Below, one piece after another: positions 1-64,000 of a DNA stretch of 64,000 nt; position 1 is the stretch's first letter, and the number at the start of each line of letters is the position of its first letter. This stretch comes from a virus. The translations under genes were made by a program, and so were the position numbers. The stretch spans positions 32,596 through 96,595 of IMG/VR virus record IMGVR_UViG_3300020000_000011; one strand, 5' to 3'. The notes beneath the pieces were generated by a model. It worked only from the letters and a program-made list of their open reading frames with translations, had not been told where the DNA came from and made no database searches.

Positions 1-172
1 ACGAACCGATTGATCCCGGCCAGGTGCTCGTCGCACCAATAGCGCGCCGAGATCCGCCGGTACCCGCGCTTGCGAACGACCGCCACCGCCGGGTTCTCGC
101 AGTGCGGCTGCGAACAACGATGCTCCATCCCGACCGCCCACGTCGCCTCGTCCTCGACGACCGCCGTCCGCT

Positions 173-442
173 TCACTCGACATACCCGGCCGGTAGCCAC
201 TGGCGGACCGCAGCGAGTCGCCGATCGGCCTCCGGTGTCCCACGGATATCACGCATCACCAGCCCCGTCGCTGACCGCTCGGCGAACGACAGACGTCGAC
301 GCAGGTGCATCGCGATGGTGCCCCGCTCGACCCACTCGTGGTCGGTGTCGCCGACGCCACGCAACGCCCGCTCGGCACGCGCCAGGTGGTCGGCAATCGG
401 CGCGCCGCGGCGCCCGTGGTATGCGATCGAGGCGTGCCACAC
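173..442 (-). CDS. hypothetical phage protein
   Basis: 89-aa ORF with plausible composition; part of a leftward small-gene run. Confidence 0.5.
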   Translation of the reverse strand: MWHASIAYHGRRGAPIADHLARAERALRGVGDTDHEWVERGTIAMHLRRRLSFAERSATGLVMRDIRGTPEADRRLAAVRQWLPAGYVE

Positions 443-633
443 GGGTCCGCCGTAGCCCTGCTCAATTCATTCATAGCCGGTGTTGATCGTCAACACGAGC
501 GACCAGGCGTCGGTGATCCGATGCCGGAACCGTGGGTGGGTCGTCTCCCCGGCGAGCAGGCACGGATGGGCGACCGCGGCGAGTTGCGCCGGGGTCACGT
601 TTCGGCCTCGCCCGATCGGGCTACCCTCTGGGC

Positions 634-729
634 ATGCTCAGTCTCTTGGCCGACGGTGTGTACATCGGTGGTGGCGCGATCCTGTTGGTCATCGTCATCC
701 TGTTGATCTGGGCGATCTTCTTCCGCTGA
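634..729 (+). CDS. small single-TM membrane protein (MLSLLADGVYIGGGAILLVIVILLIWAIFFR)
   Basis: Hydrophobic 31-aa ORF; TACCCT -10 box 6 nt before the ATG (leaderless). Confidence 0.6.
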   Translation: MLSLLADGVYIGGGAILLVIVILLIWAIFFR

Positions 730-967
730 CAGGATGTGGATGGCGGCTAGGAACCCCTGGCCACACTCGCGGCATTCCGAGCCGGGCAGACCGCGAACCG
801 ACGGCTGATGACGATGCGTCACAGTCGCAGTTTCCAATCGTCGATCGACTCGACGAGATCCTCGTCGGCGTACTCGGCCAACGTGTTGAACAACGACTCT
901 CCGGCCGTGTGCGGGTCGACGTCATCGGGAATCGAGACAGTGACCACGACGTCAATCTCGCGGGCCA

Positions 968-1210
968 TCAGTGCCGGTCCAACTCGCGTAGGTCCACGTC
1001 GTTGATGACCGCCTCGCAACGCAGCCGCCACTTGTCGGGGTCGGGCCTGTCGAACTTGACCCTTTCCTCGTGCAGCTTGTGCGGGATCGCTCCCAGCAGG
1101 GTGACCGTCAGGACCCCGAAGTCGCCCTTCCGTTGCACCTTGCAGCCGTACCAGCCAGCGTCGTAACGGCGCTGCTCCCAAACGGTGTCAGTCATCTCGG
1201 TCATGGTCAT
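968..1210 (-). CDS. hypothetical protein
   Basis: RBS AAGGGG before ATG; overlaps neighbouring ORFs 1207..1434 and 819..968. Confidence 0.55.
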   Translation of the reverse strand: MTMTEMTDTVWEQRRYDAGWYGCKVQRKGDFGVLTVTLLGAIPHKLHEERVKFDRPDPDKWRLRCEAVINDVDLRELDRH

Positions 1211-1434
1211 GGTTCCCCTTGTCTTGGTCTTGATCTTGTCGCGAGATCGGAGAAGAAGTCGAGCGTCTCGCCGATCGCAGATGGTGTCATCGGTGCCATC
1301 GCCTCGCGGGCCTCGATCTCTCGGGCCAACGTCATCCCCGGGTCGATCTTGTAGGCCAGTTCACGGCCGCGGATCCGTTCCCGCACTGCGGCAATCGCTG
1401 CCGCAATCTTGGCGTCTTGTCTGGAAGGCATCAC
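1207..1434 (-). CDS. hypothetical protein
   Basis: 75-aa ORF; 4-nt overlap with next gene. Confidence 0.5.
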   Translation of the reverse strand: MMPSRQDAKIAAAIAAVRERIRGRELAYKIDPGMTLAREIEAREAMAPMTPSAIGETLDFFSDLATRSRPRQGEP

Positions 1435-1489
1435 GGCACACTACTCGACCTGTTACGGTTACCGCAACGGGCAACTTGGAGGGAAACCC

Positions 1490-2170
1490 ATGATCAACTT
1501 TCTACGACGCAACGACCTGACCACCGACTGGGTCCGATGGGCCGTCGGTGCTCTGCTCGTCGCCGGGCTGTTCTGCCCGTACCTGACATCGTCGACGGCC
1601 ACCGCCGCGCCAGCACCGGCCACCAAGGCGCCCGCCGTCGCCAAGACCACCCCGATCGGGGTGACGAATACGTTGAGGGCGCTCGATAAGTTGAGGTCCT
1701 TCGGCTACTCGATCGACACGCCCGCCCGCGCCGCCAAAGCAATCCGGCACTGGCAGAAAGTCAACGGTTTAGTCGTCGATGGGATCGTCGGTTCGGAGAC
1801 TCTCGGGTCGCTGAACCTGAGCGCGCAGCCCACCGTCCCGGCTGTTCGTCTCAACCCGCCAGCCCCGGCGCCCGAACCGGTGGTGGGTAACGATCCCGCG
1901 TCCACCGAGCAGATCATCCGCGAGGTGTGGCCCGACAACATCGAAGACTGGGCGGTGCGGATCGCCAAACGCGAGTCCGGCCCGAACCTCAAAGTCGACG
2001 CCGCCAACTACTGCTGCTACGGAATCTTCCAGATCTACTACTCGGTCCACCGGGCCTGGCTCGCCGACTACGGCGTCAACCAGCCGTCCGACCTGTTCGA
2101 CCCTCGCGTCAACGCCACCGTCGCACTGGCCCTGTACGGACAGGTGGGGTGCCGACCGTGGGGATGCTGA
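1490..2170 (+). CDS. secreted/anchored lytic transglycosylase (lysozyme-like) with peptidoglycan-binding domain
   Basis: N-terminal hydrophobic signal; PG_binding_1-like AIRHWQKVNGLVVDGIVGSET; C-terminal IAKRES...YGIFQI...LFDPRVNA...PW transglycosylase motifs; RBS GGAGG. Confidence 0.8.
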   Translation: MINFLRRNDLTTDWVRWAVGALLVAGLFCPYLTSSTATAAPAPATKAPAVAKTTPIGVTNTLRALDKLRSFGYSIDTPARAAKAIRHWQKVNGLVVDGIVGSETLGSLNLSAQPTVPAVRLNPPAPAPEPVVGNDPASTEQIIREVWPDNIEDWAVRIAKRESGPNLKVDAANYCCYGIFQIYYSVHRAWLADYGVNQPSDLFDPRVNATVALALYGQVGCRPWGC

Positions 2171-2325
2171 CCACCAAGGACCTGCTCGACGAAGCCGAAG
2201 CACAACTGAACAACTCCGACAACGAAGCCGACACCGTCTCCGAGCGGGTCCTGTGGGCGCTGAAGTCGATCGCCGCGTCGCAACTCGTCATCGCCCGCGC
2301 CAGCGCCGGGATCCGAGCGAAGTAA
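2164..2325 (+). CDS. small hypothetical protein
   Basis: Overlap-coupled to both neighbours. Confidence 0.5.
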   Translation: MLTTKDLLDEAEAQLNNSDNEADTVSERVLWALKSIAASQLVIARASAGIRAK

Positions 2326-2564
2326 TGCCGAAGCAATCCGCAGTCAACGTGTTCGACGTCCCGGCGTTCTCCGAGGATGTCGAACGGTTCAGGGTCCGGC
2401 GCGGCTGGTCGAAAGCGGAGATGGCCGACGTGTGCGGGATCTCACTGTCGACGTTGAAGATGTTCGTCCAGAACTCGCGCCCGCCGGGCCTGTTCCTGGT
2501 GTGTGTCCTCGCCGACGTCTGCGACCTGTCGCTCGACAAGTACCGAGTCAACGAGGGCATATGA
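2325..2564 (+). CDS. XRE-family helix-turn-helix regulator
   Basis: RVRRGWSKAEMADVCGISLSTL...P...LADVCDLSLD HTH_3 pattern. Confidence 0.8.
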   Translation: MPKQSAVNVFDVPAFSEDVERFRVRRGWSKAEMADVCGISLSTLKMFVQNSRPPGLFLVCVLADVCDLSLDKYRVNEGI

Positions 2565-2725
2565 GATGGCAGTTGGTCAACCTGGAGAAGCACTACGCGA
2601 TGAGCGAGGCGATCTTCACCCCGAAGCTGAAACGGGCCAAGTGCGGCCTGTGTTTGCAGGAGTTCGGTCCGGCGCCGATCACGGAACTGGGCGACACGAT
2701 CGTTCACGTAGCGTGCGTGCCGTGA
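2561..2725 (+). CDS. small Cys/His (Zn-finger-like) protein
   Basis: CGLC...HVAC; ATGA overlap. Confidence 0.5.
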   Translation: MRWQLVNLEKHYAMSEAIFTPKLKRAKCGLCLQEFGPAPITELGDTIVHVACVP

Positions 2726-2813
2726 TCCCTCACTGGCTCGTCATCTGGTGGCTCTGTGGCCTGTCGATCGCCCTCGCGTTGATCGTGGTCGCCGTTGTCG
2801 TCGGGAGGAACCC

Positions 2814-3038
2814 GTGACCCCGAAGTGGACCTGGTCGGCGTTCGCGTTCGGGGTCGGGGTCGTCATCGTGTTGATCCTCGTCATCGTCGGCTGCTCGGCC
2901 CTGCCGACTCACTCGGATGATCCGAAGACGTGTCGTGAGCGGGCCGCGTACCGGCTCGCTGACACGTACCCGGATCCGGCGAACCTGGCGTTGGCGCTCA
3001 ACACCGTCTGCCAAGACCAAACCGGGACCGTGCCATGA
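2814..3038 (+). CDS. small membrane/lipoprotein
   Basis: Hydrophobic stretch ending IVGC (lipobox-like). Confidence 0.5.
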   Translation: MTPKWTWSAFAFGVGVVIVLILVIVGCSALPTHSDDPKTCRERAAYRLADTYPDPANLALALNTVCQDQTGTVP

Positions 3039-3313
3039 GTGAACGTGACCCGATGTCGCCGATCCCACCGATCGCTCAACACGCGACGTCGCCGCAGAAC
3101 CGCAACGGGCCGCACCACGGCACCGTCGACATCACCGCCGCCGACTCACTGCACGAAGCAGTCGACCTCGCCGCGGCGTGGATCTCCGAGTTCATCGACG
3201 GCCGCAACTTTGTGATGGCGTCACACTCGACACCGATCATGATCCACCTCGGCGACGGCGTGTCGCGAGTGGCCGGGTGGAACGTGTCGATCGACTGGCG
3301 TGTCGTCAGCTAG
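3035..3313 (+). CDS. hypothetical protein
   Basis: ATGA overlap; 92 aa. Confidence 0.5.
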   Translation: MSERDPMSPIPPIAQHATSPQNRNGPHHGTVDITAADSLHEAVDLAAAWISEFIDGRNFVMASHSTPIMIHLGDGVSRVAGWNVSIDWRVVS

Positions 3314-3498
3314 AGCACGAACGCGGCGACCGACACCAGACAGAGGCCGAGCGCAATGAGCACCGCTGCGGCCTTGTCTTTGGCCGGGGCGGGCGTGTGG
3401 GTCCATGTGTAGATGACGTGGACGGCGAACACGACGGCGGCGACGAGGAACAGGAAATCGGCCAGGTCGATGTGACCCTCCGAGATCTGAGCGATCAT
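3310..3498 (-). CDS. two-TM membrane protein
   Basis: Two hydrophobic helices; TACGGT -10 box 6 nt before the ATG. Confidence 0.6.
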   Translation of the reverse strand: MIAQISEGHIDLADFLFLVAAVVFAVHVIYTWTHTPAPAKDKAAAVLIALGLCLVSVAAFVL

Positions 3499-3513
3499 GC
3501 GCGCACCGTAGCA

Positions 3514-3590
3514 CTTGCCGCTACTTGCCAAGTTAGGGCAAGTCTGGGCAAGGCGAAGGGCAAGCGAAAGGCAGCGAAAGGCAAGCGAAG
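3514..3590. repeat. phased GGCAAG repeat array between divergent promoters
   Basis: CTTGCC at 3514 and 3524; GGCAAG at 3537, 3547, 3559, 3580; GGCAGC at 3570. Confidence 0.7.
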
Positions 3591-3649
3591 CTGCACACCC
3601 GATCTGGGTGACACGTTGCGATACTGGGATAGCGCGCTATACTAGAACC

Positions 3650-3925
3650 GTGACCGAGATGCTGACTTCCTCCCTCCTGGCCGGGGCCGACTTCGTGCCT
3701 GCTGGCACCGTGTTCTTGAACTGCGGCACGCTGGCCTCCCCGGCCACGATGGCCGCGGCCAACAACACGTGCGTGTGGTGCCACGAGTTGATGGTCGCCA
3801 AGGTCGGCGGTGGGCTGGTCGCCGGTGCGATGATCGGCCAACGGGCCTCGGCCTCCGACGAGTGGACCTGGTCCGGTCCGTTCTGCAAGGCATGTGATAA
3901 GGCGCACGGGCGGATGCTCGACTGA
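3650..3925 (+). CDS. Zn-finger-like hypothetical protein
   Basis: CVWC...CKAC; TATACT 6 nt before the GTG. Confidence 0.55.
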   Translation: MTEMLTSSLLAGADFVPAGTVFLNCGTLASPATMAAANNTCVWCHELMVAKVGGGLVAGAMIGQRASASDEWTWSGPFCKACDKAHGRMLD

Positions 3926-3942
3926 CCCGCTACCGTAGCGTG

Positions 3943-4215
3943 ATGGCAATCCGGCTGGTCCACACCCTGTGCGGCGACACGGCGTTCTTCTACGACGACA
4001 TGCTCGTGCCCGGCACCGCGATGCGCGCCGAGAAGGCGACGATGCCCGACGGCACCCACCCGATCAACGGGATGATGATGAAGTGCGGTTCGTGCGGTGA
4101 ACCGATCCCGACGTTCGACGGCACCGTGTTGGAACTGGAAGTCGACCCGACCACCGCCAAGCGCCTCGACGATCCCGTCGACTGGCCCGGCGAGTGGGAC
4201 GGACACGCTGGCTGA
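3943..4215 (+). CDS. Zn-ribbon-like hypothetical protein
   Basis: HTLCG...CGSCG; TACCGT 6 nt before the ATG. Confidence 0.6.
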   Translation: MAIRLVHTLCGDTAFFYDDMLVPGTAMRAEKATMPDGTHPINGMMMKCGSCGEPIPTFDGTVLELEVDPTTAKRLDDPVDWPGEWDGHAG

Positions 4216-4216
4216 G

Positions 4217-4287
4217 CAGCCCCAACGGGATTCGAACCCGTGTTTCCACCCTGAGAAAGTGGAGTCCTGCCGCTGAACGATGGGGCC
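4217..4287 (-). tRNA. tRNA-Glu(CTC), no encoded CCA
   Basis: Acceptor stem GGCCCCA/TGGGGCT; anticodon arm CCACT-TTCTCAG-GGTGG; T arm ACGGG-TTCGAAT-CCCGT. Confidence 0.9.
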
Positions 4288-4288
4288 G

Positions 4289-4364
4289 TGGAGCGGATGA
4301 CGGGAATCGAACCCGCGACCTCGACCTTGGCAAGGTCGCGCTCTGCCAACTGAGCCACATCCGC
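4289..4364 (-). tRNA. tRNA-Gly(GCC) with CCA
   Basis: GCGGATG...CATCCGC-T-CCA; anticodon arm CGACC-TTGCCAA-GGTCG; T loop TTCGATT. Confidence 0.95.
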
Positions 4365-4490
4365 TTGGTTGGCCCGGGCATCCCGGGTCGGTTGAGAGGT
4401 TTTGCAACCACCAACCAAGGACGCCGGACCGGCCACGACGATAGCCAGATCCGCTCCCGAAAGCACCGGCGCGTCTAACGTGTCGTACTC

Positions 4491-5183
4491 GTGAAATGGG
4501 GACTGTCGAACGGCCACGTGGCTAGCTGGTTCATCAACCCCCCGAGCCTCATCGCTGCGGCGCATGAACGCGACGCGATGCGCTCGATGTACCGGGCGTT
4601 GATGGTCGGCTCGCGACGCACCACCGACCTCACAGAGCGTGCCGCGCTGCAAGCCTCCGCGGCGGTCCTACGGCGCGCCCTGGTCGCCTCCGGCGGCTTC
4701 GATGGGGCTGCGCTCGTGCTGATGGTCGAAGGCGACGAGACGCACACCTACGACGACGGGGAGGCAGCCCCGCTGCACTGCACGATCAAGTACCTCGGCC
4801 CCGCCGCGGACCTGTCGACGATCGACAAGCACCGGGTGATCTCCACCGCCCAACGCATCGGCGACGCCGTCGGCCCGTTCACCGCCGGGGTCAACGCCGA
4901 CGCCCAGTTCGGACCCGACGGCAACGTCCCGGTGAAGATCGTCGAAGCCGACGAGTTCAACACCGTCCGAGATCTCGCCCTCGACGATGCCACGGTCCGC
5001 CACTACGGCGACCTCAACGACGAACACCCGCAGTGGATCCCGCACGTCGCTGGCCTCGACGACCGTGACGACGTCCGCTTCGACCGTGTCGCCGCGTTTC
5101 TCGGCGGCACCAACCACATCTATGACCTGACAGGAACCCAGACCCCTGACGCAGACCTTGACTCTGAGATCCACAGGAGATGA
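4491..5183 (+). CDS. 2H phosphoesterase (2'-5' RNA ligase/Acb1-like) protein
   Basis: LHCTIKYLG and WIPHVAG motifs about 90 aa apart; coupled to the protease gene. Confidence 0.7.
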   Translation: MKWGLSNGHVASWFINPPSLIAAAHERDAMRSMYRALMVGSRRTTDLTERAALQASAAVLRRALVASGGFDGAALVLMVEGDETHTYDDGEAAPLHCTIKYLGPAADLSTIDKHRVISTAQRIGDAVGPFTAGVNADAQFGPDGNVPVKIVEADEFNTVRDLALDDATVRHYGDLNDEHPQWIPHVAGLDDRDDVRFDRVAAFLGGTNHIYDLTGTQTPDADLDSEIHRR

Positions 5184-6439
5184 CCCCAATGACCGTTCTT
5201 GAAGACTTCGACGTGGCCGACGGCGTGTACGCCGGAACCCTCGACTGGGAAGGGATGATCCGCCAACCGGCCAGTGCGCTTGTCGCTGCCGGGTTCCCGG
5301 CCAAGCCACCCTCGGCGTGGTTCGCGAACCCGAACTTCGATCGGCTGATGCCGTTGTCGATCACCAGTGACGGTCACGCGTTCGGGCACATCGCCTCGTG
5401 GCGCCAGGACCACATCGGGATGTCCGGCAGCATCAAGGCCCCGAAGTCGAAGTCCGGGTACGCGTTCTTCGCCACCGGTGTGCTGGAGACGCAGGAAGGC
5501 AAGCTGGTCAACGTCGGCCAGATCACCCTGACCGGCGGACACGCACCGTTGGAAGCCAGCGTTGCCGAAGCGGTCGCCCACTACGACAGCACCGACTCGG
5601 CGATCATGGACGTCGCCGTCGGCGAGGACAAGCACGGGATCTGGGTCGCCGGTGCGTTGCGCCCGACCGTCGACGAGAACCAGTTGCGTGCCATCCGCGC
5701 CAGCAGCGTGTCCGGCGACTGGCGTCCGATCAACGGCTCGTTGGAGATGGTCGCCGTGTGCGCGGTCAACGTGCCCGGGTTCCCGATCCCCCGCGCCCGT
5801 GTCGCCAGCGGACACCCGATGGCTCTCGTTGCCGCCGGGACCGGCGCCCTCGTCGACCTGGCCACGCACCTCGACACCGGTGCCACCGCCGACGTCGCCC
5901 AAGCGTTCGAAGACCGGTTGCGGTTCGTCGAGAACGTGTTGCTCGGCAAGGTCGAAGACGTCCGTATGGCGATGACCGCAGCAGTCGAGCAGGCCCGGGT
6001 CAACAACGAGGACCAGGCGATGATCGCCGCCGCGTTGCGTGACCGTGTCCACGGTTCGGCAGCCGCCGTTGTCGCCTCGTTGCGTGACCGCGTCCACGCC
6101 AACGACCCGCAAGAGATCTGGGACGGCGACGGGATGCCGATCGACGAGACGACCGTCGACTGCCACCAGTTGGCAATGCGCGCCAGCGTCCACCCCGAGC
6201 AGTTCCCGCTGATCGCCCGAGCCACGAAGTCGTGGACGGCAGGTGAACGCAAGAAGGCCGAGTCCCGTGGCGCGGCGATGCCCGGCGGACGGTTCCCGAT
6301 CTCCGACAAGCGCGACGTCACCAAGGCCGTCCATGCCCTCGGCCGGGCCAAGGGCGACAAGGCCAAGATCAAGTCCCACATAAAGAAGCGTGCCCGTGCG
6401 CTCGGCGCGATGGACTCGATCCCCGACAGTTGGAAGTGA
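5180..6439 (+). CDS. capsid maturation protease-like protein with C-terminal DUF6582-like domain
   Basis: FGHIASW...GHAP...VAVGEDKHGIWVAGAL...SGDWR...AVNVPGFP as in actinophage proteases; C-terminal AMPGGRFPI...HIKKRARALG...IPDSW; upstream of the capsid gene. Confidence 0.75.
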   Translation: MTPMTVLEDFDVADGVYAGTLDWEGMIRQPASALVAAGFPAKPPSAWFANPNFDRLMPLSITSDGHAFGHIASWRQDHIGMSGSIKAPKSKSGYAFFATGVLETQEGKLVNVGQITLTGGHAPLEASVAEAVAHYDSTDSAIMDVAVGEDKHGIWVAGALRPTVDENQLRAIRASSVSGDWRPINGSLEMVAVCAVNVPGFPIPRARVASGHPMALVAAGTGALVDLATHLDTGATADVAQAFEDRLRFVENVLLGKVEDVRMAMTAAVEQARVNNEDQAMIAAALRDRVHGSAAAVVASLRDRVHANDPQEIWDGDGMPIDETTVDCHQLAMRASVHPEQFPLIARATKSWTAGERKKAESRGAAMPGGRFPISDKRDVTKAVHALGRAKGDKAKIKSHIKKRARALGAMDSIPDSWK

Positions 6440-6476
6440 CGAGCGATTCGCAGAATCGTTCTGCAATTCGCTCGTT
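6438..6476. terminator. hairpin between convergent genes
   Basis: GACGAGCGA..GCAGAA-TCG-TTCTGC..TCGCTCGTT stem. Confidence 0.55.
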
Positions 6477-6604
6477 CACCCGTTGCTGATCGACACGACC
6501 CGCTGACGTAGGCCCGGCCGGTTCGGGCACCTGTTGGATCGGTGCCCGTTCTGCCCGCAGTACGAGCAGTCCCCAGCGTGGATCCAGATGTGGTACTCGA
6601 TCAT
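6476..6604 (-). CDS. small CCHC zinc-knuckle protein
   Basis: CSYCGQNGHRSNRC = C-x2-C-x4-H-x4-C; start uncertain. Confidence 0.55.
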   Translation of the reverse strand: MIEYHIWIHAGDCSYCGQNGHRSNRCPNRPGLRQRVVSISNG

Positions 6605-6656
6605 GTGATGTGGCCCGATGTCGGGAACCTCGTCGGGTCGAGTGTGTAGCGGCGCG

Positions 6657-6923
6657 TCAGGCGATGGGCGCATCGTCGGCCGTCGCTGACGAGAAGTCGA
6701 CGAACACCTCCGGCTTGCCGCGGCCCTCGCGGGCATCGTTGAGGATCGAAGCGAACCAGTCCAGCGCGGGCTGGTTGAGGATCGACATCTTGATCTCGCC
6801 GGACGGTGTCGCCTGGCTCCACGACTTGTTCTCGTCGCCGCGGCACACCGGGAACAACGACACCGACCCGCCCGAGATCGACTGAGTGATGTCTCTGACT
6901 ACGAACTTGGCACGTACGCCCAT
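6657..6923 (-). CDS. conserved small phage protein
   Basis: VRAKF...ENKSWSQATPSGEIKMSILN...FVDF pattern; RBS CAGGAG. Confidence 0.7.
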   Translation of the reverse strand: MGVRAKFVVRDITQSISGGSVSLFPVCRGDENKSWSQATPSGEIKMSILNQPALDWFASILNDAREGRGKPEVFVDFSSATADDAPIA

Positions 6924-7140
6924 GACTGTCTCCTGTTGGTTGAAGGTGCTGTCACGGATGCGACGGGCGTTCGCCAGGCCGACCTGTCCGAAGGGTATCA
7001 CCGTCCGATGCTTGCATCGGTGTAACTCGTGGTCTACTGTTCCGCCCCAGGAGCGACCCGACAGAGTCTGGTACCTCCCGCATCCTGACCTTCAGACCTC
7101 CGTCGCTATCCCGTTATACGGGAAGAGAAGGTGAATCGAA

Positions 7141-9132
7141 ATGGATGCTTTCGCAGATCGTCTGGCCCGGCTCGCAGAGTTGACACCGGATGAGATCGAG
7201 GCCCTTGAAGCCGAACTCGTTGCCGCATTCGACGCGGCCGACTCGTCCGGCGACGTGGACCTGATGCAGGCCCTCGCCGACGCACTCGACACGGTTCGGG
7301 CAGCGAAGACAGCGACGCCACCCGAAGAGGCCGCACCAGCGGCTCCCGGGCAGGCCGCGCCGGTCGCCGCAGCCGCCGACGTGCTCGACGCCGACAAGGT
7401 CCTTGCAACCGACGTTCCCGAGGTACCCGAGGTCCCGACCCCGGACGTACCAGAGGCACCCGCACCCGGCGAGGTGCCTGCGGAGCCAGAGGCTCCCGAA
7501 GGCGCACCAGCGGAACCCGCGGACCCAGCAGTCCCCGCCACCGACGACGAGATCCTGAAGGCCCTCGTGAAGCTGACCGAAGCCGAACTGAAGGCTCTCG
7601 CTCTGCTCCCCGAAGAAGACCGGCAGGCGCTCGCACAGATGGCGATCGCAGCACAAACACCAATCCCCACGGAGGCGGAGCAGGTCGCTCCCGAACTGGA
7701 GCCACAGGAGGAACCACCCGTGTCAACCGCAGTGGTCACGCAATCAGACGTGCCGGACGCCAACAAGCCGGTCCCTGTGGCCGCATCGGCGATGCCGTTC
7801 ACCATCACAGCCGGTGGAGACATCCCCGGCGTGACATCAGGTCAGAAGCTGGACGGCATGGATGATGTCGTCGAAGCAATGACGAAGAAGATCAACTCGA
7901 TGCGCGGCGTCGGTGGTGATGGCGAGTACGTCATCGTTGCCTCGCTCCGTCGAGATGAGGATGCCGTCGACGAAGACAAGATGCTTCGCAAGTCGGATCC
8001 CGAGGGGAACTCGCAGAAGATCCGCAAGTTCCTTCAGGAGAACGGCTCCCGCGAGGCGATGACCGCCGCCGGTTGGTGCGCCCCGCGCACGCCGCTGTAC
8101 GACATCCCGGGCATCGGTTCGACCGATACCCCGGTGGCCGACAGCATGGCGTCGTTCGGTGTCGACCGTGGTGGCATCATCTGGACCGAGCCGCCGTCGA
8201 TCGGTGGCGTGATCGCCTCGATGGGCGCCAACGCATTCGTGCGTTGGGACCCGAACGCAGCGACCGGCTCGATCGCCCAGACCGGCGTCATCGGCACCAC
8301 GCCGACCGTCCCGGCCGACACGAAGCCGTGCATCGACATCACCTGTGGTGTCGAGCGCCACGCAGACCTGATCGCCTTGCCGATGTGCTTGTGCTTCGAT
8401 CTGCTCTCCAGCCGGACGAACCCCGAGTTCGTCAAGGCCGCAACCGATCTCGTGCAAGTCGCCCAGGCGCACTTCAAGGAGCAGTACCTGTTGGCCGCGA
8501 TGTGGAGCGCCCCCGGCGTTGTCAACCACTCCGCCGCCAACATCTACGGCACCCCCGACGTCAAGGTCGGCATCGCCCGCGACTGGCTGATCACGATCCG
8601 CGTCGTGGCCGCACAGTTCCGTTGGCGCAACCGCCTCTCGGCAACCCAGCAGGTTCGTGTGTACGCACCGGCATGGTTGCGTGACGCAGTCGCAGCCGAC
8701 CTGATGTTGCAGATGCCCGGCGACGACACGATGTCGACGTCGTACGCAGAAGTCGACGGCTACCTCGACGATGCCAACATCGACCCGGTGTGGTTCATCG
8801 ACGACGTCCCGGCAGTCGGCGACAACGTCGTGGCCGCGACAGCGAACTTCGATTCGTACCTCGGGTTCCCGCTCAACGCCGAATGGTTGGTGACCACGCC
8901 AGGCGTGTTCACCCGCCTCGACGGTGGCCAGGTCGACCTGGGTGTCGTGCGGACCAAGGACGACGTGCAGAAGAACAAGTTCTGCGAGTTCGCAGAGACG
9001 TTCGAAACGGTCGCCTACATGGGGCCGCAGGACGCGGCCAACGCATGGGCGGTTCGTGGCACGACACCGGTGCTGATCGCTGGGGCAACGGCTCTCGGCG
9101 TGAACACAGCCACCGGCGTCATCAACGAGTAA
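7141..9132 (+). CDS. major capsid (hexamer-type) protein with N-terminal scaffold-like region
   Basis: Acidic Pro/Ala-rich N-terminus, then TAAGWCAP..LYD...VDRGGI...DGGQVDLGVVRT...N.F..FAETFE as in cluster-B-type actinophage capsids. Confidence 0.85.
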   Translation: MDAFADRLARLAELTPDEIEALEAELVAAFDAADSSGDVDLMQALADALDTVRAAKTATPPEEAAPAAPGQAAPVAAAADVLDADKVLATDVPEVPEVPTPDVPEAPAPGEVPAEPEAPEGAPAEPADPAVPATDDEILKALVKLTEAELKALALLPEEDRQALAQMAIAAQTPIPTEAEQVAPELEPQEEPPVSTAVVTQSDVPDANKPVPVAASAMPFTITAGGDIPGVTSGQKLDGMDDVVEAMTKKINSMRGVGGDGEYVIVASLRRDEDAVDEDKMLRKSDPEGNSQKIRKFLQENGSREAMTAAGWCAPRTPLYDIPGIGSTDTPVADSMASFGVDRGGIIWTEPPSIGGVIASMGANAFVRWDPNAATGSIAQTGVIGTTPTVPADTKPCIDITCGVERHADLIALPMCLCFDLLSSRTNPEFVKAATDLVQVAQAHFKEQYLLAAMWSAPGVVNHSAANIYGTPDVKVGIARDWLITIRVVAAQFRWRNRLSATQQVRVYAPAWLRDAVAADLMLQMPGDDTMSTSYAEVDGYLDDANIDPVWFIDDVPAVGDNVVAATANFDSYLGFPLNAEWLVTTPGVFTRLDGGQVDLGVVRTKDDVQKNKFCEFAETFETVAYMGPQDAANAWAVRGTTPVLIAGATALGVNTATGVINE

Positions 9133-9165
9133 TCCCGACCACTCTGAAACCGGAGGAATTGAACG

Positions 9166-10143
9166 ATGGCAAGCAGAGATGGTGCGGCGAGCATCCAGGG
9201 CGAGATGATTCGCATTACGCCGTTGTACCTCGACGGCTCAATCGACCCAACACGCCCAATCCTCACCACCAACGGGTTCATCACGGCCTCGTTCGGTACC
9301 GAGTTCGAAGACGGCGACGAGATCACAGAGAAGGCCGCAGACGGCACGATCTGCATCCAGTACAAGGCCGACGACTCGATGAAGGGGATCACCTTCAACC
9401 TGTCGTTGTGCACGCCTGACCCGGAAGCCGCGGCGCTGTTGGCTGGTGGCAAGATCATCTGTGCTGCCGCGGACGTCATCGAGGGCGGCAACACGGTGGT
9501 CGCCAAGGGTGAAGTCATCGGCTACTCGTCCCCACCGGTCGGCGGTACCGTCGGCAACCCGGTGGCCATCGAGATCTGGTCGAAGGCGATCGTCAAGGGC
9601 AAGCCCGCACAAGGCACCCCGTACTGGCACTGGGCGTTCCCATACGTTCGTGTCCGTTACGAAGGCGACCGCGAGTTCACCAACGGTGCGCTGGCCAACG
9701 ACTACTCGGGTACCGGTGTCGGCAACGAGGCGCTCGTCGCCGATGGGCTGAACCCGGACAACGCCGGTGACGACTTCGTGACCTACAAGGACGCGTTGAC
9801 CAACCCGTTCAGCTACGTCCGCTCGACGTCGAAGCCGGACATCTCGCTCGGTCACTGGACCGGCGGCGCCGGGGACACCGGCGACTGGGAGAAGACCACG
9901 GCCAACTCGATCTCGTGCGACGCGGTCGTGCAGGTCGGTACCGCCGGGGCAGCCAATGTCGCGGGAACCTGGTCCGCCCCGGCGAGCCGACCGGCCGACG
10001 CTGCCGCAGCGAACGCGATGGGCGCCACGGCCTCACCGACCGGCAACTGGTTGACGAACACGTTCGTGCAAGGCTCGATCGCTGGTGCGTCCGGCGAGAT
10101 GCACTGGACCGGTTCGACCTGGGCGTCTGGGCGAGGCGTCTAA
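9166..10143 (+). CDS. major tail protein with C-terminal accessory domain
   Basis: SIQGEMIRIT...EDGDEITEKAADGTIC...AIEIWSKA...YWHWAFP; RBS GGAGG; follows the capsid gene. Confidence 0.8.
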   Translation: MASRDGAASIQGEMIRITPLYLDGSIDPTRPILTTNGFITASFGTEFEDGDEITEKAADGTICIQYKADDSMKGITFNLSLCTPDPEAAALLAGGKIICAAADVIEGGNTVVAKGEVIGYSSPPVGGTVGNPVAIEIWSKAIVKGKPAQGTPYWHWAFPYVRVRYEGDREFTNGALANDYSGTGVGNEALVADGLNPDNAGDDFVTYKDALTNPFSYVRSTSKPDISLGHWTGGAGDTGDWEKTTANSISCDAVVQVGTAGAANVAGTWSAPASRPADAAAANAMGATASPTGNWLTNTFVQGSIAGASGEMHWTGSTWASGRGV

Positions 10144-10159
10144 CCCACAACACGTGAGT

Positions 10160-10211
10160 GCGAGAGTGCGTCGGCCCCCTGGCCCTAACCCCGGGGTCGG
10201 CGCACTCTCGC
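10160..10211 (+). terminator. 19-bp stem hairpin after major tail gene
   Basis: GCGAGAGTGCGTCGGCCCC / GGGGTCGGCGCACTCTCGC. Confidence 0.7.
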
Positions 10212-10268
10212 GTCTGGGGACTCGTATAGCGTGGTTGTGAAGTTGGGATACTGGGATATACTCGGGGC

Positions 10269-10709
10269 ATGACCAAGACCAAGACCCATCCACCGCCCAT
10301 CGACCTCATCCCCGAGGAACCCATGTCCACAGCCACAAAGCCCACCAAGTCCAAGGCCCGCAAGCCCCGCAAGCCAGCGAAGAAGGTCGACACCCGCACG
10401 TCGGCACTGCCCGCGCTGGAACCAGAGATGATGAACGACATCCTGCTTCAGATCCACGAGAAGGCCAAGGAAGTCGACGAAGCCCGCCTGCACCTCGACA
10501 AGATCGTTGCCGAGTCCGACGCCCTCGTGCGTGAAGCCGTCGACGACGGTGAACGGTACCGAGACATCGCCGCGTCCGCCGATCGAACGGTGCCGTGGGT
10601 GCAGATGTCGCTGCGCCGGTACGCCGGTGTGCCGACCCATCCCGCTGCGCCGATCCCGGTGTCGCGTGTTCGCCGAACCCCGGCCACCCCGGCACGGAAA
10701 GCATCCTGA
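10269..10709 (+). CDS. basic putative DNA-binding (HTH-like) protein
   Basis: Lys-rich N-terminus; LVREAVDDGERYRDIAASADRTVPWV HTH-like; leaderless TATACT. Confidence 0.65.
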   Translation: MTKTKTHPPPIDLIPEEPMSTATKPTKSKARKPRKPAKKVDTRTSALPALEPEMMNDILLQIHEKAKEVDEARLHLDKIVAESDALVREAVDDGERYRDIAASADRTVPWVQMSLRRYAGVPTHPAAPIPVSRVRRTPATPARKAS

Positions 10710-10811
10710 CCGTGTAACACCCCTGTGGTTGACTGATCCCGCTGGGACGTTGCCACATCCTGTACAACCCGCTATAGTTACTTCCAGACCCAGACAGAAA
10801 GACCCAGACCC

Positions 10812-11771
10812 ATGACCGACACATCCACCATCAACCTGCCCGATCTCGTCGGGCTGTTCTGGTCGCCGCTGGCCCACCAGGCCAACTTCTCCGACTTCAC
10901 CTCGACGTCAGCGGCGACCAGCACCGACGACCCGACCATCCCCGCCACGACCACGAGCGTCGTTGTCGAGCAGAAGGAATACCTGCGCCCGAACGGCCTC
11001 GTGTACCTGCCCCGCTCGCTGATGGTCAACGAGGTGAAGAAACAAGACGTCACCTTGGTGCGCGAGTCGATCGCCGCCGGACTCACCGTCCTGCTCTACG
11101 GCGAACCCGGCTGCGGCAAGACCGCCCTCGTCGAGGCAGCGTTCGGCGACGACCTGTACACCGTGCAGGGCACCGTCGAAACCGAGACGGCCGACTTCGT
11201 CGGTTCGTGGGTGCAGCAGCCTGACGGCACCTACCTGTGGGTCGACGGCCCGCTGATCCGTGCGGCCGAGGAAGGCAAGAAACTGCTGGTCGACGAGATC
11301 GCTCTGATCGACTCCCGCGTCATGGCCGTCGTCTACGGCATGATGGACGGCCGAGGCGAACTCGTCGTCACCCAGAACCCGCTGCGCGGCTCCGTGAAGG
11401 CCAAGGAAGGCTTCGCCGTCATCGGCGCCTGCAACCCGAACGTGCCCGGCGCCCAGATGTCCGACGCGCTGCTGTCCCGCTTCGTGATCCACGTCGAGAT
11501 GGGCACCGACTGGGGCCTGGCCACCAAGCTGGGCTGCGGATCGAAGATCATCCAGGTGACCCGCAACCTCGTCGAGAAGTACGGCCGGGGCGAGATGACC
11601 CAGGCCCCGCAGTTGCGTGAACTGCTCCAGTTCCGCGACGTGTCCGCCACCTTCGGCGAGACGTTCGCCCTCCGCAACTTCATCTCCCAGGTGCGTCCCG
11701 AGAACAGGGCGATCGCACAGGCAGCCGTCGAGGCCGTGTTCGGCAACAATGTCGCCCCGCTCACGGTGTGA
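10812..11771 (+). CDS. MoxR-type AAA+ ATPase (CbbQ/NirQ/CobS-like)
   Basis: Walker A GEPGCGKT, WVDGPL, Walker B LLVDE, ACNP, DALLSRF. Confidence 0.9.
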   Translation: MTDTSTINLPDLVGLFWSPLAHQANFSDFTSTSAATSTDDPTIPATTTSVVVEQKEYLRPNGLVYLPRSLMVNEVKKQDVTLVRESIAAGLTVLLYGEPGCGKTALVEAAFGDDLYTVQGTVETETADFVGSWVQQPDGTYLWVDGPLIRAAEEGKKLLVDEIALIDSRVMAVVYGMMDGRGELVVTQNPLRGSVKAKEGFAVIGACNPNVPGAQMSDALLSRFVIHVEMGTDWGLATKLGCGSKIIQVTRNLVEKYGRGEMTQAPQLRELLQFRDVSATFGETFALRNFISQVRPENRAIAQAAVEAVFGNNVAPLTV

Positions 11772-11824
11772 CCCGACAGATACCCCGCTATACTCCACTC
11801 CAGACCCAGACGAAAGGCAACACC

Positions 11825-12436
11825 ATGACCAGCACACCAGTCCCCAACTCACCCGGCCCCACGATCGGCACCCTGATCCGAGGCGACGTCACGATCCACG
11901 CCCGCGACGGAGCAGCCAACACGCTGCTGCTCGACAAGCTGGCAGCGATCCCGCACTGCTCCGGCTTCGTCCAGAAGGCCCGCACCGGTGAAGGCACCGG
12001 CGTCGTCGGCCTGTACATGGAAGCGGTCGTGTTCACCGCCGCCGGGGCGCCGTTCGCCCACCTCCGGTTCTTCGTCATCGACCGCCACATCTACGTGTAC
12101 AACCGCTCGGCCGGTGACACCCGGGCCAACTGGCGGATCCGCACCGAGCAGTCGCTGGCCCACGCGCTGATGGTCGTCCACGAGGCGTTGAACCGCCCGA
12201 ACGTGCGCCTCTTCGGTCACCCTGTGGTGGTCGAGTTGACCGCCGACGACCTGTCCGCCGTCGAGTCCGGCGCGATGCCACCGGCCCGGTTCCGTGGCGC
12301 CTACCGGATCGAGCGCGACTTCGGCCGCTACGACTTCGTGATGGACGTCGTGTCGAAGCCGCTCCCGGCGAAGATGGAGAAGCTGCTGTCTGATCCGTCG
12401 TGGATCGTTCCGGCCGTCACGCCCGTCTCGGTGTAG
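11825..12436 (+). CDS. hypothetical protein in MoxR-VWA cassette
   Basis: RBS GAAAGG; own promoter cassette. Confidence 0.7.
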   Translation: MTSTPVPNSPGPTIGTLIRGDVTIHARDGAANTLLLDKLAAIPHCSGFVQKARTGEGTGVVGLYMEAVVFTAAGAPFAHLRFFVIDRHIYVYNRSAGDTRANWRIRTEQSLAHALMVVHEALNRPNVRLFGHPVVVELTADDLSAVESGAMPPARFRGAYRIERDFGRYDFVMDVVSKPLPAKMEKLLSDPSWIVPAVTPVSV

Positions 12437-12478
12437 AACCCGCTATACTGACTCCAGACCTAGACGAAAGCCGATCCG

Positions 12479-14434
12479 ATGCCCCGACAAACCATCCTCC
12501 ACAACCTGCACTCCACCAACTCCAGGCTGATGGAACGCTCCGCCGACCTGAACGCTCTCTCGTTCGTCGGCACGATCGCCGGGCCAGGCAAGTACCCGCT
12601 GGCCCGCTACGTCGACAACGGTGACCTGCCGAACCCGCCAGCACCGGCGTGGTACCTGCCCGACACCGGCGACATCTACATCCACGTCGACGACGCCAAG
12701 GTCGGCAGCCCCGAACGGATCCTGGCAGCCGACATCCACAGCACCAGCCTGATATCGAACAAGCAGGCCCGCATCCTCGGCCTGCTGGCCCACGAAGCCG
12801 CACACGCCGGGATCTCCGACCGGATCACGGTCATCGAGAAGCTGGCCCCGCACCACCAGTCGCTGCTCACCGCGCTGGAAGAACTCCGAGTCGAGAACCA
12901 CGCAGTGCGTACCGCACCGCCGGTCCGCCGGTTCCTGCGGGCATCGTTCGGTCTGATCCTGGCCAACCTGCCCGACACGTTTGAGAACAACTCGCACGTC
13001 GTCCGAGCATGGATGCTGGCCCGAGGCCGGACCCTGGCCGGGGTCGCCGCACCCGACGAAACCGACGCCGTCGACACCGCCGCACGAACGCTGCTCGGTG
13101 ACGAGATCATCGACGCACTAACCGACCTGTTGCAGGAAGCGTTGACGCTGCGGCTCGACTCAGAGACGTCCCGCGCTGCGCTGCTGCGAATCTGTGACGA
13201 GTGGGTCGCACTGGTCGGCGAACCTGCCGAGTCGACAAGCTGCACCGGTTGCGCCCGACGGGCACGACCCGGCGAGAAGCCCGACGTCATCGCCGAACCA
13301 TCCACCGGCAAGGGCGAAGGCGACGACGAAGAGGGCGACGAGGGCGCAGGCTCCGGTTCCGGCGACGGCGACGAGCACTACGACGGCGACGACTTCGAAT
13401 CCGACTACGGCACCCCCGGCCAGGACGACCCGGCCGACGACTCCGATCTCGCCCACCTCGACGACGAACTACTCGACGACGAAGATGCCGAACTGCTGAA
13501 GATGCTGATGCGCGAAGTCGCCGAGACGATGGACGACGACTGGAAGAAAGACACCGACATGGTGCAACTCTCCAACGCCGCCGAGTGGGGCGCCAAGATC
13601 TTCGGCAACCGACGCAAGTCGCAGCGAGTCATCGCCAGCCAGCCGACGGCGAAAGCCCGCCAGCACGTCGTCGAGGTCGCCACGGTGCTGTCCAGCCTCG
13701 CTCTGCCCTCGATCACCAAGCAGGCCCGCCCACAGCAGGCGCCCCCAGGCCGCATGCGGTCACGAGAGGCCCTCAGAGCGTCCGCTGAGCGTGCCCAGGG
13801 CAAGATGATGACCGCCAAGCCGTGGAAGGCCACAGTGCGCCGCCACACGTCAGCCAAGCCCCTCGTGGTCGGTGTCGCCACCGACACGTCCGGCTCGATG
13901 AAATGGGCCGAGTCCGGTGTCGCCGAGTTCGCCTACGTCTACGCCAACGCCGGGCACCGCATCGGCGCCCGCACCGCCGCGGTCACCTTCGGTGATCACG
14001 TCCACCGCATCGCCCGCCCCGGCGAAGTCCTCAACGAGGTACTGACCAAGACCGCCAACGACGGCACCGAAGAGTTCGACCAGGCAATGGCGGCACTCGA
14101 CGGGGTCCTCCACCTGACCACGCCGGGCACCTCAGCACGAATCCTGATCGTCGTCTCCGACGCCCAGTACGTGAAGTCCAACGAGGCCGAGCGTGCCTAC
14201 CGCTGGGTGCAGGCGATGATCAAGGCCGGGACGCACATCGTGTGGATCACCGACCGCTCACAGAACATCGCCAGCGGCTCGTACACCCACTGGGTCCGCA
14301 AGGCGATGCTGCTCCCCGGCTTCACGCTGGTCGGCGCGTTCGACGGGGCCACCGACCGGTACACCCGCTCACACGTCGGAGTGTTCGACAAGCTGAACGA
14401 GGTCGCCCTCGCAGCGATCCGCGGCGCCGACTAG
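12479..14434 (+). CDS. CobT-like VWA domain protein with HExxH motif
   Basis: AHEAAH...LEELRVE, acidic linker, MIDAS DTSGSM, IVVSDA. Confidence 0.85.
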   Translation: MPRQTILHNLHSTNSRLMERSADLNALSFVGTIAGPGKYPLARYVDNGDLPNPPAPAWYLPDTGDIYIHVDDAKVGSPERILAADIHSTSLISNKQARILGLLAHEAAHAGISDRITVIEKLAPHHQSLLTALEELRVENHAVRTAPPVRRFLRASFGLILANLPDTFENNSHVVRAWMLARGRTLAGVAAPDETDAVDTAARTLLGDEIIDALTDLLQEALTLRLDSETSRAALLRICDEWVALVGEPAESTSCTGCARRARPGEKPDVIAEPSTGKGEGDDEEGDEGAGSGSGDGDEHYDGDDFESDYGTPGQDDPADDSDLAHLDDELLDDEDAELLKMLMREVAETMDDDWKKDTDMVQLSNAAEWGAKIFGNRRKSQRVIASQPTAKARQHVVEVATVLSSLALPSITKQARPQQAPPGRMRSREALRASAERAQGKMMTAKPWKATVRRHTSAKPLVVGVATDTSGSMKWAESGVAEFAYVYANAGHRIGARTAAVTFGDHVHRIARPGEVLNEVLTKTANDGTEEFDQAMAALDGVLHLTTPGTSARILIVVSDAQYVKSNEAERAYRWVQAMIKAGTHIVWITDRSQNIASGSYTHWVRKAMLLPGFTLVGAFDGATDRYTRSHVGVFDKLNEVALAAIRGAD

Positions 14435-14595
14435 GACGGTTCCTCGTCCACGCCCTCGGGCGGGCCGGGATGATCGTCGGGGAGTTCCGGCTCGGGAAGA
14501 TCCGGCTCGGGACCGACGGTGTGGATGATCTTCGGGTCGAGTGTCGCCGGTCCGCCGTCCTCGATCATCGGCTCCGGTTCGGGGGTGTCGCTCAT
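14431..14595 (-). CDS. small acidic Pro-rich protein
   Basis: 54-aa ORF coupled to 14592..14804. Confidence 0.4.
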   Translation of the reverse strand: MSDTPEPEPMIEDGGPATLDPKIIHTVGPEPDLPEPELPDDHPGPPEGVDEEPS

Positions 14596-14804
14596 CTGTC
14601 CAAGAGGGCGTTGCCCAACTCGTCCAGCTTCTGGTCGATCTTGTCCTGAATGGTCTGGACGCGCTGGCGAGCATCGTCGGCCAACTCGGCCAGCTTCGGC
14701 CCCACCTCGGCCTTGATCTCGGTGACCGCTTGCTTGATCTCATCGACGAGATTGCTGAGTCGGGAGTTGTCCTCTGTGGGTGTGTCTGGGTTGGTGTCTG
14801 TCAT
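14592..14804 (-). CDS. small coiled-coil protein
   Basis: TACCGT 7 nt before the ATG; heptad-like sequence. Confidence 0.6.
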   Translation of the reverse strand: MTDTNPDTPTEDNSRLSNLVDEIKQAVTEIKAEVGPKLAELADDARQRVQTIQDKIDQKLDELGNALLDR

Positions 14805-14834
14805 GGGCGCGACGGTAGCCCATAGTCTGAGCGT

Positions 14835-15242
14835 GTGGCCGAGATGGTGTTCGTCCCCAACGTCGTCAACTGGGAACGCGAGTTCAACGGGCCGACCGGG
14901 ATGGTCGCCGAACACATCCGCAAGATCGCCCTGGAAACCACCGCCGAAGCGAAGCTGGCCGCACCGAAGAAGACCTGGCAACTCACCTTCTCGATCGTCC
15001 CGTCGCCGACCGGCGCCACCGAGTGGAAGGTCGAAGCCCAGGCCCGGTACTCGCTGTTCGTCCACGAAGGCACCGCAGCGCACACGATCAAACCGAAAGG
15101 CCCCGGCTACCCGCTCAGGTTCTTCTGGCCGAAGGTCGGCAAGTGGGTGGCGTTCATGTCGGTCCGCCATCCCGGCACCAAGGCGCAACCGTTTCTCACC
15201 GACCCGCTCACCAAGATGATGCGCCGCTACACCAAGCACTGA
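14835..15242 (+). CDS. HK97 gp10-like head-tail/tail completion protein
   Basis: APKKTWQL..SI...YSLFVHEGT..HTIKPK...HPGTKAQPFL. Confidence 0.8.
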   Translation: MAEMVFVPNVVNWEREFNGPTGMVAEHIRKIALETTAEAKLAAPKKTWQLTFSIVPSPTGATEWKVEAQARYSLFVHEGTAAHTIKPKGPGYPLRFFWPKVGKWVAFMSVRHPGTKAQPFLTDPLTKMMRRYTKH

Positions 15243-15286
15243 CCCGGTTCCCGTTGGTGGAGGTGGCCGCGGACTAGCCTCGGTCC

Positions 15287-16273
15287 GTGCATGTAGCCAC
15301 GGTGCCGACGTACGAAGAGATGTGGGTCCATCCGGCGATCGTCGCCGCACTCTCCGACGGGATGTACACGTACACCCCGGCGCTGCCGTGGGATCCGCTC
15401 GTCACCTACGAAGTGGGTGAGCACGTGCTCGCCGGGGAGTGCCCGTTCGACGGCTGCATCTACACCGCGTTGCAGTCGAGCATCGGGATCGACCCGACCA
15501 CCAACGACGTCGTCTGGGACTTCAACGAAGCGTTGACCGGTGAACGGCTGCGCCTGTACACGGCAACGACGCAGGCCACATGGCTGCTCGACACGTTGAC
15601 CGGCTACCGCCTCCACGGCTACGAGTCCTGGCTGGAGGACTACCGGGTGCAGTCGTCGACGATCACGCTGCGCCGCCAACCCGTCGCAGCGGTCACCTCG
15701 GTCAAGTCGGTGCACCGCTGCAACCAGATCGGCGAAGAGATCTCCGGGTGGTGCTGGTCGGCAGCGAACCAGGTGTCGCTGGCCTGCTCCGGCGGGCAAC
15801 CGATCCCGTGGTACCCGGGGTATATCGACCCATACTACAGCGGGGGTACGATGCCGAGGCTCGGCTGCGGCTGCGACGACAACGTCGTGCGTGTCGCCTA
15901 CGACATCGAATCGAACCTCCCGCCGGGCAGCGAAGGACTGGTCGCCTGGATCGCCGTCGAGTACGGCAAAGCCGCCGCCGGACAGGCGTGCGCGCTGCCG
16001 GAACGCATCTCCAACGTCACCCGTCAAGGTGTCTCGTGGACGATCCTCGACCCGCAGGACTTCCTCGACAAGGGTTACACCGGGATGTCGCGAGTCGACA
16101 ACTGGTTGGCCCCACTGAAGATGACGTTGGGCGGCAGGATCATCGACCCGTTGCGCTCGACGCGCCTGTTCAGCCAACGCCAAGACCGCGCTCCCGCAGA
16201 GCCGATCCCACCACCGGCGTCCGGCTACGGCGCCAGCCCCTACGGCACCGGCCCCTACGGAGGATCCTCATGA
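15287..16273 (+). CDS. head-to-tail adaptor with CBM5/12-like insertion
   Basis: LPERISNVTRQGVSW...DFLDKGYTG..VDNWL; insertion WDPLVTYEVGEHV...YTAL...P...W. Confidence 0.7.
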   Translation: MHVATVPTYEEMWVHPAIVAALSDGMYTYTPALPWDPLVTYEVGEHVLAGECPFDGCIYTALQSSIGIDPTTNDVVWDFNEALTGERLRLYTATTQATWLLDTLTGYRLHGYESWLEDYRVQSSTITLRRQPVAAVTSVKSVHRCNQIGEEISGWCWSAANQVSLACSGGQPIPWYPGYIDPYYSGGTMPRLGCGCDDNVVRVAYDIESNLPPGSEGLVAWIAVEYGKAAAGQACALPERISNVTRQGVSWTILDPQDFLDKGYTGMSRVDNWLAPLKMTLGGRIIDPLRSTRLFSQRQDRAPAEPIPPPASGYGASPYGTGPYGGSS

Positions 16274-16728
16274 GCGACACCCCGCCAGTCGTCGGCCAAG
16301 AACCGTGGGGCGACGACCTCAACGCCTACCTCGCTGCGCTGGAAGCCCGCATCGCCGCCGTCGAGTCTCGGCCCGAGTACGTGTACAGCAGCTACTCGTG
16401 GCAATACTCCAGCGCCGCGCCGCCACCGACCGGCAGCCAGGTGCGGTTCAACAACGCCTCGCTGCCCGCGGCGACGATCATGGTCGCCCGGCTGATCGAC
16501 AACGACGGCGGTGACCGCACCGCCCTGTTCCGTGCTCTCGACGTCGACTCGCACATCCGCATCAACGACTGGGACGACGCCGACACCGCCCACCGGTTCA
16601 GCGTGACCGGCCCGGTGAGCATCGACGCCACCGATGTCACCATCCCCGTCGTGTGGATCTCGGGCGCCGGGACCATCCCGAACGCCAAGGTCAACGTCAG
16701 CTTCCTCGTCGCTCTGGAGGTGTTCTGA
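16270..16728 (+). CDS. virion-associated (neck fibre-like) protein
   Basis: N-terminal PVVGQEPWGDDLNAYL; coupled to the adaptor gene. Confidence 0.55.
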   Translation: MSDTPPVVGQEPWGDDLNAYLAALEARIAAVESRPEYVYSSYSWQYSSAAPPPTGSQVRFNNASLPAATIMVARLIDNDGGDRTALFRALDVDSHIRINDWDDADTAHRFSVTGPVSIDATDVTIPVVWISGAGTIPNAKVNVSFLVALEVF

Positions 16729-17624
16729 TGCCTGTTGCCAAGACGCAACCGGTCTATCCGCCCGATCCCGGCAAGGCGCTGGAAGCCGACTGGGGGATCG
16801 CCGCGTCCGAACACGTCATCCAACGGTTCGCCGACATCGCCGACCGCAACACGAAGTGGACGACACCACCGACCGGCGCGGTGTGCATCACCCTGGCCCC
16901 GTCGCTGACGTCGTGGATCTACGACGGCTCCCAGTGGATCCCGCTCGGCGGCATCCTGATCGGCGAGATCAAGATGTGGCCCGGGGTGGCGACACCGATC
17001 AACTGGTTCCCGTGCGACGGGCGAGCGTTGTCACGCACCCAGTACGCCGCGCTGTTCGCTGCGATCGGCACCGTGTGGGGACCCGGTGACGGGTCGACGT
17101 TCAACATCCCCGACTTCCGCGGCCGGGGACCGATCGGCACCGGCACCGGCACCGGCCTCACCGACCGGCCGTTGGCATCCAAGATCGGTGCCGAAACCGT
17201 CGCCCTCGGAGCGACCGAGATCCCGTCGCACTCGCACACGATCAACCACGACCACGGCTCGGCGGGCACCGGCCCCGGTAGCGCCCACGCCCACACCGGT
17301 TACACCGGCGGACAGTCGCAGAACCACGTCCACGAAACCGTGCTCGGCGTGTCGTACAACTACGTCATCCAACAAGTCGGTGGCCCGTCGGCGATCCAGT
17401 TGCAACCCGGCTCGGGTGCGACGGTCACCAGTGGCAACACGACGGCCTACGCGGCGTCGGACCACACCCACAACGTCACGACATACGGCGAAGCGTCGCA
17501 CACCCACCAGTTCGACATGCCACCGTTCGGTGGCTCCAGCGGCAACACCGGCTCGGGCGCGGCGCACAACAACATGCAACCCTCGGTCGCGGTCGGGTTC
17601 ATCATCTTCGCCGGGGCCGGATGA
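16728..17624 (+). CDS. tail collar-domain fibre protein
   Basis: IGEIKMW...WFPCDG..LSRTQYAALFAAIGT.WG.GDG.TFNIPDFRGR; HxH repeats; HNNMQPS. Confidence 0.9.
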   Translation: MPVAKTQPVYPPDPGKALEADWGIAASEHVIQRFADIADRNTKWTTPPTGAVCITLAPSLTSWIYDGSQWIPLGGILIGEIKMWPGVATPINWFPCDGRALSRTQYAALFAAIGTVWGPGDGSTFNIPDFRGRGPIGTGTGTGLTDRPLASKIGAETVALGATEIPSHSHTINHDHGSAGTGPGSAHAHTGYTGGQSQNHVHETVLGVSYNYVIQQVGGPSAIQLQPGSGATVTSGNTTAYAASDHTHNVTTYGEASHTHQFDMPPFGGSSGNTGSGAAHNNMQPSVAVGFIIFAGAG

Positions 17625-18079
17625 CCCCGCTCGGGTTCGCTCAGGCGCTCGCCGTCGACCTGGCCCCACCGTTCCCGACGGGCGGGCCGCTACCGGACCC
17701 GTTCCACGCCCAACTCGGCGACGTCGTCATCGACTGCCCGGGCACCTACGTGACGATCCAGACGATCACCGACGTCGACCCGACCGGTGGCGGTGGCCTC
17801 GGGAACCGGAACTGCGACAAGATCGAGATGGCGACCGTGATCATCATCGCCGCTCGCGACTGCTCGTTCGTCGCCAACGAGGACGGCACCACCGACTGGT
17901 CGAAGCAGGACGCCGTGTCCGCCCAACAGGACCGTGACGCCGAAGCGTTGCGCGAGCAGTGCGAGAAGTGGCGGGCCGACGCCTGGTACATCCCGCCCGG
18001 GGTCCCGGTGACGTTGGTGTACGCCAACACCGGCAATCTGGCCTGGGTGCAGATGACGTTACAGTTACCGATCCCGTAG
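17621..18079 (+). CDS. probable tail terminator / head-tail joining protein
   Basis: Position, size and cluster-B-like Cys pattern (DCPG...ARDC). Confidence 0.5.
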   Translation: MTPLGFAQALAVDLAPPFPTGGPLPDPFHAQLGDVVIDCPGTYVTIQTITDVDPTGGGGLGNRNCDKIEMATVIIIAARDCSFVANEDGTTDWSKQDAVSAQQDRDAEALREQCEKWRADAWYIPPGVPVTLVYANTGNLAWVQMTLQLPIP

Positions 18080-18089
18080 ATTCGGGGCC

Positions 18090-19613
18090 ATGACCACGAT
18101 CGCTCCTGACGTCGACATCGACGACATGAGCATCATCGAACAGATCGCGCTGCTCGACGACGACGAACGCGACCGGTTGATCGGCGACTTCGACGAGCAC
18201 GATCTCCACGACCCGGAACTGTGGCTCCGGCCGTCGCAGCTACGAGCACTGCATGACGTCGCTGCGATCGTGGCGATGCTCGCCGGGCGTGGCGCTGGCA
18301 AGACCCGTGTCGGTGCCTCGTGGTCGATCGAGAAAGCCGAAGCGGAACCCGGCTCGATCGGTCACCTCGTCGGGCGGACCGTGTCCGACTGTCGTGACGT
18401 CATGATCCAAGGCGAGTCGGGGATCCTCGCCCTGTCCCGGCCGGACTTCATGCCGACGTACACGCCGTCGCTGCGCCGGTTGGACTGGCCCAACGGCTCG
18501 CACGCGTTGACGTTCTCGTCGGAGGAACCGTCGCAGTTGCGTGGCCCGCAGTCGAACTGGACGTGGGTCGACGAGATGGCCGCGCTCAACCACCGGCCGG
18601 ACAACTCGGGGGCGACCGCCTGGGACCACGTCCGCATCGGTACCCGCCTCGGGCCGCACCCGCAGATCTTCGTGACGACGACACCGAAGCGGATCAAGGC
18701 GATCAAGGACCTCGTCGCTGAAGGCCGGACCACCCGGCGTGTGTCGCTGCACGGGGCCTCGACGTTGGCGAACCGGGCGCACCTGTCGGCCGACTACCTG
18801 CGGAACCTGTTCGACATGTACGCCGGGACCGCGCTGGAGCGCCAGGAGTTGGGTGGCGAACTGCTCGACATCGTCGAGACGGCCCTGTGGCAACCCGACG
18901 ACATTGTTATAGCGGACCATACCTTTCTGGAACGGTTCGTCGGAGTCGACACCCTGTCGGTGATCGGTGTTGACCCGGGCCTGACGACCGGCGGTGACGC
19001 CACCGGGATCGTCGTCACCCGCTCCACCCTGGAACTCGGGCTGACAACCCGGCGGGCGCTCGTCGTTGCCGACTGGACCGAAGACGGGCTGCAACCAGAA
19101 CGGTGGGCCGCTCGTGTCGTCGAGGCGTGGCGCACCGAACACGACCTGACCGGGAACGTGCCGATCATCGTCGCCGAGAAGAACGCCGGTGGCGAGATGA
19201 TCGCCACCACCATCGAAGGTGTCGCCGGAGAGAACGCGCTGCCGATCGCTCTCGTCCCGGCGTCACGTTCGAAGGCTGCTCGTGCCGAACCGATCGTGCT
19301 CGCCTACCGCCAAGGGCGCGTCCGCCACATCGAGGACTTCGTCGAGATGCAAGAGGAAATGACCGGCTGGGAACCACCGGTGCCCGGCGTGTCGAAAGGC
19401 TCCGGCTGGTCGCCGAACAAGATGGACGCGCTGGTCACGGCGTTGCGCGCCCAGCTTGTCGACGACAAGCCGTTGCGCCGGTTCGGCCGGTTGGACGCTC
19501 AGGAGACGTCCGAAGTGCTCCACGTCGAAGAGGCCCGCTGGCGTCGCGGCATCAAGCCGCTCGGGCACATGCCGTGGCGCCAAGAGGCAGAAGACATCGA
19601 CCCGCCGTACTGA
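18090..19613 (+). CDS. terL: terminase large subunit
   Basis: AGRGAGKT, LRGPQ..WVDE, TTTP, nuclease IGVDP...DATGIVV, AEKNAGG, SPNKMDAL. Confidence 0.95.
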   Translation: MTTIAPDVDIDDMSIIEQIALLDDDERDRLIGDFDEHDLHDPELWLRPSQLRALHDVAAIVAMLAGRGAGKTRVGASWSIEKAEAEPGSIGHLVGRTVSDCRDVMIQGESGILALSRPDFMPTYTPSLRRLDWPNGSHALTFSSEEPSQLRGPQSNWTWVDEMAALNHRPDNSGATAWDHVRIGTRLGPHPQIFVTTTPKRIKAIKDLVAEGRTTRRVSLHGASTLANRAHLSADYLRNLFDMYAGTALERQELGGELLDIVETALWQPDDIVIADHTFLERFVGVDTLSVIGVDPGLTTGGDATGIVVTRSTLELGLTTRRALVVADWTEDGLQPERWAARVVEAWRTEHDLTGNVPIIVAEKNAGGEMIATTIEGVAGENALPIALVPASRSKAARAEPIVLAYRQGRVRHIEDFVEMQEEMTGWEPPVPGVSKGSGWSPNKMDALVTALRAQLVDDKPLRRFGRLDAQETSEVLHVEEARWRRGIKPLGHMPWRQEAEDIDPPY

Positions 19614-19632
19614 GTGGCTACGCTCGCGGTTC

Positions 19633-19881
19633 ATGAGCGATACCGGAGTTTCGTACAACGACGCACCGACGGAGGGCACGGAGGAAGTCGTCATCCCGGC
19701 CCCGTGCGCTGTGTCGATCTACACCGGAGTGATCACCGCCGGAGGCGAGATCGACGACATCGACCGTCGACTGCTCGTCGGCTGGAACTCGGCCGGTTCC
19801 CCGATCGTGGTCGGCGACAACGGCGCGCTGCGCCTGCTGGAACCCGGCGAAGCGGTCACCGCCCTGGAGTGGTCCGACTGA
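19633..19881 (+). CDS. hypothetical protein
   Basis: TACGCT 8 nt before the ATG. Confidence 0.55.
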   Translation: MSDTGVSYNDAPTEGTEEVVIPAPCAVSIYTGVITAGGEIDDIDRRLLVGWNSAGSPIVVGDNGALRLLEPGEAVTALEWSD

Positions 19882-20276
19882 TGCCCGGTGTCATCTCGGC
19901 ACCGGCGCGCACACCGGTGTTCCTCGTGTGGGGCGCCTACGTGGCGATCACCGGTGCCCGCTCCCATCCTCGTGGCCGTGTGTGGATCCTCGCCGACTCG
20001 GCCGACATCGACGCTCGGATGACGTGCGTGATCGCCTGGAACGACCCTGTGACCGGACGGGCCACGTACGAAGATCTCGGCGAACTCGCCCAAGCCTCGG
20101 TGCGCCCGAAGAAGCATTCGGAGTTCCACATGATCTCGGGTGAGACGATCATGACTGTCGAGCATCCGTGCGTGTGCGGCGCCGGGCAGGTCGGTAACGC
20201 CGCTCCCGCCGAAGGGCGGATCACACTGACGTACGTCAACCCGTACAACCGGCCGCGTCTGAACCTGCTGACGTGA
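19881..20276 (+). CDS. hypothetical protein (CxCG motif)
   Basis: TGATG-coupled to upstream gene. Confidence 0.55.
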   Translation: MPGVISAPARTPVFLVWGAYVAITGARSHPRGRVWILADSADIDARMTCVIAWNDPVTGRATYEDLGELAQASVRPKKHSEFHMISGETIMTVEHPCVCGAGQVGNAAPAEGRITLTYVNPYNRPRLNLLT

Positions 20277-20440
20277 GAGCCGCGCAGATCGCGATTGCTG
20301 TGCTCGCCGGTGTGCTGATCGCCGCCGGGACCGTGCTGCTGGTCACCGACCGGACCGTGTCCGGCTGGATCATGGGCGGGTTCGGGCTGCTCGGGTTCAT
20401 GACGCTGCTCGGCATGGTCGCCGCGGACCGGCGGACGTGA
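20273..20440 (+). CDS. two-TM small membrane protein
   Basis: GTGA overlap; two hydrophobic helices. Confidence 0.5.
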   Translation: MRAAQIAIAVLAGVLIAAGTVLLVTDRTVSGWIMGGFGLLGFMTLLGMVAADRRT

Positions 20441-20443
20441 GTC

Positions 20444-21253
20444 GTGGCCACCGCCGACGACGCAGCCGAGGCGGCACGAGCGCGTGACGACATCGAAACT
20501 CAGACGAAGCTGGTGTACGCAGCGGCGCTCGCATGGGTGGCGTTCCACGGCGAGGACGAGGAACCGGCCAAGGACTCCACACTGGCACGTGCGTCGACGA
20601 CGCTCTCACTGATGCTGCTGCGCTCGCTGAAGCGCATGACCCGAGCGCCGGTGCCGATGCCCCGCGGCGAGGACAGGGCCAAGTGGATCGACAGCACCGC
20701 CCACGATGTCACCAGACGGGCCGTGAAGGACGCGAGGGCGCATTGGTCCACCGTGTACAAGCGGGAGAAGCGCAAGGCCGCTGACGTGTCGCTGCGGACC
20801 GTGCAGACGGTGTTCGCCGACGAGAAGGCATGGTCGGAGGCGGCAGCGCGCACCGAAGCCACCCAACTCGCTGCCGAGTCGGCGATGACGCTGCACCCCG
20901 ACGTCGAGACGATCACCGGGGAACCGCACTCCAAGATGTGGATCTCGCGTGGCGATTCGAAGGTCCGCAAGTCGCACCGCCACCTCCACGCCAACGTGAT
21001 CCCGGTCGGCGACGCGTTCAAACCGGGCCTGAGCTACCCCGGCGACCCGACCGCCCCGCCGGAGGAACGGTACAACTGCCGGTGCGTCCTGTTCCTGGTG
21101 CCGACTGCCGAGGCCGACAAGGCGAACGAGGTGTTCAAGGCGGAGGACTTCGTCGGTGACGCCGACGCTCTGGCGGCATCCGGTGTGTCGAAGTGGGACC
21201 GTGAGCAGGCGCGCAGGGACTGGCTCGTCGAGCAAGGATTAATGAACCTCTGA
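20444..21253 (+). CDS. MuF-like minor head protein
   Basis: ARTEA...KMWISRGDSKVRKSH...YPGDP..P.EE.YNCRC. Confidence 0.85.
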   Translation: MATADDAAEAARARDDIETQTKLVYAAALAWVAFHGEDEEPAKDSTLARASTTLSLMLLRSLKRMTRAPVPMPRGEDRAKWIDSTAHDVTRRAVKDARAHWSTVYKREKRKAADVSLRTVQTVFADEKAWSEAAARTEATQLAAESAMTLHPDVETITGEPHSKMWISRGDSKVRKSHRHLHANVIPVGDAFKPGLSYPGDPTAPPEERYNCRCVLFLVPTAEADKANEVFKAEDFVGDADALAASGVSKWDREQARRDWLVEQGLMNL

Positions 21254-21293
21254 GGTTGTGGCACCTACCGTACACGGTGCTATACTTCAGACC

Positions 21294-22826
21294 ATGACCG
21301 AGACACAGACTCCCCCGCCCGCCTGCGAGAAGTGCGGCGATACCGGCACCATCCCACCCTTCATGGACGCCTGCACCTGCGGCGCGATGCCCACCAGCTA
21401 CGCACCCGAGTTCCCGGCACCCAGCGTTGTCGAGGCCGGAGCCGCGATGGACGCCTGGGACGCCGAGCACCCCGAGGTCCGCCCCATGATCCCTGGCACG
21501 ACGATCCCGACGCCCGGCTTCCCCGCCCACCCGGCCACCGGCCAGGTTCACCACCACGACAACGGCAGCGCCTACATCTTCACCGGCGCCACCTGGAACG
21601 TGATCCCGTCCGGCTTCCCGCTCGACCCGAAGGTCGGCGAGATCTCGTGGAACATGGGCAAGGCGTACGCCTGGGACGGCTCGACGTGGCGCCAGTTCGA
21701 CACCGAGGCCCTGACCTACGAGCAGTTCCACGCCCGCTACGGCCCCGACGCCGTGCTGCCCGAGGCCGAGGTCGAGCGCGAAGCCGACGACGCTGCGCTG
21801 TTCGCCCGCCGTGCTGCCGAGATGGAAGCCGAAGAGAACACGGCGACATGGGGCGACATCGACGGCGGCACCCCCGAGTCCTCGTCGACCTGGTCCGGTG
21901 GCGCAACGTGGGGTGCGCCCGCAGCCGACGACAAGGTCACCGCTGCCGGACCCGAGATCGAGTGGGCCGACGTCCACGGTGTCGCCGAGGAAACCGACGG
22001 CGAGTACGTGACGACCACCGCCACCATCGCCGAAACCGTCGCAGCCGTCGTCGCCGCTCACCCACCGACCGGTGTGAAGCTGGCCTCGGCTCCGCAAGGT
22101 GCGCTGCTGGCCCGCCTGATCGCCGAACGCGACCCGGCCAACATCCTCGTCCAAGCCGCCAAGAGCGAATGCACCGGCCCGCCGATGACCGCCAAGCGGG
22201 CCTCGCAACTGATCGACGCCCTCGTCAAGCTGCCCTCCACGAAGCCGCCGGTCCGACCGAACAAGTACCCGGGCGCGTGCGTCAAGTGCAGCGGCGAAGT
22301 TGCCGCCGGGGCCGGACGCATCGAGAAGGACTCCAGCACCGGCCGCTGGAAGACCTACCACCTCACCGGTAGCGACTGCATCACCGACGCCGAGAAGGCC
22401 AAGCTGGAGATCGACCGAGTCGACGAGCCGGGCCTGTACAGCTACATCACCGGCGACATCTACCGAGTTCGTCACGCCCGCGGTTCGAAGCGGCTGTACG
22501 GCGAGAAGGTCGTCACCTACGAACGCCACAACCCCGACGGGACCTCCTACACCGAAGTCCGGTTCGTCTACAACGGCAACGCGATGCGGTTTCTCCGCAA
22601 GGTCGACAAGCTGACGTGGGCCGAGGCCCGCGACTTCGGCAAGGCGTACGGCGCCTGCGTGGCATGCGGCCGGACCCTCAACGATCCCCGCTCCCTCGTC
22701 CAGTCGTACGGTCCGACGTGCGCCAAGAAATACCACTGGCCGACCGTCACGCTGAAGCAGGCCGAGGCGATCATCGCCGGGACCGTCACCTGGGAAGAGG
22801 TCACCGGGGCGCTGACCGTCCTGTAG
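21294..22826 (+). CDS. multidomain Zn-binding protein with C-terminal DUF6011-like domain
   Basis: CEKC, RPNKYPGACVKC, YGACVACGRTLNDPRS...YGPTCAKK; leaderless TATACT. Confidence 0.7.
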   Translation: MTETQTPPPACEKCGDTGTIPPFMDACTCGAMPTSYAPEFPAPSVVEAGAAMDAWDAEHPEVRPMIPGTTIPTPGFPAHPATGQVHHHDNGSAYIFTGATWNVIPSGFPLDPKVGEISWNMGKAYAWDGSTWRQFDTEALTYEQFHARYGPDAVLPEAEVEREADDAALFARRAAEMEAEENTATWGDIDGGTPESSSTWSGGATWGAPAADDKVTAAGPEIEWADVHGVAEETDGEYVTTTATIAETVAAVVAAHPPTGVKLASAPQGALLARLIAERDPANILVQAAKSECTGPPMTAKRASQLIDALVKLPSTKPPVRPNKYPGACVKCSGEVAAGAGRIEKDSSTGRWKTYHLTGSDCITDAEKAKLEIDRVDEPGLYSYITGDIYRVRHARGSKRLYGEKVVTYERHNPDGTSYTEVRFVYNGNAMRFLRKVDKLTWAEARDFGKAYGACVACGRTLNDPRSLVQSYGPTCAKKYHWPTVTLKQAEAIIAGTVTWEEVTGALTVL

Positions 22827-22867
22827 GTCACGGGGCCGGTGGCCTCGGCAACGTAGTGTTGCGGGCT

Positions 22868-23353
22868 GTGAGCAACGTTCCCGCTGTATCGACGGTCTGG
22901 GCCGGGTCCACGGACCCCGCTCCAGCCCCGCAACCGAGCGCGATGGCACGCTCGGTGGCACCACAAGCCCAGCAGACCGTCCAGGTGAGCCTGCAAGCCG
23001 CCTCGCAGACGATCGTGTTCTCTCAGCCCACCGAGGTCGACCTGGTCGTCTACAGGGGCGACACGGGCCGGTTCCGTGTCTCGGTGTCGAACCCCGACGG
23101 ATCCCCGCTCGATGTGTCGGCCGCGACGTGGGACTGCGACATCCGCACCAGCGAGGACGCCGAGCCGCCGTTGGCGTCGCTCAACGTCTACCCCGTCGCG
23201 GGTGAAACCGACACCATCGAGGTCCAACTCAACTCGATCACGTCGAGAACGTTGACCGGCGGCGTGTGGGATCTGGAGATGACCCTCGGCGGCGAAGTGC
23301 AGACTCTCCTGAAAGGCAGAGTCATCGTCCAGAAGGACGTGTCGAGGACGTGA
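22868..23353 (+). CDS. baseplate/fibre adaptor (BppU-like Ig fold)
   Basis: DLVVYRGDT.RF...PLDVS...GVWDLEM...TLLKGRVIV..DV. Confidence 0.65.
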   Translation: MSNVPAVSTVWAGSTDPAPAPQPSAMARSVAPQAQQTVQVSLQAASQTIVFSQPTEVDLVVYRGDTGRFRVSVSNPDGSPLDVSAATWDCDIRTSEDAEPPLASLNVYPVAGETDTIEVQLNSITSRTLTGGVWDLEMTLGGEVQTLLKGRVIVQKDVSRT

Positions 23354-25200
23354 GCGACGTCGACCCGTGCATGACCGTTGACATCGGTGTCACCGCCGGG
23401 CCGACACCGGAGATCGCTGCTGTTGCGCGCCCCGCTGTCGGCGGGGTCATCGTCTCGACGATCGCCGCGCAACCAGTCGCCGCTGTCGTCGGTGGACGCA
23501 CCTCGACCCTCACCGCCATCCGCCCGGCCGTTCCCCAAGTCGGCGGCACGACCCGCCTCACCGCAGGCGTCACCGCGCCGACACCGTCAGTCGGCCACGT
23601 CGGCCTGATCGGCACCCCCGGCCCGCCAGGACCGCCAGGCCCCGAAGGCCCCGAAGGCCCGGCCGGTCCGCCAGGGTCCGGCGTCGCAATCATCGGCTCG
23701 ATCGAAGAAACCGATCCGCCGCCCGTCGACCCGTCGACCGGTGACATGTGGGTCCTCGGTGACCCTGTCCCGTCGTGGGCGCCACCATCGGCGACCGGTC
23801 CGGCGCAACCAGGCGACGGGATCGTGTGGGACGGCGACGAGTGGATCAACACCGGCCAGATCCAAGGCCCGTCAGGTCCGCCAGGCGAGTCGGGGCTGCT
23901 CCCGCAGTTCCACATCGACGGTGCCACAAGCTGGTTCACGGCCACCGAACCGGGGATGTACTCGACCGACAAGATCGTCCAGCCGACGGTCTTCGCTCCG
24001 CTGTACATCTACCCGAGCTACCTCGGATGGTGGGACCCGTACTACGCGAACCCTCCCGACTGGGGCGTCGTCAACGTCGCCGGTGGGCCGGGGACCGCAC
24101 CGAACTCCGACTACACGTTGGGGATCAACACCTTGCGTGGCCTCGGGTCGAAGCTGCTCGGCTACGTCGACACGAATTACGGGGCCGTGCTGCTGACGAC
24201 CGTGAAGGCCGACATCGACCTGTGGTTCTCGCTGTACAACGTCGACGGGATCTTCTTCGACCGGGTACCGACCGGGGCCTCGGCTCCCGAGATCACGTAC
24301 ATGGCCGACGCCGCGGCCTACGCGAAAGCGAAGCAGGCCGGGTGGAAGGTGGCGTTCAACCACGGCGACTATCCGATCGTCTCCGACTACGCCACGGTCG
24401 CCGACTTCTCGATCGTCTTCGAGAACACGTACACCGTGTACACGACGTTCGCTATACCAAGCTATGCGACATACGTGCCGGGGTTCCCGGCGTCGCAGTG
24501 GGTGCATCTCGTGCACGCCTGCCCCGACGAAACGAGCATGCGCGACGCCGCCGCTCGATGCACCGCCTTCGACGTCGCCAACTTCTACGCGACCGCCGAC
24601 GCCAACTTCGCCGAGATCCCGCCGTACTACTCGGCAGAGTTCGATCTCGCGACGGGGCAACAGGCGGCGCCGGATGCGCGCTGGTCGTCCGGCACGCTGA
24701 CCGTGTTCCAAGGTCTGAGCGACGACCTGATGCAGATGTGGATGGGTGACAACACGAACACCTGGTTCCGTGTCTACACCGCAGAGTTCAACGCGTGGTC
24801 GGCATGGACGACATCGGTGCGCCTCCCCTCCGAGGCCGGGCAGACGTTGGTGTCCGTCGACGACGGCTTCGGAGGGTTCACGTTCTACCCGGGGCCGTAC
24901 GTGTCCGGCGACGACGCGAACGAGGTGTTCATCGGACCCGACGACCCGGGCACCGACGTCGGATTCGAACTGTGGTACGACGTCGACGACGAGGGCACCG
25001 GCGCCGGACTCAGCTACGTCCACCACCAGACCCTGTTGACGACCGTGTGGACGATCGTTCACAACCTCGGCTGGTTCCCGAACGTGCTCGTGATCGACAG
25101 TGCCGGGGCCAACGTCGAAGGCGACATCACCCAGGTCGACCACAACTCGATGCGGATCCAGTTCAGCGCCTCTTTCACCGGGACCGCCTACCTCTCGTAA
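23350..25200 (+). CDS. fibre protein with collagen repeats and spherulin-4 (GH135)-like domain
   Basis: GPP repeats; PLYIYP...VVNVAGGPG...LLGYVDTNYG...YNVDGIFFD...FNHG...FEN; C-terminal WTIVHNLG domain. Confidence 0.75.
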   Translation: MSDVDPCMTVDIGVTAGPTPEIAAVARPAVGGVIVSTIAAQPVAAVVGGRTSTLTAIRPAVPQVGGTTRLTAGVTAPTPSVGHVGLIGTPGPPGPPGPEGPEGPAGPPGSGVAIIGSIEETDPPPVDPSTGDMWVLGDPVPSWAPPSATGPAQPGDGIVWDGDEWINTGQIQGPSGPPGESGLLPQFHIDGATSWFTATEPGMYSTDKIVQPTVFAPLYIYPSYLGWWDPYYANPPDWGVVNVAGGPGTAPNSDYTLGINTLRGLGSKLLGYVDTNYGAVLLTTVKADIDLWFSLYNVDGIFFDRVPTGASAPEITYMADAAAYAKAKQAGWKVAFNHGDYPIVSDYATVADFSIVFENTYTVYTTFAIPSYATYVPGFPASQWVHLVHACPDETSMRDAAARCTAFDVANFYATADANFAEIPPYYSAEFDLATGQQAAPDARWSSGTLTVFQGLSDDLMQMWMGDNTNTWFRVYTAEFNAWSAWTTSVRLPSEAGQTLVSVDDGFGGFTFYPGPYVSGDDANEVFIGPDDPGTDVGFELWYDVDDEGTGAGLSYVHHQTLLTTVWTIVHNLGWFPNVLVIDSAGANVEGDITQVDHNSMRIQFSASFTGTAYLS

Positions 25201-25212
25201 AGGGGCACAGCA

Positions 25213-27030
25213 ATGGCACGCAACTTCCTCACCGCGATCAACCTCAACAAGAACGAGTTGCAGAACGCCGCGGTCCAGAACCTTGGTACGGCACCGCTGA
25301 CGCCGGTCAAGGGCCAGTTGTACTTCAACTCGACCGGTGGTGATAACACCCTATACTGGTGGGACGGTACGTCGTGGATCCCGGCCAAAGCGACGTCGAC
25401 GATCGCAATGGGACCAGTCGCAGCGGAGCAGACCTTCGGCAGCGCCTCGGCTGACGGTGTCGCTTCGACGGCGTCACGGTCCGATCACAAGCACGGCAAC
25501 CCGGCACACGACAACGCAGCCCACTCGGCGATCCCGCTGTACGCGTTGCAGAACCCGTTCGGCCCGTCGACGTCCGAGAAGGTGTTCGGCGCCGACGCCG
25601 CGAACGGTGTGTCGAACTCGGCGGCACGAGCCGATCATACCCACGGCAACCCGTACCACGACGGCCCCGCGCACGCCTCCGTCTCGCTCTCGGCGCTCGC
25701 CGCGCCGACCGCCGATCTCAGCATGGCCGGGTTCAAGATCACCAGCCTCGGCACACCGACCGCAGGGACCGACGCAGCCAACAAGGCGTACGTCGACAAC
25801 CTCGCCGCGGGTCTGATCTGGAAAGCGCCGGTGCGGTTGGCGAGTGCCCCTGCGACCAACTACGGGACACTGGCGGGGCTGATCGCAGTCGATGGCGTGA
25901 CTCCGGTTGCTGGTGACCGCATCCTGCTGAAGAGCCAATCGACGCCAGCGAACAACGGCATCTACATCGCAGCCGTCGGTGCATGGACTCGGGCGACTGA
26001 CGCCGACACCAGCGCCGAGTTGGTCGACGCCGCAGTGTTCGTCTCCGAAGGCACCGTCAACGCCGACACCGCATGGGTGCAGACAGCCAACGCACCGATC
26101 ACCATCGGCACGACAACGATCACTTGGGTCCAGTTCGTTGGCGGCGGCGCGGTCACCGCCGGTGCCGGTATGACCCAAGTGGGCAACCAACTCGACGTTG
26201 TTGCCGCCAACGGCTCGATCGTCGTCGGCCCCGACGACATCCAAGTCGGCTACCCCGGCACTGGTGGCGCCAACGGTTCGGCAGTCACCGCGGCGCGCTC
26301 CGACCACAACCACGACGCCACCTACGTCAACGTCACCGGCGACACGATGTCCGACACGCTGAACATCACCAAGAACCTCGGCATCGGCCTCGCCGCCAAC
26401 GCTTCGGCAGTTCAGGCAGCGACCTTCGTCGCCCTCAACGGAGGGCTGGACGGCAACAGCGTCAACCTTCACGGTTCCGGCGCGGCGTTGACGGTCGGCG
26501 GCTCGTTCTCGTCGGTGGACTTCTCCAACCTCGCCGACCAGGTGACGCTCCCGGCGTTCACCCCGGTCCAAAACAACCACGCGGCAACGAAGGCGTACGT
26601 CGATTCTCGCGACGGGGTGATCTCGACCGACGGCGACAAGGGCGACATCACCGTTGGCGGCACCGGCACCACGATGTCGATCGACGCTGCTGCGGTGACC
26701 AACGCCAAGTTGGCGAACATGGCTTCGCTGACGGTCAAGGGCAACAACGTTTCGGCGGGTCCTCCCCTTGATCTGTCGATGGCCCAACTCTCCAACATGC
26801 TCGCCGCGACGTTGGTCAAGAAGTACATCACCCAAGCCGGTGGGTCGACCACTCATGTCATCAACCACAACATGGGCGACAAGGCCGTGATGGTGCAGGT
26901 GTACTCCAACGTCGCACCGTACGACGAGATCGAATGCGACGTCGAACACACCGACATCAACAACGTCACGTTGCGCTTCGCTCCAGTGGCCCCGGCAGCC
27001 AACTCCCTCACGGTGATCGTCCACTACTGA
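25213..27030 (+). CDS. tail fibre protein
   Basis: SRSDHKH/ARADHTH repeats, [29 protein letters not shown]; C-terminal HNMG domain. Confidence 0.8.
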
Positions 27031-27842
27031 TGGCCAAACAGTTCCTCGTCCCGATCGTCCTTCCCGCGGACCCGACGGCGCCGTTGGAGGCTGCCACGAA
27101 GCAGTACGTCGACGCGCTCGCTGGTGGCGCATCGAGCGACGAGGTGTTCATCGGTCCGGCCGATCCGCGGCCGGGGATCCCGAACATCGAGTTGTGGTAC
27201 GACACTGACGCGCCGACGACGCCGACGACTCCGAACCCGTTGGATGAGGTGTTCATCGGACCGACGGATCCGCACACGCTGTATCCGTCGGTCGAACTCT
27301 GGTACGACGAATCCGACAACTCCAGCGGTGTCGTGTCGACCCCGTACGCCGGGACACCGGCACCGATCGCCGCGACCGGTTCGCCGGGTGTGTCGCCGTT
27401 GTGGGCGCGTGGCGATCACATCCACGCCCGGAACTCGGAGATCTTCCACACCGAGTTCACCGCTGACGTCACGATCACCGCGCTGGCGGTCGGATCCGCC
27501 CAGACGGTCGTCAACCCTGGCACCTTCAGCTACGACGGGTCGCCGATCATGTTGGAGTTCTTCGCCCAGTTGCTCCCCCCGACCGGTGCCAACCTCCAGA
27601 TCTTGCTCAACCTGTTCGACGGCGCCACCGATCTCGGCTACTGGATGCAGTGCATGAACGTCGCTGCGGCTTCGATGGTCGTCCCTGTCCATGCGATGCG
27701 TCGGCTCACCCCGAGCGTCGGTTCACACAACTACCACGTGCGTTCCTTCGTCAGCGCCAGTGGCACTGGCACCGTTCGCGGCGGTCTTGGCAACGCGGCT
27801 GCCGCGTTCGCGCCGGGGTTCATGAGAGCGACGAGGGTCTGA
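27030..27842 (+). CDS. fibre branching protein with two EVFIGP..ELWYD motifs
   Basis: AATKQYVD; duplicated motif; ARGDHIH. Confidence 0.7.
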   Translation: MAKQFLVPIVLPADPTAPLEAATKQYVDALAGGASSDEVFIGPADPRPGIPNIELWYDTDAPTTPTTPNPLDEVFIGPTDPHTLYPSVELWYDESDNSSGVVSTPYAGTPAPIAATGSPGVSPLWARGDHIHARNSEIFHTEFTADVTITALAVGSAQTVVNPGTFSYDGSPIMLEFFAQLLPPTGANLQILLNLFDGATDLGYWMQCMNVAAASMVVPVHAMRRLTPSVGSHNYHVRSFVSASGTGTVRGGLGNAAAAFAPGFMRATRV

Positions 27843-29179
27843 TGGGGACACTCAAAGCGTGGGTCGGCGGCGCCTGGGTGCCGATCGGGGGCGGCTCCGG
27901 CAGCGGTGGTGGCGCGGAAGAAGTGTGGGTCGGTCCGGCCGATCCGGGTACCGTTGGCCCGTTCGAATTGTGGTACGACACCGACGCCTCCGCGCTCCCA
28001 CCAGCGGGTACCGGGTTGCCTCCTGGTGGTGCGGCCGGGACGGTGCTTCGGAAGAAATCGGCGACGGACTTCAACACTGAATGGTTCGCCCCCCCGCTCG
28101 CCGGTCGCAACCTGCTCGACAACGGGCAGATGGCCGTCAACCAGCGACAGAACGCCAACGGTGTCATCTCGCGTATCAGTGACCGCTGGTCGATCCCTAA
28201 CAACGGGGTCGGCGTGACCACCCTCAACTACGGCACGCTCGCCAACTTCGGTGGGTTCTCGTCCGTCGCCTCGCGCCCTCGGCCAGCGAACGTCCAGTTC
28301 GTGCAGATCTCCACCGCCGAAGCGGCGGGTTCGCTCGCCGCTGCCGACTACTGCCAATGGATCCAGACCGTCGAAGGGTTGAACCTCCAGCACCTCAACT
28401 GGGGCAGTGCCGACGCGCAGCCGGTGACGTACAGCTTCGATATTTACTCGACGATCGCCAGCACGTACGTCGTCGAGTTGTACCGCGCCGAAACCACGGC
28501 ACGAGTGATCTCGGCGCTGCTGCCCGTCCCGGCCGGGTGGTCGACACAGTCGGTGACCTTCCCCGGTGACACGGCCGCTGGGATCACCAACGACAACCTG
28601 GGCCGGTTGCAGGTCACCGTGTGGTTGGCAGCGGGATCGAACTACACGTCCGGCACGTTGCAGACGGCGTGGGGCAACGTCGTCCAGACCAACCGTGCCG
28701 TGGGCCTGTCGAACGCCATCCAGGCGACGGTCAACCAGGTCTTCGCTCTGACGAACTGCCAGTTCGAAGTCGGGTCGGCACCGACGCCGTACGAGGTGCT
28801 CCGCTACGACGTCGATCTGGCTCGCTGCCAGCGGTACGCGTTCTACCCGGGCAAGGACATCCCGACTGCCAACTATGTGGTGCTGGGTGGTGGCATGGCG
28901 ACGGCGACAACGTCGGTGGCGTCACTGTTCTGGCTGCCGGTGGCGATGCGAACGGCGCCCACCTGGGACCTGAACGGCACCGCAGCAACGATCTACGGGT
29001 TGCACGATCGCATCGGCACCGCCGGGGCGGTGTCGGCCATCGCACAGGACGTGGTGTCAACGCCGACGGTCGCCGCGCTCCAGTCGACGTGCAACGCCGT
29101 GCTCACTGTCGGTCGCTACTACCAGATGCTCAGGAACTCGGGCCAGGCCGGTTGCGGTGGATGGACGGCGGACATCTGA
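27842..29179 (+). CDS. receptor-binding fibre paralog 1 (GRNL.DNGQM family)
   Basis: RNLLDNGQMAVNQR..DRW...CQFEVG..PTPYE...CQRY. Confidence 0.75.
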   Translation: MGTLKAWVGGAWVPIGGGSGSGGGAEEVWVGPADPGTVGPFELWYDTDASALPPAGTGLPPGGAAGTVLRKKSATDFNTEWFAPPLAGRNLLDNGQMAVNQRQNANGVISRISDRWSIPNNGVGVTTLNYGTLANFGGFSSVASRPRPANVQFVQISTAEAAGSLAAADYCQWIQTVEGLNLQHLNWGSADAQPVTYSFDIYSTIASTYVVELYRAETTARVISALLPVPAGWSTQSVTFPGDTAAGITNDNLGRLQVTVWLAAGSNYTSGTLQTAWGNVVQTNRAVGLSNAIQATVNQVFALTNCQFEVGSAPTPYEVLRYDVDLARCQRYAFYPGKDIPTANYVVLGGGMATATTSVASLFWLPVAMRTAPTWDLNGTAATIYGLHDRIGTAGAVSAIAQDVVSTPTVAALQSTCNAVLTVGRYYQMLRNSGQAGCGGWTADI

Positions 29180-30372
29180 TGGGCGTCCTACGTGTTCTCG
29201 TCAACGGTGTGTGGGTCGACATCGGTGGCGCGTCCGACGAAGTCGTCGTCGGACCGGACGACCCGATCCTTCTCACCCCGACCGCCGAATTGTGGTACGA
29301 CACCGACGCCACCAGCGTCGCTTCGGCACCGCTGTACTCCGGTCGGAACCTTGTCGACAACGGGCAGATGGCCGTGAGGCAACGCCTGGCGACGTCGGTG
29401 GCGATGGGCGCCGCCACGGTGCTCGCCGACCGCTGGTACGTGATGAATAACGGCCTCGGCGCGTCCACTCTGACCCACGGCACGTTGGCCGGGTTCGGTC
29501 AGTTTCCGCCCGCCGGTCGACCACGGCCGGGCAACATGCAGTACATCCAGATGACCACCGCCGAGGCTGCCGGTGCGCTCGCCGCGGGCGATCAACTGCT
29601 GTTCCAACACGCCATCGAAGGGCTGTACCTCCAGCACTTGAACTGGGGCACGGCTGATGCCAAGCCGTTGACGATCAGCTTCGATATCTACTCGTCGATC
29701 GCCACGACCTACGCGGTCGAGTTGATTCGCACCGAGCCAGCGGCGCGTTCGAACTGTCGACTGCTGCCGGTCCCTGCCGGGTTCTCCACCCAGACCTTCA
29801 CCATCTCGGGTGACGCCGCCGGGACGGCGGTCACCAACGACAACGCGGCCCGGTTGTACTTCATCGTCTGGATCGGGGCCGGGTCGACCGCAACGTCGGG
29901 CGTGATGCAGAGCGGATGGGCACCGGCCGTGTCGGCGAACCGTGCTGTCGGGATCTCCAACGCCTTCGCGGCGACGGTCGGCAACGTCGTGGGGATCACC
30001 AACGTGCAGATCGAGGCCGGGTCGCAAGCCACGCCGTACGAGGTGCGCGGCTACGACCAAGAATTGATGAAGTGCATGCGCTACTTCCGTCAGACCGAGA
30101 GGTCATCCAACCTCCACGGTGAAGGCGGCTGGTACGGCTACAGCCCATCAGCGATGACCTTCATGCACAACATCCCCTTCCCAGTGCCAATGCGAACTAC
30201 ACCGTCAAGAACCTTCCGGGGTACCTTCGCCAACAACGGGCAGGTCGCCTCGCATGATGTCCTCGTCAACTCGACGTCGTACACGATCTCGATCGCAACG
30301 GTCGCTGCGGCGGGCAACTGGGCGATCTACAGCAACAACAACGGCTACCTAGAGTTCTCGGCGGAAATCTGA
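29179..30372 (+). CDS. receptor-binding fibre paralog 2
   Basis: Paralog of 27842..29179 with a different C-terminal tip. Confidence 0.75.
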   Translation: MGVLRVLVNGVWVDIGGASDEVVVGPDDPILLTPTAELWYDTDATSVASAPLYSGRNLVDNGQMAVRQRLATSVAMGAATVLADRWYVMNNGLGASTLTHGTLAGFGQFPPAGRPRPGNMQYIQMTTAEAAGALAAGDQLLFQHAIEGLYLQHLNWGTADAKPLTISFDIYSSIATTYAVELIRTEPAARSNCRLLPVPAGFSTQTFTISGDAAGTAVTNDNAARLYFIVWIGAGSTATSGVMQSGWAPAVSANRAVGISNAFAATVGNVVGITNVQIEAGSQATPYEVRGYDQELMKCMRYFRQTERSSNLHGEGGWYGYSPSAMTFMHNIPFPVPMRTTPSRTFRGTFANNGQVASHDVLVNSTSYTISIATVAAAGNWAIYSNNNGYLEFSAEI

Positions 30373-31058
30373 TGGGCGTCCTCCGTGTTCGTGCCGGTGG
30401 CACTTGGGTCGACGTCGGTGGTGGCAGCGACCCGATCTGGGTCGACCCTTCGGCACCGACCGATCCGAGCTACGAGTTGTGGTACGACACCGACGCCAAC
30501 GCGTCGCTCGCCACGAGTGGCGGGTTGGATGGGTCGAAACCGGCAGCGGCTCCGGCGCTCGCCGGGATGCACTACTTCGCGACCGACACGGGTCGCGACT
30601 GGTTGTGTGACGGGACCGGATGGATTGTCATGTCCGAACCCGACCAGCCGTGGGTGGTGACAACGACGAACGTGTCGTTCGGTGGTGGCGGCGGGTCGGT
30701 GAACTCGACGTTCCATCGCAGCGACGGCTACTGCGACGCGCTGCTCATCATGGGCCTCGGCTCGTCGACGTCGGGGAGCATCGGTACCGGCCCGACGTTC
30801 ACGCTGCCGCGAGCGTCGCACGCCAACGAGGTGCTGAACGTGATCGGCCAGTTCTCGTTCTACGACGCGACCGGCCCGGTGTTCTCGCTCGACCCGTTGT
30901 TGGTCACTCCCACCTACTTCGAACCACGGTTCCTTGCCACGGTGGGCAGCGGTGCACCGGCGCTCGGGCAGATCGGGGCGACGTACCCGGCAGCGATCGG
31001 TGTCAACGACTCGTTCTTCGCCAGGCTCCGCTACCGCATGGCAACGAGGTACCTCTGA
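30372..31058 (+). CDS. minor fibre/receptor-binding protein
   Basis: MGVLRV..W N-terminus, ELWYDTDA, YFATDT.RDWLCDGTGWI.MSEP. Confidence 0.7.
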   Translation: MGVLRVRAGGTWVDVGGGSDPIWVDPSAPTDPSYELWYDTDANASLATSGGLDGSKPAAAPALAGMHYFATDTGRDWLCDGTGWIVMSEPDQPWVVTTTNVSFGGGGGSVNSTFHRSDGYCDALLIMGLGSSTSGSIGTGPTFTLPRASHANEVLNVIGQFSFYDATGPVFSLDPLLVTPTYFEPRFLATVGSGAPALGQIGATYPAAIGVNDSFFARLRYRMATRYL

Positions 31059-32092
31059 TGGGTGTGCTACGCGTCAAGGTCGCCGGGCAGTGGATCGACG
31101 TCGGCACGTCGACGGTGGCGCTCGCCGCCGGGCGCAACCTGCTCGACAACGGCCAGATGGCCGTCAAGCAACGAGCCACGACCGGGTTCGCTCTCTCCAG
31201 TGCGCTGCAATTCCTGTCCGACCGGTGGGGGCTGTACAACAACGGCGTCGGTGTCATCAACGTCGGCGTCGCCGCGTTCGGTGCCGGTGCCCTCGCCGCT
31301 GGTCGGCCGCGTCCCGGCAACCAGCAATACTTCACGGTCGCCACCGGTGAGGCTGCCGGTGCGCTCGCCGTCGGCGATTACTGGCAGATCGCCCAAGGCA
31401 TCGAGGGCCAGTTCCTTCAGCACTTGAACTGGGGCACACCGGGAGCGCAATCGTTGACCGTCAGTTTCGACATCTACTCGTCGGTCGCCGGGAACTACGT
31501 CGTTGAGTTGTACCGGCAAGAGACGGCGCAGCGTTCGATCTCGGCGCTCGTCACTGTCCCGGCGGGGTGGTCGACGCAATCGGTGACCTTCCCCGGCGAC
31601 ACGGCCGCTGGGATCACCAACGACAACGCATCGCGGTTGGTCCTCGTCCTCGCGCTCACGGGCGGATCGACGTACACGTCGGGCGTGTTGCAATCCTCGT
31701 GGGGGGCGGTGGTCAACGCCAACCGTTGGCCCGGGATGACGAACACCATCGCTGCCACCGCGGGCAACCAGATCGTCGTGACCAACGTCCAGATGGAAAT
31801 CGGCACCCAGGCGACCCCGTACGAAGTGCGCGACTACGTCCAAGAGTTACAGAAGTGCAGGCGCTATTTCGAGACGACGGGGTACGTGTTGAACGCCACG
31901 GTGCCTCCGTATATCCCAGGATACTGGACGGCGCAGAAACGTGCGATCCCGACGGTCACCCACGCCCCGCAAGCTGGCACCGGTGCAGTGTTCAACATCG
32001 TCGCGGGCTACGGCGAAGGGTCGATGTTCTACCAGAACTCCAACCACTCGGTCGCCGCGCTCACCCTCGTCACCGGAAACTCGGAGATCTGA
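31058..32092 (+). CDS. receptor-binding fibre paralog 3
   Basis: Paralog of 27842 and 29179 genes. Confidence 0.75.
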   Translation: MGVLRVKVAGQWIDVGTSTVALAAGRNLLDNGQMAVKQRATTGFALSSALQFLSDRWGLYNNGVGVINVGVAAFGAGALAAGRPRPGNQQYFTVATGEAAGALAVGDYWQIAQGIEGQFLQHLNWGTPGAQSLTVSFDIYSSVAGNYVVELYRQETAQRSISALVTVPAGWSTQSVTFPGDTAAGITNDNASRLVLVLALTGGSTYTSGVLQSSWGAVVNANRWPGMTNTIAATAGNQIVVTNVQMEIGTQATPYEVRDYVQELQKCRRYFETTGYVLNATVPPYIPGYWTAQKRAIPTVTHAPQAGTGAVFNIVAGYGEGSMFYQNSNHSVAALTLVTGNSEI

Positions 32093-32322
32093 TGCCCGGC
32101 GCACTGTTCGCGTGGGTCGGTGGGGCGTGGGTCCCGATCGGTGGGCAAGGCGCGTTCCCTCCCGTACCACCGGCGCAAGTTGGGCCGGTCGCTCCGGCGT
32201 CGCCGACATCGGGGATGTTGTGGTGGGACACTGCCGACACATCGGTCGACAACGGTGTCGACGTCGACGGCGGCAGCCCCGCTTCGTCGAGCACCGACAC
32301 GATCGACTGTGGGCCACCATGA
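32092..32322 (+). CDS. small fibre adaptor protein
   Basis: AWVGGAWVP N-terminus, GMLWWDT, C-terminal VDGG/IDCG. Confidence 0.65.
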   Translation: MPGALFAWVGGAWVPIGGQGAFPPVPPAQVGPVAPASPTSGMLWWDTADTSVDNGVDVDGGSPASSSTDTIDCGPP

Positions 32323-32870
32323 CCCGGTTGCAGATGCGGCGCGGCACCAGCGCGCAGTGGGCGTCGGCGAACCCGATCCTCGCCGCCGGTGAACCCGGTC
32401 TGGACACGACGACCGGTCTGATGAAGGTCGGTGACGGGCGCACCGTGTGGGCGGCGCTCGTGGCCGAGTGGGCACCGGCGTAGATGATCGCCAGCACACC
32501 ACGAGGCGTGACCGCTGCCGGGATCGGATCGGCGATCAACGGCATCGCCATCAACGCGTCGAACACCTACCTGTGCAGTCTGTTGACGTTCACGTTCGAC
32601 ATCACCCGCCGTTATCGGGTCTGGTACGTGATCCGTGCGATCACCGCCGGGTTCATCAACTTCGGTCTGTATAGCCCCACGCTGGGCGGCTCGATCGGTG
32701 GCGACCAGTGGATGTCCGCCGACCGCAGTTACGGCGGCGCGACGTTCACGTGGTTGATCAGCGGAGTCGGCGGTGCCATCCAGTTCGCGCCTCGCGTCAG
32801 CACCAACTACCTGACCGGGGTCACGGTCTACGGTCGGGATTTCTACGTCGAAGATGTTGGAGCGGCCTGA
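32319..32870 (+). pseudogene. Mtd_N-type fibre protein interrupted by in-frame TAG at 32481-32483 (or split/readthrough gene)
   Basis: Both halves align collinearly with paralog 33502..34194; TAG sits at the position of Ser (TCG). Confidence 0.65.
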
Positions 32871-33502
32871 TGCCTGACAGCGCGATTGCCTCACTGACAG
32901 CACTGACCGTGTTGGCCTCGGTCGACGAGTTCGTGATCGTCGACAAGTCCGACGCGACGATGGCAGCGTCGGGCACCACGAAGCGGATGACGGTGGCGGC
33001 GTTGCTCGCCGACCCGCTGTTCCTCAACGCCGGGTTGGAAGCTGCGAAACCGGCAGCCGTCGCGGCGTTGGCCGGGCGTCGTTACTTCGCCACTGACACG
33101 TTGCGCGACTGGCTGTGCGACGGCACCGGCTGGATCATCATGTCGGAGCCGACTATCACAACCCATGCACCCAACCTGGTGGCAAACGCTGGAACGCTCA
33201 CCACGGTCGGGGCGCAATCGTTCCGCTACAGCCGCAGTTGTGGCTGGGTTAGATGGGGAGCATCGTTCGCAATCACGACGAACGGCACCGGCGCAGGGTC
33301 GCTGGGTTTCACGCTGCCTGTGGCGACCGCTTCACGCGTCATCGGTACGGGACGAGAGGACAACCTCAACGGCCACATGCTCAACTGCACCGGGTCTGGG
33401 ACGTTGGGGGGCATCGGCAAGTACGACAACACGTACCCAGGAGCCAATGGCTGCTTGCTCAATGTCGGTGGCTCATACGAGATGGCGTCGAGGTATACCT
33501 GA
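32870..33502 (+). CDS. minor fibre/receptor-binding protein
   Basis: MPDSAIASL N-terminus; shares YFATDT.RDWLCDGTGWI.MSEP with 30372..31058. Confidence 0.7.
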   Translation: MPDSAIASLTALTVLASVDEFVIVDKSDATMAASGTTKRMTVAALLADPLFLNAGLEAAKPAAVAALAGRRYFATDTLRDWLCDGTGWIIMSEPTITTHAPNLVANAGTLTTVGAQSFRYSRSCGWVRWGASFAITTNGTGAGSLGFTLPVATASRVIGTGREDNLNGHMLNCTGSGTLGGIGKYDNTYPGANGCLLNVGGSYEMASRYT

Positions 33503-34194
33503 TGGCCGACGGGCTGCTTCGCGAGGACGGCGGGAAACTGCTGACCGAGGACGGCGGTTCGATCCTGCTCGCACCCGTCGTGGTGATCCCTCCCCCGCAG
33601 CACGTTGCTCGGACGGTCCCGCGCAGGATCCCGAAACTCCAGTTCCGTCGCGGCAACACCGCCGAGTGGGCGACAGCCAACCCGGTCCTCGCCCAAGGCG
33701 AACCCGGGGTTGATCTCGATACCGGCGACTTCAAGATCGGCGACGGCGCCACCGCTTGGAACTCGCTGCCGTTGCCGTACGCGCCACTGTCGTTCCAGAC
33801 GAGCGCACCACGCGGGGTCGTCGCCACCGGTGTCGCATTCGACCCGGTGACCATCGCTACGGCGGGCGCGCAGGTCGATCTCACCGGCTCGATCCGCTAC
33901 GAGTTCGACCCGACCCGGCTGTACCGGATCAACTACACCATCCGAGCAATGTCTGGCGCGGCGGCTGGCAAGGTGGCGGGCACGTTGCAGTTCTGGCTGT
34001 GGAACATGATCACCGGCCAGAACGGTGTCGATCAGATCGTCGCCACCGACACCGCTTACTACAGTGGCGCTGCCTACACGTTCCTGTTCACCGCCAACGG
34101 GCTGATGGAACTTCGGATCCGCACCAGCACGTACGGCAACGTGATGACGATCTACGGACGCGACTACTACATCGAAGACATCGGTGCCCTATGA
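33502..34194 (+). CDS. Mtd_N-domain fibre protein
   Basis: LLREDGGKLLTEDGG; RRGNTAEWATANPVLAQGEPG.D.DTG.FKIGDG.TAWNSL. Confidence 0.75.
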   Translation: MADGLLREDGGKLLTEDGGSILLAPVVVIPPPQHVARTVPRRIPKLQFRRGNTAEWATANPVLAQGEPGVDLDTGDFKIGDGATAWNSLPLPYAPLSFQTSAPRGVVATGVAFDPVTIATAGAQVDLTGSIRYEFDPTRLYRINYTIRAMSGAAAGKVAGTLQFWLWNMITGQNGVDQIVATDTAYYSGAAYTFLFTANGLMELRIRTSTYGNVMTIYGRDYYIEDIGAL

Positions 34195-34706
34195 GCAAGA
34201 TCCGACTCCGCCGCGGCACCACCACCGAGTGGACGTTGGCGAACCCTGTGCTCGCCGCGGGTGAACCAGGCGTGGACACCACAACCGGCGTGTTGAAGAT
34301 CGGAGACGGGTCGACGGCATGGCTGTCACTTCCCACCCCGTACGCCGCTGGATCGTCTCTGGTGCCTCTCCAGGCGGCAATCATCGGTACTCCGTGGGCC
34401 GCGCCGCCGTTCACCACCGGGTGGCAGACGTACGGTGGCGGCTACCAGAACTGCGGGTACCGCAAGATCGGCGATCTCGTGTACCTCCGGGGGCTGCTCC
34501 AAGCGACCACCGGTGTCACCTCGACGGCGTGGACGTTCCCCGCCGGGTTCCGGCCACCGCTCACCGCGTTGACGGGAATGATGACGTCGGCCGGTGCCTG
34601 GCGTCGCGTCGACATCACCACGGCCGGTGCTTTCAACGTCACCAGCCCGGCGGTCGGCGAGTGGTTCGCTCTCGAAACCGTTCCTCCGTTCTCGGTGACG
34701 CCATGA
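34191..34706 (+). CDS. Mtd_N-domain receptor-binding protein
   Basis: RRGTT.EW..ANPVLAAGEPG...KIGDG; YRKIGDLVYLRGL...P.GFRP head. Confidence 0.75.
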   Translation: MSKIRLRRGTTTEWTLANPVLAAGEPGVDTTTGVLKIGDGSTAWLSLPTPYAAGSSLVPLQAAIIGTPWAAPPFTTGWQTYGGGYQNCGYRKIGDLVYLRGLLQATTGVTSTAWTFPAGFRPPLTALTGMMTSAGAWRRVDITTAGAFNVTSPAVGEWFALETVPPFSVTP

Positions 34707-35158
34707 GCCGACTGAAGATCTACGACATGGCCACCGGCACGTGGCAGTACGCCGGGACGGTCGACCCTGCGGCGCTCGCTGCCGACCCGGCGTTCCGCAA
34801 CGCGCTGGCCAGCGACCCGGTGCTGATCGCTGCCATCTCGGCGTCGCTCGCTTCGGTCGTCCGACCCTCGACCGTCGCCGCGGTGACACCGGTGCTCGGC
34901 GACGAGAACTGTCTGATCACTCTGTCGAACGCGTTGGCGATCACGATCACGTTGCCGTCGAACGCGACGGTGCCGTTCAAGGTCAACTCCGAGATCAGCT
35001 ACCTGTGGCTCGGCGTCGGGCAACCATCGTTCGTTGCCGGTGCCGGAGCGACCGTGAACGCGACACCAGGGTTGAAGCTGCGCGCCCAGTACAGCGCAGC
35101 GACAGCGAAGAAGATCGCCACCGATGCGTGGGTCGTGATGGGAGACGTCGGTGCGTAG
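34703..35158 (+). CDS. fibre adaptor protein
   Basis: MSRLKIYD..TGTWQY N-terminus; C-terminal domain near-identical to 36768..37268. Confidence 0.7.
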   Translation: MSRLKIYDMATGTWQYAGTVDPAALAADPAFRNALASDPVLIAAISASLASVVRPSTVAAVTPVLGDENCLITLSNALAITITLPSNATVPFKVNSEISYLWLGVGQPSFVAGAGATVNATPGLKLRAQYSAATAKKIATDAWVVMGDVGA

Positions 35159-36755
35159 CGCAGTCGGAGTTGTCGCCTCAGCAGTCGTGATCACGCTGTA
35201 CCCACCGACGTCGGTGACAGCGGTGTACGTGCCTGCCGGAACGAAGGTCACCGTCGCGTGGGTGCCACCGGATCTGACCGGCGCCGACACGTGGGTGGTC
35301 CGCCGCTTCGACGGCACAGTCGTCGCTACGGTGCCTGTGGGCACGCTGACGGTCGACGACGGCTCGCCGGTGCCCGGAACAGGCACGTACAGCGTCGAGG
35401 GCGTCCAGGGCGCCTACACAGGCTCCAAGGCGTTCTCGGCGTCGATGACGATCAGCTTGCAACCGGCCACCGCGACGGCGACCGTGTCGGGCGAAACGAT
35501 CATCGTCAACTGGACCGCCGGACCGCAGGGCGACCCTGATGCGTGGTACATCTACAACGCCACCGAAGGCGGCTGGCTGGCGACCGGCCTCGCCGGATCA
35601 GCGCGGACGTTCACGACACCGGCGATGACACCGGGCCGGGTGTTCACGATCGGCGTGTGGCCGTACCTGTCCGGCGCGCAGGCCACCGGCCGCAACACCA
35701 ACACCGCAGGGATCCCACCACGAGTCACCCGCCCGCAAACCTGGGGACCGGTCGGACTCAACACGTTGCAGTACACGTTCTGGGGACCGGCAGCCGGACT
35801 CGCCGACAACTACGACATCGACTACTACATCTCGTCGTGGGTGCCGTGGATCTACGGCACGACCTCGGGTGGCCCACACAACCTCGGCACCGGATCCCCG
35901 GCGTACGTGCGCTCCCGAACGAACTCGCAGGGCATGTCGAGTGGGTGGACACAGTCCGGGCCTGCGACCCCGACCACCGACGTCACCGGCCCACCATCGA
36001 CCGCCATCACCATCGGCGCATGGGACGTCAACCAAGCCGCGTACAACGTGTCGTGGCCCGCCCACTACGACTCGTCCGGCAACGGCGTCACCAGGTTCCA
36101 GTACAACATCAACAGTGGTGGCTGGCAGGAATCCGGCGTCGCCTACCCGGCCGGTCCGGCCTACTCGGGTCTGGTCGGCGGCTTCGGTCGCGGTGTCACC
36201 GTCAGCTTCCGACTGCGAATGACCGACGCTCTCGGCAACACCACGTACGGTCCGGCGACGGGAACGGTGTGGACCCGACCGCTCGGCGGGTTCATCGCCT
36301 ACGCCAACAACAGCTACACGTGGGGCAACGTCTCGGGCTTCGGTTGGATGGGCAACGACCGCTGCGTCGGCGGCAGCTACGGCGGCAACGAGAACTACGG
36401 GTTCTGGTGGTACGGCGCGAACATCACCAACATCTGCAAGACGTTCACGCCGGACCGCATGTTCTTCTGGTCGCAGAAGGTGTCCGGCTTGTCGTCCGCC
36501 GGTACCGCCTACCTCGCCGTGCACAACCAGGCCAACTACGACGGCACCGTCCCCGGCGTCGGTGGGATCTTCCACGCGCCCAGCTTGGCGGTCGTGGCCG
36601 ACAACACCCAGTTCGGTGCAGGCTGGTACCCGGGGTTCGCCAACGGCCAGAACGCGGGCGCCTGCGTCGTCGGCAACGGCCAACCGTTCAAGGCGCTGTA
36701 CGGCAAGAACGAAGCGTCCGATTCGGGCGCCATCACGATCTACTTCGATGCGTAA
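35151..36755 (+). CDS. fibronectin type III-repeat minor tail protein
   Basis: Repeated V.W.......Y.V patterns; aromatic-rich C-terminal domain. Confidence 0.7.
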
Positions 36756-36767
36756 AGGGGGAACCAG

Positions 36768-37268
36768 ATGGGTGTCTTGAAGGTCAACATCCCAGGCACC
36801 GGTTGGGTCCCGACGACCGGCCCTCCCGGCCCGACTGGCGCCCCTGGCGCTCCCGGCGCCCCTGGTGCGGTCGGCCCTCCTGGCGCTCCCGGCACCGATG
36901 GTGCCCCCGGTCCGCAAGGTCCACCAGGCGTCCAAGGCCCCGTCGGTCCGGCACCCCCGGCGTTCGCCGTCAAGAACTTCACGTCCAACGCCGTCGCTCC
37001 CGTGCTGGCCGACGAGAACTGCCTGTGCACCTTGTCGAACGCCGCGGCGATCACGATCACCATGCCCAGTGATGCGACCGCACCGTTCCAGATCAACGCC
37101 GAGGTCAGCTACCTGTGGCTCGGTGTCGGGCAACCGACGTTCCTCGCCGGACCGGCAGCGGTGGTCAACGCCACGCCAGGGCTGAAGATGCGCGCCCGGT
37201 ACTCGGCGGCGACGGCGAAGAAGATCGCTGCCAACACCTGGGTGATCATCGGGGACCTGAGTGCCTGA
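36768..37268 (+). CDS. collagen-like fibre adaptor protein
   Basis: GXY repeats; C-terminal domain paralogous to 34703..35158. Confidence 0.75.
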
Positions 37269-37295
37269 GTAGCAGTTGGGTATACCGTTGACGTG

Positions 37296-37643
37296 ATGGA
37301 CATCCCCCGGCGCGTCGTGTCGCTCGACGAGGCAGCCGCCGCCGTCGAAGCTGCGGTCAAGGCGAAACTCGTCGCCTCGTACGCCGCCCTCGTGGATGCC
37401 ACCGACGTCGCCGTCGGCACCCTGATTGATATCGCGATGTACGGCAGGCGGGAAGAAGCCCGGGTGATGGCAGCCCGTGAGATCCTCGACCGGTCCGGTC
37501 TGTCGCCGGAGATCCGTATCTCGCTCGACACCCAAGGCTCCGAGCGCGACCAGCGGATCGCCGAACTGCGCCGCAAGCTGGACGGGGTCCGCACCTCGCT
37601 GACCACCCCACTGGAACTGGAACGAGGACAGGACGCCGGATGA
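37296..37643 (+). CDS. putative terminase small subunit-like protein
   Basis: RVMAAREILDRSGL motif; upstream of portal; leaderless TACCGT. Confidence 0.5.
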   Translation: MDIPRRVVSLDEAAAAVEAAVKAKLVASYAALVDATDVAVGTLIDIAMYGRREEARVMAAREILDRSGLSPEIRISLDTQGSERDQRIAELRRKLDGVRTSLTTPLELERGQDAG

Positions 37644-37987
37644 GGTACTTCACGCTGCCGGTCATCATCATCATCGGCCTGGTCGCCTACCGCCTCGCTC
37701 GGGTGCTGGCCCACGACAAGATCGGCGAACCGGTCCGCAAGTGGGCGTACAAGCAGTCGTGTGAGCACGGGCGCGCCGGGCGCTGGTTGAACGCCCTGAT
37801 CACCTGCCCATTCTGCCTTAGCGTATGGTTCGCTATAGCTGCGTCCGGTTGGTATGCGTGGATGGTCGCCCCCACCTGGCCCGGCTGGGGCGAGTTCCTC
37901 CTGGCCATCGCCGCCAGCGCCGGGATCGGTTCGTTCCTGTCGTCGGCTGATCTGGCCATGACCGTCTACGTCGAGGGCAACGAGTAA
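37640..37987 (+). CDS. DUF1360-like membrane protein
   Basis: YRLARVL..D.I.EPVR...LITCPFCLSVW. Confidence 0.75.
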   Translation: MRYFTLPVIIIIGLVAYRLARVLAHDKIGEPVRKWAYKQSCEHGRAGRWLNALITCPFCLSVWFAIAASGWYAWMVAPTWPGWGEFLLAIAASAGIGSFLSSADLAMTVYVEGNE

Positions 37988-37997
37988 CCTCCCCGAC

Positions 37998-39611
37998 GTG
38001 GCCAAGTTCTTCAGTGACGAACCGACGGTCGACCAGCCAGGCCCTCGCAAACTGCCGCCGTACAACACGCCCCGGCCGATGGTCGGCGCCGCGCAGAAGC
38101 TGAACCTGTCGAAGGTCGGCGACAAGTTGGACAAGCGCCCAACGGCGCAGTGGCAGATCGCTGCGTGGAGGTTCTTCGAACAGATCGGCGAGATCCACTA
38201 CGCGTTCAACCTGATCGGCTCGATCTGCTCCAGAGTCCGCCTGTTCCCGGCCGTGGTCGCCGCCGCCAACGAGACACCGGTGCACGTCGACACGTGGCTG
38301 GAATCGTTGGACGACAAGGGCAACACCGACAAGTCCCGCGACGTCGTCGACAAGGCCAAAGAGTTGATGGAGGACCTGACGGAGAACACCCCTGGCCGCA
38401 CGTCGGGGATGATGCGGACGATGGCGATGAACTTCGGTGTGCCCGGCGAGGTGTACCTGTGCCAGGACACGGCCAACAAGCAGTGGCTCGTCGTGTCGTC
38501 CGAGGAACTGACGTCGCAGTCGAAGCAGTGGCGCATCCGCCGGTCACGCAGCGCACGGTCGAACTCGCAAGGCTCCAAGGACCTGACGTTGCCCGGCGAC
38601 GCGTGGGTTGCTCGACTGTGGCGCGCCCACCCCCGCTTCGGCGACGAACCCGACTCGTCCATGCTGGGCGTGCTCGACCAGTGCGAACAGTTGGTGCTGC
38701 TCGACCAGGCGATGAGGAACATGGCCCGCCGGGCGATGAACGCCGGACTCGTGTTCCTCCCCGACGGGATCGTTGCCTACTCGGCGTCCGACAAGGAACA
38801 GACGATCGCTGATGCGATTGCCGAGTCGGCGTTGCAAGCCGTCGAGTCGGAATCGGCTCTGTCGACCGTCACCCCGAAGGTCGTGTCCGGTCCGCCGGAG
38901 TTGGGCGAGAAGATCAAGTTCATCACGCTCACCCAGGCGACCGACCCGAACCTGGCGACCGCCGCGCAGAAGCTGCTGGAACGGATCCTGATCGGCATCG
39001 ACATCCCCAAGGACGTCGTCAAGGGGTTGGCCGATGTGAAGTACGCCAACGCCATCGTCATCGACGACGACCTGTACCGGGCGCACATCGAACCGTTGGT
39101 GCTGCTGATCGTCGACACGCTCACCTCGGTGTACCTGCGCCCGATGCTGATGAAGGGCCTCGACGAAGCGCAGATGAAGATCGCTGAACGGATCGTGGTG
39201 TGGGCCGACACGTCGGCGATCGTCACCCGGCCGGACAAGTCGCAGGCATCCAACGAGGGCTTCGACAAGATGCTGCTGTCGGGTGAGGCGTGGCGCCGGT
39301 CGCGAGGGTTCTCCGAAACCGACAAGCCGTCCGAAGAAGAACTCGTGCTGCGCGTGGCGATGGCCCGGGCGCCGATCCCGCCGGAGATGGCGTCGGTGAT
39401 GCTCACTGCGTTGAACCCGGCGTTCTTCGAACAGGCAGCGAAGGCCGGTGAGGAACAGGCCGGGATCCCCGACGACGTGTCGGAACTGTTGAAGGGGCCA
39501 CCTGGTACCGCACCGAACGAGCCGTCGGCGATGGAACGCGCCGGTGGCCCACTGAACGGTGGTCAGGTCGTGTCGCCCGGCGGCAACCTTCCGCCGCAAC
39601 CTGCGCGCTAG
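37998..39611 (+). CDS. portal protein
   Basis: WQIAAWRFFEQIGEIHYA...SRVRL...RLWRAHPR...PDSS..GVL as in cluster-B-type portals; 537 aa. Confidence 0.8.
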   Translation: MAKFFSDEPTVDQPGPRKLPPYNTPRPMVGAAQKLNLSKVGDKLDKRPTAQWQIAAWRFFEQIGEIHYAFNLIGSICSRVRLFPAVVAAANETPVHVDTWLESLDDKGNTDKSRDVVDKAKELMEDLTENTPGRTSGMMRTMAMNFGVPGEVYLCQDTANKQWLVVSSEELTSQSKQWRIRRSRSARSNSQGSKDLTLPGDAWVARLWRAHPRFGDEPDSSMLGVLDQCEQLVLLDQAMRNMARRAMNAGLVFLPDGIVAYSASDKEQTIADAIAESALQAVESESALSTVTPKVVSGPPELGEKIKFITLTQATDPNLATAAQKLLERILIGIDIPKDVVKGLADVKYANAIVIDDDLYRAHIEPLVLLIVDTLTSVYLRPMLMKGLDEAQMKIAERIVVWADTSAIVTRPDKSQASNEGFDKMLLSGEAWRRSRGFSETDKPSEEELVLRVAMARAPIPPEMASVMLTALNPAFFEQAAKAGEEQAGIPDDVSELLKGPPGTAPNEPSAMERAGGPLNGGQVVSPGGNLPPQPAR

Positions 39612-39612
39612 A

Positions 39613-39912
39613 TCACTTGGCGTTGAGGATCCGTACGAGGCGCTTCAGTCGTTCGTCCTCGATCACCAGTTCACGGATCTCGTCGTTGATCTGAGCACGG
39701 GAGTCGCGCAGTGTCGCCAACTGAACGGTGACTCGTTCGGCTGCCCGGCGGATCGCTACCGCGGCTTCGTCGAGCGGGGTCGGTGACAACATCGGCGGCT
39801 CCACGTCGAGGGCGTCCTCGTCGCTGTGGTGCTGCCATCCCTGGTCGGGTGGCTGGACAACACCGAGCAGGGAGGTGGGATCGTCTGGTATCAGGTCTGG
39901 GGTCGTGGTCAT
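39613..39912 (-). CDS. hypothetical coiled-coil protein
   Basis: TAGGGT 7 nt before the ATG. Confidence 0.55.
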   Translation of the reverse strand: MTTTPDLIPDDPTSLLGVVQPPDQGWQHHSDEDALDVEPPMLSPTPLDEAAVAIRRAAERVTVQLATLRDSRAQINDEIRELVIEDERLKRLVRILNAK

Positions 39913-40039
39913 CTTGTATACCCTAGTACGTCTGCTACGGTACCGACCGAGACAAAGACGCAGACCCGGACTCCGACGTAGACGAACCCAATGGTCCACC
40001 CAGAGATGGGGTCTACGTCGTGAACCCAGGAGCACCCAC

Positions 40040-40384
40040 ATGGTCAAGTCGTTCAAGGGTTTCGTGCCCTCCGAAACCGTCACGTTCGAACTTCAGTCGC
40101 CAGACGGAACCAACACCGTCACGTTCCGCTGCAAGCCCAACGTCCCCGGTTCGAAGTTCTTGGAGTACATGGAACGGGCCGAGTCCGTGCAGGACTTCGG
40201 TGCGATGGCCAAGGCTGTGCGCGACATCATCAACACCGCGCTCACCCCTGAATCGGCGAAAGAGTTCTGGGCGTTCGCCGACAACGAAGTCAACGGCATC
40301 AGTCTCGACACGCTCTCGGAGATCTCCGGGTGGCTCGCAGAGACGTTCGCTGGTAACCGCCCTACGGTGCCTCAACCAGCCTGA
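40040..40384 (+). CDS. tail assembly chaperone (G)
   Basis: Upstream of tape measure; RBS CAGGAG; ends ...GNRPT. Confidence 0.75.
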   Translation: MVKSFKGFVPSETVTFELQSPDGTNTVTFRCKPNVPGSKFLEYMERAESVQDFGAMAKAVRDIINTALTPESAKEFWAFADNEVNGISLDTLSEISGWLAETFAGNRPTVPQPA

Positions 40385-40680
40385 TCTCCTGGCTGGCTGG
40401 GGAAACCTGGATCTCGGCCGCGGGCGAGTACGCGTTCTACAACGGTGGGGCCTGGCTCGGCGATGTGCCGACACCACGGCTGGTCGAGATCGCTTACTTC
40501 CTGTTGAAGCGCGAGGTGCTCTCAGGGGTCGTCGAGCAACCGGTGGCTCGTGCCCGGGACCAGGCGATGCGGCGGGTCGACGGTTCGTTGCAGATGGCCG
40601 GGGACGACGATGACACCGGCCTCCCTGCGTGGGTCGTGTCGGCAGGGATCATGCCCGCCGACGGTTCAACGCTCGACTAG
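40360..40680 (+). CDS. tail assembly chaperone frameshift extension (GT, -1 frame)
   Basis: -1 frame open from 40357 to 40680; junction CGC CCT ACG. Confidence 0.65.
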   Translation, partial: PYGASTSLISWLAGETWISAAGEYAFYNGGAWLGDVPTPRLVEIAYFLLKREVLSGVVEQPVARARDQAMRRVDGSLQMAGDDDDTGLPAWVVSAGIMPADGSTLD

Positions 40681-40689
40681 GCGCGCCTG

Positions 40690-43600
40690 ATGGCGCTCTC
40701 CGATGTCGGTACCGCCTATGTGATCATCAAGGCCAACACCGAACAGTTGGCCGGAGACATCGGCAAGGGGTTCAAGAAGGGCGCCGCCGACGCTGACGAC
40801 GACATCGCCAAGTCCGGTTCCGAGGGCGGCAAATCGTACAAGAAGGGGATGCTCGGCGAGATCGGCGACGGCGAGATCGGCGACGGTGTCACCGAGTCGT
40901 TGAACACCCCGGAGATCAACAAGAACTCCGAGAAGGCCGGGGCCAACGTCTCGCGTCGCGTCAAGAAGGGCCACGACAAGGAGAACAAGAAGCACAACCC
41001 GTTCGCGTCGCTCGGCGACTCGCTGGGTCAGGTGTTCTCGGGGATGGCCAAGCTGAAGTGGCCCGCGATTCTGCTCGCCGCCCCCGACGTTCTCGGCGGT
41101 CTGGCCAACATCATCGGGGCGTCGCTGGCCGGGATCACCGAAGCCCTCGGGTTCCTCGTCGAAGCCGCCGCCGGTGCCGGTGCCGCACTGGTCGGGATCG
41201 GTGTCGTGGCGATCCCTGCGCTCGCCGTCCTGTTCGCCGCGTTCAAGGTCAGCACCGACGAACTCGACTCATTCAAGGAAGCCGCCAAGCCGCTCATCGG
41301 CCAGTGGAAGAACGTTGCCGTCGCGGTGCAGAAGAAGGTCCTCCCGGCGATGCTCGGGTTCCTCGAAACCAGCCAACTGCTGATCCCGATGTGGGTCGAG
41401 TTCGGTGACCACATCGGCACGATCGCAGGCAACTTCCTGACGATGGCCGGGAACGTGCTGACGTCGAACAAGAACCTCGACGCCTTCGCGACGATCATGG
41501 AGAACAGCGAGAAGTTCTTCGGTCTGATCTCCGAATCGCTGCTCGTCGTCTTCGATGCGTTGATCCCGGTGTTCGCCATCCTCGCGCCGCTCGGCGTGCA
41601 GTTCGCCGAGTCGCTCCGCAAGATGGCCGACCACCTCGCCGAGTTCCTCGCGCAACCCGGCAAGCTCGACGAACTGTCGGTCAAGTTCCAAGACTGGTAC
41701 GACAAACTCGCGCAGGTCTTTCGGATCATCGGCAACGTGTTCACCGCGCTGTGGGAGATCCTCGGTGTCGGCGCCGAGTTCGGCACGAGCATGTTCGATT
41801 CGTTGGAGAAGGTCACCGGCAAGTGGGCCGAGTGGACCCAGTCGATCGAGGGGCAGACCGCGTTGCAGGACTGGTTCGCCAAGTCGCAACCGTTGATGCA
41901 CGAGATCTGGTTGCTGATCAAGGACATCGCCGACATCGTCATCGGGCCGATCATCGACGTCGATTCGCAGCAGGGGACCATCGACTTCGTCCACACACTC
42001 CGCACCGACTGGTTGCCGACCTTCAAGGACATCTTCGACGCGTTGGGTAACGCCGGTGTCGGTGAGGCCCTTCAGACACTCGCCGACGCCCTCGTCGACT
42101 TCATCAACTCGTTCTCAGGGTCGTCGACGATCGTGGCGACCATCGACACCTTCGCCAAGGTCATCGAGGGCTTCGCCAAGGTGTTGTCGGACCCGTTGGT
42201 GGCCGAGGTCGCGCCGACGTTGGCGGCGATCTACGGCGGACTCGCGGTGTTCAAGTTCCTCAAACTCGACAACCTCGCCAAGGACGTCTTCGCCGTCGGC
42301 AGCGGGTTCCTCAACCTTGGCAAGGGTCTGTTCGCGACAGGTGAAGGGGTCGCTGCTGCGAAAGCGGCCGGTGGGCTGCAATCGCTCGGTGCGACGCTCG
42401 CTCCGATCGCCGGGCCGCTGCTGGCCGTCGCCGCGGCGATCGCAGCGATCTGGGCCGTGTGGCACTTCTGGGACGAGATCATGGCCGGGCTGAAGACTGC
42501 GTGGGAATGGTTCACGAAACTGTCGACGCCGATCCAGATCCTCGTCGGGATCCTCGCCGGGATGACGGCGATCATCATGGCCCCGCTGCTCGGGTTCATC
42601 GGGCTGATCTTCGGTGTCATCGCAGTGTTCAAGAACTGGGAAGCGATCGCCGGGTTCGTCGACCGAGTATGGGACGCTATATTCAACTTCTTCACGGGAC
42701 TGCCCGACCTGATCGGCAAGCTGCCCGGGTTGCTCGGCGGGGTCGGTCTGTCGATCCTCAACTTCTTCGAAGGGGTCGGCGAGTCGATCCTCGGGTTCCT
42801 CGGTCGCCTGCCAGGGATCATCGGTGGCGCCCTGCTCGGAGCGTTGACGGCAATCCCCGGTCTGGTGATGGACGCGCTCTCCGGGCTGGCCAACGTCGGG
42901 TTGGGGATCCTCCAGTGGATCGCCGACGGCATCGTCACCGCCGCGCCGGTCGTCGCCCAGTTCTTCACCGAGCTACCGATCAAGATCCTCGGCTGGGTCG
43001 GTCAGGCGTTCTCGGCGCTCACCGGCCTCGGCACGAACATCTTGCAGTGGATCATCGAGGGCCTCGTCGAATGGTTGCCGAAGGTCCTCGTGTTCTTCAT
43101 CAAGATGCCGTTCGAAATCCTCACCCTGCTCCGCAAGGCCAACGTCGAGATGGTCAAGATCGGCTGGCGGATCCTGATGTGGATGATCGACGGGCTGGTC
43201 GAAGCGTGGCCGTCGATTCTCGACTTCTTCAAGAAGCTGCCGCGCCGGATCATCGACGCCTTGGAAGCCGCCGGGAAGTTCCTGCTGTCGGTCGGCAGGT
43301 CGATCATCGACGGGATGTGGCAAGGCATCCAGACGGCGTGGGACATCGGCCTCGACTTCTTCAAGAAACTGCCACGACGGATCCTCGACGCGTTGATCAA
43401 CTCGGCCATGTGGCTGCGTGATGTCGGCAGCGGGATCATCAACGGGATGTGGCAGGGCATCCAGTCGTCGTGGGATGCCGGGCTGGAGTTCTTCACCGGG
43501 CTACCGGCGCGGATCATGGGCTACTTCACGTCGACGATCGACTGGCTGAAGCAGGTCGGCGGCGACCTGATCCAAGGACTATGGAACGGTATACAAGAGG

Positions 43601-44577
43601 TGTTCGCGTCGGTCAACGAGTTCTTCATGGGCATGCCCCAAGCCCTGCTCGACCTCGTCCTCGCCGGTGCCCCGATCGTCGCCTCGATCGGGTCGAGCGT
43701 CATCCAGTGGATCCTCGACGCGATCACCACCGCAGCCACCACCGTGTGGGACTGGTTCACCGGGCTGCCGCAAGCCCTCTGGGATCTCGTCAGTGGCGCC
43801 TCGCAGAAGATCATCGACATCGGTAGCGACGCCATCGGCTGGATCGTCAGCGGCCTCGTGTCCGTCGCCCAGGACGTGTGGAACTGGTTCCTCGACTTCC
43901 CGCAGGCGGCGTGGGACACCGTCAGTGGGATCTCGCAGAAGATCATGGACATCGGCCTCGACGCCATCGGTTGGATCCTCGACGGCATCCACGACGCCGA
44001 GGTCGACCTGTGGACCTGGTTCACCGAACTCCCCGGCGTCGTATGGCAGAAAGTACAGGACGTCTCACAGAAGGTCATCGACATCGGCAAGGACATGATC
44101 GGCTGGATCGTCGAAGGCTTGGAGGGGTTGGCCTCCACCCTGTGGACGACGTTGACCGAGGCGCTGCCGTCGCCGTCGGATGTGATGGGGGCGATCAAGG
44201 GGATCTTCACCTCGGCGATCAACCTGCTGCCCGATCTCACCCCCGGCTTCGATGTGCCCGGCGTCCCGTTCTTCGAAATGGGTGGCATCATCCCGGGTTC
44301 GGCGTTGGGCATGCCGGTGATCGTCGGTGAACGGTTCAAGTCGGAAGCGATCGTGCCGATGGAACGTCCCGGCCGTGCGCTGGCCGTGATGCAACAGGCG
44401 GGCCTCGACAAGATGGTCCTCAACGCCTACATGGGTTCATCCACTGACGCACCGGCCGGTGTCGCCGGGCGCGACGTCACCATGTTGCACATCGACCGGG
44501 CCACGATCACCGCTCCAGTCGACGCCGACATGATCGTCCAGAAGATCGCCACCGCATACAGGAGAATGGCGTCATGA
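40690..44577 (+). CDS. tape measure protein
   Basis: 1295 aa, helical, periodic Trp/Phe repeats; N-terminal VGTAYVII. Confidence 0.95.
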   Translation: MALSDVGTAYVIIKANTEQLAGDIGKGFKKGAADADDDIAKSGSEGGKSYKKGMLGEIGDGEIGDGVTESLNTPEINKNSEKAGANVSRRVKKGHDKENKKHNPFASLGDSLGQVFSGMAKLKWPAILLAAPDVLGGLANIIGASLAGITEALGFLVEAAAGAGAALVGIGVVAIPALAVLFAAFKVSTDELDSFKEAAKPLIGQWKNVAVAVQKKVLPAMLGFLETSQLLIPMWVEFGDHIGTIAGNFLTMAGNVLTSNKNLDAFATIMENSEKFFGLISESLLVVFDALIPVFAILAPLGVQFAESLRKMADHLAEFLAQPGKLDELSVKFQDWYDKLAQVFRIIGNVFTALWEILGVGAEFGTSMFDSLEKVTGKWAEWTQSIEGQTALQDWFAKSQPLMHEIWLLIKDIADIVIGPIIDVDSQQGTIDFVHTLRTDWLPTFKDIFDALGNAGVGEALQTLADALVDFINSFSGSSTIVATIDTFAKVIEGFAKVLSDPLVAEVAPTLAAIYGGLAVFKFLKLDNLAKDVFAVGSGFLNLGKGLFATGEGVAAAKAAGGLQSLGATLAPIAGPLLAVAAAIAAIWAVWHFWDEIMAGLKTAWEWFTKLSTPIQILVGILAGMTAIIMAPLLGFIGLIFGVIAVFKNWEAIAGFVDRVWDAIFNFFTGLPDLIGKLPGLLGGVGLSILNFFEGVGESILGFLGRLPGIIGGALLGALTAIPGLVMDALSGLANVGLGILQWIADGIVTAAPVVAQFFTELPIKILGWVGQAFSALTGLGTNILQWIIEGLVEWLPKVLVFFIKMPFEILTLLRKANVEMVKIGWRILMWMIDGLVEAWPSILDFFKKLPRRIIDALEAAGKFLLSVGRSIIDGMWQGIQTAWDIGLDFFKKLPRRILDALINSAMWLRDVGSGIINGMWQGIQSSWDAGLEFFTGLPARIMGYFTSTIDWLKQVGGDLIQGLWNGIQEVFASVNEFFMGMPQALLDLVLAGAPIVASIGSSVIQWILDAITTAATTVWDWFTGLPQALWDLVSGASQKIIDIGSDAIGWIVSGLVSVAQDVWNWFLDFPQAAWDTVSGISQKIMDIGLDAIGWILDGIHDAEVDLWTWFTELPGVVWQKVQDVSQKVIDIGKDMIGWIVEGLEGLASTLWTTLTEALPSPSDVMGAIKGIFTSAINLLPDLTPGFDVPGVPFFEMGGIIPGSALGMPVIVGERFKSEAIVPMERPGRALAVMQQAGLDKMVLNAYMGSSTDAPAGVAGRDVTMLHIDRATITAPVDADMIVQKIATAYRRMAS

Positions 44578-45593
44578 CCTATCCGGCGAACTGGCCCACC
44601 CCGGGCAAGATGCACTTCCGGTTGACCGAACCGCGCCTCGGCCAGTTGGATCTCGACTGCGACGCCGGGTACGTCGTGTCGTCCTACGACCTCGGGTTCC
44701 CGGCCGTGCGCGAGGTGTCGGTACCGAACTCGCTCGACGACGGCACGTACGACATCTCGCACTTCTACGGGGCGCGCAGCATCACGCTCGATGTGATCGT
44801 GAAGCCGCACACCGGCCTCGACTCGACGTCGTCGCCGACTGCTGCTGAAGCGGTGCTGCGTGACCGGCTGCTGGCCTACATGTACCCGGGTGTGCGACCG
44901 ACGCTGATCTTCTCCGAGCACCAGGACGCTCGGGTCAAGCAGGTGATGTTGCGTGGCGCGCAAGGGTCGGTGGCGGTCAGCCGACGGAACTACAACAAGA
45001 TCAGCGCCTCGTGGGTCGCGCCGCGTGGTGCGCTGCTGTCGTGGGATCCGCAGTGCTACGCGTACATGTTCTCGTCGAACACCGCCGACACCCAGTCCCA
45101 GACGATCCACAACAACGGGTCCGCTCCGGCGCACTGGCAGGCGACACTGGTCGGTGAGTCGATCAAACCGCGGTTCATCCTCAACGGTCAACAGGTGCTG
45201 CAACTCGACTACGAGACGTCGGTCGGTGACACGATCGTCATCGACTCGTTCTCGCGGACCGTGACGATCGACGGTGTGCAAACCGGCTACAAGTACGTCG
45301 GTGGCAACGCCTCTTGGGCGCAGGTCCCGCCGGGCGCCTCGACGTTGACGATCGAGCAGGACACGTACACGGTCGAGGGGTACCCGTTCGCCTACTGGCA
45401 GCCGACCGCGCCGATCGTTCCGAACCCGGCGAAGACACCGACGAACTGGGCGACGCCGCCGGGAACGACTCCGCCGAACAACCCGCCTCCTGGTGGTAAG
45501 CCGCCGTGGGCGTGGACCACGAGGATCGACCCGAGCACCGGGGAGCCGGGCCGGTTGGATATCAACTTCTGCTTCTACGACACATTCGTATGA
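44574..45593 (+). CDS. distal tail (Dit)-like minor tail protein
   Basis: Follows TMP; DLGFP.VRE...DDG..D...YGAR.ITL; NNGSAP; IVID...RTV. Confidence 0.75.
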   Translation: MTYPANWPTPGKMHFRLTEPRLGQLDLDCDAGYVVSSYDLGFPAVREVSVPNSLDDGTYDISHFYGARSITLDVIVKPHTGLDSTSSPTAAEAVLRDRLLAYMYPGVRPTLIFSEHQDARVKQVMLRGAQGSVAVSRRNYNKISASWVAPRGALLSWDPQCYAYMFSSNTADTQSQTIHNNGSAPAHWQATLVGESIKPRFILNGQQVLQLDYETSVGDTIVIDSFSRTVTIDGVQTGYKYVGGNASWAQVPPGASTLTIEQDTYTVEGYPFAYWQPTAPIVPNPAKTPTNWATPPGTTPPNNPPPGGKPPWAWTTRIDPSTGEPGRLDINFCFYDTFV

Positions 45594-45606
45594 TCGGGTA
45601 TATCTC

Positions 45607-46881
45607 ATGTCGATGATCATGCCGCCGTTCCCGCAAGTGCTGGAAGAGGCCCCGCACCTGTGGCAGATCCTGGTCGTCAACGGCGCCGAGCGCGTCGTGC
45701 TCGACCAGTGGACGTCGTTGTCGATCAGCGAAGACCACGACGGTGTCCGCATCGAACTGGAAGTCAACGGCATAGACCCGATGATCGCCGTGATGCGAAT
45801 GATGGTCACCGACCTGGAGTTCTACTGGAACGATCAACTCACCTACCTGGTCCGCATCGCCGACGCCGAAGACACCCTGACCCGCGACGGCCACGCCGTG
45901 CACTTCTCCTGCGTCGGCTACGAGAAGCTGTTGGAGCGTCGCATCCTGCGTCCCAACGACGGCCTCGGGGCCGAAGGCACGTACGTGCTCGACACGCTCG
46001 ACATCGACGCCGCCTGGTCGCTGATCGCCTACACCCAAGCGAAGCTGTCGTTCGGGATCACCCGTGGCACGACCGCTCACGGGGTCCGCCGTCAGCGTTC
46101 GTTGAACTGGGGCGACACGATCATCGAGTGCATCAACAACTTCGCCGAGTCCGACGCCGGGTTCGACTGGTGGATCGACGCCCACAAGGTGTGGTGGGCG
46201 CAGAAACCGCGGCGTGGCACCGCTCACGACGTCGAGTGGCGGTGGGGCGGTGAGATCGCCGAACTCGTCCGGCAGTCGGCGATGGAGGATTACGCGTCGC
46301 TGGTGGTGACGACCGGCGCCCAGAACGAAACGTCGATCCCTGACCCACCGAACCCCGACCGTGTCTACCCGCCACCGGCGCCGCAGATGGTGCAACTGGC
46401 CACCAAGCCGCTCGGGCTGTGGGAAGTCGCTGTGTCGTACTCGGATGTGATCACCGAGCCGTCGCTGCTGGAGAAGGCGAACTGGCACCTGTCCGACCTG
46501 GCCACGATCCGCCCGACGTACAAGATCACGCTGGAACCGGGGATCTGGAACCCTGGTTTCAAGATCGGTGACACGCTGGTGATGCGCGTCGCCAGTGTGG
46601 CCCGCCTCAACATCAAGGTCCCGATACGGATCGAGGAAGTCCAGATCGGGATCACCGCCGACGGCGAAGAAGCGGTGGCCATGTCGGTGCGCGCCGAGGA
46701 AGCCGAAACGTTCATCACCCCGACGGCGACACCGCTCGACGAACCGGACCCGCAGATCGCTCCGGCGCTGTACGGGCGCACCGTCGCCCACCACCGGCTG
46801 AAGCCGTGGGATGACCTGGCGGCAGTGATGCGGACCGTCAACCAGCGCCTCGGACGGCAAGAACGCTCTCCGAGCGCCTGA
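45607..46881 (+). CDS. minor tail (hub/Tal-like) protein
   Basis: Follows Dit; GFDWWID, IGDT...RIEE pattern. Confidence 0.7.
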   Translation: MSMIMPPFPQVLEEAPHLWQILVVNGAERVVLDQWTSLSISEDHDGVRIELEVNGIDPMIAVMRMMVTDLEFYWNDQLTYLVRIADAEDTLTRDGHAVHFSCVGYEKLLERRILRPNDGLGAEGTYVLDTLDIDAAWSLIAYTQAKLSFGITRGTTAHGVRRQRSLNWGDTIIECINNFAESDAGFDWWIDAHKVWWAQKPRRGTAHDVEWRWGGEIAELVRQSAMEDYASLVVTTGAQNETSIPDPPNPDRVYPPPAPQMVQLATKPLGLWEVAVSYSDVITEPSLLEKANWHLSDLATIRPTYKITLEPGIWNPGFKIGDTLVMRVASVARLNIKVPIRIEEVQIGITADGEEAVAMSVRAEEAETFITPTATPLDEPDPQIAPALYGRTVAHHRLKPWDDLAAVMRTVNQRLGRQERSPSA

Positions 46882-46900
46882 GCGAACTACCATTCCGCCC

Positions 46901-47734
46901 ATGCTCCAGATCGTGAAGGCCCCGGCCCTGCGAGCCGCGAAGAACGGACTCGTCGAAGTCGGCAACAGAATCGACGTCGGTGACGAGAAGTGGGAAGACG
47001 GGGTGACGTTCACCCCCCACGGTTGCCAGACGATCTTCGCTCACTCGCCCGGCTGCCCGTCCGAGAACAAGTCACCGTTCCACGACTGCACCCCGGCCGT
47101 CTCCGCGCACGCCTGGCTGCTGGAGGTGGGCCTCCAATGGTCGATGATGGACATGGGCGCCGACCCCAAGGACATCCTCACCGAAGCCTTTGAGATCGGC
47201 ACCTCGGCCGTCTTGGAGCGTCTCACGTGGGAAGGCGTCGTCGACGTCGCTGCCGGGTCGCCGCTGGTGCTGCCGACGATCTCGGGAACGATCTCGACCG
47301 GCGGGATCTCCGGTCGGGTGATGGGCACTGCCGCCGTCCCCCCGGTCCTGACGACCACCGCGCTCGACGTCGGGTCGGCCACCAACATCGCCAAAGCGGT
47401 CGGGATGGTCGAAGCGAAACTGCTCGACGCCTCCGACCACATCGGTCAGGCCGGGACGATCTTCATGTCGCCGGTGATCGCCTCCCAAGCCGCCGGAGCC
47501 GGAGTGTTCGACCCCGACAACCTCGTCACCCGGGCGACCGGGTCGCAGGTCATCGTCGGCAACTTCGACTCCGACAAGATCATCGGGGTGATCGGCGAAG
47601 TCGACGTGTACCTCGGCAGCGTCATCGTGTTGGAGGCCACCGAACGATCGAAGAACGAGTGGGTCGGCCGGGCCGAACGACGGGCGGTCGCGGTGTGGAA
47701 CCCGTGCGGTGTGTTCTCGGCGACGATCACCTGA
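46901..47734 (+). CDS. major capsid pentamer-like protein
   Basis: VKAP.....NGL...WEDGVTF.P.GC...LE..W.G...TI.MSP...AERR..AVWNPC as in cluster-B-type pentamer proteins; own leaderless promoter. Confidence 0.7.
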   Translation: MLQIVKAPALRAAKNGLVEVGNRIDVGDEKWEDGVTFTPHGCQTIFAHSPGCPSENKSPFHDCTPAVSAHAWLLEVGLQWSMMDMGADPKDILTEAFEIGTSAVLERLTWEGVVDVAAGSPLVLPTISGTISTGGISGRVMGTAAVPPVLTTTALDVGSATNIAKAVGMVEAKLLDASDHIGQAGTIFMSPVIASQAAGAGVFDPDNLVTRATGSQVIVGNFDSDKIIGVIGEVDVYLGSVIVLEATERSKNEWVGRAERRAVAVWNPCGVFSATIT

Positions 47735-47789
47735 TCTGCATAACGCGCTGTAGACTGCCTGGCCTAGACACAGACTTGGAGACGACGAG

Positions 47790-48299
47790 ATGACAACACA
47801 GACCACCGGCTACTACGAGGTACGCGACGGGGCGACCCGAGTCCTCCAATTCGGTGGCCAGCTTCTCGCCGAGGTGTCATCGAGGCGTACTGGCGCGCCA
47901 CGCTGGACCGAGCTACGCCTGTACAAGACCGAAGCCGGTGCGTACGTGATGGAGAAGATCGGCGCATCCGTCGTCGTTCACGCACCGTCGTGCCCGGACA
48001 TCAAGCCGCCGCTGCCACGCTTCCAAGAGATGCACCCCGGCGACGACCCGGCCGATGGGAACTGGTGGTTCTGTGAACGGTGCGGCGACGTCGCCGTGCG
48101 TGACATCACCACGCTGCTCATCGAGGCGAACCGCTACTGGGCGTTGATCTCCGAGGACCCGGCGCAGATCGTCGACTCGTTGTACCGGCGCAAGGACGGG
48201 GCACGGTCGATGCCGAGGATGTCGCTCGACTTACTGGACGAGGCATCCAGAAACGACCCGGCGATCTTGGAGTCGTTCAAGTCAGAGTTCGTGCTCTGA
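47790..48299 (+). CDS. hypothetical phage protein
   Basis: LQFGG.LLAE.SS...RWTELRLYKT..G.YV; RBS GGAG. Confidence 0.7.
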   Translation: MTTQTTGYYEVRDGATRVLQFGGQLLAEVSSRRTGAPRWTELRLYKTEAGAYVMEKIGASVVVHAPSCPDIKPPLPRFQEMHPGDDPADGNWWFCERCGDVAVRDITTLLIEANRYWALISEDPAQIVDSLYRRKDGARSMPRMSLDLLDEASRNDPAILESFKSEFVL

Positions 48300-48302
48300 C
48301 AC

Positions 48303-48578
48303 GTGGTCACGCTGATCCGGCGGTTGGCGCTGCCAATCGCCATCACCTCCATCGTCGTCAACGCGTTGATGCTCGTCGTGTCGTTGCTGATCTGGTGGCT
48401 GGCGTTCGTGAAGGGCTGGCTCGACGAGGTCGAGTTCGTCGCGCACGTGTCGATGTTGGCGCTGGTGTTCTCGGCGGTGTCCGGTGTTGCTGCGGCGGTC
48501 GCTGGTGTACTGGCTCTCGTGCCGACCGATGATCTGATCGAGATCGACGATAACCTTGGTGACATGCAGGAGCGGTGA
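48303..48578 (+). CDS. two-TM membrane protein (possible holin)
   Basis: Two hydrophobic helices, acidic C-terminus. Confidence 0.5.
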   Translation: MVTLIRRLALPIAITSIVVNALMLVVSLLIWWLAFVKGWLDEVEFVAHVSMLALVFSAVSGVAAAVAGVLALVPTDDLIEIDDNLGDMQER

Positions 48579-48596
48579 GACTGCAACACCGCACAG

Positions 48597-48629
48597 ACAG
48601 CCCCTCCTAACCGGGGGGCTGTTTCGTTT
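48597..48629 (+). terminator. intrinsic terminator
   Basis: ACAGCCCCTC/GGGGGGCTGT stem followed by TTCGTTT at the convergence of arms. Confidence 0.8.
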
Positions 48630-48912
48630 CAGTCGTCGGGTTGCGGGAACGGCACGGTGCGTGGATCGGCGCGGACGAAGATCCCGCTGTTGGTCGGCAT
48701 CCCGCACCACGAGCAGCGATCGCTGCCGTCGATGGCGCTGACCCCGATCGCTTGCACCGGTGAACGGTCCGGGTTCATCCTCGTCCAGCACGGGCCGCAG
48801 GCGACCTGGTTCCAGTTCACTGCGACACCACCGCTCGACACCCGACGATGATCACCAACCACATGAGCGCGCCGACACCCAACCAGGCGACCATCTTCCA
48901 GTCCCAGTTCAC

Positions 48913-49557
48913 TCAGTCCGCGCCGACCGTGTCGTCGGCGGGTTCCTCGGGGGCGTCGCTCTCGATGATCTCCAGGTACGCCTCGACTTGGTTCAGCCAC
49001 TCGGCGTCTTCGAACAGGGCCTTGCCGGACAACCGGCGATCCTCACGTTCGGCGAACGACTTCATCTCCAGCTTCTGCTTGTCGGACAGTTCCGTCAACC
49101 GTCGCAGGACGTCGTCGACACGACCGGCCCGCGGGTTCTCTTCCGCCGTCGCCGCTCCAGTGTCGACCGATCCGGCGCGCCCGTCGTCGTCTTCTGTCGC
49201 CAGGCCGAGGATCGACAACAGGGCATACCGGCGGGCGAAGCTGATCGCCGAACCGACGCCTTGCGGGGTGGATCCGGCCGGGCGGATCAACAGCGGGGGG
49301 AACTCGATGTACTGGCCCGAGGTGTGCCACAACACGGTGGCGACACCGTCCATCGTGGGGACCTGCGTCAGGGCGAGATCGTTCTCTTTCAGGTGCGGGC
49401 GGATCGCATCCAGCACGACGTTGAGTGGGGCGTACGAGTAGCTGTACTTGTCCATCTCTGCGGTCGCGGTGCGGGGGATGTCGTCCATCGCGTTAAGCGC
49501 GGCGACGAACGCCGGGACGACTTTGTCGAACGGTTCGGATGCTTCGAATGAGGCCAT
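48913..49557 (-). CDS. ERF-family single-strand annealing protein
   Basis: YSYAPL...LWHTSGQ...PQGVGSAISFARRYAL..ILGLATEDDDG. Confidence 0.9.
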   Translation of the reverse strand: MASFEASEPFDKVVPAFVAALNAMDDIPRTATAEMDKYSYSYAPLNVVLDAIRPHLKENDLALTQVPTMDGVATVLWHTSGQYIEFPPLLIRPAGSTPQGVGSAISFARRYALLSILGLATEDDDGRAGSVDTGAATAEENPRAGRVDDVLRRLTELSDKQKLEMKSFAEREDRRLSGKALFEDAEWLNQVEAYLEIIESDAPEEPADDTVGAD

Positions 49558-50086
49558 CAGGTGCCTGCTTTCTGGGTCTGGGTCACGGAGCACAGTATAA
49601 CTGGCTACACTCGGAAACTTTCTTTCCCAGATCGTTTACATCGGCCGGTCGAACGTCGCTTCGTAGAAGTGTGAACGAAGACATGCAACTACTCAGGTCC
49701 TTGCCGATGCCAACCCAGAAGGCGCTGCTGCGCGACTGGGTCGAACGGAGGCGGCTCGGGACGCTCCGCGGTGAGGGCCTCGCCTCCCACGCCGGGTACA
49801 TCAACATGATCGCCCAAGAGCAGGGGGTCACCATCGACGAGATCCTGGCGCTCGACTGGTACCCCGTCTGATCCCGACCAGGCGTCGACGATGTCCTCAT
49901 CGCTCTCTTCGCCGTCGCCGTAGTCGTAGCCGTGGGCGCGCCACCACTCGACCAGATCGAAGACCATGCCGTAGGTGACGAGCGGCAACCAGAACAGGAT
50001 CGTCACCGACCGTTGGATCCCGTTGCCGTCCAATGCCCATGCGAAGCCGATCCCGGCCCACAGGTAGATGATGACCAGCGCGACGA

Positions 50087-50383
50087 TCATGCCGCGACTT
50101 CGGCCCACGCCTTCCCTGTGCGGATCGCTTCCAGTTCGGCGTTCGCAGCGCGGTATCGCTGCACGAGGCGCCCGATCGCGGCGACTTCGGGGGCGGTGAA
50201 GAACCGGCGGTTGCCTGAACCTGGTTGGTTGTCCTGGGAGGTCAACACGACCACGCTCGTTCGTAGCCAGTAGTCGAGGACACGGAAGCTGATCCCGGTC
50301 TGTTCGATCACTTCTTGCGTGGTGTACAGCCGTGACGCCAGCGTCTCCCGGCGTGGCTTGGGCCGAGTGTCCGTCATCGTCAT
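50087..50383 (-). CDS. MerR-like HTH DNA-binding protein
   Basis: YTTQEV...GISFR.LDYW......GSGNRRFF. Confidence 0.8.
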   Translation of the reverse strand: MTMTDTRPKPRRETLASRLYTTQEVIEQTGISFRVLDYWLRTSVVVLTSQDNQPGSGNRRFFTAPEVAAIGRLVQRYRAANAELEAIRTGKAWAEVAA

Positions 50384-50730
50384 GTTGATACTCCTTTGTG
50401 CTCTCCTGGGTCTGGATTACTCGTGGGCAGTTGCTCCCACGACTCGTAGCGTAACCCCGCTATACGGGCTTGCGCGGGATGGGTCGTGACGTGCTCATGG
50501 TGTGCTCTACACAGTGCTATACAGTTGTCGGGGTCGAGGTGGCCACCGGGGCGTACCCCGCGGGACTGAAGTTCATGTACGTCGATCGGACCGGCGCATC
50601 GGATCCCGAACGCGCCCGGGGCTGAGCAGCGGTACATCGCCCGGCGCAACGCAATCTCACGGACCACGTTGCGTTCATCGCGTTCGGCCAGCCGCTTGTC
50701 ACTCACCGGTCGGAGGCGCGAACGCTTCAC
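50380..50730 (-). CDS. HNH-like nuclease
   Basis: YRC...C...DVHE..SR...N..ALCRAHH. Confidence 0.65.
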   Translation of the reverse strand: MKRSRLRPVSDKRLAERDERNVVREIALRRAMYRCSAPGAFGIRCAGPIDVHELQSRGVRPGGHLDPDNCIALCRAHHEHVTTHPAQARIAGLRYESWEQLPTSNPDPGEHKGVST

Positions 50731-51013
50731 GGCGGACCCTCTTGCGGTCGATGGCTTCGATGGCAGCAACAGAGATCGCCGAGATCTCGACGAACAGACG
50801 TCGAGCGTCGACGATCTCGGCTGCGTCCTTGTGGCACATGTCGACTGCCCGGCGGGCGACCAGCCAGGCGAAATCGGGGATGCCGTGCAGGTCATCGTGG
50901 TCCGGTGTCCACCGACAGTCGTCGATCTGGTGGCGGCGTTCATCGGCGACCTCGGCGAGGACGTCGTACATGTCAATCGGCGCGGATGACCTGGGCGTCT
51001 CGGTGTCGCTCAT
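50699..51013 (-). CDS. MazG-like/all-alpha phage protein
   Basis: ERRHQ...WTPDHDD.H...AAIEAIDR. Confidence 0.5.
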   Translation of the reverse strand: MSDTETPRSSAPIDMYDVLAEVADERRHQIDDCRWTPDHDDLHGIPDFAWLVARRAVDMCHKDAAEIVDARRLFVEISAISVAAIEAIDRKRVRREAFAPPTGE

Positions 51014-51185
51014 CGAGTGGTCCGCCGGTGATCGTGACGTATCCGCAATCGCTGCATTCTGCAATGGTCCCTTCGTCGGGGAAGCGCGTGTCGGCAGGAA
51101 CAGTGAACAGGATCATCGTCCCCGTGCATTCGTTCGGTGCGGCCATGCACGTATGTATACCCGACTACGGGGGAAATCATGTGCG

Positions 51186-51755
51186 TCATTCTGATGACAA
51201 CGGTGTGGACATCTCGGGTTCATCTGTGAGGGCCTGTGGAGAAGGCGTCTTCGGTGTCTTGTTGCGCGTGTACGTGTTCGGTCCGCGAGCGATGATCGAC
51301 GACCCGTACTCGACCTTGTGGAACGGTGTCGGGTCGAGGCGTTTGCGGAGTTCGGTGATCTTCCACTTCGAACTCGTGGCGCCTTGGCCGCAGGCCGGGA
51401 TGACGTCGCGGGCGTCGGCGAGTGGGATCGCTTCGACCATCTCGCCGGTGTCGATGTTGACGAGTGGTTGGGCGAGGGCGCCGAGGACTGCGTGGCCGTC
51501 CCACTCGTGGTGCGTCTCGATGGTGCGGTGCACGGTGAGGCCGTCGGCGGTGGTGTACTCGTCGGGGATCCGCCGGGCGAGGATGACGCCGTGGTCGCGG
51601 CGCACGATCATGGCGTTGGTGATCAGCTTGTCGAGGCGGTCCCACAGTTCGACGGCGTAGTCGATGTCTTGGCGCGCCCAGTCGGCGTCGACGTCCAACT
51701 CGTTGACCGAGGCGTCGATCGCTGCGACCTGTTGGAGGATCTTGGCGAGGTTCAC
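51186..51755 (-). CDS. hypothetical protein
   Basis: Coupled to the Acb2/Tad1-like gene. Confidence 0.6.
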   Translation of the reverse strand: MNLAKILQQVAAIDASVNELDVDADWARQDIDYAVELWDRLDKLITNAMIVRRDHGVILARRIPDEYTTADGLTVHRTIETHHEWDGHAVLGALAQPLVNIDTGEMVEAIPLADARDVIPACGQGATSSKWKITELRKRLDPTPFHKVEYGSSIIARGPNTYTRNKTPKTPSPQALTDEPEMSTPLSSE

Positions 51756-51991
51756 GTCGGGTGCGAGGTGGTCAGCACGATCGACTTGACGGCCCACATC
51801 ACGCAATCCTCCAGGTGGGTGAGTGCCAGTGATCGTTCCCGGTTGTCCTGGCAGTTGTCGACGATCACGAAGCCGAGTTTCTTGGCCCAGTCGCGGACGT
51901 GTTCGATGCGTTCGATCCCGTCGGCGGACGGGGTCTGGTTGGTCAAGGATCGGTCGAGGGCGGCGAGGCGGGCACGGTCGGAATCATTCAT
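51752..51991 (-). CDS. Acb2/Tad1-like nucleotide-sponge family protein
   Basis: RERSLALTHLEDCVMWAVKSI helical hairpin motif; leaderless TACGGT. Confidence 0.7.
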   Translation of the reverse strand: MNDSDRARLAALDRSLTNQTPSADGIERIEHVRDWAKKLGFVIVDNCQDNRERSLALTHLEDCVMWAVKSIVLTTSHPT

Positions 51992-52049
51992 CCCGTAACC
52001 GTAACAGAGGGGTGTAACGTGGTTGAGAACCAACGACGAAAGGACAGAA

Positions 52050-52721
52050 ATGAAGCAGGGATACAGCCACATCACGATGCTCGTCGACCGGAGCGGTTCG
52101 ATGTCGCGCATCGCCACCGACGCCCAGGGCGCAGTCAACAAGTTCGTCACCGATCAACAGGCGGTGCCCGGGGAGGCGACGCTGCTGCTCGTCGAGTTCG
52201 ATGCCAGCGCGGGACTCGCCGACTCCGAGCGGTCCATTCCGTGGTACCACGTCGTCCACGACGGCGACATCAACCAGGCCCCGGCGTACCAGTTGCATGC
52301 CCGTGGGAACACGGCGCTGCTCGATGCGATCGGCCGGGCGATCACCGCCACCGGTGAGCAACTCGCCGCGCTCGACGAGGCCGACCGGCCCGAGCACGTC
52401 TACTTCGTCACCCAGACCGACGGGCAGGAGAACTCCAGCCGCGAGTTCACCGGCGACACGATCCGCGAGATGATCAAGCGCCAGACCGACGAGTTCTCGT
52501 GGGAGTTCCTGTTCTTGGGGATGGGACCGGACTCGTTCAACCAGGGTCACACCCTCGGGTTCGCCAACGTCACCAAGGGCGCGCAAGCCCCGGCCGCGTA
52601 CGCCGGAACCTACGACCTGGCGAGCGCCAACATCGCCGCCCACCGTGGTGGCGTGGTGCACGATCTGTCGGCGACCAACGCCGACGTCGACGAGGACGGG
52701 ACGGTCACCCCTGCCCCGTGA
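52050..52721 (+). CDS. stand-alone VWA domain protein
   Basis: LVDRSGSM, G.TALLDAIG, TDGQENSS.E, W.FLFLG. Confidence 0.85.
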   Translation: MKQGYSHITMLVDRSGSMSRIATDAQGAVNKFVTDQQAVPGEATLLLVEFDASAGLADSERSIPWYHVVHDGDINQAPAYQLHARGNTALLDAIGRAITATGEQLAALDEADRPEHVYFVTQTDGQENSSREFTGDTIREMIKRQTDEFSWEFLFLGMGPDSFNQGHTLGFANVTKGAQAPAAYAGTYDLASANIAAHRGGVVHDLSATNADVDEDGTVTPAP

Positions 52722-52747
52722 GAGGTTGGGTGCGCTCGCCGGGAAAT

Positions 52748-53707
52748 CTAGGGGCGTTCGCCGAGCAGGCGAGCGGTTTCGGCGAGCGCATCCGCCATCG
52801 ACCGTTCCTCAGCCGTAACAGGCTCTGTAGGCCCGTCTGCCGTTTCCGGGGGTACTGGTGCCGCCGGACGGGGGGTTCGACCGCCAGAGAGGTGCTGTAG
52901 CGGTTGTGGTGGCTCTCCCAGCACCAACGTCCGGCCGTAATCGTCGTCGGTGAGCCGTCCGCCGAGAGCATCCAGGCTGGCCCTGGTGAGCCGCTGGTCC
53001 CCACCGAACACGTTGAGGACCTTCACGAACGAGCATTCCCAGCCCCCATCGCGGTTCTGGTGGCCGTGGTCACGGATCGCCGCCTCCGCCCTGCCGGGGT
53101 CACCGATGGCCTTGTCGCCGATGTTGCGGCCGGTCGCCTCCCGGTAGGCGTCGTTCATCAGCGCCTGCCCTTCGGCCCACGACACGGTCCGCTGCCTCGG
53201 GTCGTCGTCGTGGCGGGTGTCCAGCTTGCACGCCGGGGGCCTCGTCCAGTCCTTGGGGACCTCCACGAGGTGTTCCAGTTCGGTGCCGTCGAGGTACTTC
53301 TCCCAGTTGTCGGGGTTGCGGAACACTTCGTCCAGCTTCGGGTTGCACCGCGGGCACGGCCGCAACCATCCCGGTTCGCCGCCGGTGTCGGGGATCCAGC
53401 CGGTCCCACCGCACCACGGAGTCGCGGGCGCCGCCAGCCGGGCAGCCACGGCGCGTTCCTCGCGCTGCTCGCGCACCGCCGGATGCTCGTGGTACGCCGT
53501 CAGGATCTGGTGCATCGACGGGCGCAGCTTCCCGGTCCACGTGCGCGACATCTCCCGGCAGACGTCGTTCAGCGCGTCGCCGTCGTCGGTCCCGTCGCGC
53601 AACTGCTCGACGAACTTGGTCAACACCACCTCGTCGTCGAAGCTGAACCCGGGGATGCCAGCGATGAGCAGCCCGGCTGCCGCGTATGCCTGGTCCGTTG
53701 TTGTCAT
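52748..53707 (-). CDS. replication-associated protein (helicase loader-like N-terminus, Zn finger)
   Basis: Coupled downstream of the initiator; WCGGTGW...PCPRC. Confidence 0.5.
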   Translation of the reverse strand: MTTTDQAYAAAGLLIAGIPGFSFDDEVVLTKFVEQLRDGTDDGDALNDVCREMSRTWTGKLRPSMHQILTAYHEHPAVREQREERAVAARLAAPATPWCGGTGWIPDTGGEPGWLRPCPRCNPKLDEVFRNPDNWEKYLDGTELEHLVEVPKDWTRPPACKLDTRHDDDPRQRTVSWAEGQALMNDAYREATGRNIGDKAIGDPGRAEAAIRDHGHQNRDGGWECSFVKVLNVFGGDQRLTRASLDALGGRLTDDDYGRTLVLGEPPQPLQHLSGGRTPRPAAPVPPETADGPTEPVTAEERSMADALAETARLLGERP

Positions 53708-54468
53708 CGTGCTTCCGCCTTCGTCTCGGTCTTGGTCTTGTCGTCTGCTGCGAGTGCGGCGCGCACCCGTTCCATCTTGCCCATCGGCTTCACGACGGTG
53801 AGCGGCGTCGCCGATCTCGGTTCGTCGTCTTCCCACCGCCGCTGGTTGAGCCACACGTTACCGGCCGGGATGAACGTCAGATCGGTTTCGTTCGTGGCCC
53901 ACCAGGCGGCGTGGCGCTCGATCCCGGTGAACGCATCGCGCCGGTCCGCCGCGCGCATCGTCCGCCACTTGGTTCGGGCCTGGCCCTTGCCCGTCGCTTT
54001 CTTCGGGTACAACGCCCACCATCGGTCAAACGCCTCATCCACCAAGGAAGACGAAGTCTTCCTACTCTCGTTGTTCTTGCTCTCGTTGTCTTGCTCTCTC
54101 TCGTGGTGCACCGGTGCACCCACCCTGGGTGCATCCGTGCTCCCACCCCTGGGTGCATCCGTGCACCCACTGGGTGCAGATTCGATCCGTTCGTCACCGG
54201 CGAGGTGGTACCGATTCGGAAGCTGCGCTCCGTTCTCGGACCTCGCTTCGACGTACACGGCACCGACTTCGACGAGTCGGTGGAGTGATCGTTTGACGGT
54301 GTCGGCCGACTTGCTGATCTTCTCGGCGATCGTCTGCTGGGAGGGTCTGATGTCGTTGCCGTAGCGGGCGAGCACGCCGTAGACGCGGACGTCGTCGCCG
54401 GTCAGGCCGGGGTGGTACAGGATCCACTCGGGGATCGCTGCGAACTTGTAGCCGAGAACGACGCTCAT
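53704..54468 (-). CDS. phage replication initiator (N-terminal HTH)
   Basis: FAAIPEWI...VYG.LAR...PSQQTIAE...N.Y; FDRWW..YPKK..K..A...FIP...WLNQRRWED. Confidence 0.85.
   Translation of the reverse strand: MSVVLGYKFAAIPEWILYHPGLTGDDVRVYGVLARYGNDIRPSQQTIAEKISKSADTVKRSLHRLVEVGAVYVEARSENGAQLPNRYHLAGDERIESAPSGCTDAPRGGSTDAPRVGAPVHHEREQDNESKNNESRKTSSSLVDEAFDRWWALYPKKATGKGQARTKWRTMRAADRRDAFTGIERHAAWWATNETDLTFIPAGNVWLNQRRWEDDEPRSATPLTVVKPMGKMERVRAALAADDKTKTETKAEAR
54061..54179 (-). repeat. iterons / putative replication origin within initiator gene
   Basis: CCCTGGGTGCATCCGTGC twice plus further GGTGCA copies; adjacent strand-skewed tract 54061-54100. Confidence 0.7.
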
Positions 54469-54594
54469 TGCGACACCGCGAACGGCGAGCCTGATACGAT
54501 CATGGCGAACCTCAATTCAGAAATGACGATGCCCTGGTTTGCCGCCGGGGCATTGTCGCGTTTGGGACGGAGTCGCCAGTATCGCGCAGTTGAA

Positions 54595-54924
54595 CTACCG
54601 CTCTGACACTCGCCGCCCGGCCAGCATCCGCACGATCCTCGCGGTGTCCCGTTCCGCCTGCTCCGTCTCGGCGATCGTCCAGCCCTGCTCCAACAGTTGC
54701 GCCCGCACCGACGGCAACATCCCGGCGCTGGCGATCTCTTCGGTGTCACCGGCGCAGTACAGGCAGATGACGTCGCAGATCTCCTGAGCGCCGAGGGATC
54801 CTTCGGATCTCCACAACGGCGCCCGGCATTCCATGCACTCGGCCATGATCGACGGGACGTTGGCGATGGGCATGTCGGCGATTCTCACGCAGACGAGTAC
54901 GGCGGGTTCCTGGTTCTCGGTCAT
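54595..54924 (-). CDS. Zn-finger hypothetical protein
   Basis: CMEC...CLYC; TATAGT 6 nt before the ATG. Confidence 0.6.
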   Translation of the reverse strand: MTENQEPAVLVCVRIADMPIANVPSIMAECMECRAPLWRSEGSLGAQEICDVICLYCAGDTEEIASAGMLPSVRAQLLEQGWTIAETEQAERDTARIVRMLAGRRVSER

Positions 54925-55021
54925 CCGGCGACTATAACCCGGTACGCGAAAGAGCGCCGGGTGGTTCACGGTCCACCCGGCGCTCTTTCATGCTGTTCCG
55001 TCCCGAACAGCGATCTGTTGG

Positions 55022-55921
55022 TCAGACGGTCGGGCAGGTCGTGCCCAGGTCCTTCCAAACGAACCAGTCGCCCTTGCCCTTGTCGGCACCCGGGTTGTAC
55101 GGCTTGTTGAAGCCGCGCAGCGACAGAGCATGCTCACCGTTCGGTGTCGCAGGCAGTGCGTGCCACTTCGGGTCGCTCAGCGACGGGACGCCGGTGCCGG
55201 TGAACTTGCCGGTGTAGTTGAACCACACGCCTTTCACGGTCGGCTGGCACGGCGGCTCACAGTCGCCGTTCTGGGTCAGCTTGACATCGTCGATGGCGAA
55301 GTCGTTGCCCGAGTACGCCGTGCCGTTGTTCACGATCTTGACGTTCATCGGGTCGGACGCCGGGACAGCGCCGACGATCTCGATGATGTTGCTCGGGTCG
55401 TTGCTCAACACGGTTTCCGTGGCTCCGAGTGCGACACCGTTGATGTAGACGGTGATCGCCGCGCCACCATCACTGGCAGCGGAGAGCGGGAGGATGTTCA
55501 GCATGTTCGCGCTGAACGTGTAGGTCACCTTGGAGCCGGGTGTGGTGCAGACCACGCCTGGCACCGTCACGTCCAGCACCGTTTGGTCGGTGTTGGTGAA
55601 CCCGTTGACGATGAGCATGTTGTCGGTCGACCCGGCCAGGTCCACCCAGAACGGGTGGAAGTCGTGCGGGTTGGTGCCGATGACGTAGGTGCCGGGATCC
55701 CACATGGATCCGTCGCCACCGGGGTAGCTCGCCTGGCTGAACAGCGTCGTCTGGCTGAACGCAGTCGTCGCTCCGGCGCTCGGGAGCGTGGGGTTGACGC
55801 CCAGCCCGTCGAAGCTGATGTTGAGCGGCTGGTCGCCGTCTGCGGCTGCTGCCGGGGAGACGAGCGCCCCGACTGATGTGATGGCGATGGCTGCTGCAAG
55901 CAGGACGCGCCCCTTCTTCAT
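55022..55921 (-). CDS. secreted beta-sandwich protein (moron-like)
   Basis: Sec signal MKKGRVLLAAAIAI...PAAAA; GNDFAIDD. Confidence 0.7.
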   Translation of the reverse strand: MKKGRVLLAAAIAITSVGALVSPAAAADGDQPLNISFDGLGVNPTLPSAGATTAFSQTTLFSQASYPGGDGSMWDPGTYVIGTNPHDFHPFWVDLAGSTDNMLIVNGFTNTDQTVLDVTVPGVVCTTPGSKVTYTFSANMLNILPLSAASDGGAAITVYINGVALGATETVLSNDPSNIIEIVGAVPASDPMNVKIVNNGTAYSGNDFAIDDVKLTQNGDCEPPCQPTVKGVWFNYTGKFTGTGVPSLSDPKWHALPATPNGEHALSLRGFNKPYNPGADKGKGDWFVWKDLGTTCPTV

Positions 55922-56057
55922 TGATGCTTTCAAAGCAGTCCCCTTCAGGGTTCTACGTGAGCGGAATCTCCGCCCGCCGGATCGTGAACCGTAGTCCACG
56001 ACGATGGTGTGAACCTTAGCGGTGCATCAAGGGATCCGCAAGGAATCTGCAAGATAT

Positions 56058-56075
56058 TTGATACCCGGGTATCAA
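56058..56075. promoter_or_regulatory. perfect 18-bp palindrome TTGATACCCGGGTATCAA (operator-like)
   Basis: In the divergent intergenic region; related ATACCACGGTAT at 56105-56116. Confidence 0.7.
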
Positions 56076-56241
56076 TCGAACATGCCACGTCACGCCATAT
56101 GCCGATACCACGGTATGCCCTACCAGGCACGGAACCGCGAAATCCGTGGTTGCGGAACCCGCCCCGAGCGGTTACGGTTACCGCCAGCTACAACACCGTA
56201 GCGACGAACGACTAGCTCGACTAGTCAAGAGAGAGGTCAGC

Positions 56242-58254
56242 ATGGCTACGCCCATGAAGATGACGGCTGAGGCCGTCGCATCCCGCCTGGAAGAGGACTA
56301 CTCATCCGGCGCCCCCTACCAGTGGGCCATCGAATGGCTCCGCAACGTATGGGCCAAACCCACGGCAACCGAGGCGTTCATCCGCATCGTCGAGATCCCC
56401 GGCAACGGCACCCGCCTCGTCATGATCGACAACGGCGCACCGATCACCGAGGATCTGCTGTACGAGTACATCGCCACCCTCGGCGCCGGTGACGGCTCGA
56501 TGTGGCGGCTCGACAACATGGAGGGCAACCGGCACGCCGGACTCCGCGCCTCGATCCTGCCGTGGGCCGACATGACCGTCGCCGTCTGGGACGACGACAT
56601 CATGCCGAACGGGTTGGAGATCGAACTGTTCTACGACCCGGCCACCACCACCTACGAGTCCAGCGACGTCGTCGCCCTCGATCCCGACATGCTCGCCGCG
56701 CTCCGCAAGGAAGTCACGCCCTACGCAGACTCGCCCGACGAGATCCCGGGACTGTCGCCCACCCACAGCGGTGCGTTCACCCGTGGCGTCGCCTTCATCC
56801 TGTTCGACCGCGACGACACCAAGGACGGCCCGTTCTACGACGAGCGCAAGGGCGAGACGTCCGGCGGTGTCCAAGACGCACTCCGCGACCGTGTCTACGC
56901 GGCGGTCAACCAGGCGACCGGCGACCCGCTGCGGATCGTGGCCGAGGTGACAATGCCCCTCGCCGACACGAAGGACAAGAAAGGCGGCGGCGCAGTCGTC
57001 AACATCAACGGTGCCCCGACCCGTCTGGACAGCCGCGAGATCAAGGGAATCCAACCCTGGTTGGATCGCCCGTCGGTCACCGGCGACCCGCTCGTCGTCG
57101 ACGACTACGGCACCAGGATCCATTGGTGGCTGCTCGACGAACTCGGCGACAACCGGCGTCTGATGAACGCCGGTCGCGGCATCGCAGCGATCCGCTACAA
57201 GAACGAACTCATGCCCCTGTCCGACAGGGTGCAGAACGACATGCGTCGCTTCGGGATCGTTCTCAGTGCCGTCTACGACCGGCTGGCGATCGTCATCGAA
57301 CCGCCGACGTCCGGTCCCGGCTGGCACGTGAAGCAGAACCCGGCCCGTTCACGGGTCGAGTCGTTCAACGGCTTGCCGCTCCCGCTCGACGAGTGGGCCG
57401 AGGCGTTCGTCACCGACATGCCCCTGGCGATCCGTGACGCCAACGCTGCTGCCCGTTCCCTCGGGATCAGCACGTCGAACAGCCACCTTGCCCGAGTGAT
57501 GGAGAAGTTCACCGACCGGTTCAAGGTCCTCGCTGCTTCACGGCGTCGCAAGCCTGGCACCGGTGTCATCGGCGAAGTCGCCAACGACACACCGGCGCCC
57601 AGCGCGGATCCCGGCGACGAGGCTCGTCTGCCTCGCGAGGGCGGCGTCGGCTCGGTCACGGTCGTCAAGCCCTCCGAGAACAAGGGCGGTCGGACCAACG
57701 GTGTGCTCACCGTCAACCGGCCACACACCGGCACGGGTGCCGAGGAATCGGTGTTCCGCGCTGGGGCGAAGCGTCGTGCTCGTCGCGCCCGTGACGTCCC
57801 GGCCGAGGTCGCCGTCGAAGAGAAGGCGATGGGCATGCTGCCGGAGTACCTGTCGAACGCCGAATGGCACGCCCGCTTCGACGGTGCCGCCGACGTCGAC
57901 CCCTACGGCTACTTCTGGGATCGTGTCTCCAAGGTGTTGACACTCAACGTCGACCACCCAGTCCACGAACTGGCCATCGACTACTACACCGGCGCATGGC
58001 TCGACGCCCGCCCGAACATCCGTCGCAGGGCGACGACCGAAGAGATCCGCGACGCAGTCTTGGAGGCGTACTTCCTTGACACGTTGACGGGGATCTCGGC
58101 CGCTGTCCGGCTGCACGGTAGTGAGGGACGGGCACACCTGGAGATGACTCCCGAGGTGATGACCAAGTCGCACTACAACACCGCCGGGGTCGACGCGCTG
58201 ATCGAACCGTGGCTCGGTGCGCTCGGCTCGACACGGCGGGCCGTCGTGGCGTGA
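56242..58254 (+). CDS. GHKL (Hsp90/MORC-like) ATPase-domain protein, degenerate motifs
   Basis: EWLRN, MIDNGAP, GNRHAGLR approximate ExxxN, DxGxG and GxxGxG; RBS GAGG. Confidence 0.55.
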   Translation: MATPMKMTAEAVASRLEEDYSSGAPYQWAIEWLRNVWAKPTATEAFIRIVEIPGNGTRLVMIDNGAPITEDLLYEYIATLGAGDGSMWRLDNMEGNRHAGLRASILPWADMTVAVWDDDIMPNGLEIELFYDPATTTYESSDVVALDPDMLAALRKEVTPYADSPDEIPGLSPTHSGAFTRGVAFILFDRDDTKDGPFYDERKGETSGGVQDALRDRVYAAVNQATGDPLRIVAEVTMPLADTKDKKGGGAVVNINGAPTRLDSREIKGIQPWLDRPSVTGDPLVVDDYGTRIHWWLLDELGDNRRLMNAGRGIAAIRYKNELMPLSDRVQNDMRRFGIVLSAVYDRLAIVIEPPTSGPGWHVKQNPARSRVESFNGLPLPLDEWAEAFVTDMPLAIRDANAAARSLGISTSNSHLARVMEKFTDRFKVLAASRRRKPGTGVIGEVANDTPAPSADPGDEARLPREGGVGSVTVVKPSENKGGRTNGVLTVNRPHTGTGAEESVFRAGAKRRARRARDVPAEVAVEEKAMGMLPEYLSNAEWHARFDGAADVDPYGYFWDRVSKVLTLNVDHPVHELAIDYYTGAWLDARPNIRRRATTEEIRDAVLEAYFLDTLTGISAAVRLHGSEGRAHLEMTPEVMTKSHYNTAGVDALIEPWLGALGSTRRAVVA

Positions 58255-58916
58255 CCGGCGAACAACTGTCGTTGGAGGGGGTCGACCATCGGTCGGCCCC
58301 CTTGCCGCGTCTGGTGTACGCCATCGACCCGACGCACTCGACGAACTCGCAGCGGATCTCCGATCTCGCGAGGCTCGGCTACCTACCAACACCGGTCCTC
58401 GACTGCACGTTCGGACTCGGCGGATTCTGGAGCGGTTGGCAACCCGAGTTCCTCGTCGCCTGCGACCTGGACCCGGACAAGGCCCGCGACATCCGCTGCG
58501 ACGTCCACGCCTTGCCGTTCGCCGACCGGTCGTTCCCGGCCGTCGTGTTCGACCCGCCGTACAAGGTTCGCCACGGCGGCAACACCGAAGCCTCGATGAC
58601 CCAGGGCGGGATCGACATCTCCGACCGCTACGGCTCCGAGGGCGACCTGCGTTCGCAGACGATCGGCAAGCCGTGGCTCTCGGGCCTGCCGGAGGTGCTG
58701 CGTGTCGCCGACCGGTTCGTGATCGTCAAGTGCCAGGACCAGGTCGCGGCGTGGCAGTCGTACGACGTGGCCGCGCTGGCCGGGACGCTCGGGTGGCGGC
58801 TGAAGGATCTGCTGCTGCTCGGCAACACGATCTTCAACCCGAACGTCCAGCGCCACGCCCGCCGGAACTACTCGACGTTCGTGGTGTTGCAACGTGTTCG
58901 GAAACGTGGCCGCTGA
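58251..58916 (+). CDS. SAM-dependent DNA (N6-A/N4-C) methyltransferase-like protein
   Basis: VLDCTFGLGGFW, LPFAD.SF..VVFDPPY, IVKCQD. Confidence 0.75.
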   Translation: MTGEQLSLEGVDHRSAPLPRLVYAIDPTHSTNSQRISDLARLGYLPTPVLDCTFGLGGFWSGWQPEFLVACDLDPDKARDIRCDVHALPFADRSFPAVVFDPPYKVRHGGNTEASMTQGGIDISDRYGSEGDLRSQTIGKPWLSGLPEVLRVADRFVIVKCQDQVAAWQSYDVAALAGTLGWRLKDLLLLGNTIFNPNVQRHARRNYSTFVVLQRVRKRGR

Positions 58917-58960
58917 CCAGGCACGTTGTCATTCCGCAGATACCGTGGTATACTGTTGTC

Positions 58961-59203
58961 ATGACCGAGACACCAGACATCACATCCACCCCCCTCGACT
59001 GGGTCGGCAAGACCCTCACCTGGGACGGCAACAAGCGGTTCCACATCGAAGCGGTCGAACCGTGCAACGAGTGGTACTACCGAATGACCGGCGCCAACCC
59101 GAAGATCCCCCGCTGGAACGTTCGCTGCCGCCCGATCCGCCCCAACCGCCCACTCGGCGCCATCCGCGAGTTCGCCCTCACCGCCGACGCGCTGGTCGCC
59201 TGA
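58961..59203 (+). CDS. hypothetical protein
   Basis: TATACT 6 nt before the ATG. Confidence 0.6.
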   Translation: MTETPDITSTPLDWVGKTLTWDGNKRFHIEAVEPCNEWYYRMTGANPKIPRWNVRCRPIRPNRPLGAIREFALTADALVA

Positions 59204-59469
59204 TGGCCGACATCACCGACGAGACAGTCACGATCGCCGGGCGCACCATCGCCGTCGGCTACTCCATCAAGGTGCTCCCCACCGCCGGGAACAAGACCAG
59301 CTTCATCGGTCGCATCCGCGGCTGGTGGATCGACAACGGCGAAGTCGTCACCATCGACGTCTGGGGCGGACGCCCCGGCAAAGAGAAGATGCGATCGTTG
59401 CGCCTCGACCAAGTCGAGATCCTCTCGACCCGCATGCAGAACAAACTCCAACGAGCAAGGACATCATGA
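59203..59469 (+). CDS. hypothetical (SH3-like) protein
   Basis: TGATG coupling. Confidence 0.55.
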   Translation: MADITDETVTIAGRTIAVGYSIKVLPTAGNKTSFIGRIRGWWIDNGEVVTIDVWGGRPGKEKMRSLRLDQVEILSTRMQNKLQRARTS

Positions 59470-59678
59470 ACACCACTCTCACCGGCCCACAGCAAGCACT
59501 GCTGGAACGAGTCCGCAGCGAAGGCACCGTCGTCCAGAACGGCCGTGCCCGGCGCACCGTTCAAGCACTCGTCGACCGCGGCCTCGTCGTCTCCGAGTAC
59601 GACCTGATCCCCCATGCCATCGGATCGTGGACCGAAAGATTCACACTCACGTTGGCTCCCAACGATAGCGAGGTATAG
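59466..59678 (+). CDS. small winged-helix-like protein
   Basis: LTGPQQALL...RTVQALVDRGLV. Confidence 0.55.
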   Translation: MNTTLTGPQQALLERVRSEGTVVQNGRARRTVQALVDRGLVVSEYDLIPHAIGSWTERFTLTLAPNDSEV

Positions 59679-59686
59679 TTACCGCC

Positions 59687-59863
59687 ATGACACAGACACC
59701 AGACACAGACAAGACCTACAAGATCATCCGGTTCTACCAAGACGCCGACTCCGAGATCATCACCCGCGGCCAAACGCTGGCACAGGCCCAAGCGCACTGC
59801 CAACGTGAGGACACCCACGGCGAAGGCTGGTTCGACGGCTACGACGTGGACGAGCAGTCATGA
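59687..59863 (+). CDS. small conserved phage protein
   Basis: YKIIRFY...G.TL.QAQAHC...WFDGY; leaderless TATAGT. Confidence 0.6.
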   Translation: MTQTPDTDKTYKIIRFYQDADSEIITRGQTLAQAQAHCQREDTHGEGWFDGYDVDEQS

Positions 59864-60405
59864 GAGTCAACCGAGTCCAACGAGCGACCGGCTCGACGAA
59901 GCGCCCGTGGCGCGACCCGAAGTGCATGAAGTGCCGCAAGGAAATCTTGAAGGGCGAGCCGTACCAGTGGGCGCAAGGCTTCCACGGTCCGAAGATGATC
60001 ATCTGCGGGACGTGCGTGTTCTCCCGCTCCGACCTGACCAACTCCAAGCTGGCGCAGGTCTACGAAGCGTTCGACGGCGCCTACGACGAACTGGCCGAAG
60101 CCGACGAGTCCACCGACTTGCAGTCGATCCTCGACTCGCTCGTTGCCTCCGTGCAAGAGGTCGCCGACGAGTACCGCTCCGCAGCCGACGAATACTTCTC
60201 CGGTGGCGGACCGAACGCCGAGAAGGCCGACGAAGTCGAATCGTGTGTCGACGAACTCGACTCGATCGACGTTCCCGAACTCGTGTCGTTCGAACAGCAC
60301 TGCATCGACGCCGAGGAAGAACAGTCCGAGCGACAGTGGCGCGACTGGATCCAAGAACAGATCGACACCTTCCGCGGTGACATCGAGAACGCCGACTCGC
60401 TATGA
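59860..60405 (+). CDS. Zn-finger plus acidic coiled-coil protein
   Basis: CMKC..I.KGE.Y...C..C; acidic helical C-terminus. Confidence 0.65.
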   Translation: MRVNRVQRATGSTKRPWRDPKCMKCRKEILKGEPYQWAQGFHGPKMIICGTCVFSRSDLTNSKLAQVYEAFDGAYDELAEADESTDLQSILDSLVASVQEVADEYRSAADEYFSGGGPNAEKADEVESCVDELDSIDVPELVSFEQHCIDAEEEQSERQWRDWIQEQIDTFRGDIENADSL

Positions 60406-60553
60406 CGTACCGATCCATCATGGTCCTCGTCGAGATCGACGACACCGTCTCCCAAGGCGACGAGTTCGAAACGCTGATGGCCGACGTCCAGAACTGCGTC
60501 GAGATGTTCCACGACCCGGCCATCAAGCGGACCAAGGTCACGGAGATCACGTC

Positions 60554-60838
60554 ATGAGGTGCGCGTACTCAGCGATCGACGACTCGATCGTGCTGACCTA
60601 CTCCAACCTCGACGACGGCGTGTGGCTGGAATGCGCCTGCGGCTGGACGACCAACCTCGGCTTCCGCGCCACCCCGCAGAAAGCGATGGAGGAAGTCGCA
60701 GCACACAAGGCGACGACCGCAGCCGATCAGATCTTGGAGATCGTCGCCGAGTTGTACGACTCTCCCGACAACGACCGCTACGGCTCGATCGTCGACCGGC
60801 TGATCGCCGCCGAAGACATCCGGCGGGCGACGTCATGA
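60554..60838 (+). CDS. hypothetical protein
   Basis: ATGA coupling; CACGW. Confidence 0.5.
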   Translation: MRCAYSAIDDSIVLTYSNLDDGVWLECACGWTTNLGFRATPQKAMEEVAAHKATTAADQILEIVAELYDSPDNDRYGSIVDRLIAAEDIRRATS

Positions 60839-61086
60839 GAGCGGCAACGCTCACCACCGCGAAGCGTGTCGCTGCGGCAACCGGGCAGACGTTCCTGTTC
60901 GGCATCCGCGCCAGTGGCAGCGTGTTCGTGCACTGCGACGGCATCGAAGTCGACGGCAACTGGGACGGCTCCGTCCCGGCGCTCGCCACCGAGATCTCGC
61001 AACGCCTGCTCTCCGAACGTAGCAAAGCAACCCAGGCGGTCACCGCGGCCGACAAGAAACTGCGCGTGCTGGACGGTGCGGAATGA
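60835..61086 (+). CDS. hypothetical protein
   Basis: ATGA coupling. Confidence 0.5.
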   Translation: MRAATLTTAKRVAAATGQTFLFGIRASGSVFVHCDGIEVDGNWDGSVPALATEISQRLLSERSKATQAVTAADKKLRVLDGAE

Positions 61087-62162
61087 CGACCGTGTCGCTC
61101 CCCGAGTGCCGCGGCCCACGCGACCTTCCCGAGGTCCGCGCCTGGCTCGCCAACCTGTACCGCCCCGAGTCGCGCTACACCGCAGCGATCGAACGAGGCG
61201 GACTGTCGACCGACTCCCGGTTCATCCGCGAGACACTGAACACCGCCCAACTGTGGTGGGTCACGAAAGAGACATGCGATCTGCTCGCCGCCTCCGCCCC
61301 GTCGATCCCCGACGACGTCGTCATGGACTGGAAAGACGTCCCGGTCCCGGCCGGGTTCGCCGTGTTCGACGAAGACCTGACCGGTTCCGATTCGTACACG
61401 GCCGGTGAACCGGTGCGTGTCTCGGCGATCATGTGGGGACCGGTCGAACTCCCACCGATCGGCGGCATGCGCCTCCCGCTCCCCGGCGGCAAGGTGCTCG
61501 CCGACAAACCGGGCCGCATCGGCCTCGGCATCGGGATGTGGACACGCGCCGATCTCGGTCAAGGGATCAACGGGAAAGAGATGGCGATCCACGCCGGGAC
61601 GTTCTCCGCGCTCGCCGACCACATGCCCCTGTTGTCCACCGGGACGCCCGGCTCAACTCACGTCATCAAGGGCAGCCTGTTCACCTACATCGGGCGGACC
61701 GACTGGCTCGACGGCCGACCGATCAACGAAGTCACCCCCGGCGCACCTCTCGGTAGCTACAACGCCCAGCAGTCGATGACCGAGGACCGCAAGCTGATCA
61801 CCGCCCTGTGGGCGATCACCCGCACCCCGATCGTCTCCCTCGTCCAAGAACACGTCCACCGGTCCACCGCCCGCCGCGCCAAGCGCAAGGGATTCGATCC
61901 TGCGGTGCGTGTGTTGACGCTCCACGGCCCGCGCCTCGACCAGGGTACCACCGAGGCCCACGGCACCGGCACGAGGGACTGGCAGCATTCCTGGGTCGTG
62001 TCGCCGCACTGGCGGTGGCAGCCGTTCGGCCCCGGCCGCACCCAACGCCGCCTGATCCTGATCGGCGCCTACAAGAAAGGCCCCGACGACAAACCGTTGC
62101 TCGGCGGCGAACGAGTCTGGCGTGTCGTCCCTCCGCACGGCGCACCGACGGTGGCGCAATGA
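61083..62162 (+). CDS. conserved phage hypothetical protein
   Basis: C-terminal WVVSPHWRWQPFGPGR..RRLI.I..Y.KGP motif. Confidence 0.7.
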   Translation: MTTVSLPECRGPRDLPEVRAWLANLYRPESRYTAAIERGGLSTDSRFIRETLNTAQLWWVTKETCDLLAASAPSIPDDVVMDWKDVPVPAGFAVFDEDLTGSDSYTAGEPVRVSAIMWGPVELPPIGGMRLPLPGGKVLADKPGRIGLGIGMWTRADLGQGINGKEMAIHAGTFSALADHMPLLSTGTPGSTHVIKGSLFTYIGRTDWLDGRPINEVTPGAPLGSYNAQQSMTEDRKLITALWAITRTPIVSLVQEHVHRSTARRAKRKGFDPAVRVLTLHGPRLDQGTTEAHGTGTRDWQHSWVVSPHWRWQPFGPGRTQRRLILIGAYKKGPDDKPLLGGERVWRVVPPHGAPTVAQ

Positions 62163-62371
62163 CCCCGCTGTTCGCCCTCCTGTACATCGCACTGGCCGTC
62201 ACGTTCGGTGGCTGGTGGTGGCTCGCTGCCGTGCTGATGACGATCGCGTGGGTCGGCGGCAAGATCGCCGACATCCGTCTCGCCTACTGGCAGGAACGCC
62301 TCCGCGAGGTTTCCTCTGATACTCCGATATACTCGCCCCAAGACCCAGACCAAGAAAGTTAGGAACCAACC

Positions 62372-63109
62372 ATGTGGATCATCTCCGACAAAGGCTTCGT
62401 GAGCCTCGTGCAACACGACACCGACCCTGAACTCATCCGAGCACGAGCACGGCGCAAAGCCCACCTGCTCGACACGTTCGACCTGACCGAAGACGAGATC
62501 ATCGACTACGGCCCGAACCCGCCGGACTACCGCTGGCACGCCAACGTTCCCCGTGAGGATGTCGCCGAGGCGATCTCCGACTCGATCATGAACATGTCGT
62601 ACACGTCGCACGTCAAAGAGTCCGTGTCCGGCAACGACCGCCAGATGTACCGGGCGATGATGTCGACCTGGAACGCGTTCTACGAACTGCAACGCCCGCC
62701 GCGCACCGACGGTGACTGGTGGACGAGCCGCTTCGAAGACATCGAAGACGACGACGCTGTTGGCCCCGACGAGTACGACCGAATGTTCCCATCGGCTCGC
62801 CAGGATCGTCTTGAAACGATCCTCGGCCGGGCACGCCAGGGCACGGGCCGCAACCGTGGCGGCATGCGCCGCAACCCACGGGACGGCGACGACTGGTGGC
62901 GGACACCGGCCAAGCCTCGCGACGACGGCAAGGCCGACAAGCCGTTGGAAGAGTTGACCGGCAGCCTCGCTGACCGCATGCTCCAGTCCGCCGGGCGCCT
63001 CGACCAGACGCCTCCCGCCACCGAACACGACGACCTGTTGGCTCCACCGCCGAAGAAGGCCGCGAAGAAGATCCCACCGCCACCGGCCACACCCAAGGCC
63101 AAGTCATGA
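62372..63109 (+). CDS. conserved phage hypothetical protein
   Basis: MWIISDKGFVSLV...RAR...DYRW; promoter/AGAC cassette upstream. Confidence 0.7.
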   Translation: MWIISDKGFVSLVQHDTDPELIRARARRKAHLLDTFDLTEDEIIDYGPNPPDYRWHANVPREDVAEAISDSIMNMSYTSHVKESVSGNDRQMYRAMMSTWNAFYELQRPPRTDGDWWTSRFEDIEDDDAVGPDEYDRMFPSARQDRLETILGRARQGTGRNRGGMRRNPRDGDDWWRTPAKPRDDGKADKPLEELTGSLADRMLQSAGRLDQTPPATEHDDLLAPPPKKAAKKIPPPPATPKAKS

Positions 63110-63302
63110 GCGCCCGAGACGAGTTCCGCCCGGCGAGTGCTGATGGCACCTGCACCGAAGCGGTGTGGGGACCGATGTGCGACGAGATCGACCGGTTGCG
63201 CGCCGAGATGTCCAAGCCGGTGCCGCAGCCGAACAGCCAGGGAATGACGCCGTGGGAAAGCGGGTATGCCGCTCGGTGTGCCGAACTGTACGAGGCGTTG
63301 AA

Positions 63303-63725
63303 GTGAGCGCCTACGACGAGTATCACCACCTGACCGGCAACAAGTTCCGCACTGGCGCCCTCGGTGCCGTGGACTGCGACCGGGCGATGGACGAGATCGA
63401 CCGGTTGCGCGCCTGGAAGGCCGACGCCACCCAGGTCATCGAGAGGTGGGAACGGTGCGCCGATGCAGTGGAGCAGATGGGCTACGCCGGTCCTCTCGGC
63501 GGGTACAAGTCCGATCACGTCCTGGCAACCCTCGGGCAGTTGCACGCCACCCAACACGTCGACCGCGACGCGATGATCGGCCAACTCGTCCTCGACGTTG
63601 ATGCCGCCAACGACCGCGCCAACCGGTGGGCGTACAAGATGACGCTGCTCGTCGGCTGGGTGAAGAACAACTGCACCCCCGAACAGGTCACCGCAGCCCG
63701 CGCTGCGAGCCTCGCAGACCAATGA
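63303..63725 (+). CDS. hypothetical protein
   Basis: GTGA-coupled; DEIDRLRA also present in 63106..63306. Confidence 0.5.
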   Translation: MSAYDEYHHLTGNKFRTGALGAVDCDRAMDEIDRLRAWKADATQVIERWERCADAVEQMGYAGPLGGYKSDHVLATLGQLHATQHVDRDAMIGQLVLDVDAANDRANRWAYKMTLLVGWVKNNCTPEQVTAARAASLADQ

Positions 63726-64000
63726 ACGCATGTCCGTGGTGCGGTAGCCCGCACTGGCCGCAGCGGTACCGGCTGGTCCACGGACGCCCCCGCTCCTGGG
63801 TGCTCCGCGTCAACAAACGCAGAGTCAAGATCAACCACTCGGCCAAGAGCCTCGGCACGTACGGCCTCGCCGCCAACGGTCGCCCGTACATGCGCCGCCC
63901 GGCGTCACGCACCACCGCTCACTGCGCCCACCCATTCCATGATCAAGTCACAGCCGATCCCGAGCCGCCTCGTGTGATCCCCCCGAGAGTCCACAACCCG

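Follow-up and report, generated by a model that had tools for sequence, protein, structure and literature searches.

Most of the TATA words in a 96.6-kb viral contig from an uncultured soil phage belong to a single bipartite DNA motif, whose skeleton is a purine-TA, a gap of six or eight bases (N6 or N8) and G-N-TATA-C. This motif is two tandem TATA-like boxes placed one helical turn (10 bp) apart on the same face of the helix, and it is found both in the promoters of the phage and within its coding sequences. In the likeliest reading, to which we give a little less than an even chance, the motif would be recognized by one sequence-specific DNA-binding protein whose sites overlap promoters and also occur, as extra copies, within genes. 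The window, that is the whole stretch of DNA analysed here, is the right 64 kb of the contig (96,595 bp, 65.6 % G+C, ~85 % complete, 127 ORFs). Neither the phage nor its host has been cultured.

In the window, 24 of 29 TATA words have a TA exactly six or eight nucleotides away on one side, where 1.4 would be expected (Poisson p ~1e-21), and over the whole contig 34 of 41 do so, where 1.9 would be expected (p ~3e-30), with 19 copies of the N6 and 15 of the N8 spacing. The other spacings from 0 to 25 occur in zero to five cases each, with about one expected, and the TATA word itself is present ten times over its second-order expectation (41 versus 4.2). When synonymous codons were shuffled within genes (300 shuffles), 0.7 +/- 0.8 intragenic copies were obtained compared with the 16 observed. 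A sequence-only reading of this DNA had proposed the motif, together with a TATA count and a codon-shuffle comparison as checks; the motif is real and very strong by both, and all 26 sites listed in that reading carry the letters and positions it gave. Two of them, at 56061 and 56105, had been counted as N6 copies but have no TATA and form a separate pair of palindromes. TA steps do have a period of three in coding DNA, which could suggest that base composition, codon usage or recurring protein motifs produce the pattern. This explanation is refuted by the expected counts and the codon shuffles, by the fact that the genes holding the copies are unrelated and that reading frame and strand vary among the copies, and by the same N6/N8 enrichment in an independent relative (G001, the 71 % relative; 13 of 18 TATA words), and its probability is negligible.

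The skeleton and both spacings are common to promoter and non-promoter copies. Among the 34 copies, G occupies the second position before TATA in 32, a purine precedes the upstream TA in 31, and C directly follows TATA in 24. The distance between ATA words on the same strand has a single peak at 10 bp; this genome has 21 such cases where 0.26 would be expected, and G001 has 7 where 0.07 would be. The perfect box reads G-N-TATA-C, while a single TA is left of the other box, the first in N8 copies and the second in N6 copies, and the gap reads as six or eight bases because the imperfect box has kept just one of two TA steps. The half-sites lack the dyad symmetry of a palindromic HTH-dimer operator, the repeat being direct and not inverted. 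The N6 class had been described as pseudo-palindromic, but beyond the TA steps its inner complementarity is 0.32 compared with ~0.26 by chance.

About half of the copies are the cores of sigma-70/SigA-type promoters for genes that are leaderless or have an AGAC leader, which contradicts the earlier view that most copies are not TANNNT promoters. TATA(C/G)T is present in 15-16 copies, of which 8 or 9 have a TTGnnn -35 at 16-17 nt; this agrees with the sigma-70/SigA type, for which a TANNNT -10 and, in most cases, a TTGnnn -35 at 16-18 nt are expected. An independent promoter-consensus scan of positions 3000-22000 recovered four of these copies versus 1.4 in shuffles. An ATG or GTG lies exactly 6-7 nt past the hexamer in 9 copies, an arrangement that would fit leaderless mRNAs. 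Examples with a predicted leaderless start are the N6 copies at 3629..3643 (+; -35 TTGCGA, 16-nt spacer, GTG at 3650), 58940..58954 (+; -35 TTGTCA, 17-nt spacer, ATG at 58961), 10248..10262 (+; ATG at 10269, the start of a 146-aa HTH-like protein), 59665..59679 (+; ATG at 59687) and 54931..54945 (-; leftward, ATG at 54924), and the N8 copy at 21270..21286 (+; ATG at 21294). AGAC leaders follow the N6 copies at 11780..11794 (+; upstream of the gene at 11825), 62319..62333 (+; upstream of the gene at 62372) and 49594..49608 (-; leftward, upstream of the ERF recombinase gene 48913-49557), and the N8 copies at 10762..10778 (+; an AGAC repeat, upstream of the AAA ATPase gene at 10812) and 12433..12449 (+; upstream of the 651-aa gene at 12479). 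Almost all sigma-70-type promoters of the phage contain the motif, and copies occur without distinction in cargo, head, tail and early genes, so the suggestion that it marks the late region is not sustained.

The promoters of T7, SP6 and K11 also read TA, eight bases, TATA. This formal likeness to the N8 skeleton is the one argument for regarding the copies as promoters of a phage single-subunit RNA polymerase, which we consider very improbable. The start codons lie 6-7 nt past the hexamer, in the sigma-70-type arrangement, and not directly after TATA; the D-x-D-G-D motif is absent from all ORFs; and the intragenic copies have no sense bias. A T7-type polymerase (PF00940) had no match in the ~85 % complete contig or in four relatives (one 95 % complete), which is a weak negative as the control genomes contain no such gene.

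The register of the motif relative to the -10 hexamer is not fixed. In most promoter copies the perfect box starts at base 1 of the hexamer, and it starts 2 nt upstream of it at position 3887 of the genome, at 50518 of the window and at 3689 of G001; in the intergenic N8 copy at 50507..50523 (+), a possible promoter, a TANNNT hexamer begins at the third base of TATA. The N6 copy at 39915..39929 (-) is in a divergent intergenic region and overlaps a leftward leaderless promoter, whose hexamer TAGGGT falls within the motif and precedes the ATG at 39912 by 7 nt; the perfect box is downstream of that hexamer. Within this genome the upstream TA lies 8, 10 or 12 nt from the hexamer start. These shifts favour a separate, operator-like DNA-binding factor over contacts made by RNA polymerase itself.

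The 18 non-promoter copies have no -35, and a T at the last -10 position (-7) does not characterize this half, being found in 1 of 18 with a further 2-3 rescued by a hexamer in the +2 register. Intergenic examples are the N6 copies at 7106..7120 (+), which sits within a 13-bp palindrome (7110-7122) about 20 nt before the capsid gene ATG at 7141 and has neither a -35 nor a T at -7, and at 51154..51168 (-; intergenic region 50971-51186), which has no recognisable promoter. The N8 copy at 45588..45604 (+) covers the stop codon ending gene 44574-45593 as well as the junction ahead of the gene at 45607. Thirteen copies are fully intragenic, six sense and seven antisense (with the ambiguous copy at 25343 included), and this balance is still even when copies are oriented as direct repeats. 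Sense copies include the N8 copies at 37823..37839 (+; GTATGG type, small membrane-protein gene 37640-37987) and at 42667..42683 (+; GTATGG type) and 43579..43595 (+), both in the tape-measure gene, as well as the N6 copy at 25343..25357 (+) in the fibre gene 25213-27030, which has a good -10 hexamer and no -35, leader or start codon. Antisense copies include those of the N8, GTATGG type at 15819..15835 (-; gene 15302-16273) and 18906..18922 (-; large terminase gene), the N8 copy at 31908..31924 (-; gene 31058-32092) and the N6 copy at 24451..24465 (-; gene 23350-25200). Promoter features are absent around most of the intragenic copies.

These distributions bear on an explanation that we regard as unlikely, in which the motif is intrinsic to promoters: the RNA polymerase holoenzyme of the host, with or without a general cofactor, would read G-N-TATA-C as an extended -10 and prefer a flexible TA step near -20, and the intragenic copies would be weak or cryptic polymerase sites or internal or antisense promoters. 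The perfect box with its G at -2 resembles an extended -10 element, so RNA polymerase itself could be the binder, and the geometry to the start codon is that of the textbook. In the more distant relatives, whose hosts are probably different, the upstream TA has a fixed distance of another length (N10 in G002, N7 in phage DSL-LC01), which also fits a polymerase preference that differs by host, and the GTATGG-type half is found in true promoters of relatives. However, the variable position of the upstream TA and the register shift are not easily explained by a polymerase whose position is fixed at -10, the 18 non-promoter copies lack the -35 and the -7 T needed for the open complex although at least some are under selection, and no sense bias is seen among the intragenic copies.

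The case for such selection comes from codon usage and from relatives. The intragenic copies were expected to use rare codons, and this was confirmed: ATA makes up 1.2 % of Ile, GTA 1.5 % of Val and TAT 3.4 % of Tyr codons, and 9 of the 16 ATA codons in the genome fall in motif copies. The copy at 37823, with rare codons GTA, GCT, ATA and GCT, is an identical 19-mer in L001, L004 and L005, three lineages that keep these codons while differing at ~30-40 % of other synonymous codons; it is absent from L002 and L006, and relatives without it have common codons at that place. L014, at ~90 % nucleotide identity, keeps two of the three intragenic copies that its sequence covers. The copy at 15819..15835 is unchanged there although both flanks have changed, the copy at 18906..18922 has one change with every TA step kept, and the copy at 24451..24465 is not conserved. 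Such a comparison of synonymous sites in relatives had been proposed in the sequence-only reading. The intragenic copies are also lineage-specific: they are missing at homologous places in the 71 % relative (where common codons stand in place of the 18906..18922 copy) and in L002, and one has been lost in L014. Promoter copies turn over in spacing, and orthologous promoters swap N8 and N6 with the TA kept (window 10762 versus G001 4340; window 21270 versus L014). At 21270..21286 the 17-mer is identical in G001, and L014 has an N6 version with 7 changes within 11 nt, the rest of the promoter being identical. Judged from these sequence comparisons, at least some non-promoter copies are held by selection at the DNA level.

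Another improbable account is that two unrelated things share the TATA word, namely a promoter family with a conserved spacer feature and a separate 15-mer within genes (GTATGG-N2-CG-N-TATA) used in DNA modification, site-specific nicking, priming, packaging or recombination. The intragenic N8 copies do have their own extra T, G and G after the upstream TA (7-9 of 11), which N8 promoter copies lack; they are confined to the closest clade and occur on either strand of structural and cargo genes, at intervals of 1-6 kb. Against this, the two spacings are identical in both sets, which also share the G at -2 and the C that follows TATA, and no methyltransferase or nickase family was matched in a general scan of ~50 of the 127 ORFs in the ~85 % complete contig. 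The GTATGG-type half, intragenic in this genome, also lies inside working-looking leaderless promoters of G001 (34113) and L001, which points to one element and not two.

The reading of the motif as the site of one DNA-binding protein overlapping -10 boxes fits the shared skeleton, the resistance of intragenic copies to synonymous change and the geometry that is kept while the register shifts. In the mechanism that we propose, the binder would touch two successive turns of DNA, and the perfect box would double as, or overlap, the host sigma-70/SigA-type -10 hexamer in about half of the copies. Once bound at a promoter copy, the protein would occupy about -22 to -9, in competition with RNA polymerase, and would in this way control all of the promoters as one group, for example in a shut-off or for immunity. 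Those copies in coding DNA that lack a promoter would provide the protein with additional sites, serving as roadblocks, cooperative anchors or a protein sink. The earlier proposal of spread protein-binding sites that occlude promoters thus keeps its binding component, with which skeleton, register and conservation are consistent, and loses its late-region component. Several features weigh against a single binder: a rigid dimer would not usually tolerate two spacings, the intragenic copies are lineage-specific, the upstream TA has other distances in more distant relatives, and G-N-TATA-C looks like an extended -10 element. The putative binder is more likely than not encoded by the phage, and HTH proteins are the natural candidates. 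Pfam scans of ~40 proteins identified only generic HTH proteins, of XRE type (2325-2564), HTH_36 (complement of 53704-54468) and, weakly, MerR-like (complement of 50087-50383), and a lead-level HTH signal is present in 10269-10709. Protein binding, the identity of the binder and the direction of regulation are points that we infer from these patterns.

The closest analogue appears to be the stoperator system of Cluster A mycobacteriophages, as the sequence-only reading had noted while recognizing a different motif, although features that define that system are absent here. In both cases, more than 20 copies of one short asymmetric, bipartite site are distributed over a high-G+C actinophage genome, with some overlapping promoters (the early promoter in Cluster A) and the rest elsewhere. 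Cluster A operators and stoperators, bound by the L5 gp71-type repressor, are 13-14-bp asymmetric, bipartite sites recognized by two DNA-binding modules; stoperators work in a single orientation, which correlates with the direction of transcription, and the non-promoter sites lie in short intergenic gaps (PMC9283540). The present motif (purine-TA, N6 or N8, G-N-TATA-C) does not match the Cluster A 13-mer (PMC9283540), allows two spacings, and occurs in nearly all promoters instead of one or two. Its 13 non-promoter copies within coding sequence are not in short intergenic gaps and, at six sense and seven antisense, show no correlation of orientation with transcription. No two-domain repressor of the gp71 type was identified, the Pfam scans of ~40 proteins having given only generic HTH domains, and no sign of a temperate lifestyle was seen.

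Sites for lambda CII are 4-bp direct repeats of 10-bp period (TTGC, six bases, TTGC) that straddle the -35 and activate weak promoters. The motif resembles these in being a short direct repeat of 10-bp period built into promoters, some CII sites being intragenic and antisense as well, but it occupies -22 to -9 in promoters that are strong to begin with, and most of its intragenic copies have no promoter features nearby. The phiC31 repressor binds conserved inverted repeats. That system likewise has many repressor-site copies tied to repeated promoters in an actinophage, but its sites are palindromes whereas the repeat here is tandem. Extended -10 (G-N-TANNNT) promoters are described for leaderless genes in Actinobacteria (PMC3898074), and the promoter copies share with them the G at -14, the TANNNT and a start codon 6-7 nt downstream, while differing in the extra TA one turn upstream and in the existence of promoter-less intragenic copies.

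We propose, with more reserve, that in this soil actinophage lineage one factor reads two TATA-like boxes, with a site in essentially every host-type promoter and rare-codon copies within genes on either strand. This would be an orientation-free operator network distinct from stoperators and tuned among close relatives by the gain and loss of copies and by N6/N8 swaps. Should one factor read all copies, this would be a second, independently evolved case of genome-wide phage control by a single short site, differing from mycobacteriophage stoperators in its tandem boxes, two registers and lack of polarity. It would also be a plain case of regulatory DNA overriding codon choice, because more than half of the ATA codons in the genome would exist for the motif. 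The promoter copies provide a compact, strong and leaderless promoter family for high-G+C hosts, and TATA with a TA at N6 or N8 offers a simple signature by which soil metagenomes could be searched for this phage lineage and for its regulatory sites.

TATA words are rare in this DNA. The window has 29 and the whole contig 41, the latter figure being ten times above second-order expectation (41 versus 4.2). Thirty-four of the 41 have a TA on one side at a distance of exactly 6 nt in 19 cases and 8 nt in 15, and each of the other TA-TATA spacings from 0 to 25 accounts for 0-5 cases, with about one expected. On a Poisson model the pairing occurs 24 times in the window against 1.4 expected (p ~1e-21) and 34 times in the contig against 1.9 expected (p ~3e-30). 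All 26 sites listed in an earlier sequence-only reading, which had proposed a protein-binding motif written into structural genes with rare codons, read as it stated. Under the codon-preserving shuffle that it had proposed as a check, 16 intragenic copies are observed versus 0.7 +/- 0.8, and the maximum in 300 shuffles is four. ATA makes up 1.2 % of isoleucine codons, and nine of the 16 ATA codons of the contig fall inside copies, which also use the rare codons GTA (1.5 % of valine codons) and TAT (3.4 % of tyrosine codons). On the statistics, the shuffles and the codon usage, the observation therefore stands, rare-codon remark included; its interpretation is partly supported. The element is real, highly non-random and a feature of the DNA level, and chance or coding artefacts, whose probability as the source of the pattern is negligible, are excluded.

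The element consists of two tandem TATA-like boxes, one turn apart, of which one is perfect. Distances from ATA to ATA on one strand peak at one value alone, exactly 10 bp, with 21 such pairs in the contig (0.26 expected), 15 in the window (0.22 expected) and seven in the metagenome relative G001 (0.07 expected). Every pair includes one TATA; in the other 13 copies one ATA is replaced by GTAC, which is self-complementary, by GTAG or by a similar word. Of the imperfect box just one TA is left: the first in copies read as N8, the second in those read as N6. This is why spacings of 6 and 8 but never 7 are found. Three extra letters are common to all copy classes: a G two bases before TATA (32 of 34 copies, p ~2e-14), a C directly after it (24 of 34) and a purine before the upstream TA (31 of 34). 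The N6 class had been called pseudo-palindromic, a description that fails beyond the TA steps themselves, and a palindromic operator was dropped on this ground. Regular spacing of the copies along the genome, or a clean switch in their polarity, was judged by eye and likewise dropped.

Sixteen copies contain TATA(C/G)T, and 15 of these resemble host promoters of the sigma-70/SigA type, most with TTGnnn at 16-17 nt and often with ACG before it. Downstream of the promoter copies there is either an ATG or GTG exactly 6-7 nt past the hexamer, a leaderless arrangement, or an AGAC-repeat leader. An independent consensus scan of positions 3000-22000 recovers four promoter copies. In two or three more cases an intergenic copy overlaps a promoter with its register shifted: the hexamer begins at the third TATA base at genome position 3887 and window position 50518, and at 39915-39929 it lies within the motif, with a leaderless ATG 7 nt further on. 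Promoters of T7-type polymerases likewise read TA, eight bases and TATA, and the motif might be taken for a set of these; such an origin is very unlikely, as no gene for such a polymerase was seen in the contig (~85 % complete) or in four relatives, and the start-codon geometry matches sigma-70-type initiation.

The divergent region between the genes at 55022-55921 (- strand) and 56254-58254 (+ strand) holds an 18-bp perfect palindrome (56058-56075) and a related imperfect one (56103-56118), 44 bp apart, whose half-site GATACC recurs as the upstream box in a number of N6 promoter copies. Both palindromes are without TATA and therefore have the appearance of a classical operator pair. A motif copy also lies in a 13-bp palindrome at 7110-7122. 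This palindrome is downstream of a candidate promoter with its hexamer at 7035 and precedes the capsid gene's ribosome-binding site, and its transcript is predicted to fold into a small hairpin just 5' of the capsid start. A cassette at 10269-14434 comprises four genes, every one with a strong promoter copy of its own; the products are an HTH-like protein, a CobS/MoxR-like AAA ATPase and two proteins of 203 and 651 aa. Its last three genes are conserved in G001 and in the more distant relative G002, and a similar setting in the lake phage DSL-LC01 holds an ATPase and 'cobalamin biosynthesis' pair.

In the ~15 remaining copies both the -35 element and the T that ends the hexamer are absent. Thirteen of them lie wholly within genes, six sense and seven antisense, and the genes that hold them include those for the terminase, the tape measure, fibres, a small membrane protein and the large cargo proteins encoded left of the window. 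Eleven promoter-less N8 copies form a GTATGG subgroup, in which T, G and G follow the upstream TA in 7-9 copies. A CII-type promoter was considered for the intragenic copies and dropped; neither conserved flanks nor a fixed nearby -10 surround them. Despite the codon bias of the genome the promoter-less copies are retained, a further point in favour of a separate binding factor.

The contig that carries the motif is a single viral sequence of 96,595 bp with 65.6 % G+C, of which the window covers bases 32,596-96,595; it is classed as linear and ~85 % complete, and both the phage and its host are uncultured. The nearest catalogued phages, actinophages of Microbacterium, Arthrobacter and Gordonia together with one lake metagenome phage, share only 33-37 % portal identity, and 37 % marks the closest relative in the phage collection searched. 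Near-identical DNA is present in many soil and sediment metagenomes. The window encodes the capsid protein (7180-9132), the large terminase (18090-19613), the portal (37998-39611) and a tape measure of 1295 aa. A fibre-gene array of ~14 kb (within 23000-37300) is absent from G001, where the terminase block is ~7 kb from the portal block. Four fibre genes in a row carry the over-represented 10-mer TTGTGGTACG close to their start (27192, 27968, 29290 and 30477), where it specifies a repeated E-L-W-Y-D-T-D peptide; it was dropped as a part of the motif, the repeat being one of protein level and unrelated.

Metagenomes contain relatives whose portals are 71-80 % identical, and the comparison around the portal gene draws on fragments, the metagenome scan having returned contigs of 1-3.5 kb only. 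Three portal relatives of 75-80 % (P0009, P0022 and P0042) are on contigs of 98-104 kb. Nothing further turned up when viral contigs were searched with an exact 19-mer, the tape measure and proteins encoded next to it, or when genome contigs were scanned. The codons GTA, TGG, TTC, GCT, ATA and GCT contain the copy at 37823, and a 19-letter stretch there is identical in relatives L001 (98 % portal identity) and L004 and L005 (78 %); in the rest of the gene, 31-43 % of conserved-residue codons differ among these lineages. At the same place L002 and L006 have no motif, different residues and common codons. In L014, which is ~90 % identical in nucleotides over 10 kb, the copy at 15819-15835 is kept exactly with both flanks changed, that at 18906-18922 is kept with one change that spares every TA, and that at 24451-24465 is lost. 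A further relative of 79 % (L003:1-620) lacks the small membrane-protein gene and the rest of the genes upstream of the portal, and in their place carries an ORF with an HNH-endonuclease-like motif.

G001, the 55.8-kb contig of L006 (71 % portal identity), is syntenic from the capsid gene to ~62 kb. Its TATA words number 18 versus 1.3 expected, and 13 of these have a TA at N6 or N8; almost all of the 13 are promoters, and the places homologous to the intragenic copies have no motif. Spacing class changes between orthologous promoters: the N8 copy at 10762 is N6 at G001 4340, and that at 21270 is N6 in L014 (6560-6620), with seven substitutions within 11 nt (compared at 21258-21290) in a 90-bp stretch of promoter and leader that is otherwise unchanged. 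The switch has the look of gene conversion, or of a cassette swap, with another promoter copy as the source. The upstream TA is at N10 in G002 (45 % portal identity) and at N7 in DSL-LC01 (37 %), whose repeated promoters parallel the promoter family of this contig. At 18000-44000 DSL-LC01 repeats a 26-bp promoter ~30 times in near-identical form; it combines an extended -10 with a TA 7 nt farther upstream, a 6-bp inverted repeat flanks it, and every copy is followed by a conserved GAAAGGA-type leader. The 128-kb relative G003 (42 %) has a repeated signal different from the TATA motif, a conserved word of 15-20 bp containing TATAGGGGAT in 15 copies at 1100-9400 and 19070, every 0.3-1.7 kb; a T7-type polymerase searched for in its record gave no match.

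The best reading of the motif, which we hold tentatively, is that a separate DNA-binding factor would recognize it. One sequence reader is the economical assumption because promoter and promoter-less copies share the skeleton and both spacings. Two unrelated motifs, one a promoter feature and the other an intragenic mark that serves modification, nicking or priming, would suit the extra letters and narrow phyletic range of the GTATGG subgroup, and are nonetheless unlikely given the spacings and letters common to both populations. The GTATGG-type half, moreover, is intragenic only in this contig yet lies inside leaderless promoters of G001 (34113) and L001, and the two populations are therefore linked. 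An intrinsic feature of the polymerase, in the form of an extended -10 with a flexible step in the spacer, accounts for the promoter half and for host-like differences between distant relatives, but we consider it similarly improbable, as it leaves unexplained both the register shifts and the selected copies without T at -7. Within the motif the 10-bp geometry is constant, while the position of the motif against the -10 hexamer and the start codon shifts by -2, 0 or more; orthologous promoters retain a TA while the rest of the spacer turns over or switches class. For a polymerase anchored on the hexamer a fixed TA position would be expected, unlike the switching seen, which favours the separate factor. 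A protein on a promoter copy would cover about -22 to -9, and repression by occlusion would therefore be the simplest mechanism; activation is possible instead.

Candidate binders are an XRE-type protein of 79 aa (2325-2564), a MerR-like protein of 98 aa (50087-50383, complement), an HTH_36 protein (53704-54468, complement) and a 146-aa protein with a basic N-terminal tail encoded behind a promoter copy (10269-10709), whose resemblance to HTH_23 or sigma region 4 is at lead level only. All except the XRE-type protein are conserved in G001. Of ~50 proteins scanned against Pfam and PHROG most had no match, and the contig, at ~85 % completeness, gave no match to the T7-type polymerase, sigma-70 region 2, HU/IHF, WhiB or Lsr2 families. 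No D-x-D-G-D motif was found in the ORFs, and the sole RGRP motif is at the end of a membrane-like 56-aa ORF.

Among known systems, the CII sites of phage lambda have a 10-bp direct-repeat geometry and occur inside genes, both of which this motif shares, but they sit at -35 and activate. The closest known system is the operator/stoperator network of Cluster A mycobacteriophages, in which more than 20 copies of an asymmetric 13-mer site are read by a two-domain monomer and lie in promoters and short intergenic gaps, active in one orientation only (PMC9283540). The likeness is one of outline; the motif differs from that network in sequence, polarity and location and is therefore not a member of the stoperators.

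Follow-up and report, generated by a model that had tools for sequence, protein, structure and literature searches.

The 5′ ends of messages in an uncultured soil phage raise the question of what a short, phased nucleic acid word does at the start of a gene, and what reads it. The window, the whole 64,000-nucleotide stretch of DNA analyzed here (positions 32,596 to 96,595 of IMG/VR record IMGVR_UViG_3300020000_000011), is contained in a 96.6-kb record of 65% GC from a ~100-kb phage, and the front of almost every message of this phage carries two to seven six-base units ending in AGAC. In the phage and its relatives, the arrays are placed in untranslated leaders or within the first codons, with ~20 sites per genome on leadered and leaderless messages alike, and, judging from the genomes compared, a large clade of uncultured soil phages of ~100 kb has retained the motif. 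The features other than a 5′-terminal AUG that make leaderless messages translate well are poorly understood, and the arrays also bear on how short leaders in high-GC organisms recruit ribosomes. A preliminary description took the repeats for a signal in the first ~30 transcribed nt, such as a promoter-escape element or a loading site for an RNA-binding or antitermination factor, which might define one regulon.

Organization of the AGAC arrays

The repeat unit is the hexamer NN(A)GAC, with the G present in every unit. A regular spacing of about 5–7 nt had been noted before; the arrangement is sharper than that, with a GAC-to-GAC distance of exactly 6 nt in 36 of 57 pairs. The commonest leader unit in this phage is CCAGAC, which contains no ACA. 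The TATAnT boxes of the phage are host-type promoters aimed at genes in 15 of 17 cases, and essentially every recognizable host-type promoter carries an array, including those of the tail operon, recombination (ERF), replication and unknown genes, so that the notion of a single regulon is too narrow.

In the leadered form, the units lie between the promoter and the start codon. At 10750..10814 (+), the promoter TTGCCA-17-TATAGT is followed by AGAC at 10786, 10792, 10800 and 10806 around the ribosome-binding site AGAAAG, upstream of ATG 10812 of a gene for a MoxR-like AAA ATPase. Shorter leaders at 11789..11827 (+) and 12444..12481 (+) each have a –10 box TATACT and two AGAC copies, which abut GAAAGG in the first (11802 and 11808; ATG 11825) and GAAAG in the second (12456 and 12462; ATG 12479, opening a 651-aa protein). 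An extended –10 element, TGTAGACT, precedes AGAC at 47766, 47772 and 47780 in the leader at 47751..47792 (+; ATG 47790), and at 62328..62374 (+) TATACT is followed by AGAC at 62341 and 62347, then AAGAAAG and AGGA, and ATG 62372. The site at 39936..40042 (+; –35 TTGTAT, –10 TACGGT) holds seven GAC in perfect 6-nt phase, from 39945 to 39981, in the non-coding leader of ATG 40040, the first gene of the tail chaperone/tape-measure operon; its last repeat units can pair with a downstream GUCUAC stretch. All strings quoted in the preliminary description were found in place, except that this last array, listed with the ATG at 40040, lies ~75–95 nt upstream of that codon, right after its own promoter. 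One promoter-leader region shares 77% identity over 89 nt with a second copy elsewhere in the genome.

Leaderless genes carry the repeat in their coding start. On the plus strand, TTGTGA-16-TATACT at 10235..10286 leads to ATG 10269 with GAC at 10271, 10277 and 10283 (peptide MTKTKT), TTGTCA-17-TATACT at 58926..58979 to ATG 58961 with GAC at 58963, 58969 and 58976, and TTGGCT-16-TATAGT at 59652..59716 to ATG 59687 with five GAC (59689 to 59713) in two codon phases (MTQTPDTDKT). At 21281..21311 (+; –10 TATACT), GAC at 21290, 21296, 21302 and 21308 run, all in 6-nt phase, through the leaderless ATG 21294 of a DUF6011 protein beginning MTETQT. Degenerate copies occur at 3616..3666 (+), where TTGCGA-16-TATACT and a leaderless GTG at 3650 are accompanied by GAC at 3652 and 3664 with no AGAC, and at 54907..54936 (−; –10 TATAGT, leaderless ATG 54924), where GAC is followed by GAA and GAA. 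Also on the minus strand, the –10-like TACCGT (14817–14812) of the site at 14784..14817 precedes leaderless ATG 14804 with AGAC at 14799 and 14787, and the –10-like TAGGGT at 39883..39925 precedes leaderless ATG 39912 with AGAC at 39898 and 39886, divergent from the seven-unit leader. At 1414..1443 (−; –10 TAGTGT, 1443–1438), leaderless ATG 1431 opens a 74-aa ORF (1207–1431) with AGAC at 1422 and 1417 in another codon phase (Arg-Gln-Asp). The site at 49555..49599 (−; –10 TATACT) has GAC at 49584 and 49578, then AGAAAG; its GTG at 49586 begins a leaderless mini-ORF of 9 codons or, alternatively, a leader, and the TGA overlaps the ERF ATG (49557).

Two sites lie inside transcription units. An AGAC pair (1230 and 1224) at 1210..1230 (−) is directly 5′ of a Shine-Dalgarno-like AAGGGG and ATG 1210, the start of the second gene of the unit that begins at ATG 1431, ~200 nt from the predicted start and without an upstream –10 box. 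At 53705..53746 (−), AGAC at 53746, 53738, 53732 and 53726 fall in the 3′ end of the replication-initiator ORF, with GAAGG between them and the coupled ATG 53707 and again no upstream –10 box.

Among 62 GAC in leaderless genes, 45 are read as xxG|ACx, 12 as GAC codons and 5 as xGA|Cxx, so that the claim of more than one codon phase holds, with one phase dominant. The resulting peptides are unlike one another (MTETQT, MTKTKT, VDSDPD, MPDPEP). Because the word occurs in non-coding leaders and in three codon phases with unlike peptides, and because orthologous leaders keep GAC and change their spacers, the sequences support a signal acting at the nucleic acid rather than the peptide level, as originally proposed.

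Enrichment and placement

Clusters were defined as two or more AGAC with a gap of ≤5 nt, counted on both strands of the whole 96.6-kb record. All 19 clusters are on the sense strand, in keeping with the orientation described earlier; 16 lie within 40 nt of a same-strand start codon, one follows a promoter 90 nt upstream of its gene and two are inside genes. The AGAC rate near all called starts is ~4× that of gene interiors, while the complement GTCT is flat, and the enrichment at promoter-proximal genes reaches 8–17× in three related phages. The positional enrichment relative to predicted starts was assessed in the first ~30 nt after 31 predicted 5′ ends from this phage and two relatives. AGAC is the most enriched 4-mer there, 22-fold over gene interiors (54 observed vs 2.4 expected, P ~3e-52), and CAGAC is the top 5-mer (46×). 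Mononucleotide shuffles of each 5′ end gave a mean of 7.5 and a maximum of 20 in 2000, and dinucleotide shuffles a mean of 26.4 and a maximum of 39 in 500; the observed count thus exceeds both, the latter mean by ~two-fold.

The first GAC begins 9–10 nt after the –10 hexamer in 18 of the 31 promoters; in this phage, the interval is 8–10 nt in most promoters, and the register is the same in leadered and leaderless forms. Both here and in the relatives, the leader arrays abut the Shine-Dalgarno site (AGAAAG, GAAAGG, AGGAG), in leaderless genes the array spans +3 to ~+30, and the array-to-ATG distance is variable throughout. In the relatives, the array lies 8 to 38 nt from the –10 box, always adjoining the Shine-Dalgarno site or the start codon. 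Four AGAC pairs, vs 0.25 expected, immediately precede the ribosome-binding site of an internal gene that is translationally coupled and lacks a –10-like box in its vicinity. The confinement of the signal to the first ~30 transcribed nt does not survive these internal, promoter-less copies or the relatives' arrays up to 38 nt from –10. Because of these copies, and because the arrays adjoin the Shine-Dalgarno site or start codon at variable distance from –10, they appear to be more closely associated with the start of translation than with promoter escape or the loading of an antitermination factor. No arrays were found before tRNA genes.

The first 40 nt of the messages are predicted to be nearly unfolded, with a mean MFE of –3.4 kcal/mol compared to –8.6 for internal starts, –10.7 for gene interiors and –5.4 for shuffles of the same 5′ ends; several 5′ regions fold to 0 kcal/mol. 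The 5′ 32 nt consist of 32% A, 37% C, 21% G and 10% U. A search of the window for Rfam families gave no match except tRNAs. Antitermination RNA sites of the lambda type (nut, put), which need a defined hairpin or a folded leader RNA, were rejected as counterparts in view of the predicted lack of structure and of any Rfam match besides tRNAs.

The word is unchanged in phages whose portals are 38–46% identical and whose promoter flanks differ. In a hand count of the 40040 leader against a relative's orthologue, the GAC positions match at 18 of 21 nt and the spacers at 10 of 21. Clusters lie near starts in 59 of 108 cases in the phage family vs 2 of 25 in unrelated high-GC phage contigs. The motif is far denser in these phages than in the tested bacterial genomes; in a Solirubrobacterales MAG, which may not represent the host, the motif occurs at the starts of 3 of 359 genes vs ~12–23% of phage genes.

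A putative translation-initiation element

The observed location, strand, phasing and conservation of the arrays and their lack of predicted structure are, in our tentative judgment, best explained if the arrays belong to the translation-initiation region of the mRNA and serve there as an enhancer or a landing pad for ribosomes. Phased (C/A)AGAC hexamers on the mRNA would provide a structure-free, sequence-specific landing pad where the ribosome starts from scratch, situated between the 5′ end and the Shine-Dalgarno site in short leaders and just downstream of the 5′-terminal start codon in leaderless mRNAs. The need for the pad would be greatest at the first gene of a transcription unit, which inherits no ribosomes from an upstream gene, and the accumulation of repeats at 5′ ends would follow from this need. 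The reader may be the initiating ribosome or one of its proteins, with more initiation as the effect; the persistence of the word at 38–46% portal identity with differing promoter flanks fits a slowly evolving reader such as the ribosome. Several observations speak against a ribosome pad. Lack of structure alone permits any A/C-rich sequence and leaves the invariant GAC at exact 6-nt spacing unexplained; host genes, too, might be expected to carry an enhancer that works on ribosomes in general (the motif is at 3 of 359 gene starts in the MAG, which may not represent the host); the first GAC 8–10 nt after –10 in most promoters also fits a promoter-level role; and the commonest unit lacks ACA. 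One short word in exact 6-nt phase serves both leadered and leaderless messages, the element is small and natural variation already shows which of its letters matter; if the reader is the ribosome, the array would be a portable expression element for high-GC hosts.

Comparable enhancers have been described in enterobacteria. Translation of both leadered and leaderless mRNAs increases when CA repeats follow the start codon (Martin-Farmer and Janssen 1999, cited in PMC9031893), and ACA motifs act as enhancers immediately 5′ of the Shine-Dalgarno site without requiring an exact position (PMC3879156). Like these C/A-rich enhancers, the phage arrays are short, repeated, A/C-rich, unstructured mRNA words that tolerate shifts in position and closely precede the Shine-Dalgarno site or follow the start codon of leadered and leaderless messages. 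However, the active word of the enhancers is CA or ACA, whereas the arrays have an invariant GAC/AGAC with AGAC and CAGAC enriched, an exact 6-nt period and a genome-wide distribution in a phage clade with no excess in the sampled bacterial genomes. A second parallel is the start-associated sequence (SAS) of Cluster K mycobacteriophages, an asymmetric 13-nt word with a Shine-Dalgarno core 3–7 nt upstream of the start codon (PMC3203893, which also mentions the stoperators of Cluster A mycobacteriophages). Both SAS and the arrays occur in multiple copies and one orientation where translation of non-adjacent genes begins, are conserved in a phage cluster or clade and are rare in host or bacterial genomes, and a role in translation initiation has been proposed for both. 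Unlike SAS, the arrays are tandem hexamers of different sequence outside the Shine-Dalgarno site, also occur inside the coding starts of leaderless genes and are mostly promoter-proximal.

Alternative readers and levels of action

It is possible, if on the unlikely side, that a dedicated RNA-binding protein reads GAC triplets 6 nt apart on phage messages. Such a reader would be phage-encoded, possibly virion-delivered, and oligomeric or ring-shaped, resembling TRAP in reading phased triplets, and would control translation, stability or read-through, in effect tagging phage mRNAs as ‘self’. TRAP binds 9–11 phased (G/U)AG triplets with 2–3 nt spacers in Bacillus trp leader RNA. The arrays share with these sites an invariant triplet, short free spacers and a location in single-stranded RNA near the 5′ end or ribosome-binding site, and they meet this type of phasing as GAC plus 3 nt, with seven units in phase at 39945–39981; they differ in the triplet and in having 2–7 repeats. 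The strictness of both the triplet and its 6-nt phase across 2–7 units whose spacers vary freely, the retention of GAC (18/21 nt vs 10/21 for spacers) in the orthologous 40040 leaders, the sense-strand restriction, a density far above that of the tested bacterial genomes and the presence of the motif at essentially all phage transcription units are consistent with such a protein. On the other hand, many sites have two units only, phage-specific protein sites usually drift between distant phages while this word is unchanged at ~40% portal identity, and among ~40 proteins scanned (Pfam and/or PHROGs) there was no TRAP-like or other ring protein or RNA-binding domain, most phage proteins being without any match. 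The identification of a phage factor would reveal a new mode of phage control over mRNA use. A more specific proposal, which we consider doubtful, is that the GAC array is a ‘self’ tag read by a phage-encoded, possibly injected, oligomeric RNA-binding protein or by a phage-modified ribosome, such that phage mRNAs stay translated or stabilized while the phage's many toxin-like effectors would shut down host gene expression; if true, viral and host mRNAs in bacteria would be told apart by a sequence code, a new kind of discrimination.

A promoter-level role is less likely, and we regard it as improbable. Acting on DNA or during initiation, the array would then either adjust, as part of the initially transcribed sequence, where transcription starts and how near-consensus promoters are escaped or serve as a +1 to +20 operator bound by a phage repressor or activator. 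In favor of such a role, each strong TATAnT promoter in this phage is followed by an array, the 9–10 nt register (18/31) is shared by leadered and leaderless forms, and at the 21281 site a phased copy lies between –10 and the ATG. Yet the fixed register is automatic in leaderless genes, because an ATG at +1 is followed by a Thr codon; four copies have no promoter nearby; and the relatives' arrays, up to 38 nt from –10, track the ribosome-binding site instead. A 6-bp repeat also puts successive sites on nearly opposite helix faces, an unusual arrangement for tandem DNA-binding proteins. In Cluster A mycobacteriophages, the stoperators (the L5 repressor sites) are single DNA sites of 13 nt at which the bound immunity repressor blocks elongation. 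Like the arrays, they recur many times through a phage genome as a short asymmetric site whose orientation matches that of transcription; unlike the arrays, stoperators form no tandem hexamers and have no tie to start codons or promoters.

Finally, a functionless by-product of N-terminal Thr/Asp/Gln/Glu codon preference, general structure avoidance or recent promoter-cassette duplication would accommodate the dominance of xxG|ACx in leaderless genes (45/62), the Met-Thr-(Gln/Glu/Lys)-Thr peptides from which AGAC is not removable by synonymous choice and the clearly paralogous cassettes (e.g., 77% identity over 89 nt), but is very improbable and, on the sequences compared, largely refuted by the non-coding leaders filled with the same word, and it also conflicts with the other codon phases encoding unrelated peptides, the two-fold excess over dinucleotide shuffles, the retention of the word in orthologous leaders whose other letters have diverged and at 38–46% portal identity, and the difference in the share of clusters near starts (59 of 108 for the family, 2 of 25 for unrelated phage contigs of high GC).

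AGAC clusters lie at gene starts on the sense strand

Every repeat string quoted in the preliminary description was found at its position. When the whole record was scanned for clusters, defined as two or more AGAC with gaps of at most 5 nt, 19 were recovered, 16 of them within 40 nt of a start codon on the same strand; one of the other three falls directly past the promoter at 39936 and two are within genes. The repeats had been described as always lying on the sense strand, and none of the 19 is antisense. Around all called starts AGAC rises to 0.156 per gene per 15 nt, compared with 0.040 in gene interiors, and the complement GTCT is flat around the same starts. In this phage and two related phage contigs, G001 and G002, the excess is 8–17-fold at promoter-proximal genes and 2–3-fold upstream of the start at other genes. 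The expected positional enrichment near predicted starts is also seen: in the 31 5′ ends predicted for these three phages, AGAC is the top 4-mer (54 occurrences against 2.4 expected) and CAGAC the top 5-mer (46-fold). Shuffling each 5′ end gave 7.5 AGAC for mononucleotide and 26.4 for dinucleotide shuffles, with no shuffle at 54; composition, and hence plain avoidance of structure, is therefore an insufficient explanation, and the proposal that AGAC density near starts equals that expected from low-structure selection is not borne out.

The unit is a hexamer with GAC at its end, usually (C/A)AGAC. The spacing, previously put at about 5–7 nt, can be sharpened, as the step from one GAC to the next is exactly 6 nt in 36 of 57 cases; the clearest non-coding array, at 39945–39981, holds seven GAC in perfect phase. 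More than one codon phase had been claimed for leaderless genes, and all three are represented: 45 GACs are split after the G (xxG ACx, giving Met-Thr-Glu/Gln/Lys-Thr), 12 are Asp codons and 5 are in the third phase, so that the encoded peptides are as dissimilar as MTETQT, VDSDPDIDQD, and MPDPEP. Plain GAC phasing was rejected as a descriptor for being too unspecific, because in-frame Asp codons build many arrays within genes; AGAC or CAGAC is the discriminating word.

Promoters and predicted transcript starts

Transcript starts were predicted from promoter boxes. The whole record contains just 17 TATAnT hexamers, 15 of which precede genes, and most of these gene-directed boxes have TTGNNN 16–18 nt upstream. 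In ten promoters an ATG or GTG starts 6–7 nt past the hexamer, and these messages should therefore be leaderless; at the remaining TATAnT promoters a 25–35-nt leader follows the hexamer. Weaker −10 boxes (TACGGT, TAGACT, TAGTGT, TACCGT, and TAGGGT) serve the other sites named in the preliminary description.

The promoter spacers share another conserved word, G(A)TAC or GTACA, about 10–11 bp upstream of TATACT (10762–10778, 11778–11794, 21270–21286, 58938–58954, 62317–62333, and other promoters). Paired with the TATACT box, it yields a direct repeat, ATAC...ATAC, with one helical turn between the copies; this arrangement may represent an operator or else a second, overlapping −10. Divergent promoters stand back to back at 39883–39983, where the leaderless minus-strand gene start at 39912 is 24 bp from the plus-strand TACGGT at 39936–39941; both are followed by AGAC repeats, each on its own sense strand. 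A promoter-leader-start module is duplicated (genome positions 7794–7885 and window positions 11767–11855, 77% identity over 89 nt), so that paralogous cassettes account for some copies of the element; two of the called starts, window 11768 and genome 7795, probably lie too far upstream. The ERF leader (49586–49555, minus strand) is readable as a 9-codon leaderless mini-ORF with a GTG 7 nt past the −10 box and a TGA that overlaps the ERF ATG (TGATG), an arrangement that suggests coupling of ERF translation to that of a leaderless ORF ahead of it.

Copies away from transcript 5′ ends

Confinement of the repeats to the first ∼30 transcribed nt, as originally proposed, did not hold, since promoter-less copies precede internal genes. 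For genes that overlap or adjoin their upstream neighbour, the preceding 45 nt contain five AGAC pairs in total, against 0.25 expected; no TAnnnT box lies within 30 nt of four of these five. One promoter-less copy is inside the replication-initiator ORF (53746–53723, minus strand), a copy at 1230 (minus strand) stands before the second gene of its unit, and in the relatives several copies come after intergenic hairpins, not −10 boxes. The array adjoins the Shine-Dalgarno site in every leadered case, at −10 distances of 6 to 38 nt. The tRNA genes have no AGAC array upstream, and no recognisable TATAnT promoter was found upstream of the tRNA-Gly/tRNA-Glu pair (4216–4460, minus strand).

Conservation among related phages

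The same AGAC arrangement is present in G001 (ATPase 64% identical) and G002 (capsid 63% identical). An exact-pattern scan of IMG/VR yielded more family members, and a portal-profile scan reached phages at 38–46% portal identity, several of which have AGAC repeats directly 5′ of AGGAG-type ribosome-binding sites or past leaderless starts; in these distant phages the promoter flanks differ (for example, GTG-TATAAT). In orthologous leaders GAC is kept and the spacer letters vary (seen for the 62372 gene in three phages and for 40040 in two). Across the family, whose contigs are fragments, 59 of 108 clusters are near same-strand starts, compared with 2 of 25 in ten unrelated high-GC viral contigs. 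A blastn search of cultured phages with one promoter-leader gave only chance matches of 19–24 nt, and a search of the literature for the exact repeat strings returned only primers and microsatellites.

RNA structure and pairing

The first 40 nt of the 31 predicted transcripts have a mean predicted folding energy of −3.4 kcal/mol, compared with −8.6 for internal starts, −10.7 for gene interiors, and −5.4 kcal/mol for their own shuffles (P = 0.0015), and several 5′ regions are predicted to fold at 0 kcal/mol. The exception is the long leader at 39943–40045, where the prediction pairs the last units with a complementary stretch further downstream (modest z-score of −1.85): a predicted hairpin of ∼13 bp at 39970–40015 (plus strand), before the tail operon, would join the last GAC units to a downstream GUCUAC stretch, the sole place where such an ‘anti-AGAC’ sequence was seen. 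The idea that a phage small RNA acts as complementary partner found no support: no GTCT-rich cluster was seen on any sense strand. Against the 3′ tail of 16S rRNA, a repeat beside the Shine-Dalgarno site lengthens complementarity by AGA; upstream units and leaderless copies are left without a partner. An Rfam search of the window returned only tRNAs, and no family covers the AGAC element.

[quoted passage not shown]

We tentatively read the AGAC element as an mRNA element of the translation-initiation region. All sites adjoin a place where a ribosome must bind afresh and have almost no predicted structure; passages in two papers (PMC9031893, PMC3879156) describe C/A-rich enhancers that work in leadered as well as leaderless mRNAs, from positions 5′ of the Shine-Dalgarno site and 3′ of the start codon. 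This combination is why translation initiation is favoured. The AGAC element would resemble those enhancers in its action and differs from them in sequence.

The precedent leaves unexplained why the triplet and its phase are exact and why the element seems restricted to phages, features that might be accounted for by a dedicated factor, encoded or modified by the phage, that reads phased GAC triplets; such a reader is a strong rival that we nevertheless regard as somewhat doubtful. The element's geometry is that of TRAP-type sites, but no corresponding protein is known. We infer both leading readings from the anatomy of the sites and their conservation. A DNA-level or promoter-escape role, as the preliminary description had allowed, is less likely: the constant register seen in this phage agrees with it, but the existence of promoter-less copies, the varying distance to the −10 box in the relatives, and a 6-bp period do not. 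Copies in non-coding sequence, the use of several codon phases, and the pattern of conservation rule out both a peptide-level signal and a by-product reading, and a Rho loading site, an RNA methylation motif, or a 5′-end decay signal is without specific support.

The start-associated sequences of Cluster K mycobacteriophages (PMC3203893) are like the AGAC element in genomic behaviour and, like it, have no known reader; the two differ in sequence and architecture. We rate the AGAC element as probably belonging with phage start-associated motifs and translation enhancers, as a variant.

Bacterial genomes, host and gene order

The exact promoter and leaderless pattern occurs 13 times in 185,579 species genomes, about what chance would give; these 13 include a 20-kb contig of a related phage, L059, that had been binned in a Thermomicrobiales MAG. 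In 121 genomes of the class of a Solirubrobacterales MAG, presumably Thermoleophilia, arrays of three AGAC are not obviously commoner than those of a reversed-word control. Most of 14 inspected bacterial triple arrays are in-frame Thr-Gln linkers within ORFs; at bacterial loci L085, L086, L088–L090, and L097 the tandem AGAC hexamers encode Thr-Gln repeat linkers within proteins, not gene 5′ ends. An AGAC pair stands close to the start in 3 of the 359 genes from 400 kb of a Solirubrobacterales genome. From these counts it follows only that the candidate bacterial groups do not make general use of the motif. A portal search in samples of 301 and 401 genomes, drawn from the phyla of the Thermomicrobiales MAG and of an Actinomycetota MAG, gave one weak match. 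The only host hints are L059 and P0060, a portal homologue that takes its name from a Gaiellaceae MAG; they are distant relatives in bacterial MAGs of different phyla, both on short contigs.

The IMG/VR record is 96,595 bp long (completeness estimate 85%, GC 65%), and the window spans its bases 32596–96595. Megablast of 24 kb of the window matched no cultured phage, and tblastn with a 616-aa protein gave only short C-terminal domain matches to Rhodobacter and Dinoroseobacter phages; judged by these searches, the phage is without a close relative among cultured phages. About 136 genes were called by our own self-trained codon model. Family searches named the major head protein (7141–9132), the major tail protein (with the capsid at 7–10 kb), a MoxR-like AAA ATPase (10812–11771), the large terminase (18090–19613), a MuF-like head protein, a DUF6011 protein (21294–22826), the portal (37998–39611), Dit, ERF (48913–49557, minus strand), and the replication initiator (53704–54468, minus strand). 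The 1295-aa ORF at 40690–44577, which precedes Dit, was assigned as a putative tape-measure protein by size and position. The order of the structural genes (7141–44577) is unusual: capsid and major tail genes at 7–10 kb and the terminase at 18 kb are followed by a long stretch of fibre-like genes and then the portal at 38 kb, beside the tape-measure operon, with several AGAC promoters interspersed among them.

Follow-up and report, generated by a model that had tools for sequence, protein, structure and literature searches.

Gene order and two putative connector pairs in a fibre-gene run of an uncultured soil phage

A 96.6-kb IMG/VR contig of an uncultured soil phage carries a run of 17 back-to-back fibre genes, which probably encode a multi-protein receptor-binding fibre system of a siphovirus resembling the phages of actinobacteria. 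We propose, with moderate confidence, that the subunits of this system would join in the order of their genes, end to side, by means of two short, reusable connector pairs. This reading is drawn from sequence comparison: the distribution of the modules in 64 loci suggests that AB and CD, and likewise HN and FL, behave like matched connectors, the docking of which is predicted.

Layout of the run and its modules

The genes and modules are as follows (coordinates are those of the 64,000-nt window, the whole stretch of DNA that was analysed).

22868-23353 (+): g1, 161 aa, head of the run; phrog_1084 (unknown function); GTGA overlap with g2
23350-25200 (+): g2, long primary fibre with a collagen-like stretch, a Spherulin4-like glycosidase domain, AB and a C-terminal HN
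~23989-24633 (+): Spherulin4-like glycosidase domain of g2 (Pfam, 2e-33)
~24919-24990 (+): AB of g2 (AB HMM, 29.9 bits)
~24982-25197 (+): C-terminal HN domain of g2 (HN HMM match)
25213-27030 (+): g3, FL-type N-terminus, then a contiguous ABCD-like motif (translation); phrog_2647, 7e-46
~26818-27027 (+): C-terminal HN domain of g3
27030-27842 (+): g4, putative adaptor or branch protein with an FL N-terminus, two AB and a 170-aa C-terminal domain
27030-27116 (+): FL N-terminus of g4
~27138-27206 and ~27243-27311 (+): AB modules of g4 (AB HMM, 42.6 and 37.9 bits)
27842-29179 (+): g5, with CD, AB, a second hairpin type and a tip of family B1; phrog_4492 tail fibre, 9e-30
27842-27892 and 27923-27979 (+): CD hairpin (28.9 bits) and AB (27.8 bits) of g5
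29179-30372 (+): g6, with CD, AB and a tip of family B1
29179-29229 and 29242-29301 (+): CD (26.3 bits) and AB (43.6 bits) of g6
30372-31058 (+): g7, with CD, AB and a tip of family B2
30372-30422 and 30435-30488 (+): CD (27.3 bits) and AB (32.2 bits) of g7
31058-32092 (+): g8, CD (31058-31108, 26.9 bits) fused straight to a B1 tip
32092-32322 (+): g9, 76-aa mini-protein with CD (24.3 bits), a degenerate AB and a short acidic tail
~32170-32235 (+): degenerate AB of g9, LWWDT type (AB HMM, 1 bit)
32319-32483 (+): g9b, 54 aa, Mtd_N only (translation and own motif pattern), followed by an in-frame TAG
32484-32870 (+): g10, tip only, 37% identical to the tip of g12
32870-33502 (+): g11, a different N-terminal anchor and a tip of family B2; phrog_32881 match in the C-terminal part
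33502-34194 (+): g12, Mtd_N-anchored fibre (Pfam Mtd_N, 9.5e-16)
34191-34706 (+): g13, Mtd_N-anchored fibre (Pfam Mtd_N, 1.1e-18), its tip unlike that of g12
34703-35158 (+): g14, variant CD hairpin of MSRLK type (34703-34756, 6.7 bits) and C-terminal domain B4
35151-36755 (+): g15, 534 aa, beta-rich (translation)
36768-37268 (+): g16, variant CD hairpin (36768-36818, 9.5 bits), collagen triple-helix stretch and domain B4

All 17 ORFs (22868-37268) lie on the plus strand; the initial annotation had counted about 15 fibre genes, and the 54-aa ORF at 32319-32483, which it did not list, is added here. Neighbours are joined by TGATG overlaps at 8 of the 16 junctions and by ATGA or GTGA overlaps at 4 others, which fits coupled translation and hence similar amounts of neighbouring proteins. 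On one side of the array is a head-morphogenesis gene and on the other are the genes for the small terminase and the portal; the tape measure and Dit genes do not adjoin it. Because of this position, and because the central domain of g3 resembles a capsid decoration protein (PDB 9nx3_A, 1e-11), whether the assembly would sit at the tail tip or elsewhere on the virion is a guess.

AB, the acceptor half (~23 aa), consists of a strand, a PxDP loop and a strand ending in ELWYD, and CD, the donor half (~17 aa), is a beta-hairpin immediately following the initiator Met; together they are the two halves of one four-strand repeat of ~45 aa. When the entire 96.6-kb contig was scanned for the motifs in six frames, acceptors and hairpins turned up only within the gene run, in agreement with the original description. 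With profile HMMs made from database relatives (background below 6 bits), AB was located in g2, g4 (two copies), g5, g6 and g7 (27.8-43.6 bits), so that of the seven acceptors first claimed just one, the 1-bit copy in g9 (32092), is degenerate. That no hairpin follows the acceptors is correct for hairpins of the CD type, but in g5 a hairpin of another kind comes after the acceptor in the same chain. Seven donor starts had also been claimed: CD was found right after the start codon in g5, g6, g7, g8 and g9 (24-29 bits), while the hairpins of g14 (34703; 6.7 bits) and g16 (36768; 9.5 bits) are weak and are backed by relatives starting with the same variants (P0123 and P0069). The hairpins of g5 and g9 have 13 of 16 residues in common and those of g6, g7 and g8 have 11 of 16, compared with 6-9 of 16 between these classes.

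The contiguous motif reported in g3 (25213) is present, but the view of it as one unit that is "split" elsewhere is only half right: in many other proteins AB-CD is a tandem repeat unit within one chain (5-8 copies in database relatives), which lends plausibility to a join across two chains. In about half of the best 150 cluster representatives a single copy stands instead at the very N-terminus of a small protein, the C-termini of these proteins being diverse, and the short conserved N-terminal CD element is carried by ~75 database representatives, as it is by seven genes here. Of one stretch, near-identical versions exist as a fused chain (L034) and split over two genes (L039). No cultured phage carrying the AB/CD module was found. 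Single-chain arrays were represented by two AlphaFold monomer models, in which pLDDT was 47-55 for the leading CD, the one not preceded by an AB, and 73-89 for the CDs that follow an AB; this is weak evidence, since the ends of chains are often modelled poorly. None of the genes of this phage ends in AB; each AB is internal, with a C-terminal domain of the same protein after it, and a join would therefore have to be a side branch.

The second pair comprises a ~65-aa C-terminal HN domain and the N-terminal FL domain of the gene that follows. The HN-type C-termini of g2 and g3 precede genes beginning with MA(R/K)xFL, a pairing that had been noticed from the motifs and that recurs in the relatives, where an FL-start gene comes next after 22 of the 23 HN-ending genes that were called automatically; the single miss (L091) is a start-codon call, and an earlier module table resolves an FL-AB gene there. 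Wherever a g3-like gene is present in the relatives, it always follows an HN-ending gene. Small adaptors of 53-87 aa combine one half from each connector pair, namely (i) FL-AB proteins of 53-58 aa, flanked by an HN-ending and a CD-start gene, and (ii) CD-HN proteins of 87 aa, flanked by an AB and an FL-start gene. The position of g4 is sometimes occupied in relatives by an FL-AB protein of 53-55 aa with AB at its end, and alignment of g4 with FL-AB proteins from 9 relatives (alignment A2) revealed 20 invariant columns.

As for the remaining parts of the proteins, g1 contains no connector module. The predicted glycosidase activity of g2 is based on a match to Spherulin4 / GH135-like glycosidases (PF12138; residues 214-428, 116 bits, above the gathering score, profile positions 2-233 of 239). 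Its match to Pfam Collagen (17.1 bits) is below the cut-off of 27.2, and Gly-X-Y runs are visible in the sequence; the collagen stretch of g16 exceeds the same cut-off (PF01391; 35.3 bits, 9.5e-09). HxH-type motifs are found in g3. The body of g5 is 45% identical to that of g6 and 57% identical to that of g8, which has the same tip family as these two and lacks AB, and g7 and g11, which share tip family B2, are 36% identical over 187 aa. Two of the three Mtd_N proteins recognized earlier, g12 (33502; 57.9 bits) and g13 (34191; 67.2 bits), were found by Pfam (PF18454; cut-off 26.3), and the third proved to be the 54-aa ORF g9b, as judged from its translation and motif pattern; g9b and g10 together (32319-32870) are collinear with g12. 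The near-identical C-terminal domains attributed to g14 and g16 share 69% identity, but the FN3 assignment of the intervening g15 (35151) was not confirmed by Pfam, and g15 matched no Pfam or PHROG family.

Gene order in related loci

The comparative set comprised 64 non-redundant related loci. In these loci a CD-start gene comes directly after 86 of the 104 AB-last genes, as opposed to 3 of the 68 other module-bearing genes; comparative evidence of this kind, out of reach of the initial annotation, largely bears out its idea of matched connectors. AB is kept in 40 of the 43 CD-start genes that precede another CD-start gene and is absent from 35 of the 39 that are last in their run. There are 7 exceptions among the complete CD-start genes (Fisher p = 4e-15 with shared ancestry left in; such raw p-values overstate independence, because many of the loci are kin), at least 2 of which look like detection artefacts, caused by a missed start codon (L039) and by an AB variant missed by the model (L052).

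The order rule spans 19 tip families. Within the largest of them the tree implies 2 to 9 changes between presence and absence of AB; strongly supported branches force only two independent changes in this main family. A search of the terminal proteins of runs revealed no AB-like motif of any kind. At the other end of the runs, the gene ahead of the first CD-start gene carries AB across diverse root architectures; in L052 the root protein is homologous to g2, and CD-start genes come directly after it. Where a gene ends exactly in AB, a CD-start gene is next in 12 of 13 cases, mostly after a spacer of 10-19 nt, and every downstream gene starts at an ATG of its own. Correlation of distances gave r = 0.38 between CD and the AB of the upstream gene, and r = 0.20 between CD and the AB located 10-20 residues away in its own chain (bootstrap difference 0.17, 95% interval 0.03-0.32). 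A co-inherited AB-tip-CD cassette could be the source of such covariation without contact.

Some relatives carry AB modules, including ones in shaft proteins, with no matching plug nearby, which means that not every AB is a socket and that the equality of seven donors and seven acceptors does not extend to a general rule. In this phage, 3 of the 7 CD-start genes (g9, g14 and g16) break the adjacency rule. The hairpin variant of g14 also starts P0123 and a gene of L052 sited after an LWWDT-type AB. Connector pairs had been proposed beyond AB/CD and HN/FL, and for these we found no support: Mtd_N genes occur near the array in no other locus, and neither the suggested link between the acidic tail of g9 (32092) and Mtd_N nor that between g11 (32870) and g12 (33502) is backed by the comparison.

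Predicted assembly and competing explanations

In the proposed join, AB of one protein would be completed by the N-terminal CD hairpin of the next gene's product. We infer this contact, together with its stoichiometry; it would rebuild the repeat unit known from single chains, and trimers are assumed on account of the collagen stretches. Assembly could proceed as follows: (i) g2, a collagen-like fibre with a putative glycosidase, would supply HN, (ii) FL of g3 would bind g2, and g3 would supply the next HN, (iii) FL of g4 would bind g3, and g4 would present two AB modules, (iv) g5, g6, g7 and g8 would be added in turn, each docking its CD onto the AB of the preceding protein, and (v) g8, having no AB, would terminate the first chain. 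With its hairpin close to that of g5, the candidate extension piece g9 may dock on the second AB module of g4 to begin a side chain, which g14 may extend; the places given to g9, g14 and g16 are guesses.

Many multi-RBP phages work by a shared N-terminal anchor, and CD (with or without AB) might in the same way anchor each paralogous fibre independently to one baseplate or adaptor site, without forming a chain. Such an arrangement suits an N-terminal module common to seven proteins of one phage and to ~75 diverse small database proteins, as well as the evident tandem duplication with tip swapping (g5, g6 and g8 share 68-70% DNA identity). We nevertheless consider it unlikely, since it leaves unexplained the loss of AB in the last gene and its retention in inner genes, even within one tip family, the AB of the gene preceding the first CD-start gene in diverse roots, and the existence of AB-ending genes and FL-AB mini-proteins.

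Less probable still is that AB-CD is a shaft repeat at which gene borders arose by exchange of tip cassettes, the order rule being a by-product and attachment involving other surfaces. AB-CD is indeed a true tandem repeat in single chains, paralogues keep conserved DNA at the module, and AB occurs in shaft proteins with no plug nearby. However, single-chain arrays (P0001, P0004, P0007, P0013 and P0015) end in AB before the body, whereas the terminal genes of split runs join CD straight to the body; adaptors of 53-87 aa consisting of connector halves alone would be without a role, and the split proteins would still have to assemble into a working fibre.

Readthrough or frameshifting at the stop-start junctions, which would place AB and CD in one chain, is very improbable: an in-frame TAG lies exactly between the terminal AB and the next CD in L012, and another separates g9b and g10 here, but the junction frames differ (-1 and -4 overlaps, 10-19-nt gaps), downstream genes have their own ATG, several with a GGAG-like site upstream, and no shared slippery sequence was seen at the junctions.

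Relation to known systems

The proposed chain may exemplify a wider principle, by which soil phages of this group would use a few orthogonal split-domain connectors (AB/CD and HN/FL) and converters of 53-87 aa in a recursive docking grammar, with gene order equal to assembly order; we consider the case for this generalization evenly balanced. To our knowledge, a recursive docking grammar of this kind has not been described for any phage.

Among known systems, the one nearest to it is that of Klebsiella phages, built on a branching domain and a docking peptide. Branched RBP systems of this type occur in Klebsiella and E. coli phages (KP32, K11, KP34, G7C, K1-5, the Menlow group, PhiK64-1 and RaK2) and combine a T4 gp10-like branching domain with a conserved N-terminal docking peptide (PMC6872550; experimental test in PMC13352976). 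Common to those systems and the present one are side-by-side RBP genes, a short conserved N-terminal element of the secondary protein docking (here, as predicted) on a dedicated part of the primary protein, and truncated adaptor-like proteins. In contrast, one beta repeat would here provide both parts, a ~23-aa half as the socket and the remaining half as the plug, most subunits hold both halves, so that the chain would be open-ended, and there is a second connector pair with mixed mini-adaptors. Pfam, PHROG and PDB sequence searches detected no T4 gp10-like domain in g2-g4.

The T4 long tail fibre consists of four proteins in series (gp34, gp35, gp36 and gp37) with dissimilar junctions. The proposed serial, non-covalent joining of different trimeric fibre proteins in coding order is similar, but instead of a fixed four, one junction type would be reused up to five times, with its own tip for each link. 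Chaperone-usher pili form ordered polymers by donor-strand complementation, in which an N-terminal strand completes the previous subunit. The proposal would follow the same principle, an N-terminal strand element completing an incomplete beta unit, although the family scans list no Ig-like pilin, chaperone or usher and the fibres here are collagen-linked. As in Mtd of Bordetella phage BPP-1, Mtd_N is present in g9b, g12 and g13, and the contiguous ABCD-like motif of g3 has a residue pattern like that of Mtd_N; unlike AB/CD, however, Mtd_N is not split between genes, and there is no cross-match between the AB/CD HMMs and Pfam Mtd_N.

Should the join prove real, the fibre architecture of many uncultured soil phages (root, links and chain end) would be readable from sequence, and the addition or removal of a single cassette could extend a chain, shorten it or make it branch, which would explain how receptor specificities are gained and lost in steps of one cassette. 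It would also extend to a different lineage the anchor-branch principle, documented mainly for Klebsiella, E. coli and Salmonella phages, by way of a docking element that differs from the known one and can repeat. Such a natural, non-covalent "plug and play" system would offer a compact connector (~17 aa plus ~23 aa) for host-range engineering of phages or for protein joining in general.

The hosts of the phage are probably actinobacteria. Annotated tail fibre proteins of phage HMO-2011, cyanophages and pelagiphages match the body of g6 with ~30% identity.

Composition of the fibre gene run

The region 22868-37268 contains 17 consecutive plus-strand ORFs, with TGATG, ATGA or GTGA overlaps at 12 of the 16 junctions. 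The initial annotation described it as a run of fibre genes carrying complementary "acceptor" and "donor" modules, and this was confirmed by a six-frame scan of the whole contig, which placed both modules exclusively within the run, and by the scores of HMMs made from database relatives (background below 6 bits). The acceptor (AB) consists of a strand, a PxDP loop and a second strand ending in ELWYD, and the donor (CD) is a hairpin encoded immediately 3′ of the start codon. The distribution of the modules is given below, together with the tips (the C-terminal bodies of the fibre proteins), which form a mosaic according to all-against-all BLAST.

Genes of the fibre run (start or range in the window, strand, content). 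AB scored 28-44 bits in g2 and g4 to g7, and CD 24-29 bits in g5 to g9.
g2, 23350, plus: AB; collagen-like fibre protein
g3, 25213, plus: FL and HN (N- and C-terminal domains of a second proposed connector pair)
g4, 27030, plus: two copies of AB
g5, 27842, plus: CD, AB; tip B1
g6, 29179, plus: CD, AB; tip B1
g7, 30372, plus: CD, AB; tip B2
g8, 31058, plus: CD alone; tip B1
g9, 32092, plus: CD, degenerate AB
g9b, 32319-32483, plus: Mtd_N only, 54 aa
g10, 32484, plus: third tip, common to g12
g11, 32870, plus: tip B2
g12, 33502, plus: Mtd_N (Pfam); third tip
g13, 34191, plus: Mtd_N (Pfam)
g14, 34703, plus: weak CD variant; C-terminal domain common to g16
g15, 35151, plus: fibre-run ORF
g16, 36768, plus: weak CD variant; C-terminal domain common to g14

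The weak CD variants of g14 and g16 are also present in database proteins. Proteins of unrelated phages annotated as tail fibre or carbohydrate-binding share approx. 30% identity with tip family B1. Residues 214-428 of g2 (window 23989-24633) form a Spherulin4-like (PF12138) glycosidase domain, which makes this collagen-like fibre protein a candidate virion-borne polysaccharide depolymerase; in the related locus L052, the array root (first protein) is a g2 homologue that also contains this domain. Within 32319-32870, the Mtd_N-only ORF ends with a TAG stop, followed by an in-frame ATG and a 128-aa tip, and the two parts are jointly collinear with g12; the TAG may have arisen by nonsense mutation, mark a natural split or allow readthrough. 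Repeated (S/A)R(A/S)DHxHG motifs were seen in g3 and g4 (e.g. 25480-25520 and 27395-27420) and in the database protein P0001, and resemble the HxH metal sites known from trimeric phage fibres, T4 gp37 among them.

When the first 55 residues of g6 were compared by phmmer with 1.8 billion cluster representatives, 156 matches were obtained. In about half of the best 150 of these, a single copy of the module occupies the extreme N-terminus of a protein of 100-500 aa with a very diverse C-terminus. Others (P0001, P0007, P0013 and P0015) contain it 5-8 times in tandem within one chain, flanked by short links, and relatives in IMG/VR show the same arrangement, which indicates that AB-CD is a repeat unit of approx. 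45 aa. No Pfam family or solved structure was matched by its sequence, searching PDB sequences for g4, g5, one tandem-array protein or the module profile gave no useful match, and a protein search with the N-terminal module found no GenBank phage, so that no cultured phage in this database shows the module. Two scans of species-representative bacterial genomes confirmed no prophage copies.

Gene order and module pairing in related loci

Related loci were taken from IMG/VR and JGI metagenomes and then scanned with HMMs for AB, CD, FL and HN; 64 were left after removal of duplicates. Their arrays follow a common pattern: a root with AB as its last module, then 0-4 CD-AB-tip proteins, and one final CD-tip protein. 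The arrays start from a variety of roots, with OB-fold spike-like N-termini, collagen shafts and FL proteins among them, and the tips fall into 19 families. A CD-start gene immediately follows 86 of the 104 genes whose last module is AB, vs 3 of the 68 other module-bearing genes. The equal count of seven donors and seven acceptors, to which the initial annotation had pointed, is not a rule, because relatives have spare AB modules.

Of the complete CD-start genes, 40 have both an AB and a CD-start gene as the next gene, 35 have neither, and seven are exceptions (Fisher p = 4e-15, a value that ignores ancestry). At least two of the exceptions look like detection artefacts, namely a missed start codon in locus L039 and an AB variant missed by the model in L052, and the terminal proteins contain no AB-like motif at all. 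In the largest tip family AB is both present and absent, the state having changed between two times (strong branches only) and nine times (best tree), and an independent-pairs test on the tip tree had too few well-supported pairs for significance.

Thirteen genes end exactly in AB, usually 10-19 nt before the next gene, which has its own ATG, and in 12 of the 13 cases this next gene starts with CD. The two halves are fused in one chain in locus L034, where the hairpin is near-identical to the start of a separate gene of L039. Several loci encode FL-AB proteins of only 53-58 aa that stop right after AB and sit between HN-ending and CD-start genes; conversely, in L020 and L014 a CD-HN protein of 87 aa is encoded after an AB gene and before an FL-start gene. 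Proteins made of just two connector halves are hard to explain otherwise than as adaptors. HN-ending genes are followed by an FL-type start in 22 of 23 automatic calls; the remaining case (L091) is a matter of start-codon calling, an earlier module table resolving the next gene as FL-AB. The HN/FL pair has low independence, because it stems mostly from one conserved three-gene cassette.

In 48 genes that have an AB of their own as well as one upstream, CD distances correlated more closely with the upstream AB (r = 0.38) than with the AB in the same chain (r = 0.20; bootstrap difference 0.17, 95% interval 0.03-0.32). Such a pattern is consistent with CD touching the AB of the preceding protein; co-inheritance of AB-tip-CD cassettes would produce it as well. 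AlphaFold monomer models of two tandem-array proteins (mean pLDDT 66 and 72) hint at packing of CD on the AB ahead of it: in each model, pLDDT is 47-55 for the first CD, which has no such AB, and 73-89 for the CDs that have one, although chain ends are often poorly modelled. Neither Foldseek (best E-value 0.01, propeller-like lectins) nor VIA-align (best Z 3.4) found a significant match for these models; trimerisation units of collagens XV and XVIII (VIA-align Z of approx. 3) are a lead only. A simple circular permutation within one chain is insufficient, given the 35 terminal proteins with CD and without AB, and the collagen that lies between CD and AB in the database protein P0090 and in g16. 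Because CD can be parted from AB in this way and can stand alone, as in g8, it is an independent N-terminal element.

The core of the docking interpretation, that subunits join through matched connectors, is supported by comparative genomics, the binding itself being putative; a complex prediction for three copies each of g4 (residues 1-115) and g5 (residues 1-50) scored 0.38, 0.05 and 0.19, with the mark at 0.32, and counts neither way. The further connector links proposed for Mtd_N, g11 and g15 found no comparative support.

Proposed order of subunits

Under docking of each CD on the AB of the previous protein, g2 (ending in AB-HN) would be joined by g3 (FL to HN) and this by g4 (FL-AB-AB), to which g5, g6 and g7 (CD-AB each) would be added in turn, with g8 (CD only) as the putative chain end. 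Genes g9, g14 and g16 are exceptions to the adjacency rule. The g9 hairpin is identical to that of g5 at 13 of 16 positions, and g6, g7 and g8 make up a second hairpin class; g5 and g9 may use the two similar AB modules in g4, which would fit the likeness of their hairpins. In L052, a gene with an LWWDT-type last AB precedes a gene starting with an MSRLK hairpin variant, the variants being those of g9 and g14; this single case is a lead only.

The nearest known principle is anchor-branch docking in phages of Klebsiella and E. coli, where a second receptor-binding protein attaches by a conserved N-terminal peptide to a T4 gp10-like branching domain in the first one (PMC6872550), as confirmed experimentally (PMC13352976). 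No such branching domain was detected here; unlike in that system, each partner is one half of a single repeat, and there are a second orthogonal pair and mixed adaptors. Since most subunits carry both AB and CD halves, the join can repeat.

Genome setting and virion location

The IMG/VR record is linear, of 96.6 kb and approx. 65% G+C, and the window spans its bases 32596-96595. PHROG and Pfam scans identified a capsid protease, a major tail protein, a head-tail adaptor and the following genes.

Structural and packaging genes (position in the window)
18090: large terminase
20444: MuF-like head morphogenesis protein
37293: small terminase, 3′ of the fibre run
37998: portal
40690: tape measure protein
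44574: Dit

Identity of the portal to its counterparts in large phages of Actinomycetia, Arthrobacter, Microbacterium and Gordonia does not exceed 37%, which marks the phage as a distant, uncultured siphovirus resembling phages of actinobacteria. A nucleotide search with the array gave no matches among GenBank phages, and the annotated neighbourhood in phage DSL-LC01, the nearest portal relative, contains no comparable array.

The fibre array is not adjacent to the tape measure and Dit genes. Moreover, g3 matches phrog_2647 "head decoration" (7e-46), and its central domain (residues 192-339, window 25786-26229) matches the solved capsid decoration protein 9nx3_A (1e-11); on the strength of these similarities, part of the assembly might be located on the capsid instead of the tail. 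The roots of L020 (7503-8402) and L044 (9695-10484) begin with what looks like the OB-fold N-terminus of baseplate spike proteins, which leads straight into AB modules and a tip. Considering the array position, the g3 matches and these spike-like roots, tail attachment is likely but not settled.

In 18090-45593 the modules stand in an unusual order, with 14 kb of fibre genes separating the large terminase and MuF-like protein from the small terminase, portal, tape measure and Dit that follow. A Phage Tail Collar domain protein (PF07484, 7e-20) is encoded at 16653-17624, at a distance from the array, with the head-tail adaptor on one side and the large terminase on the other. Just upstream of the array, 21258-22826 encodes a protein of 522 aa that carries DUF6011 (PF19474, 3e-10) at its C-terminus.
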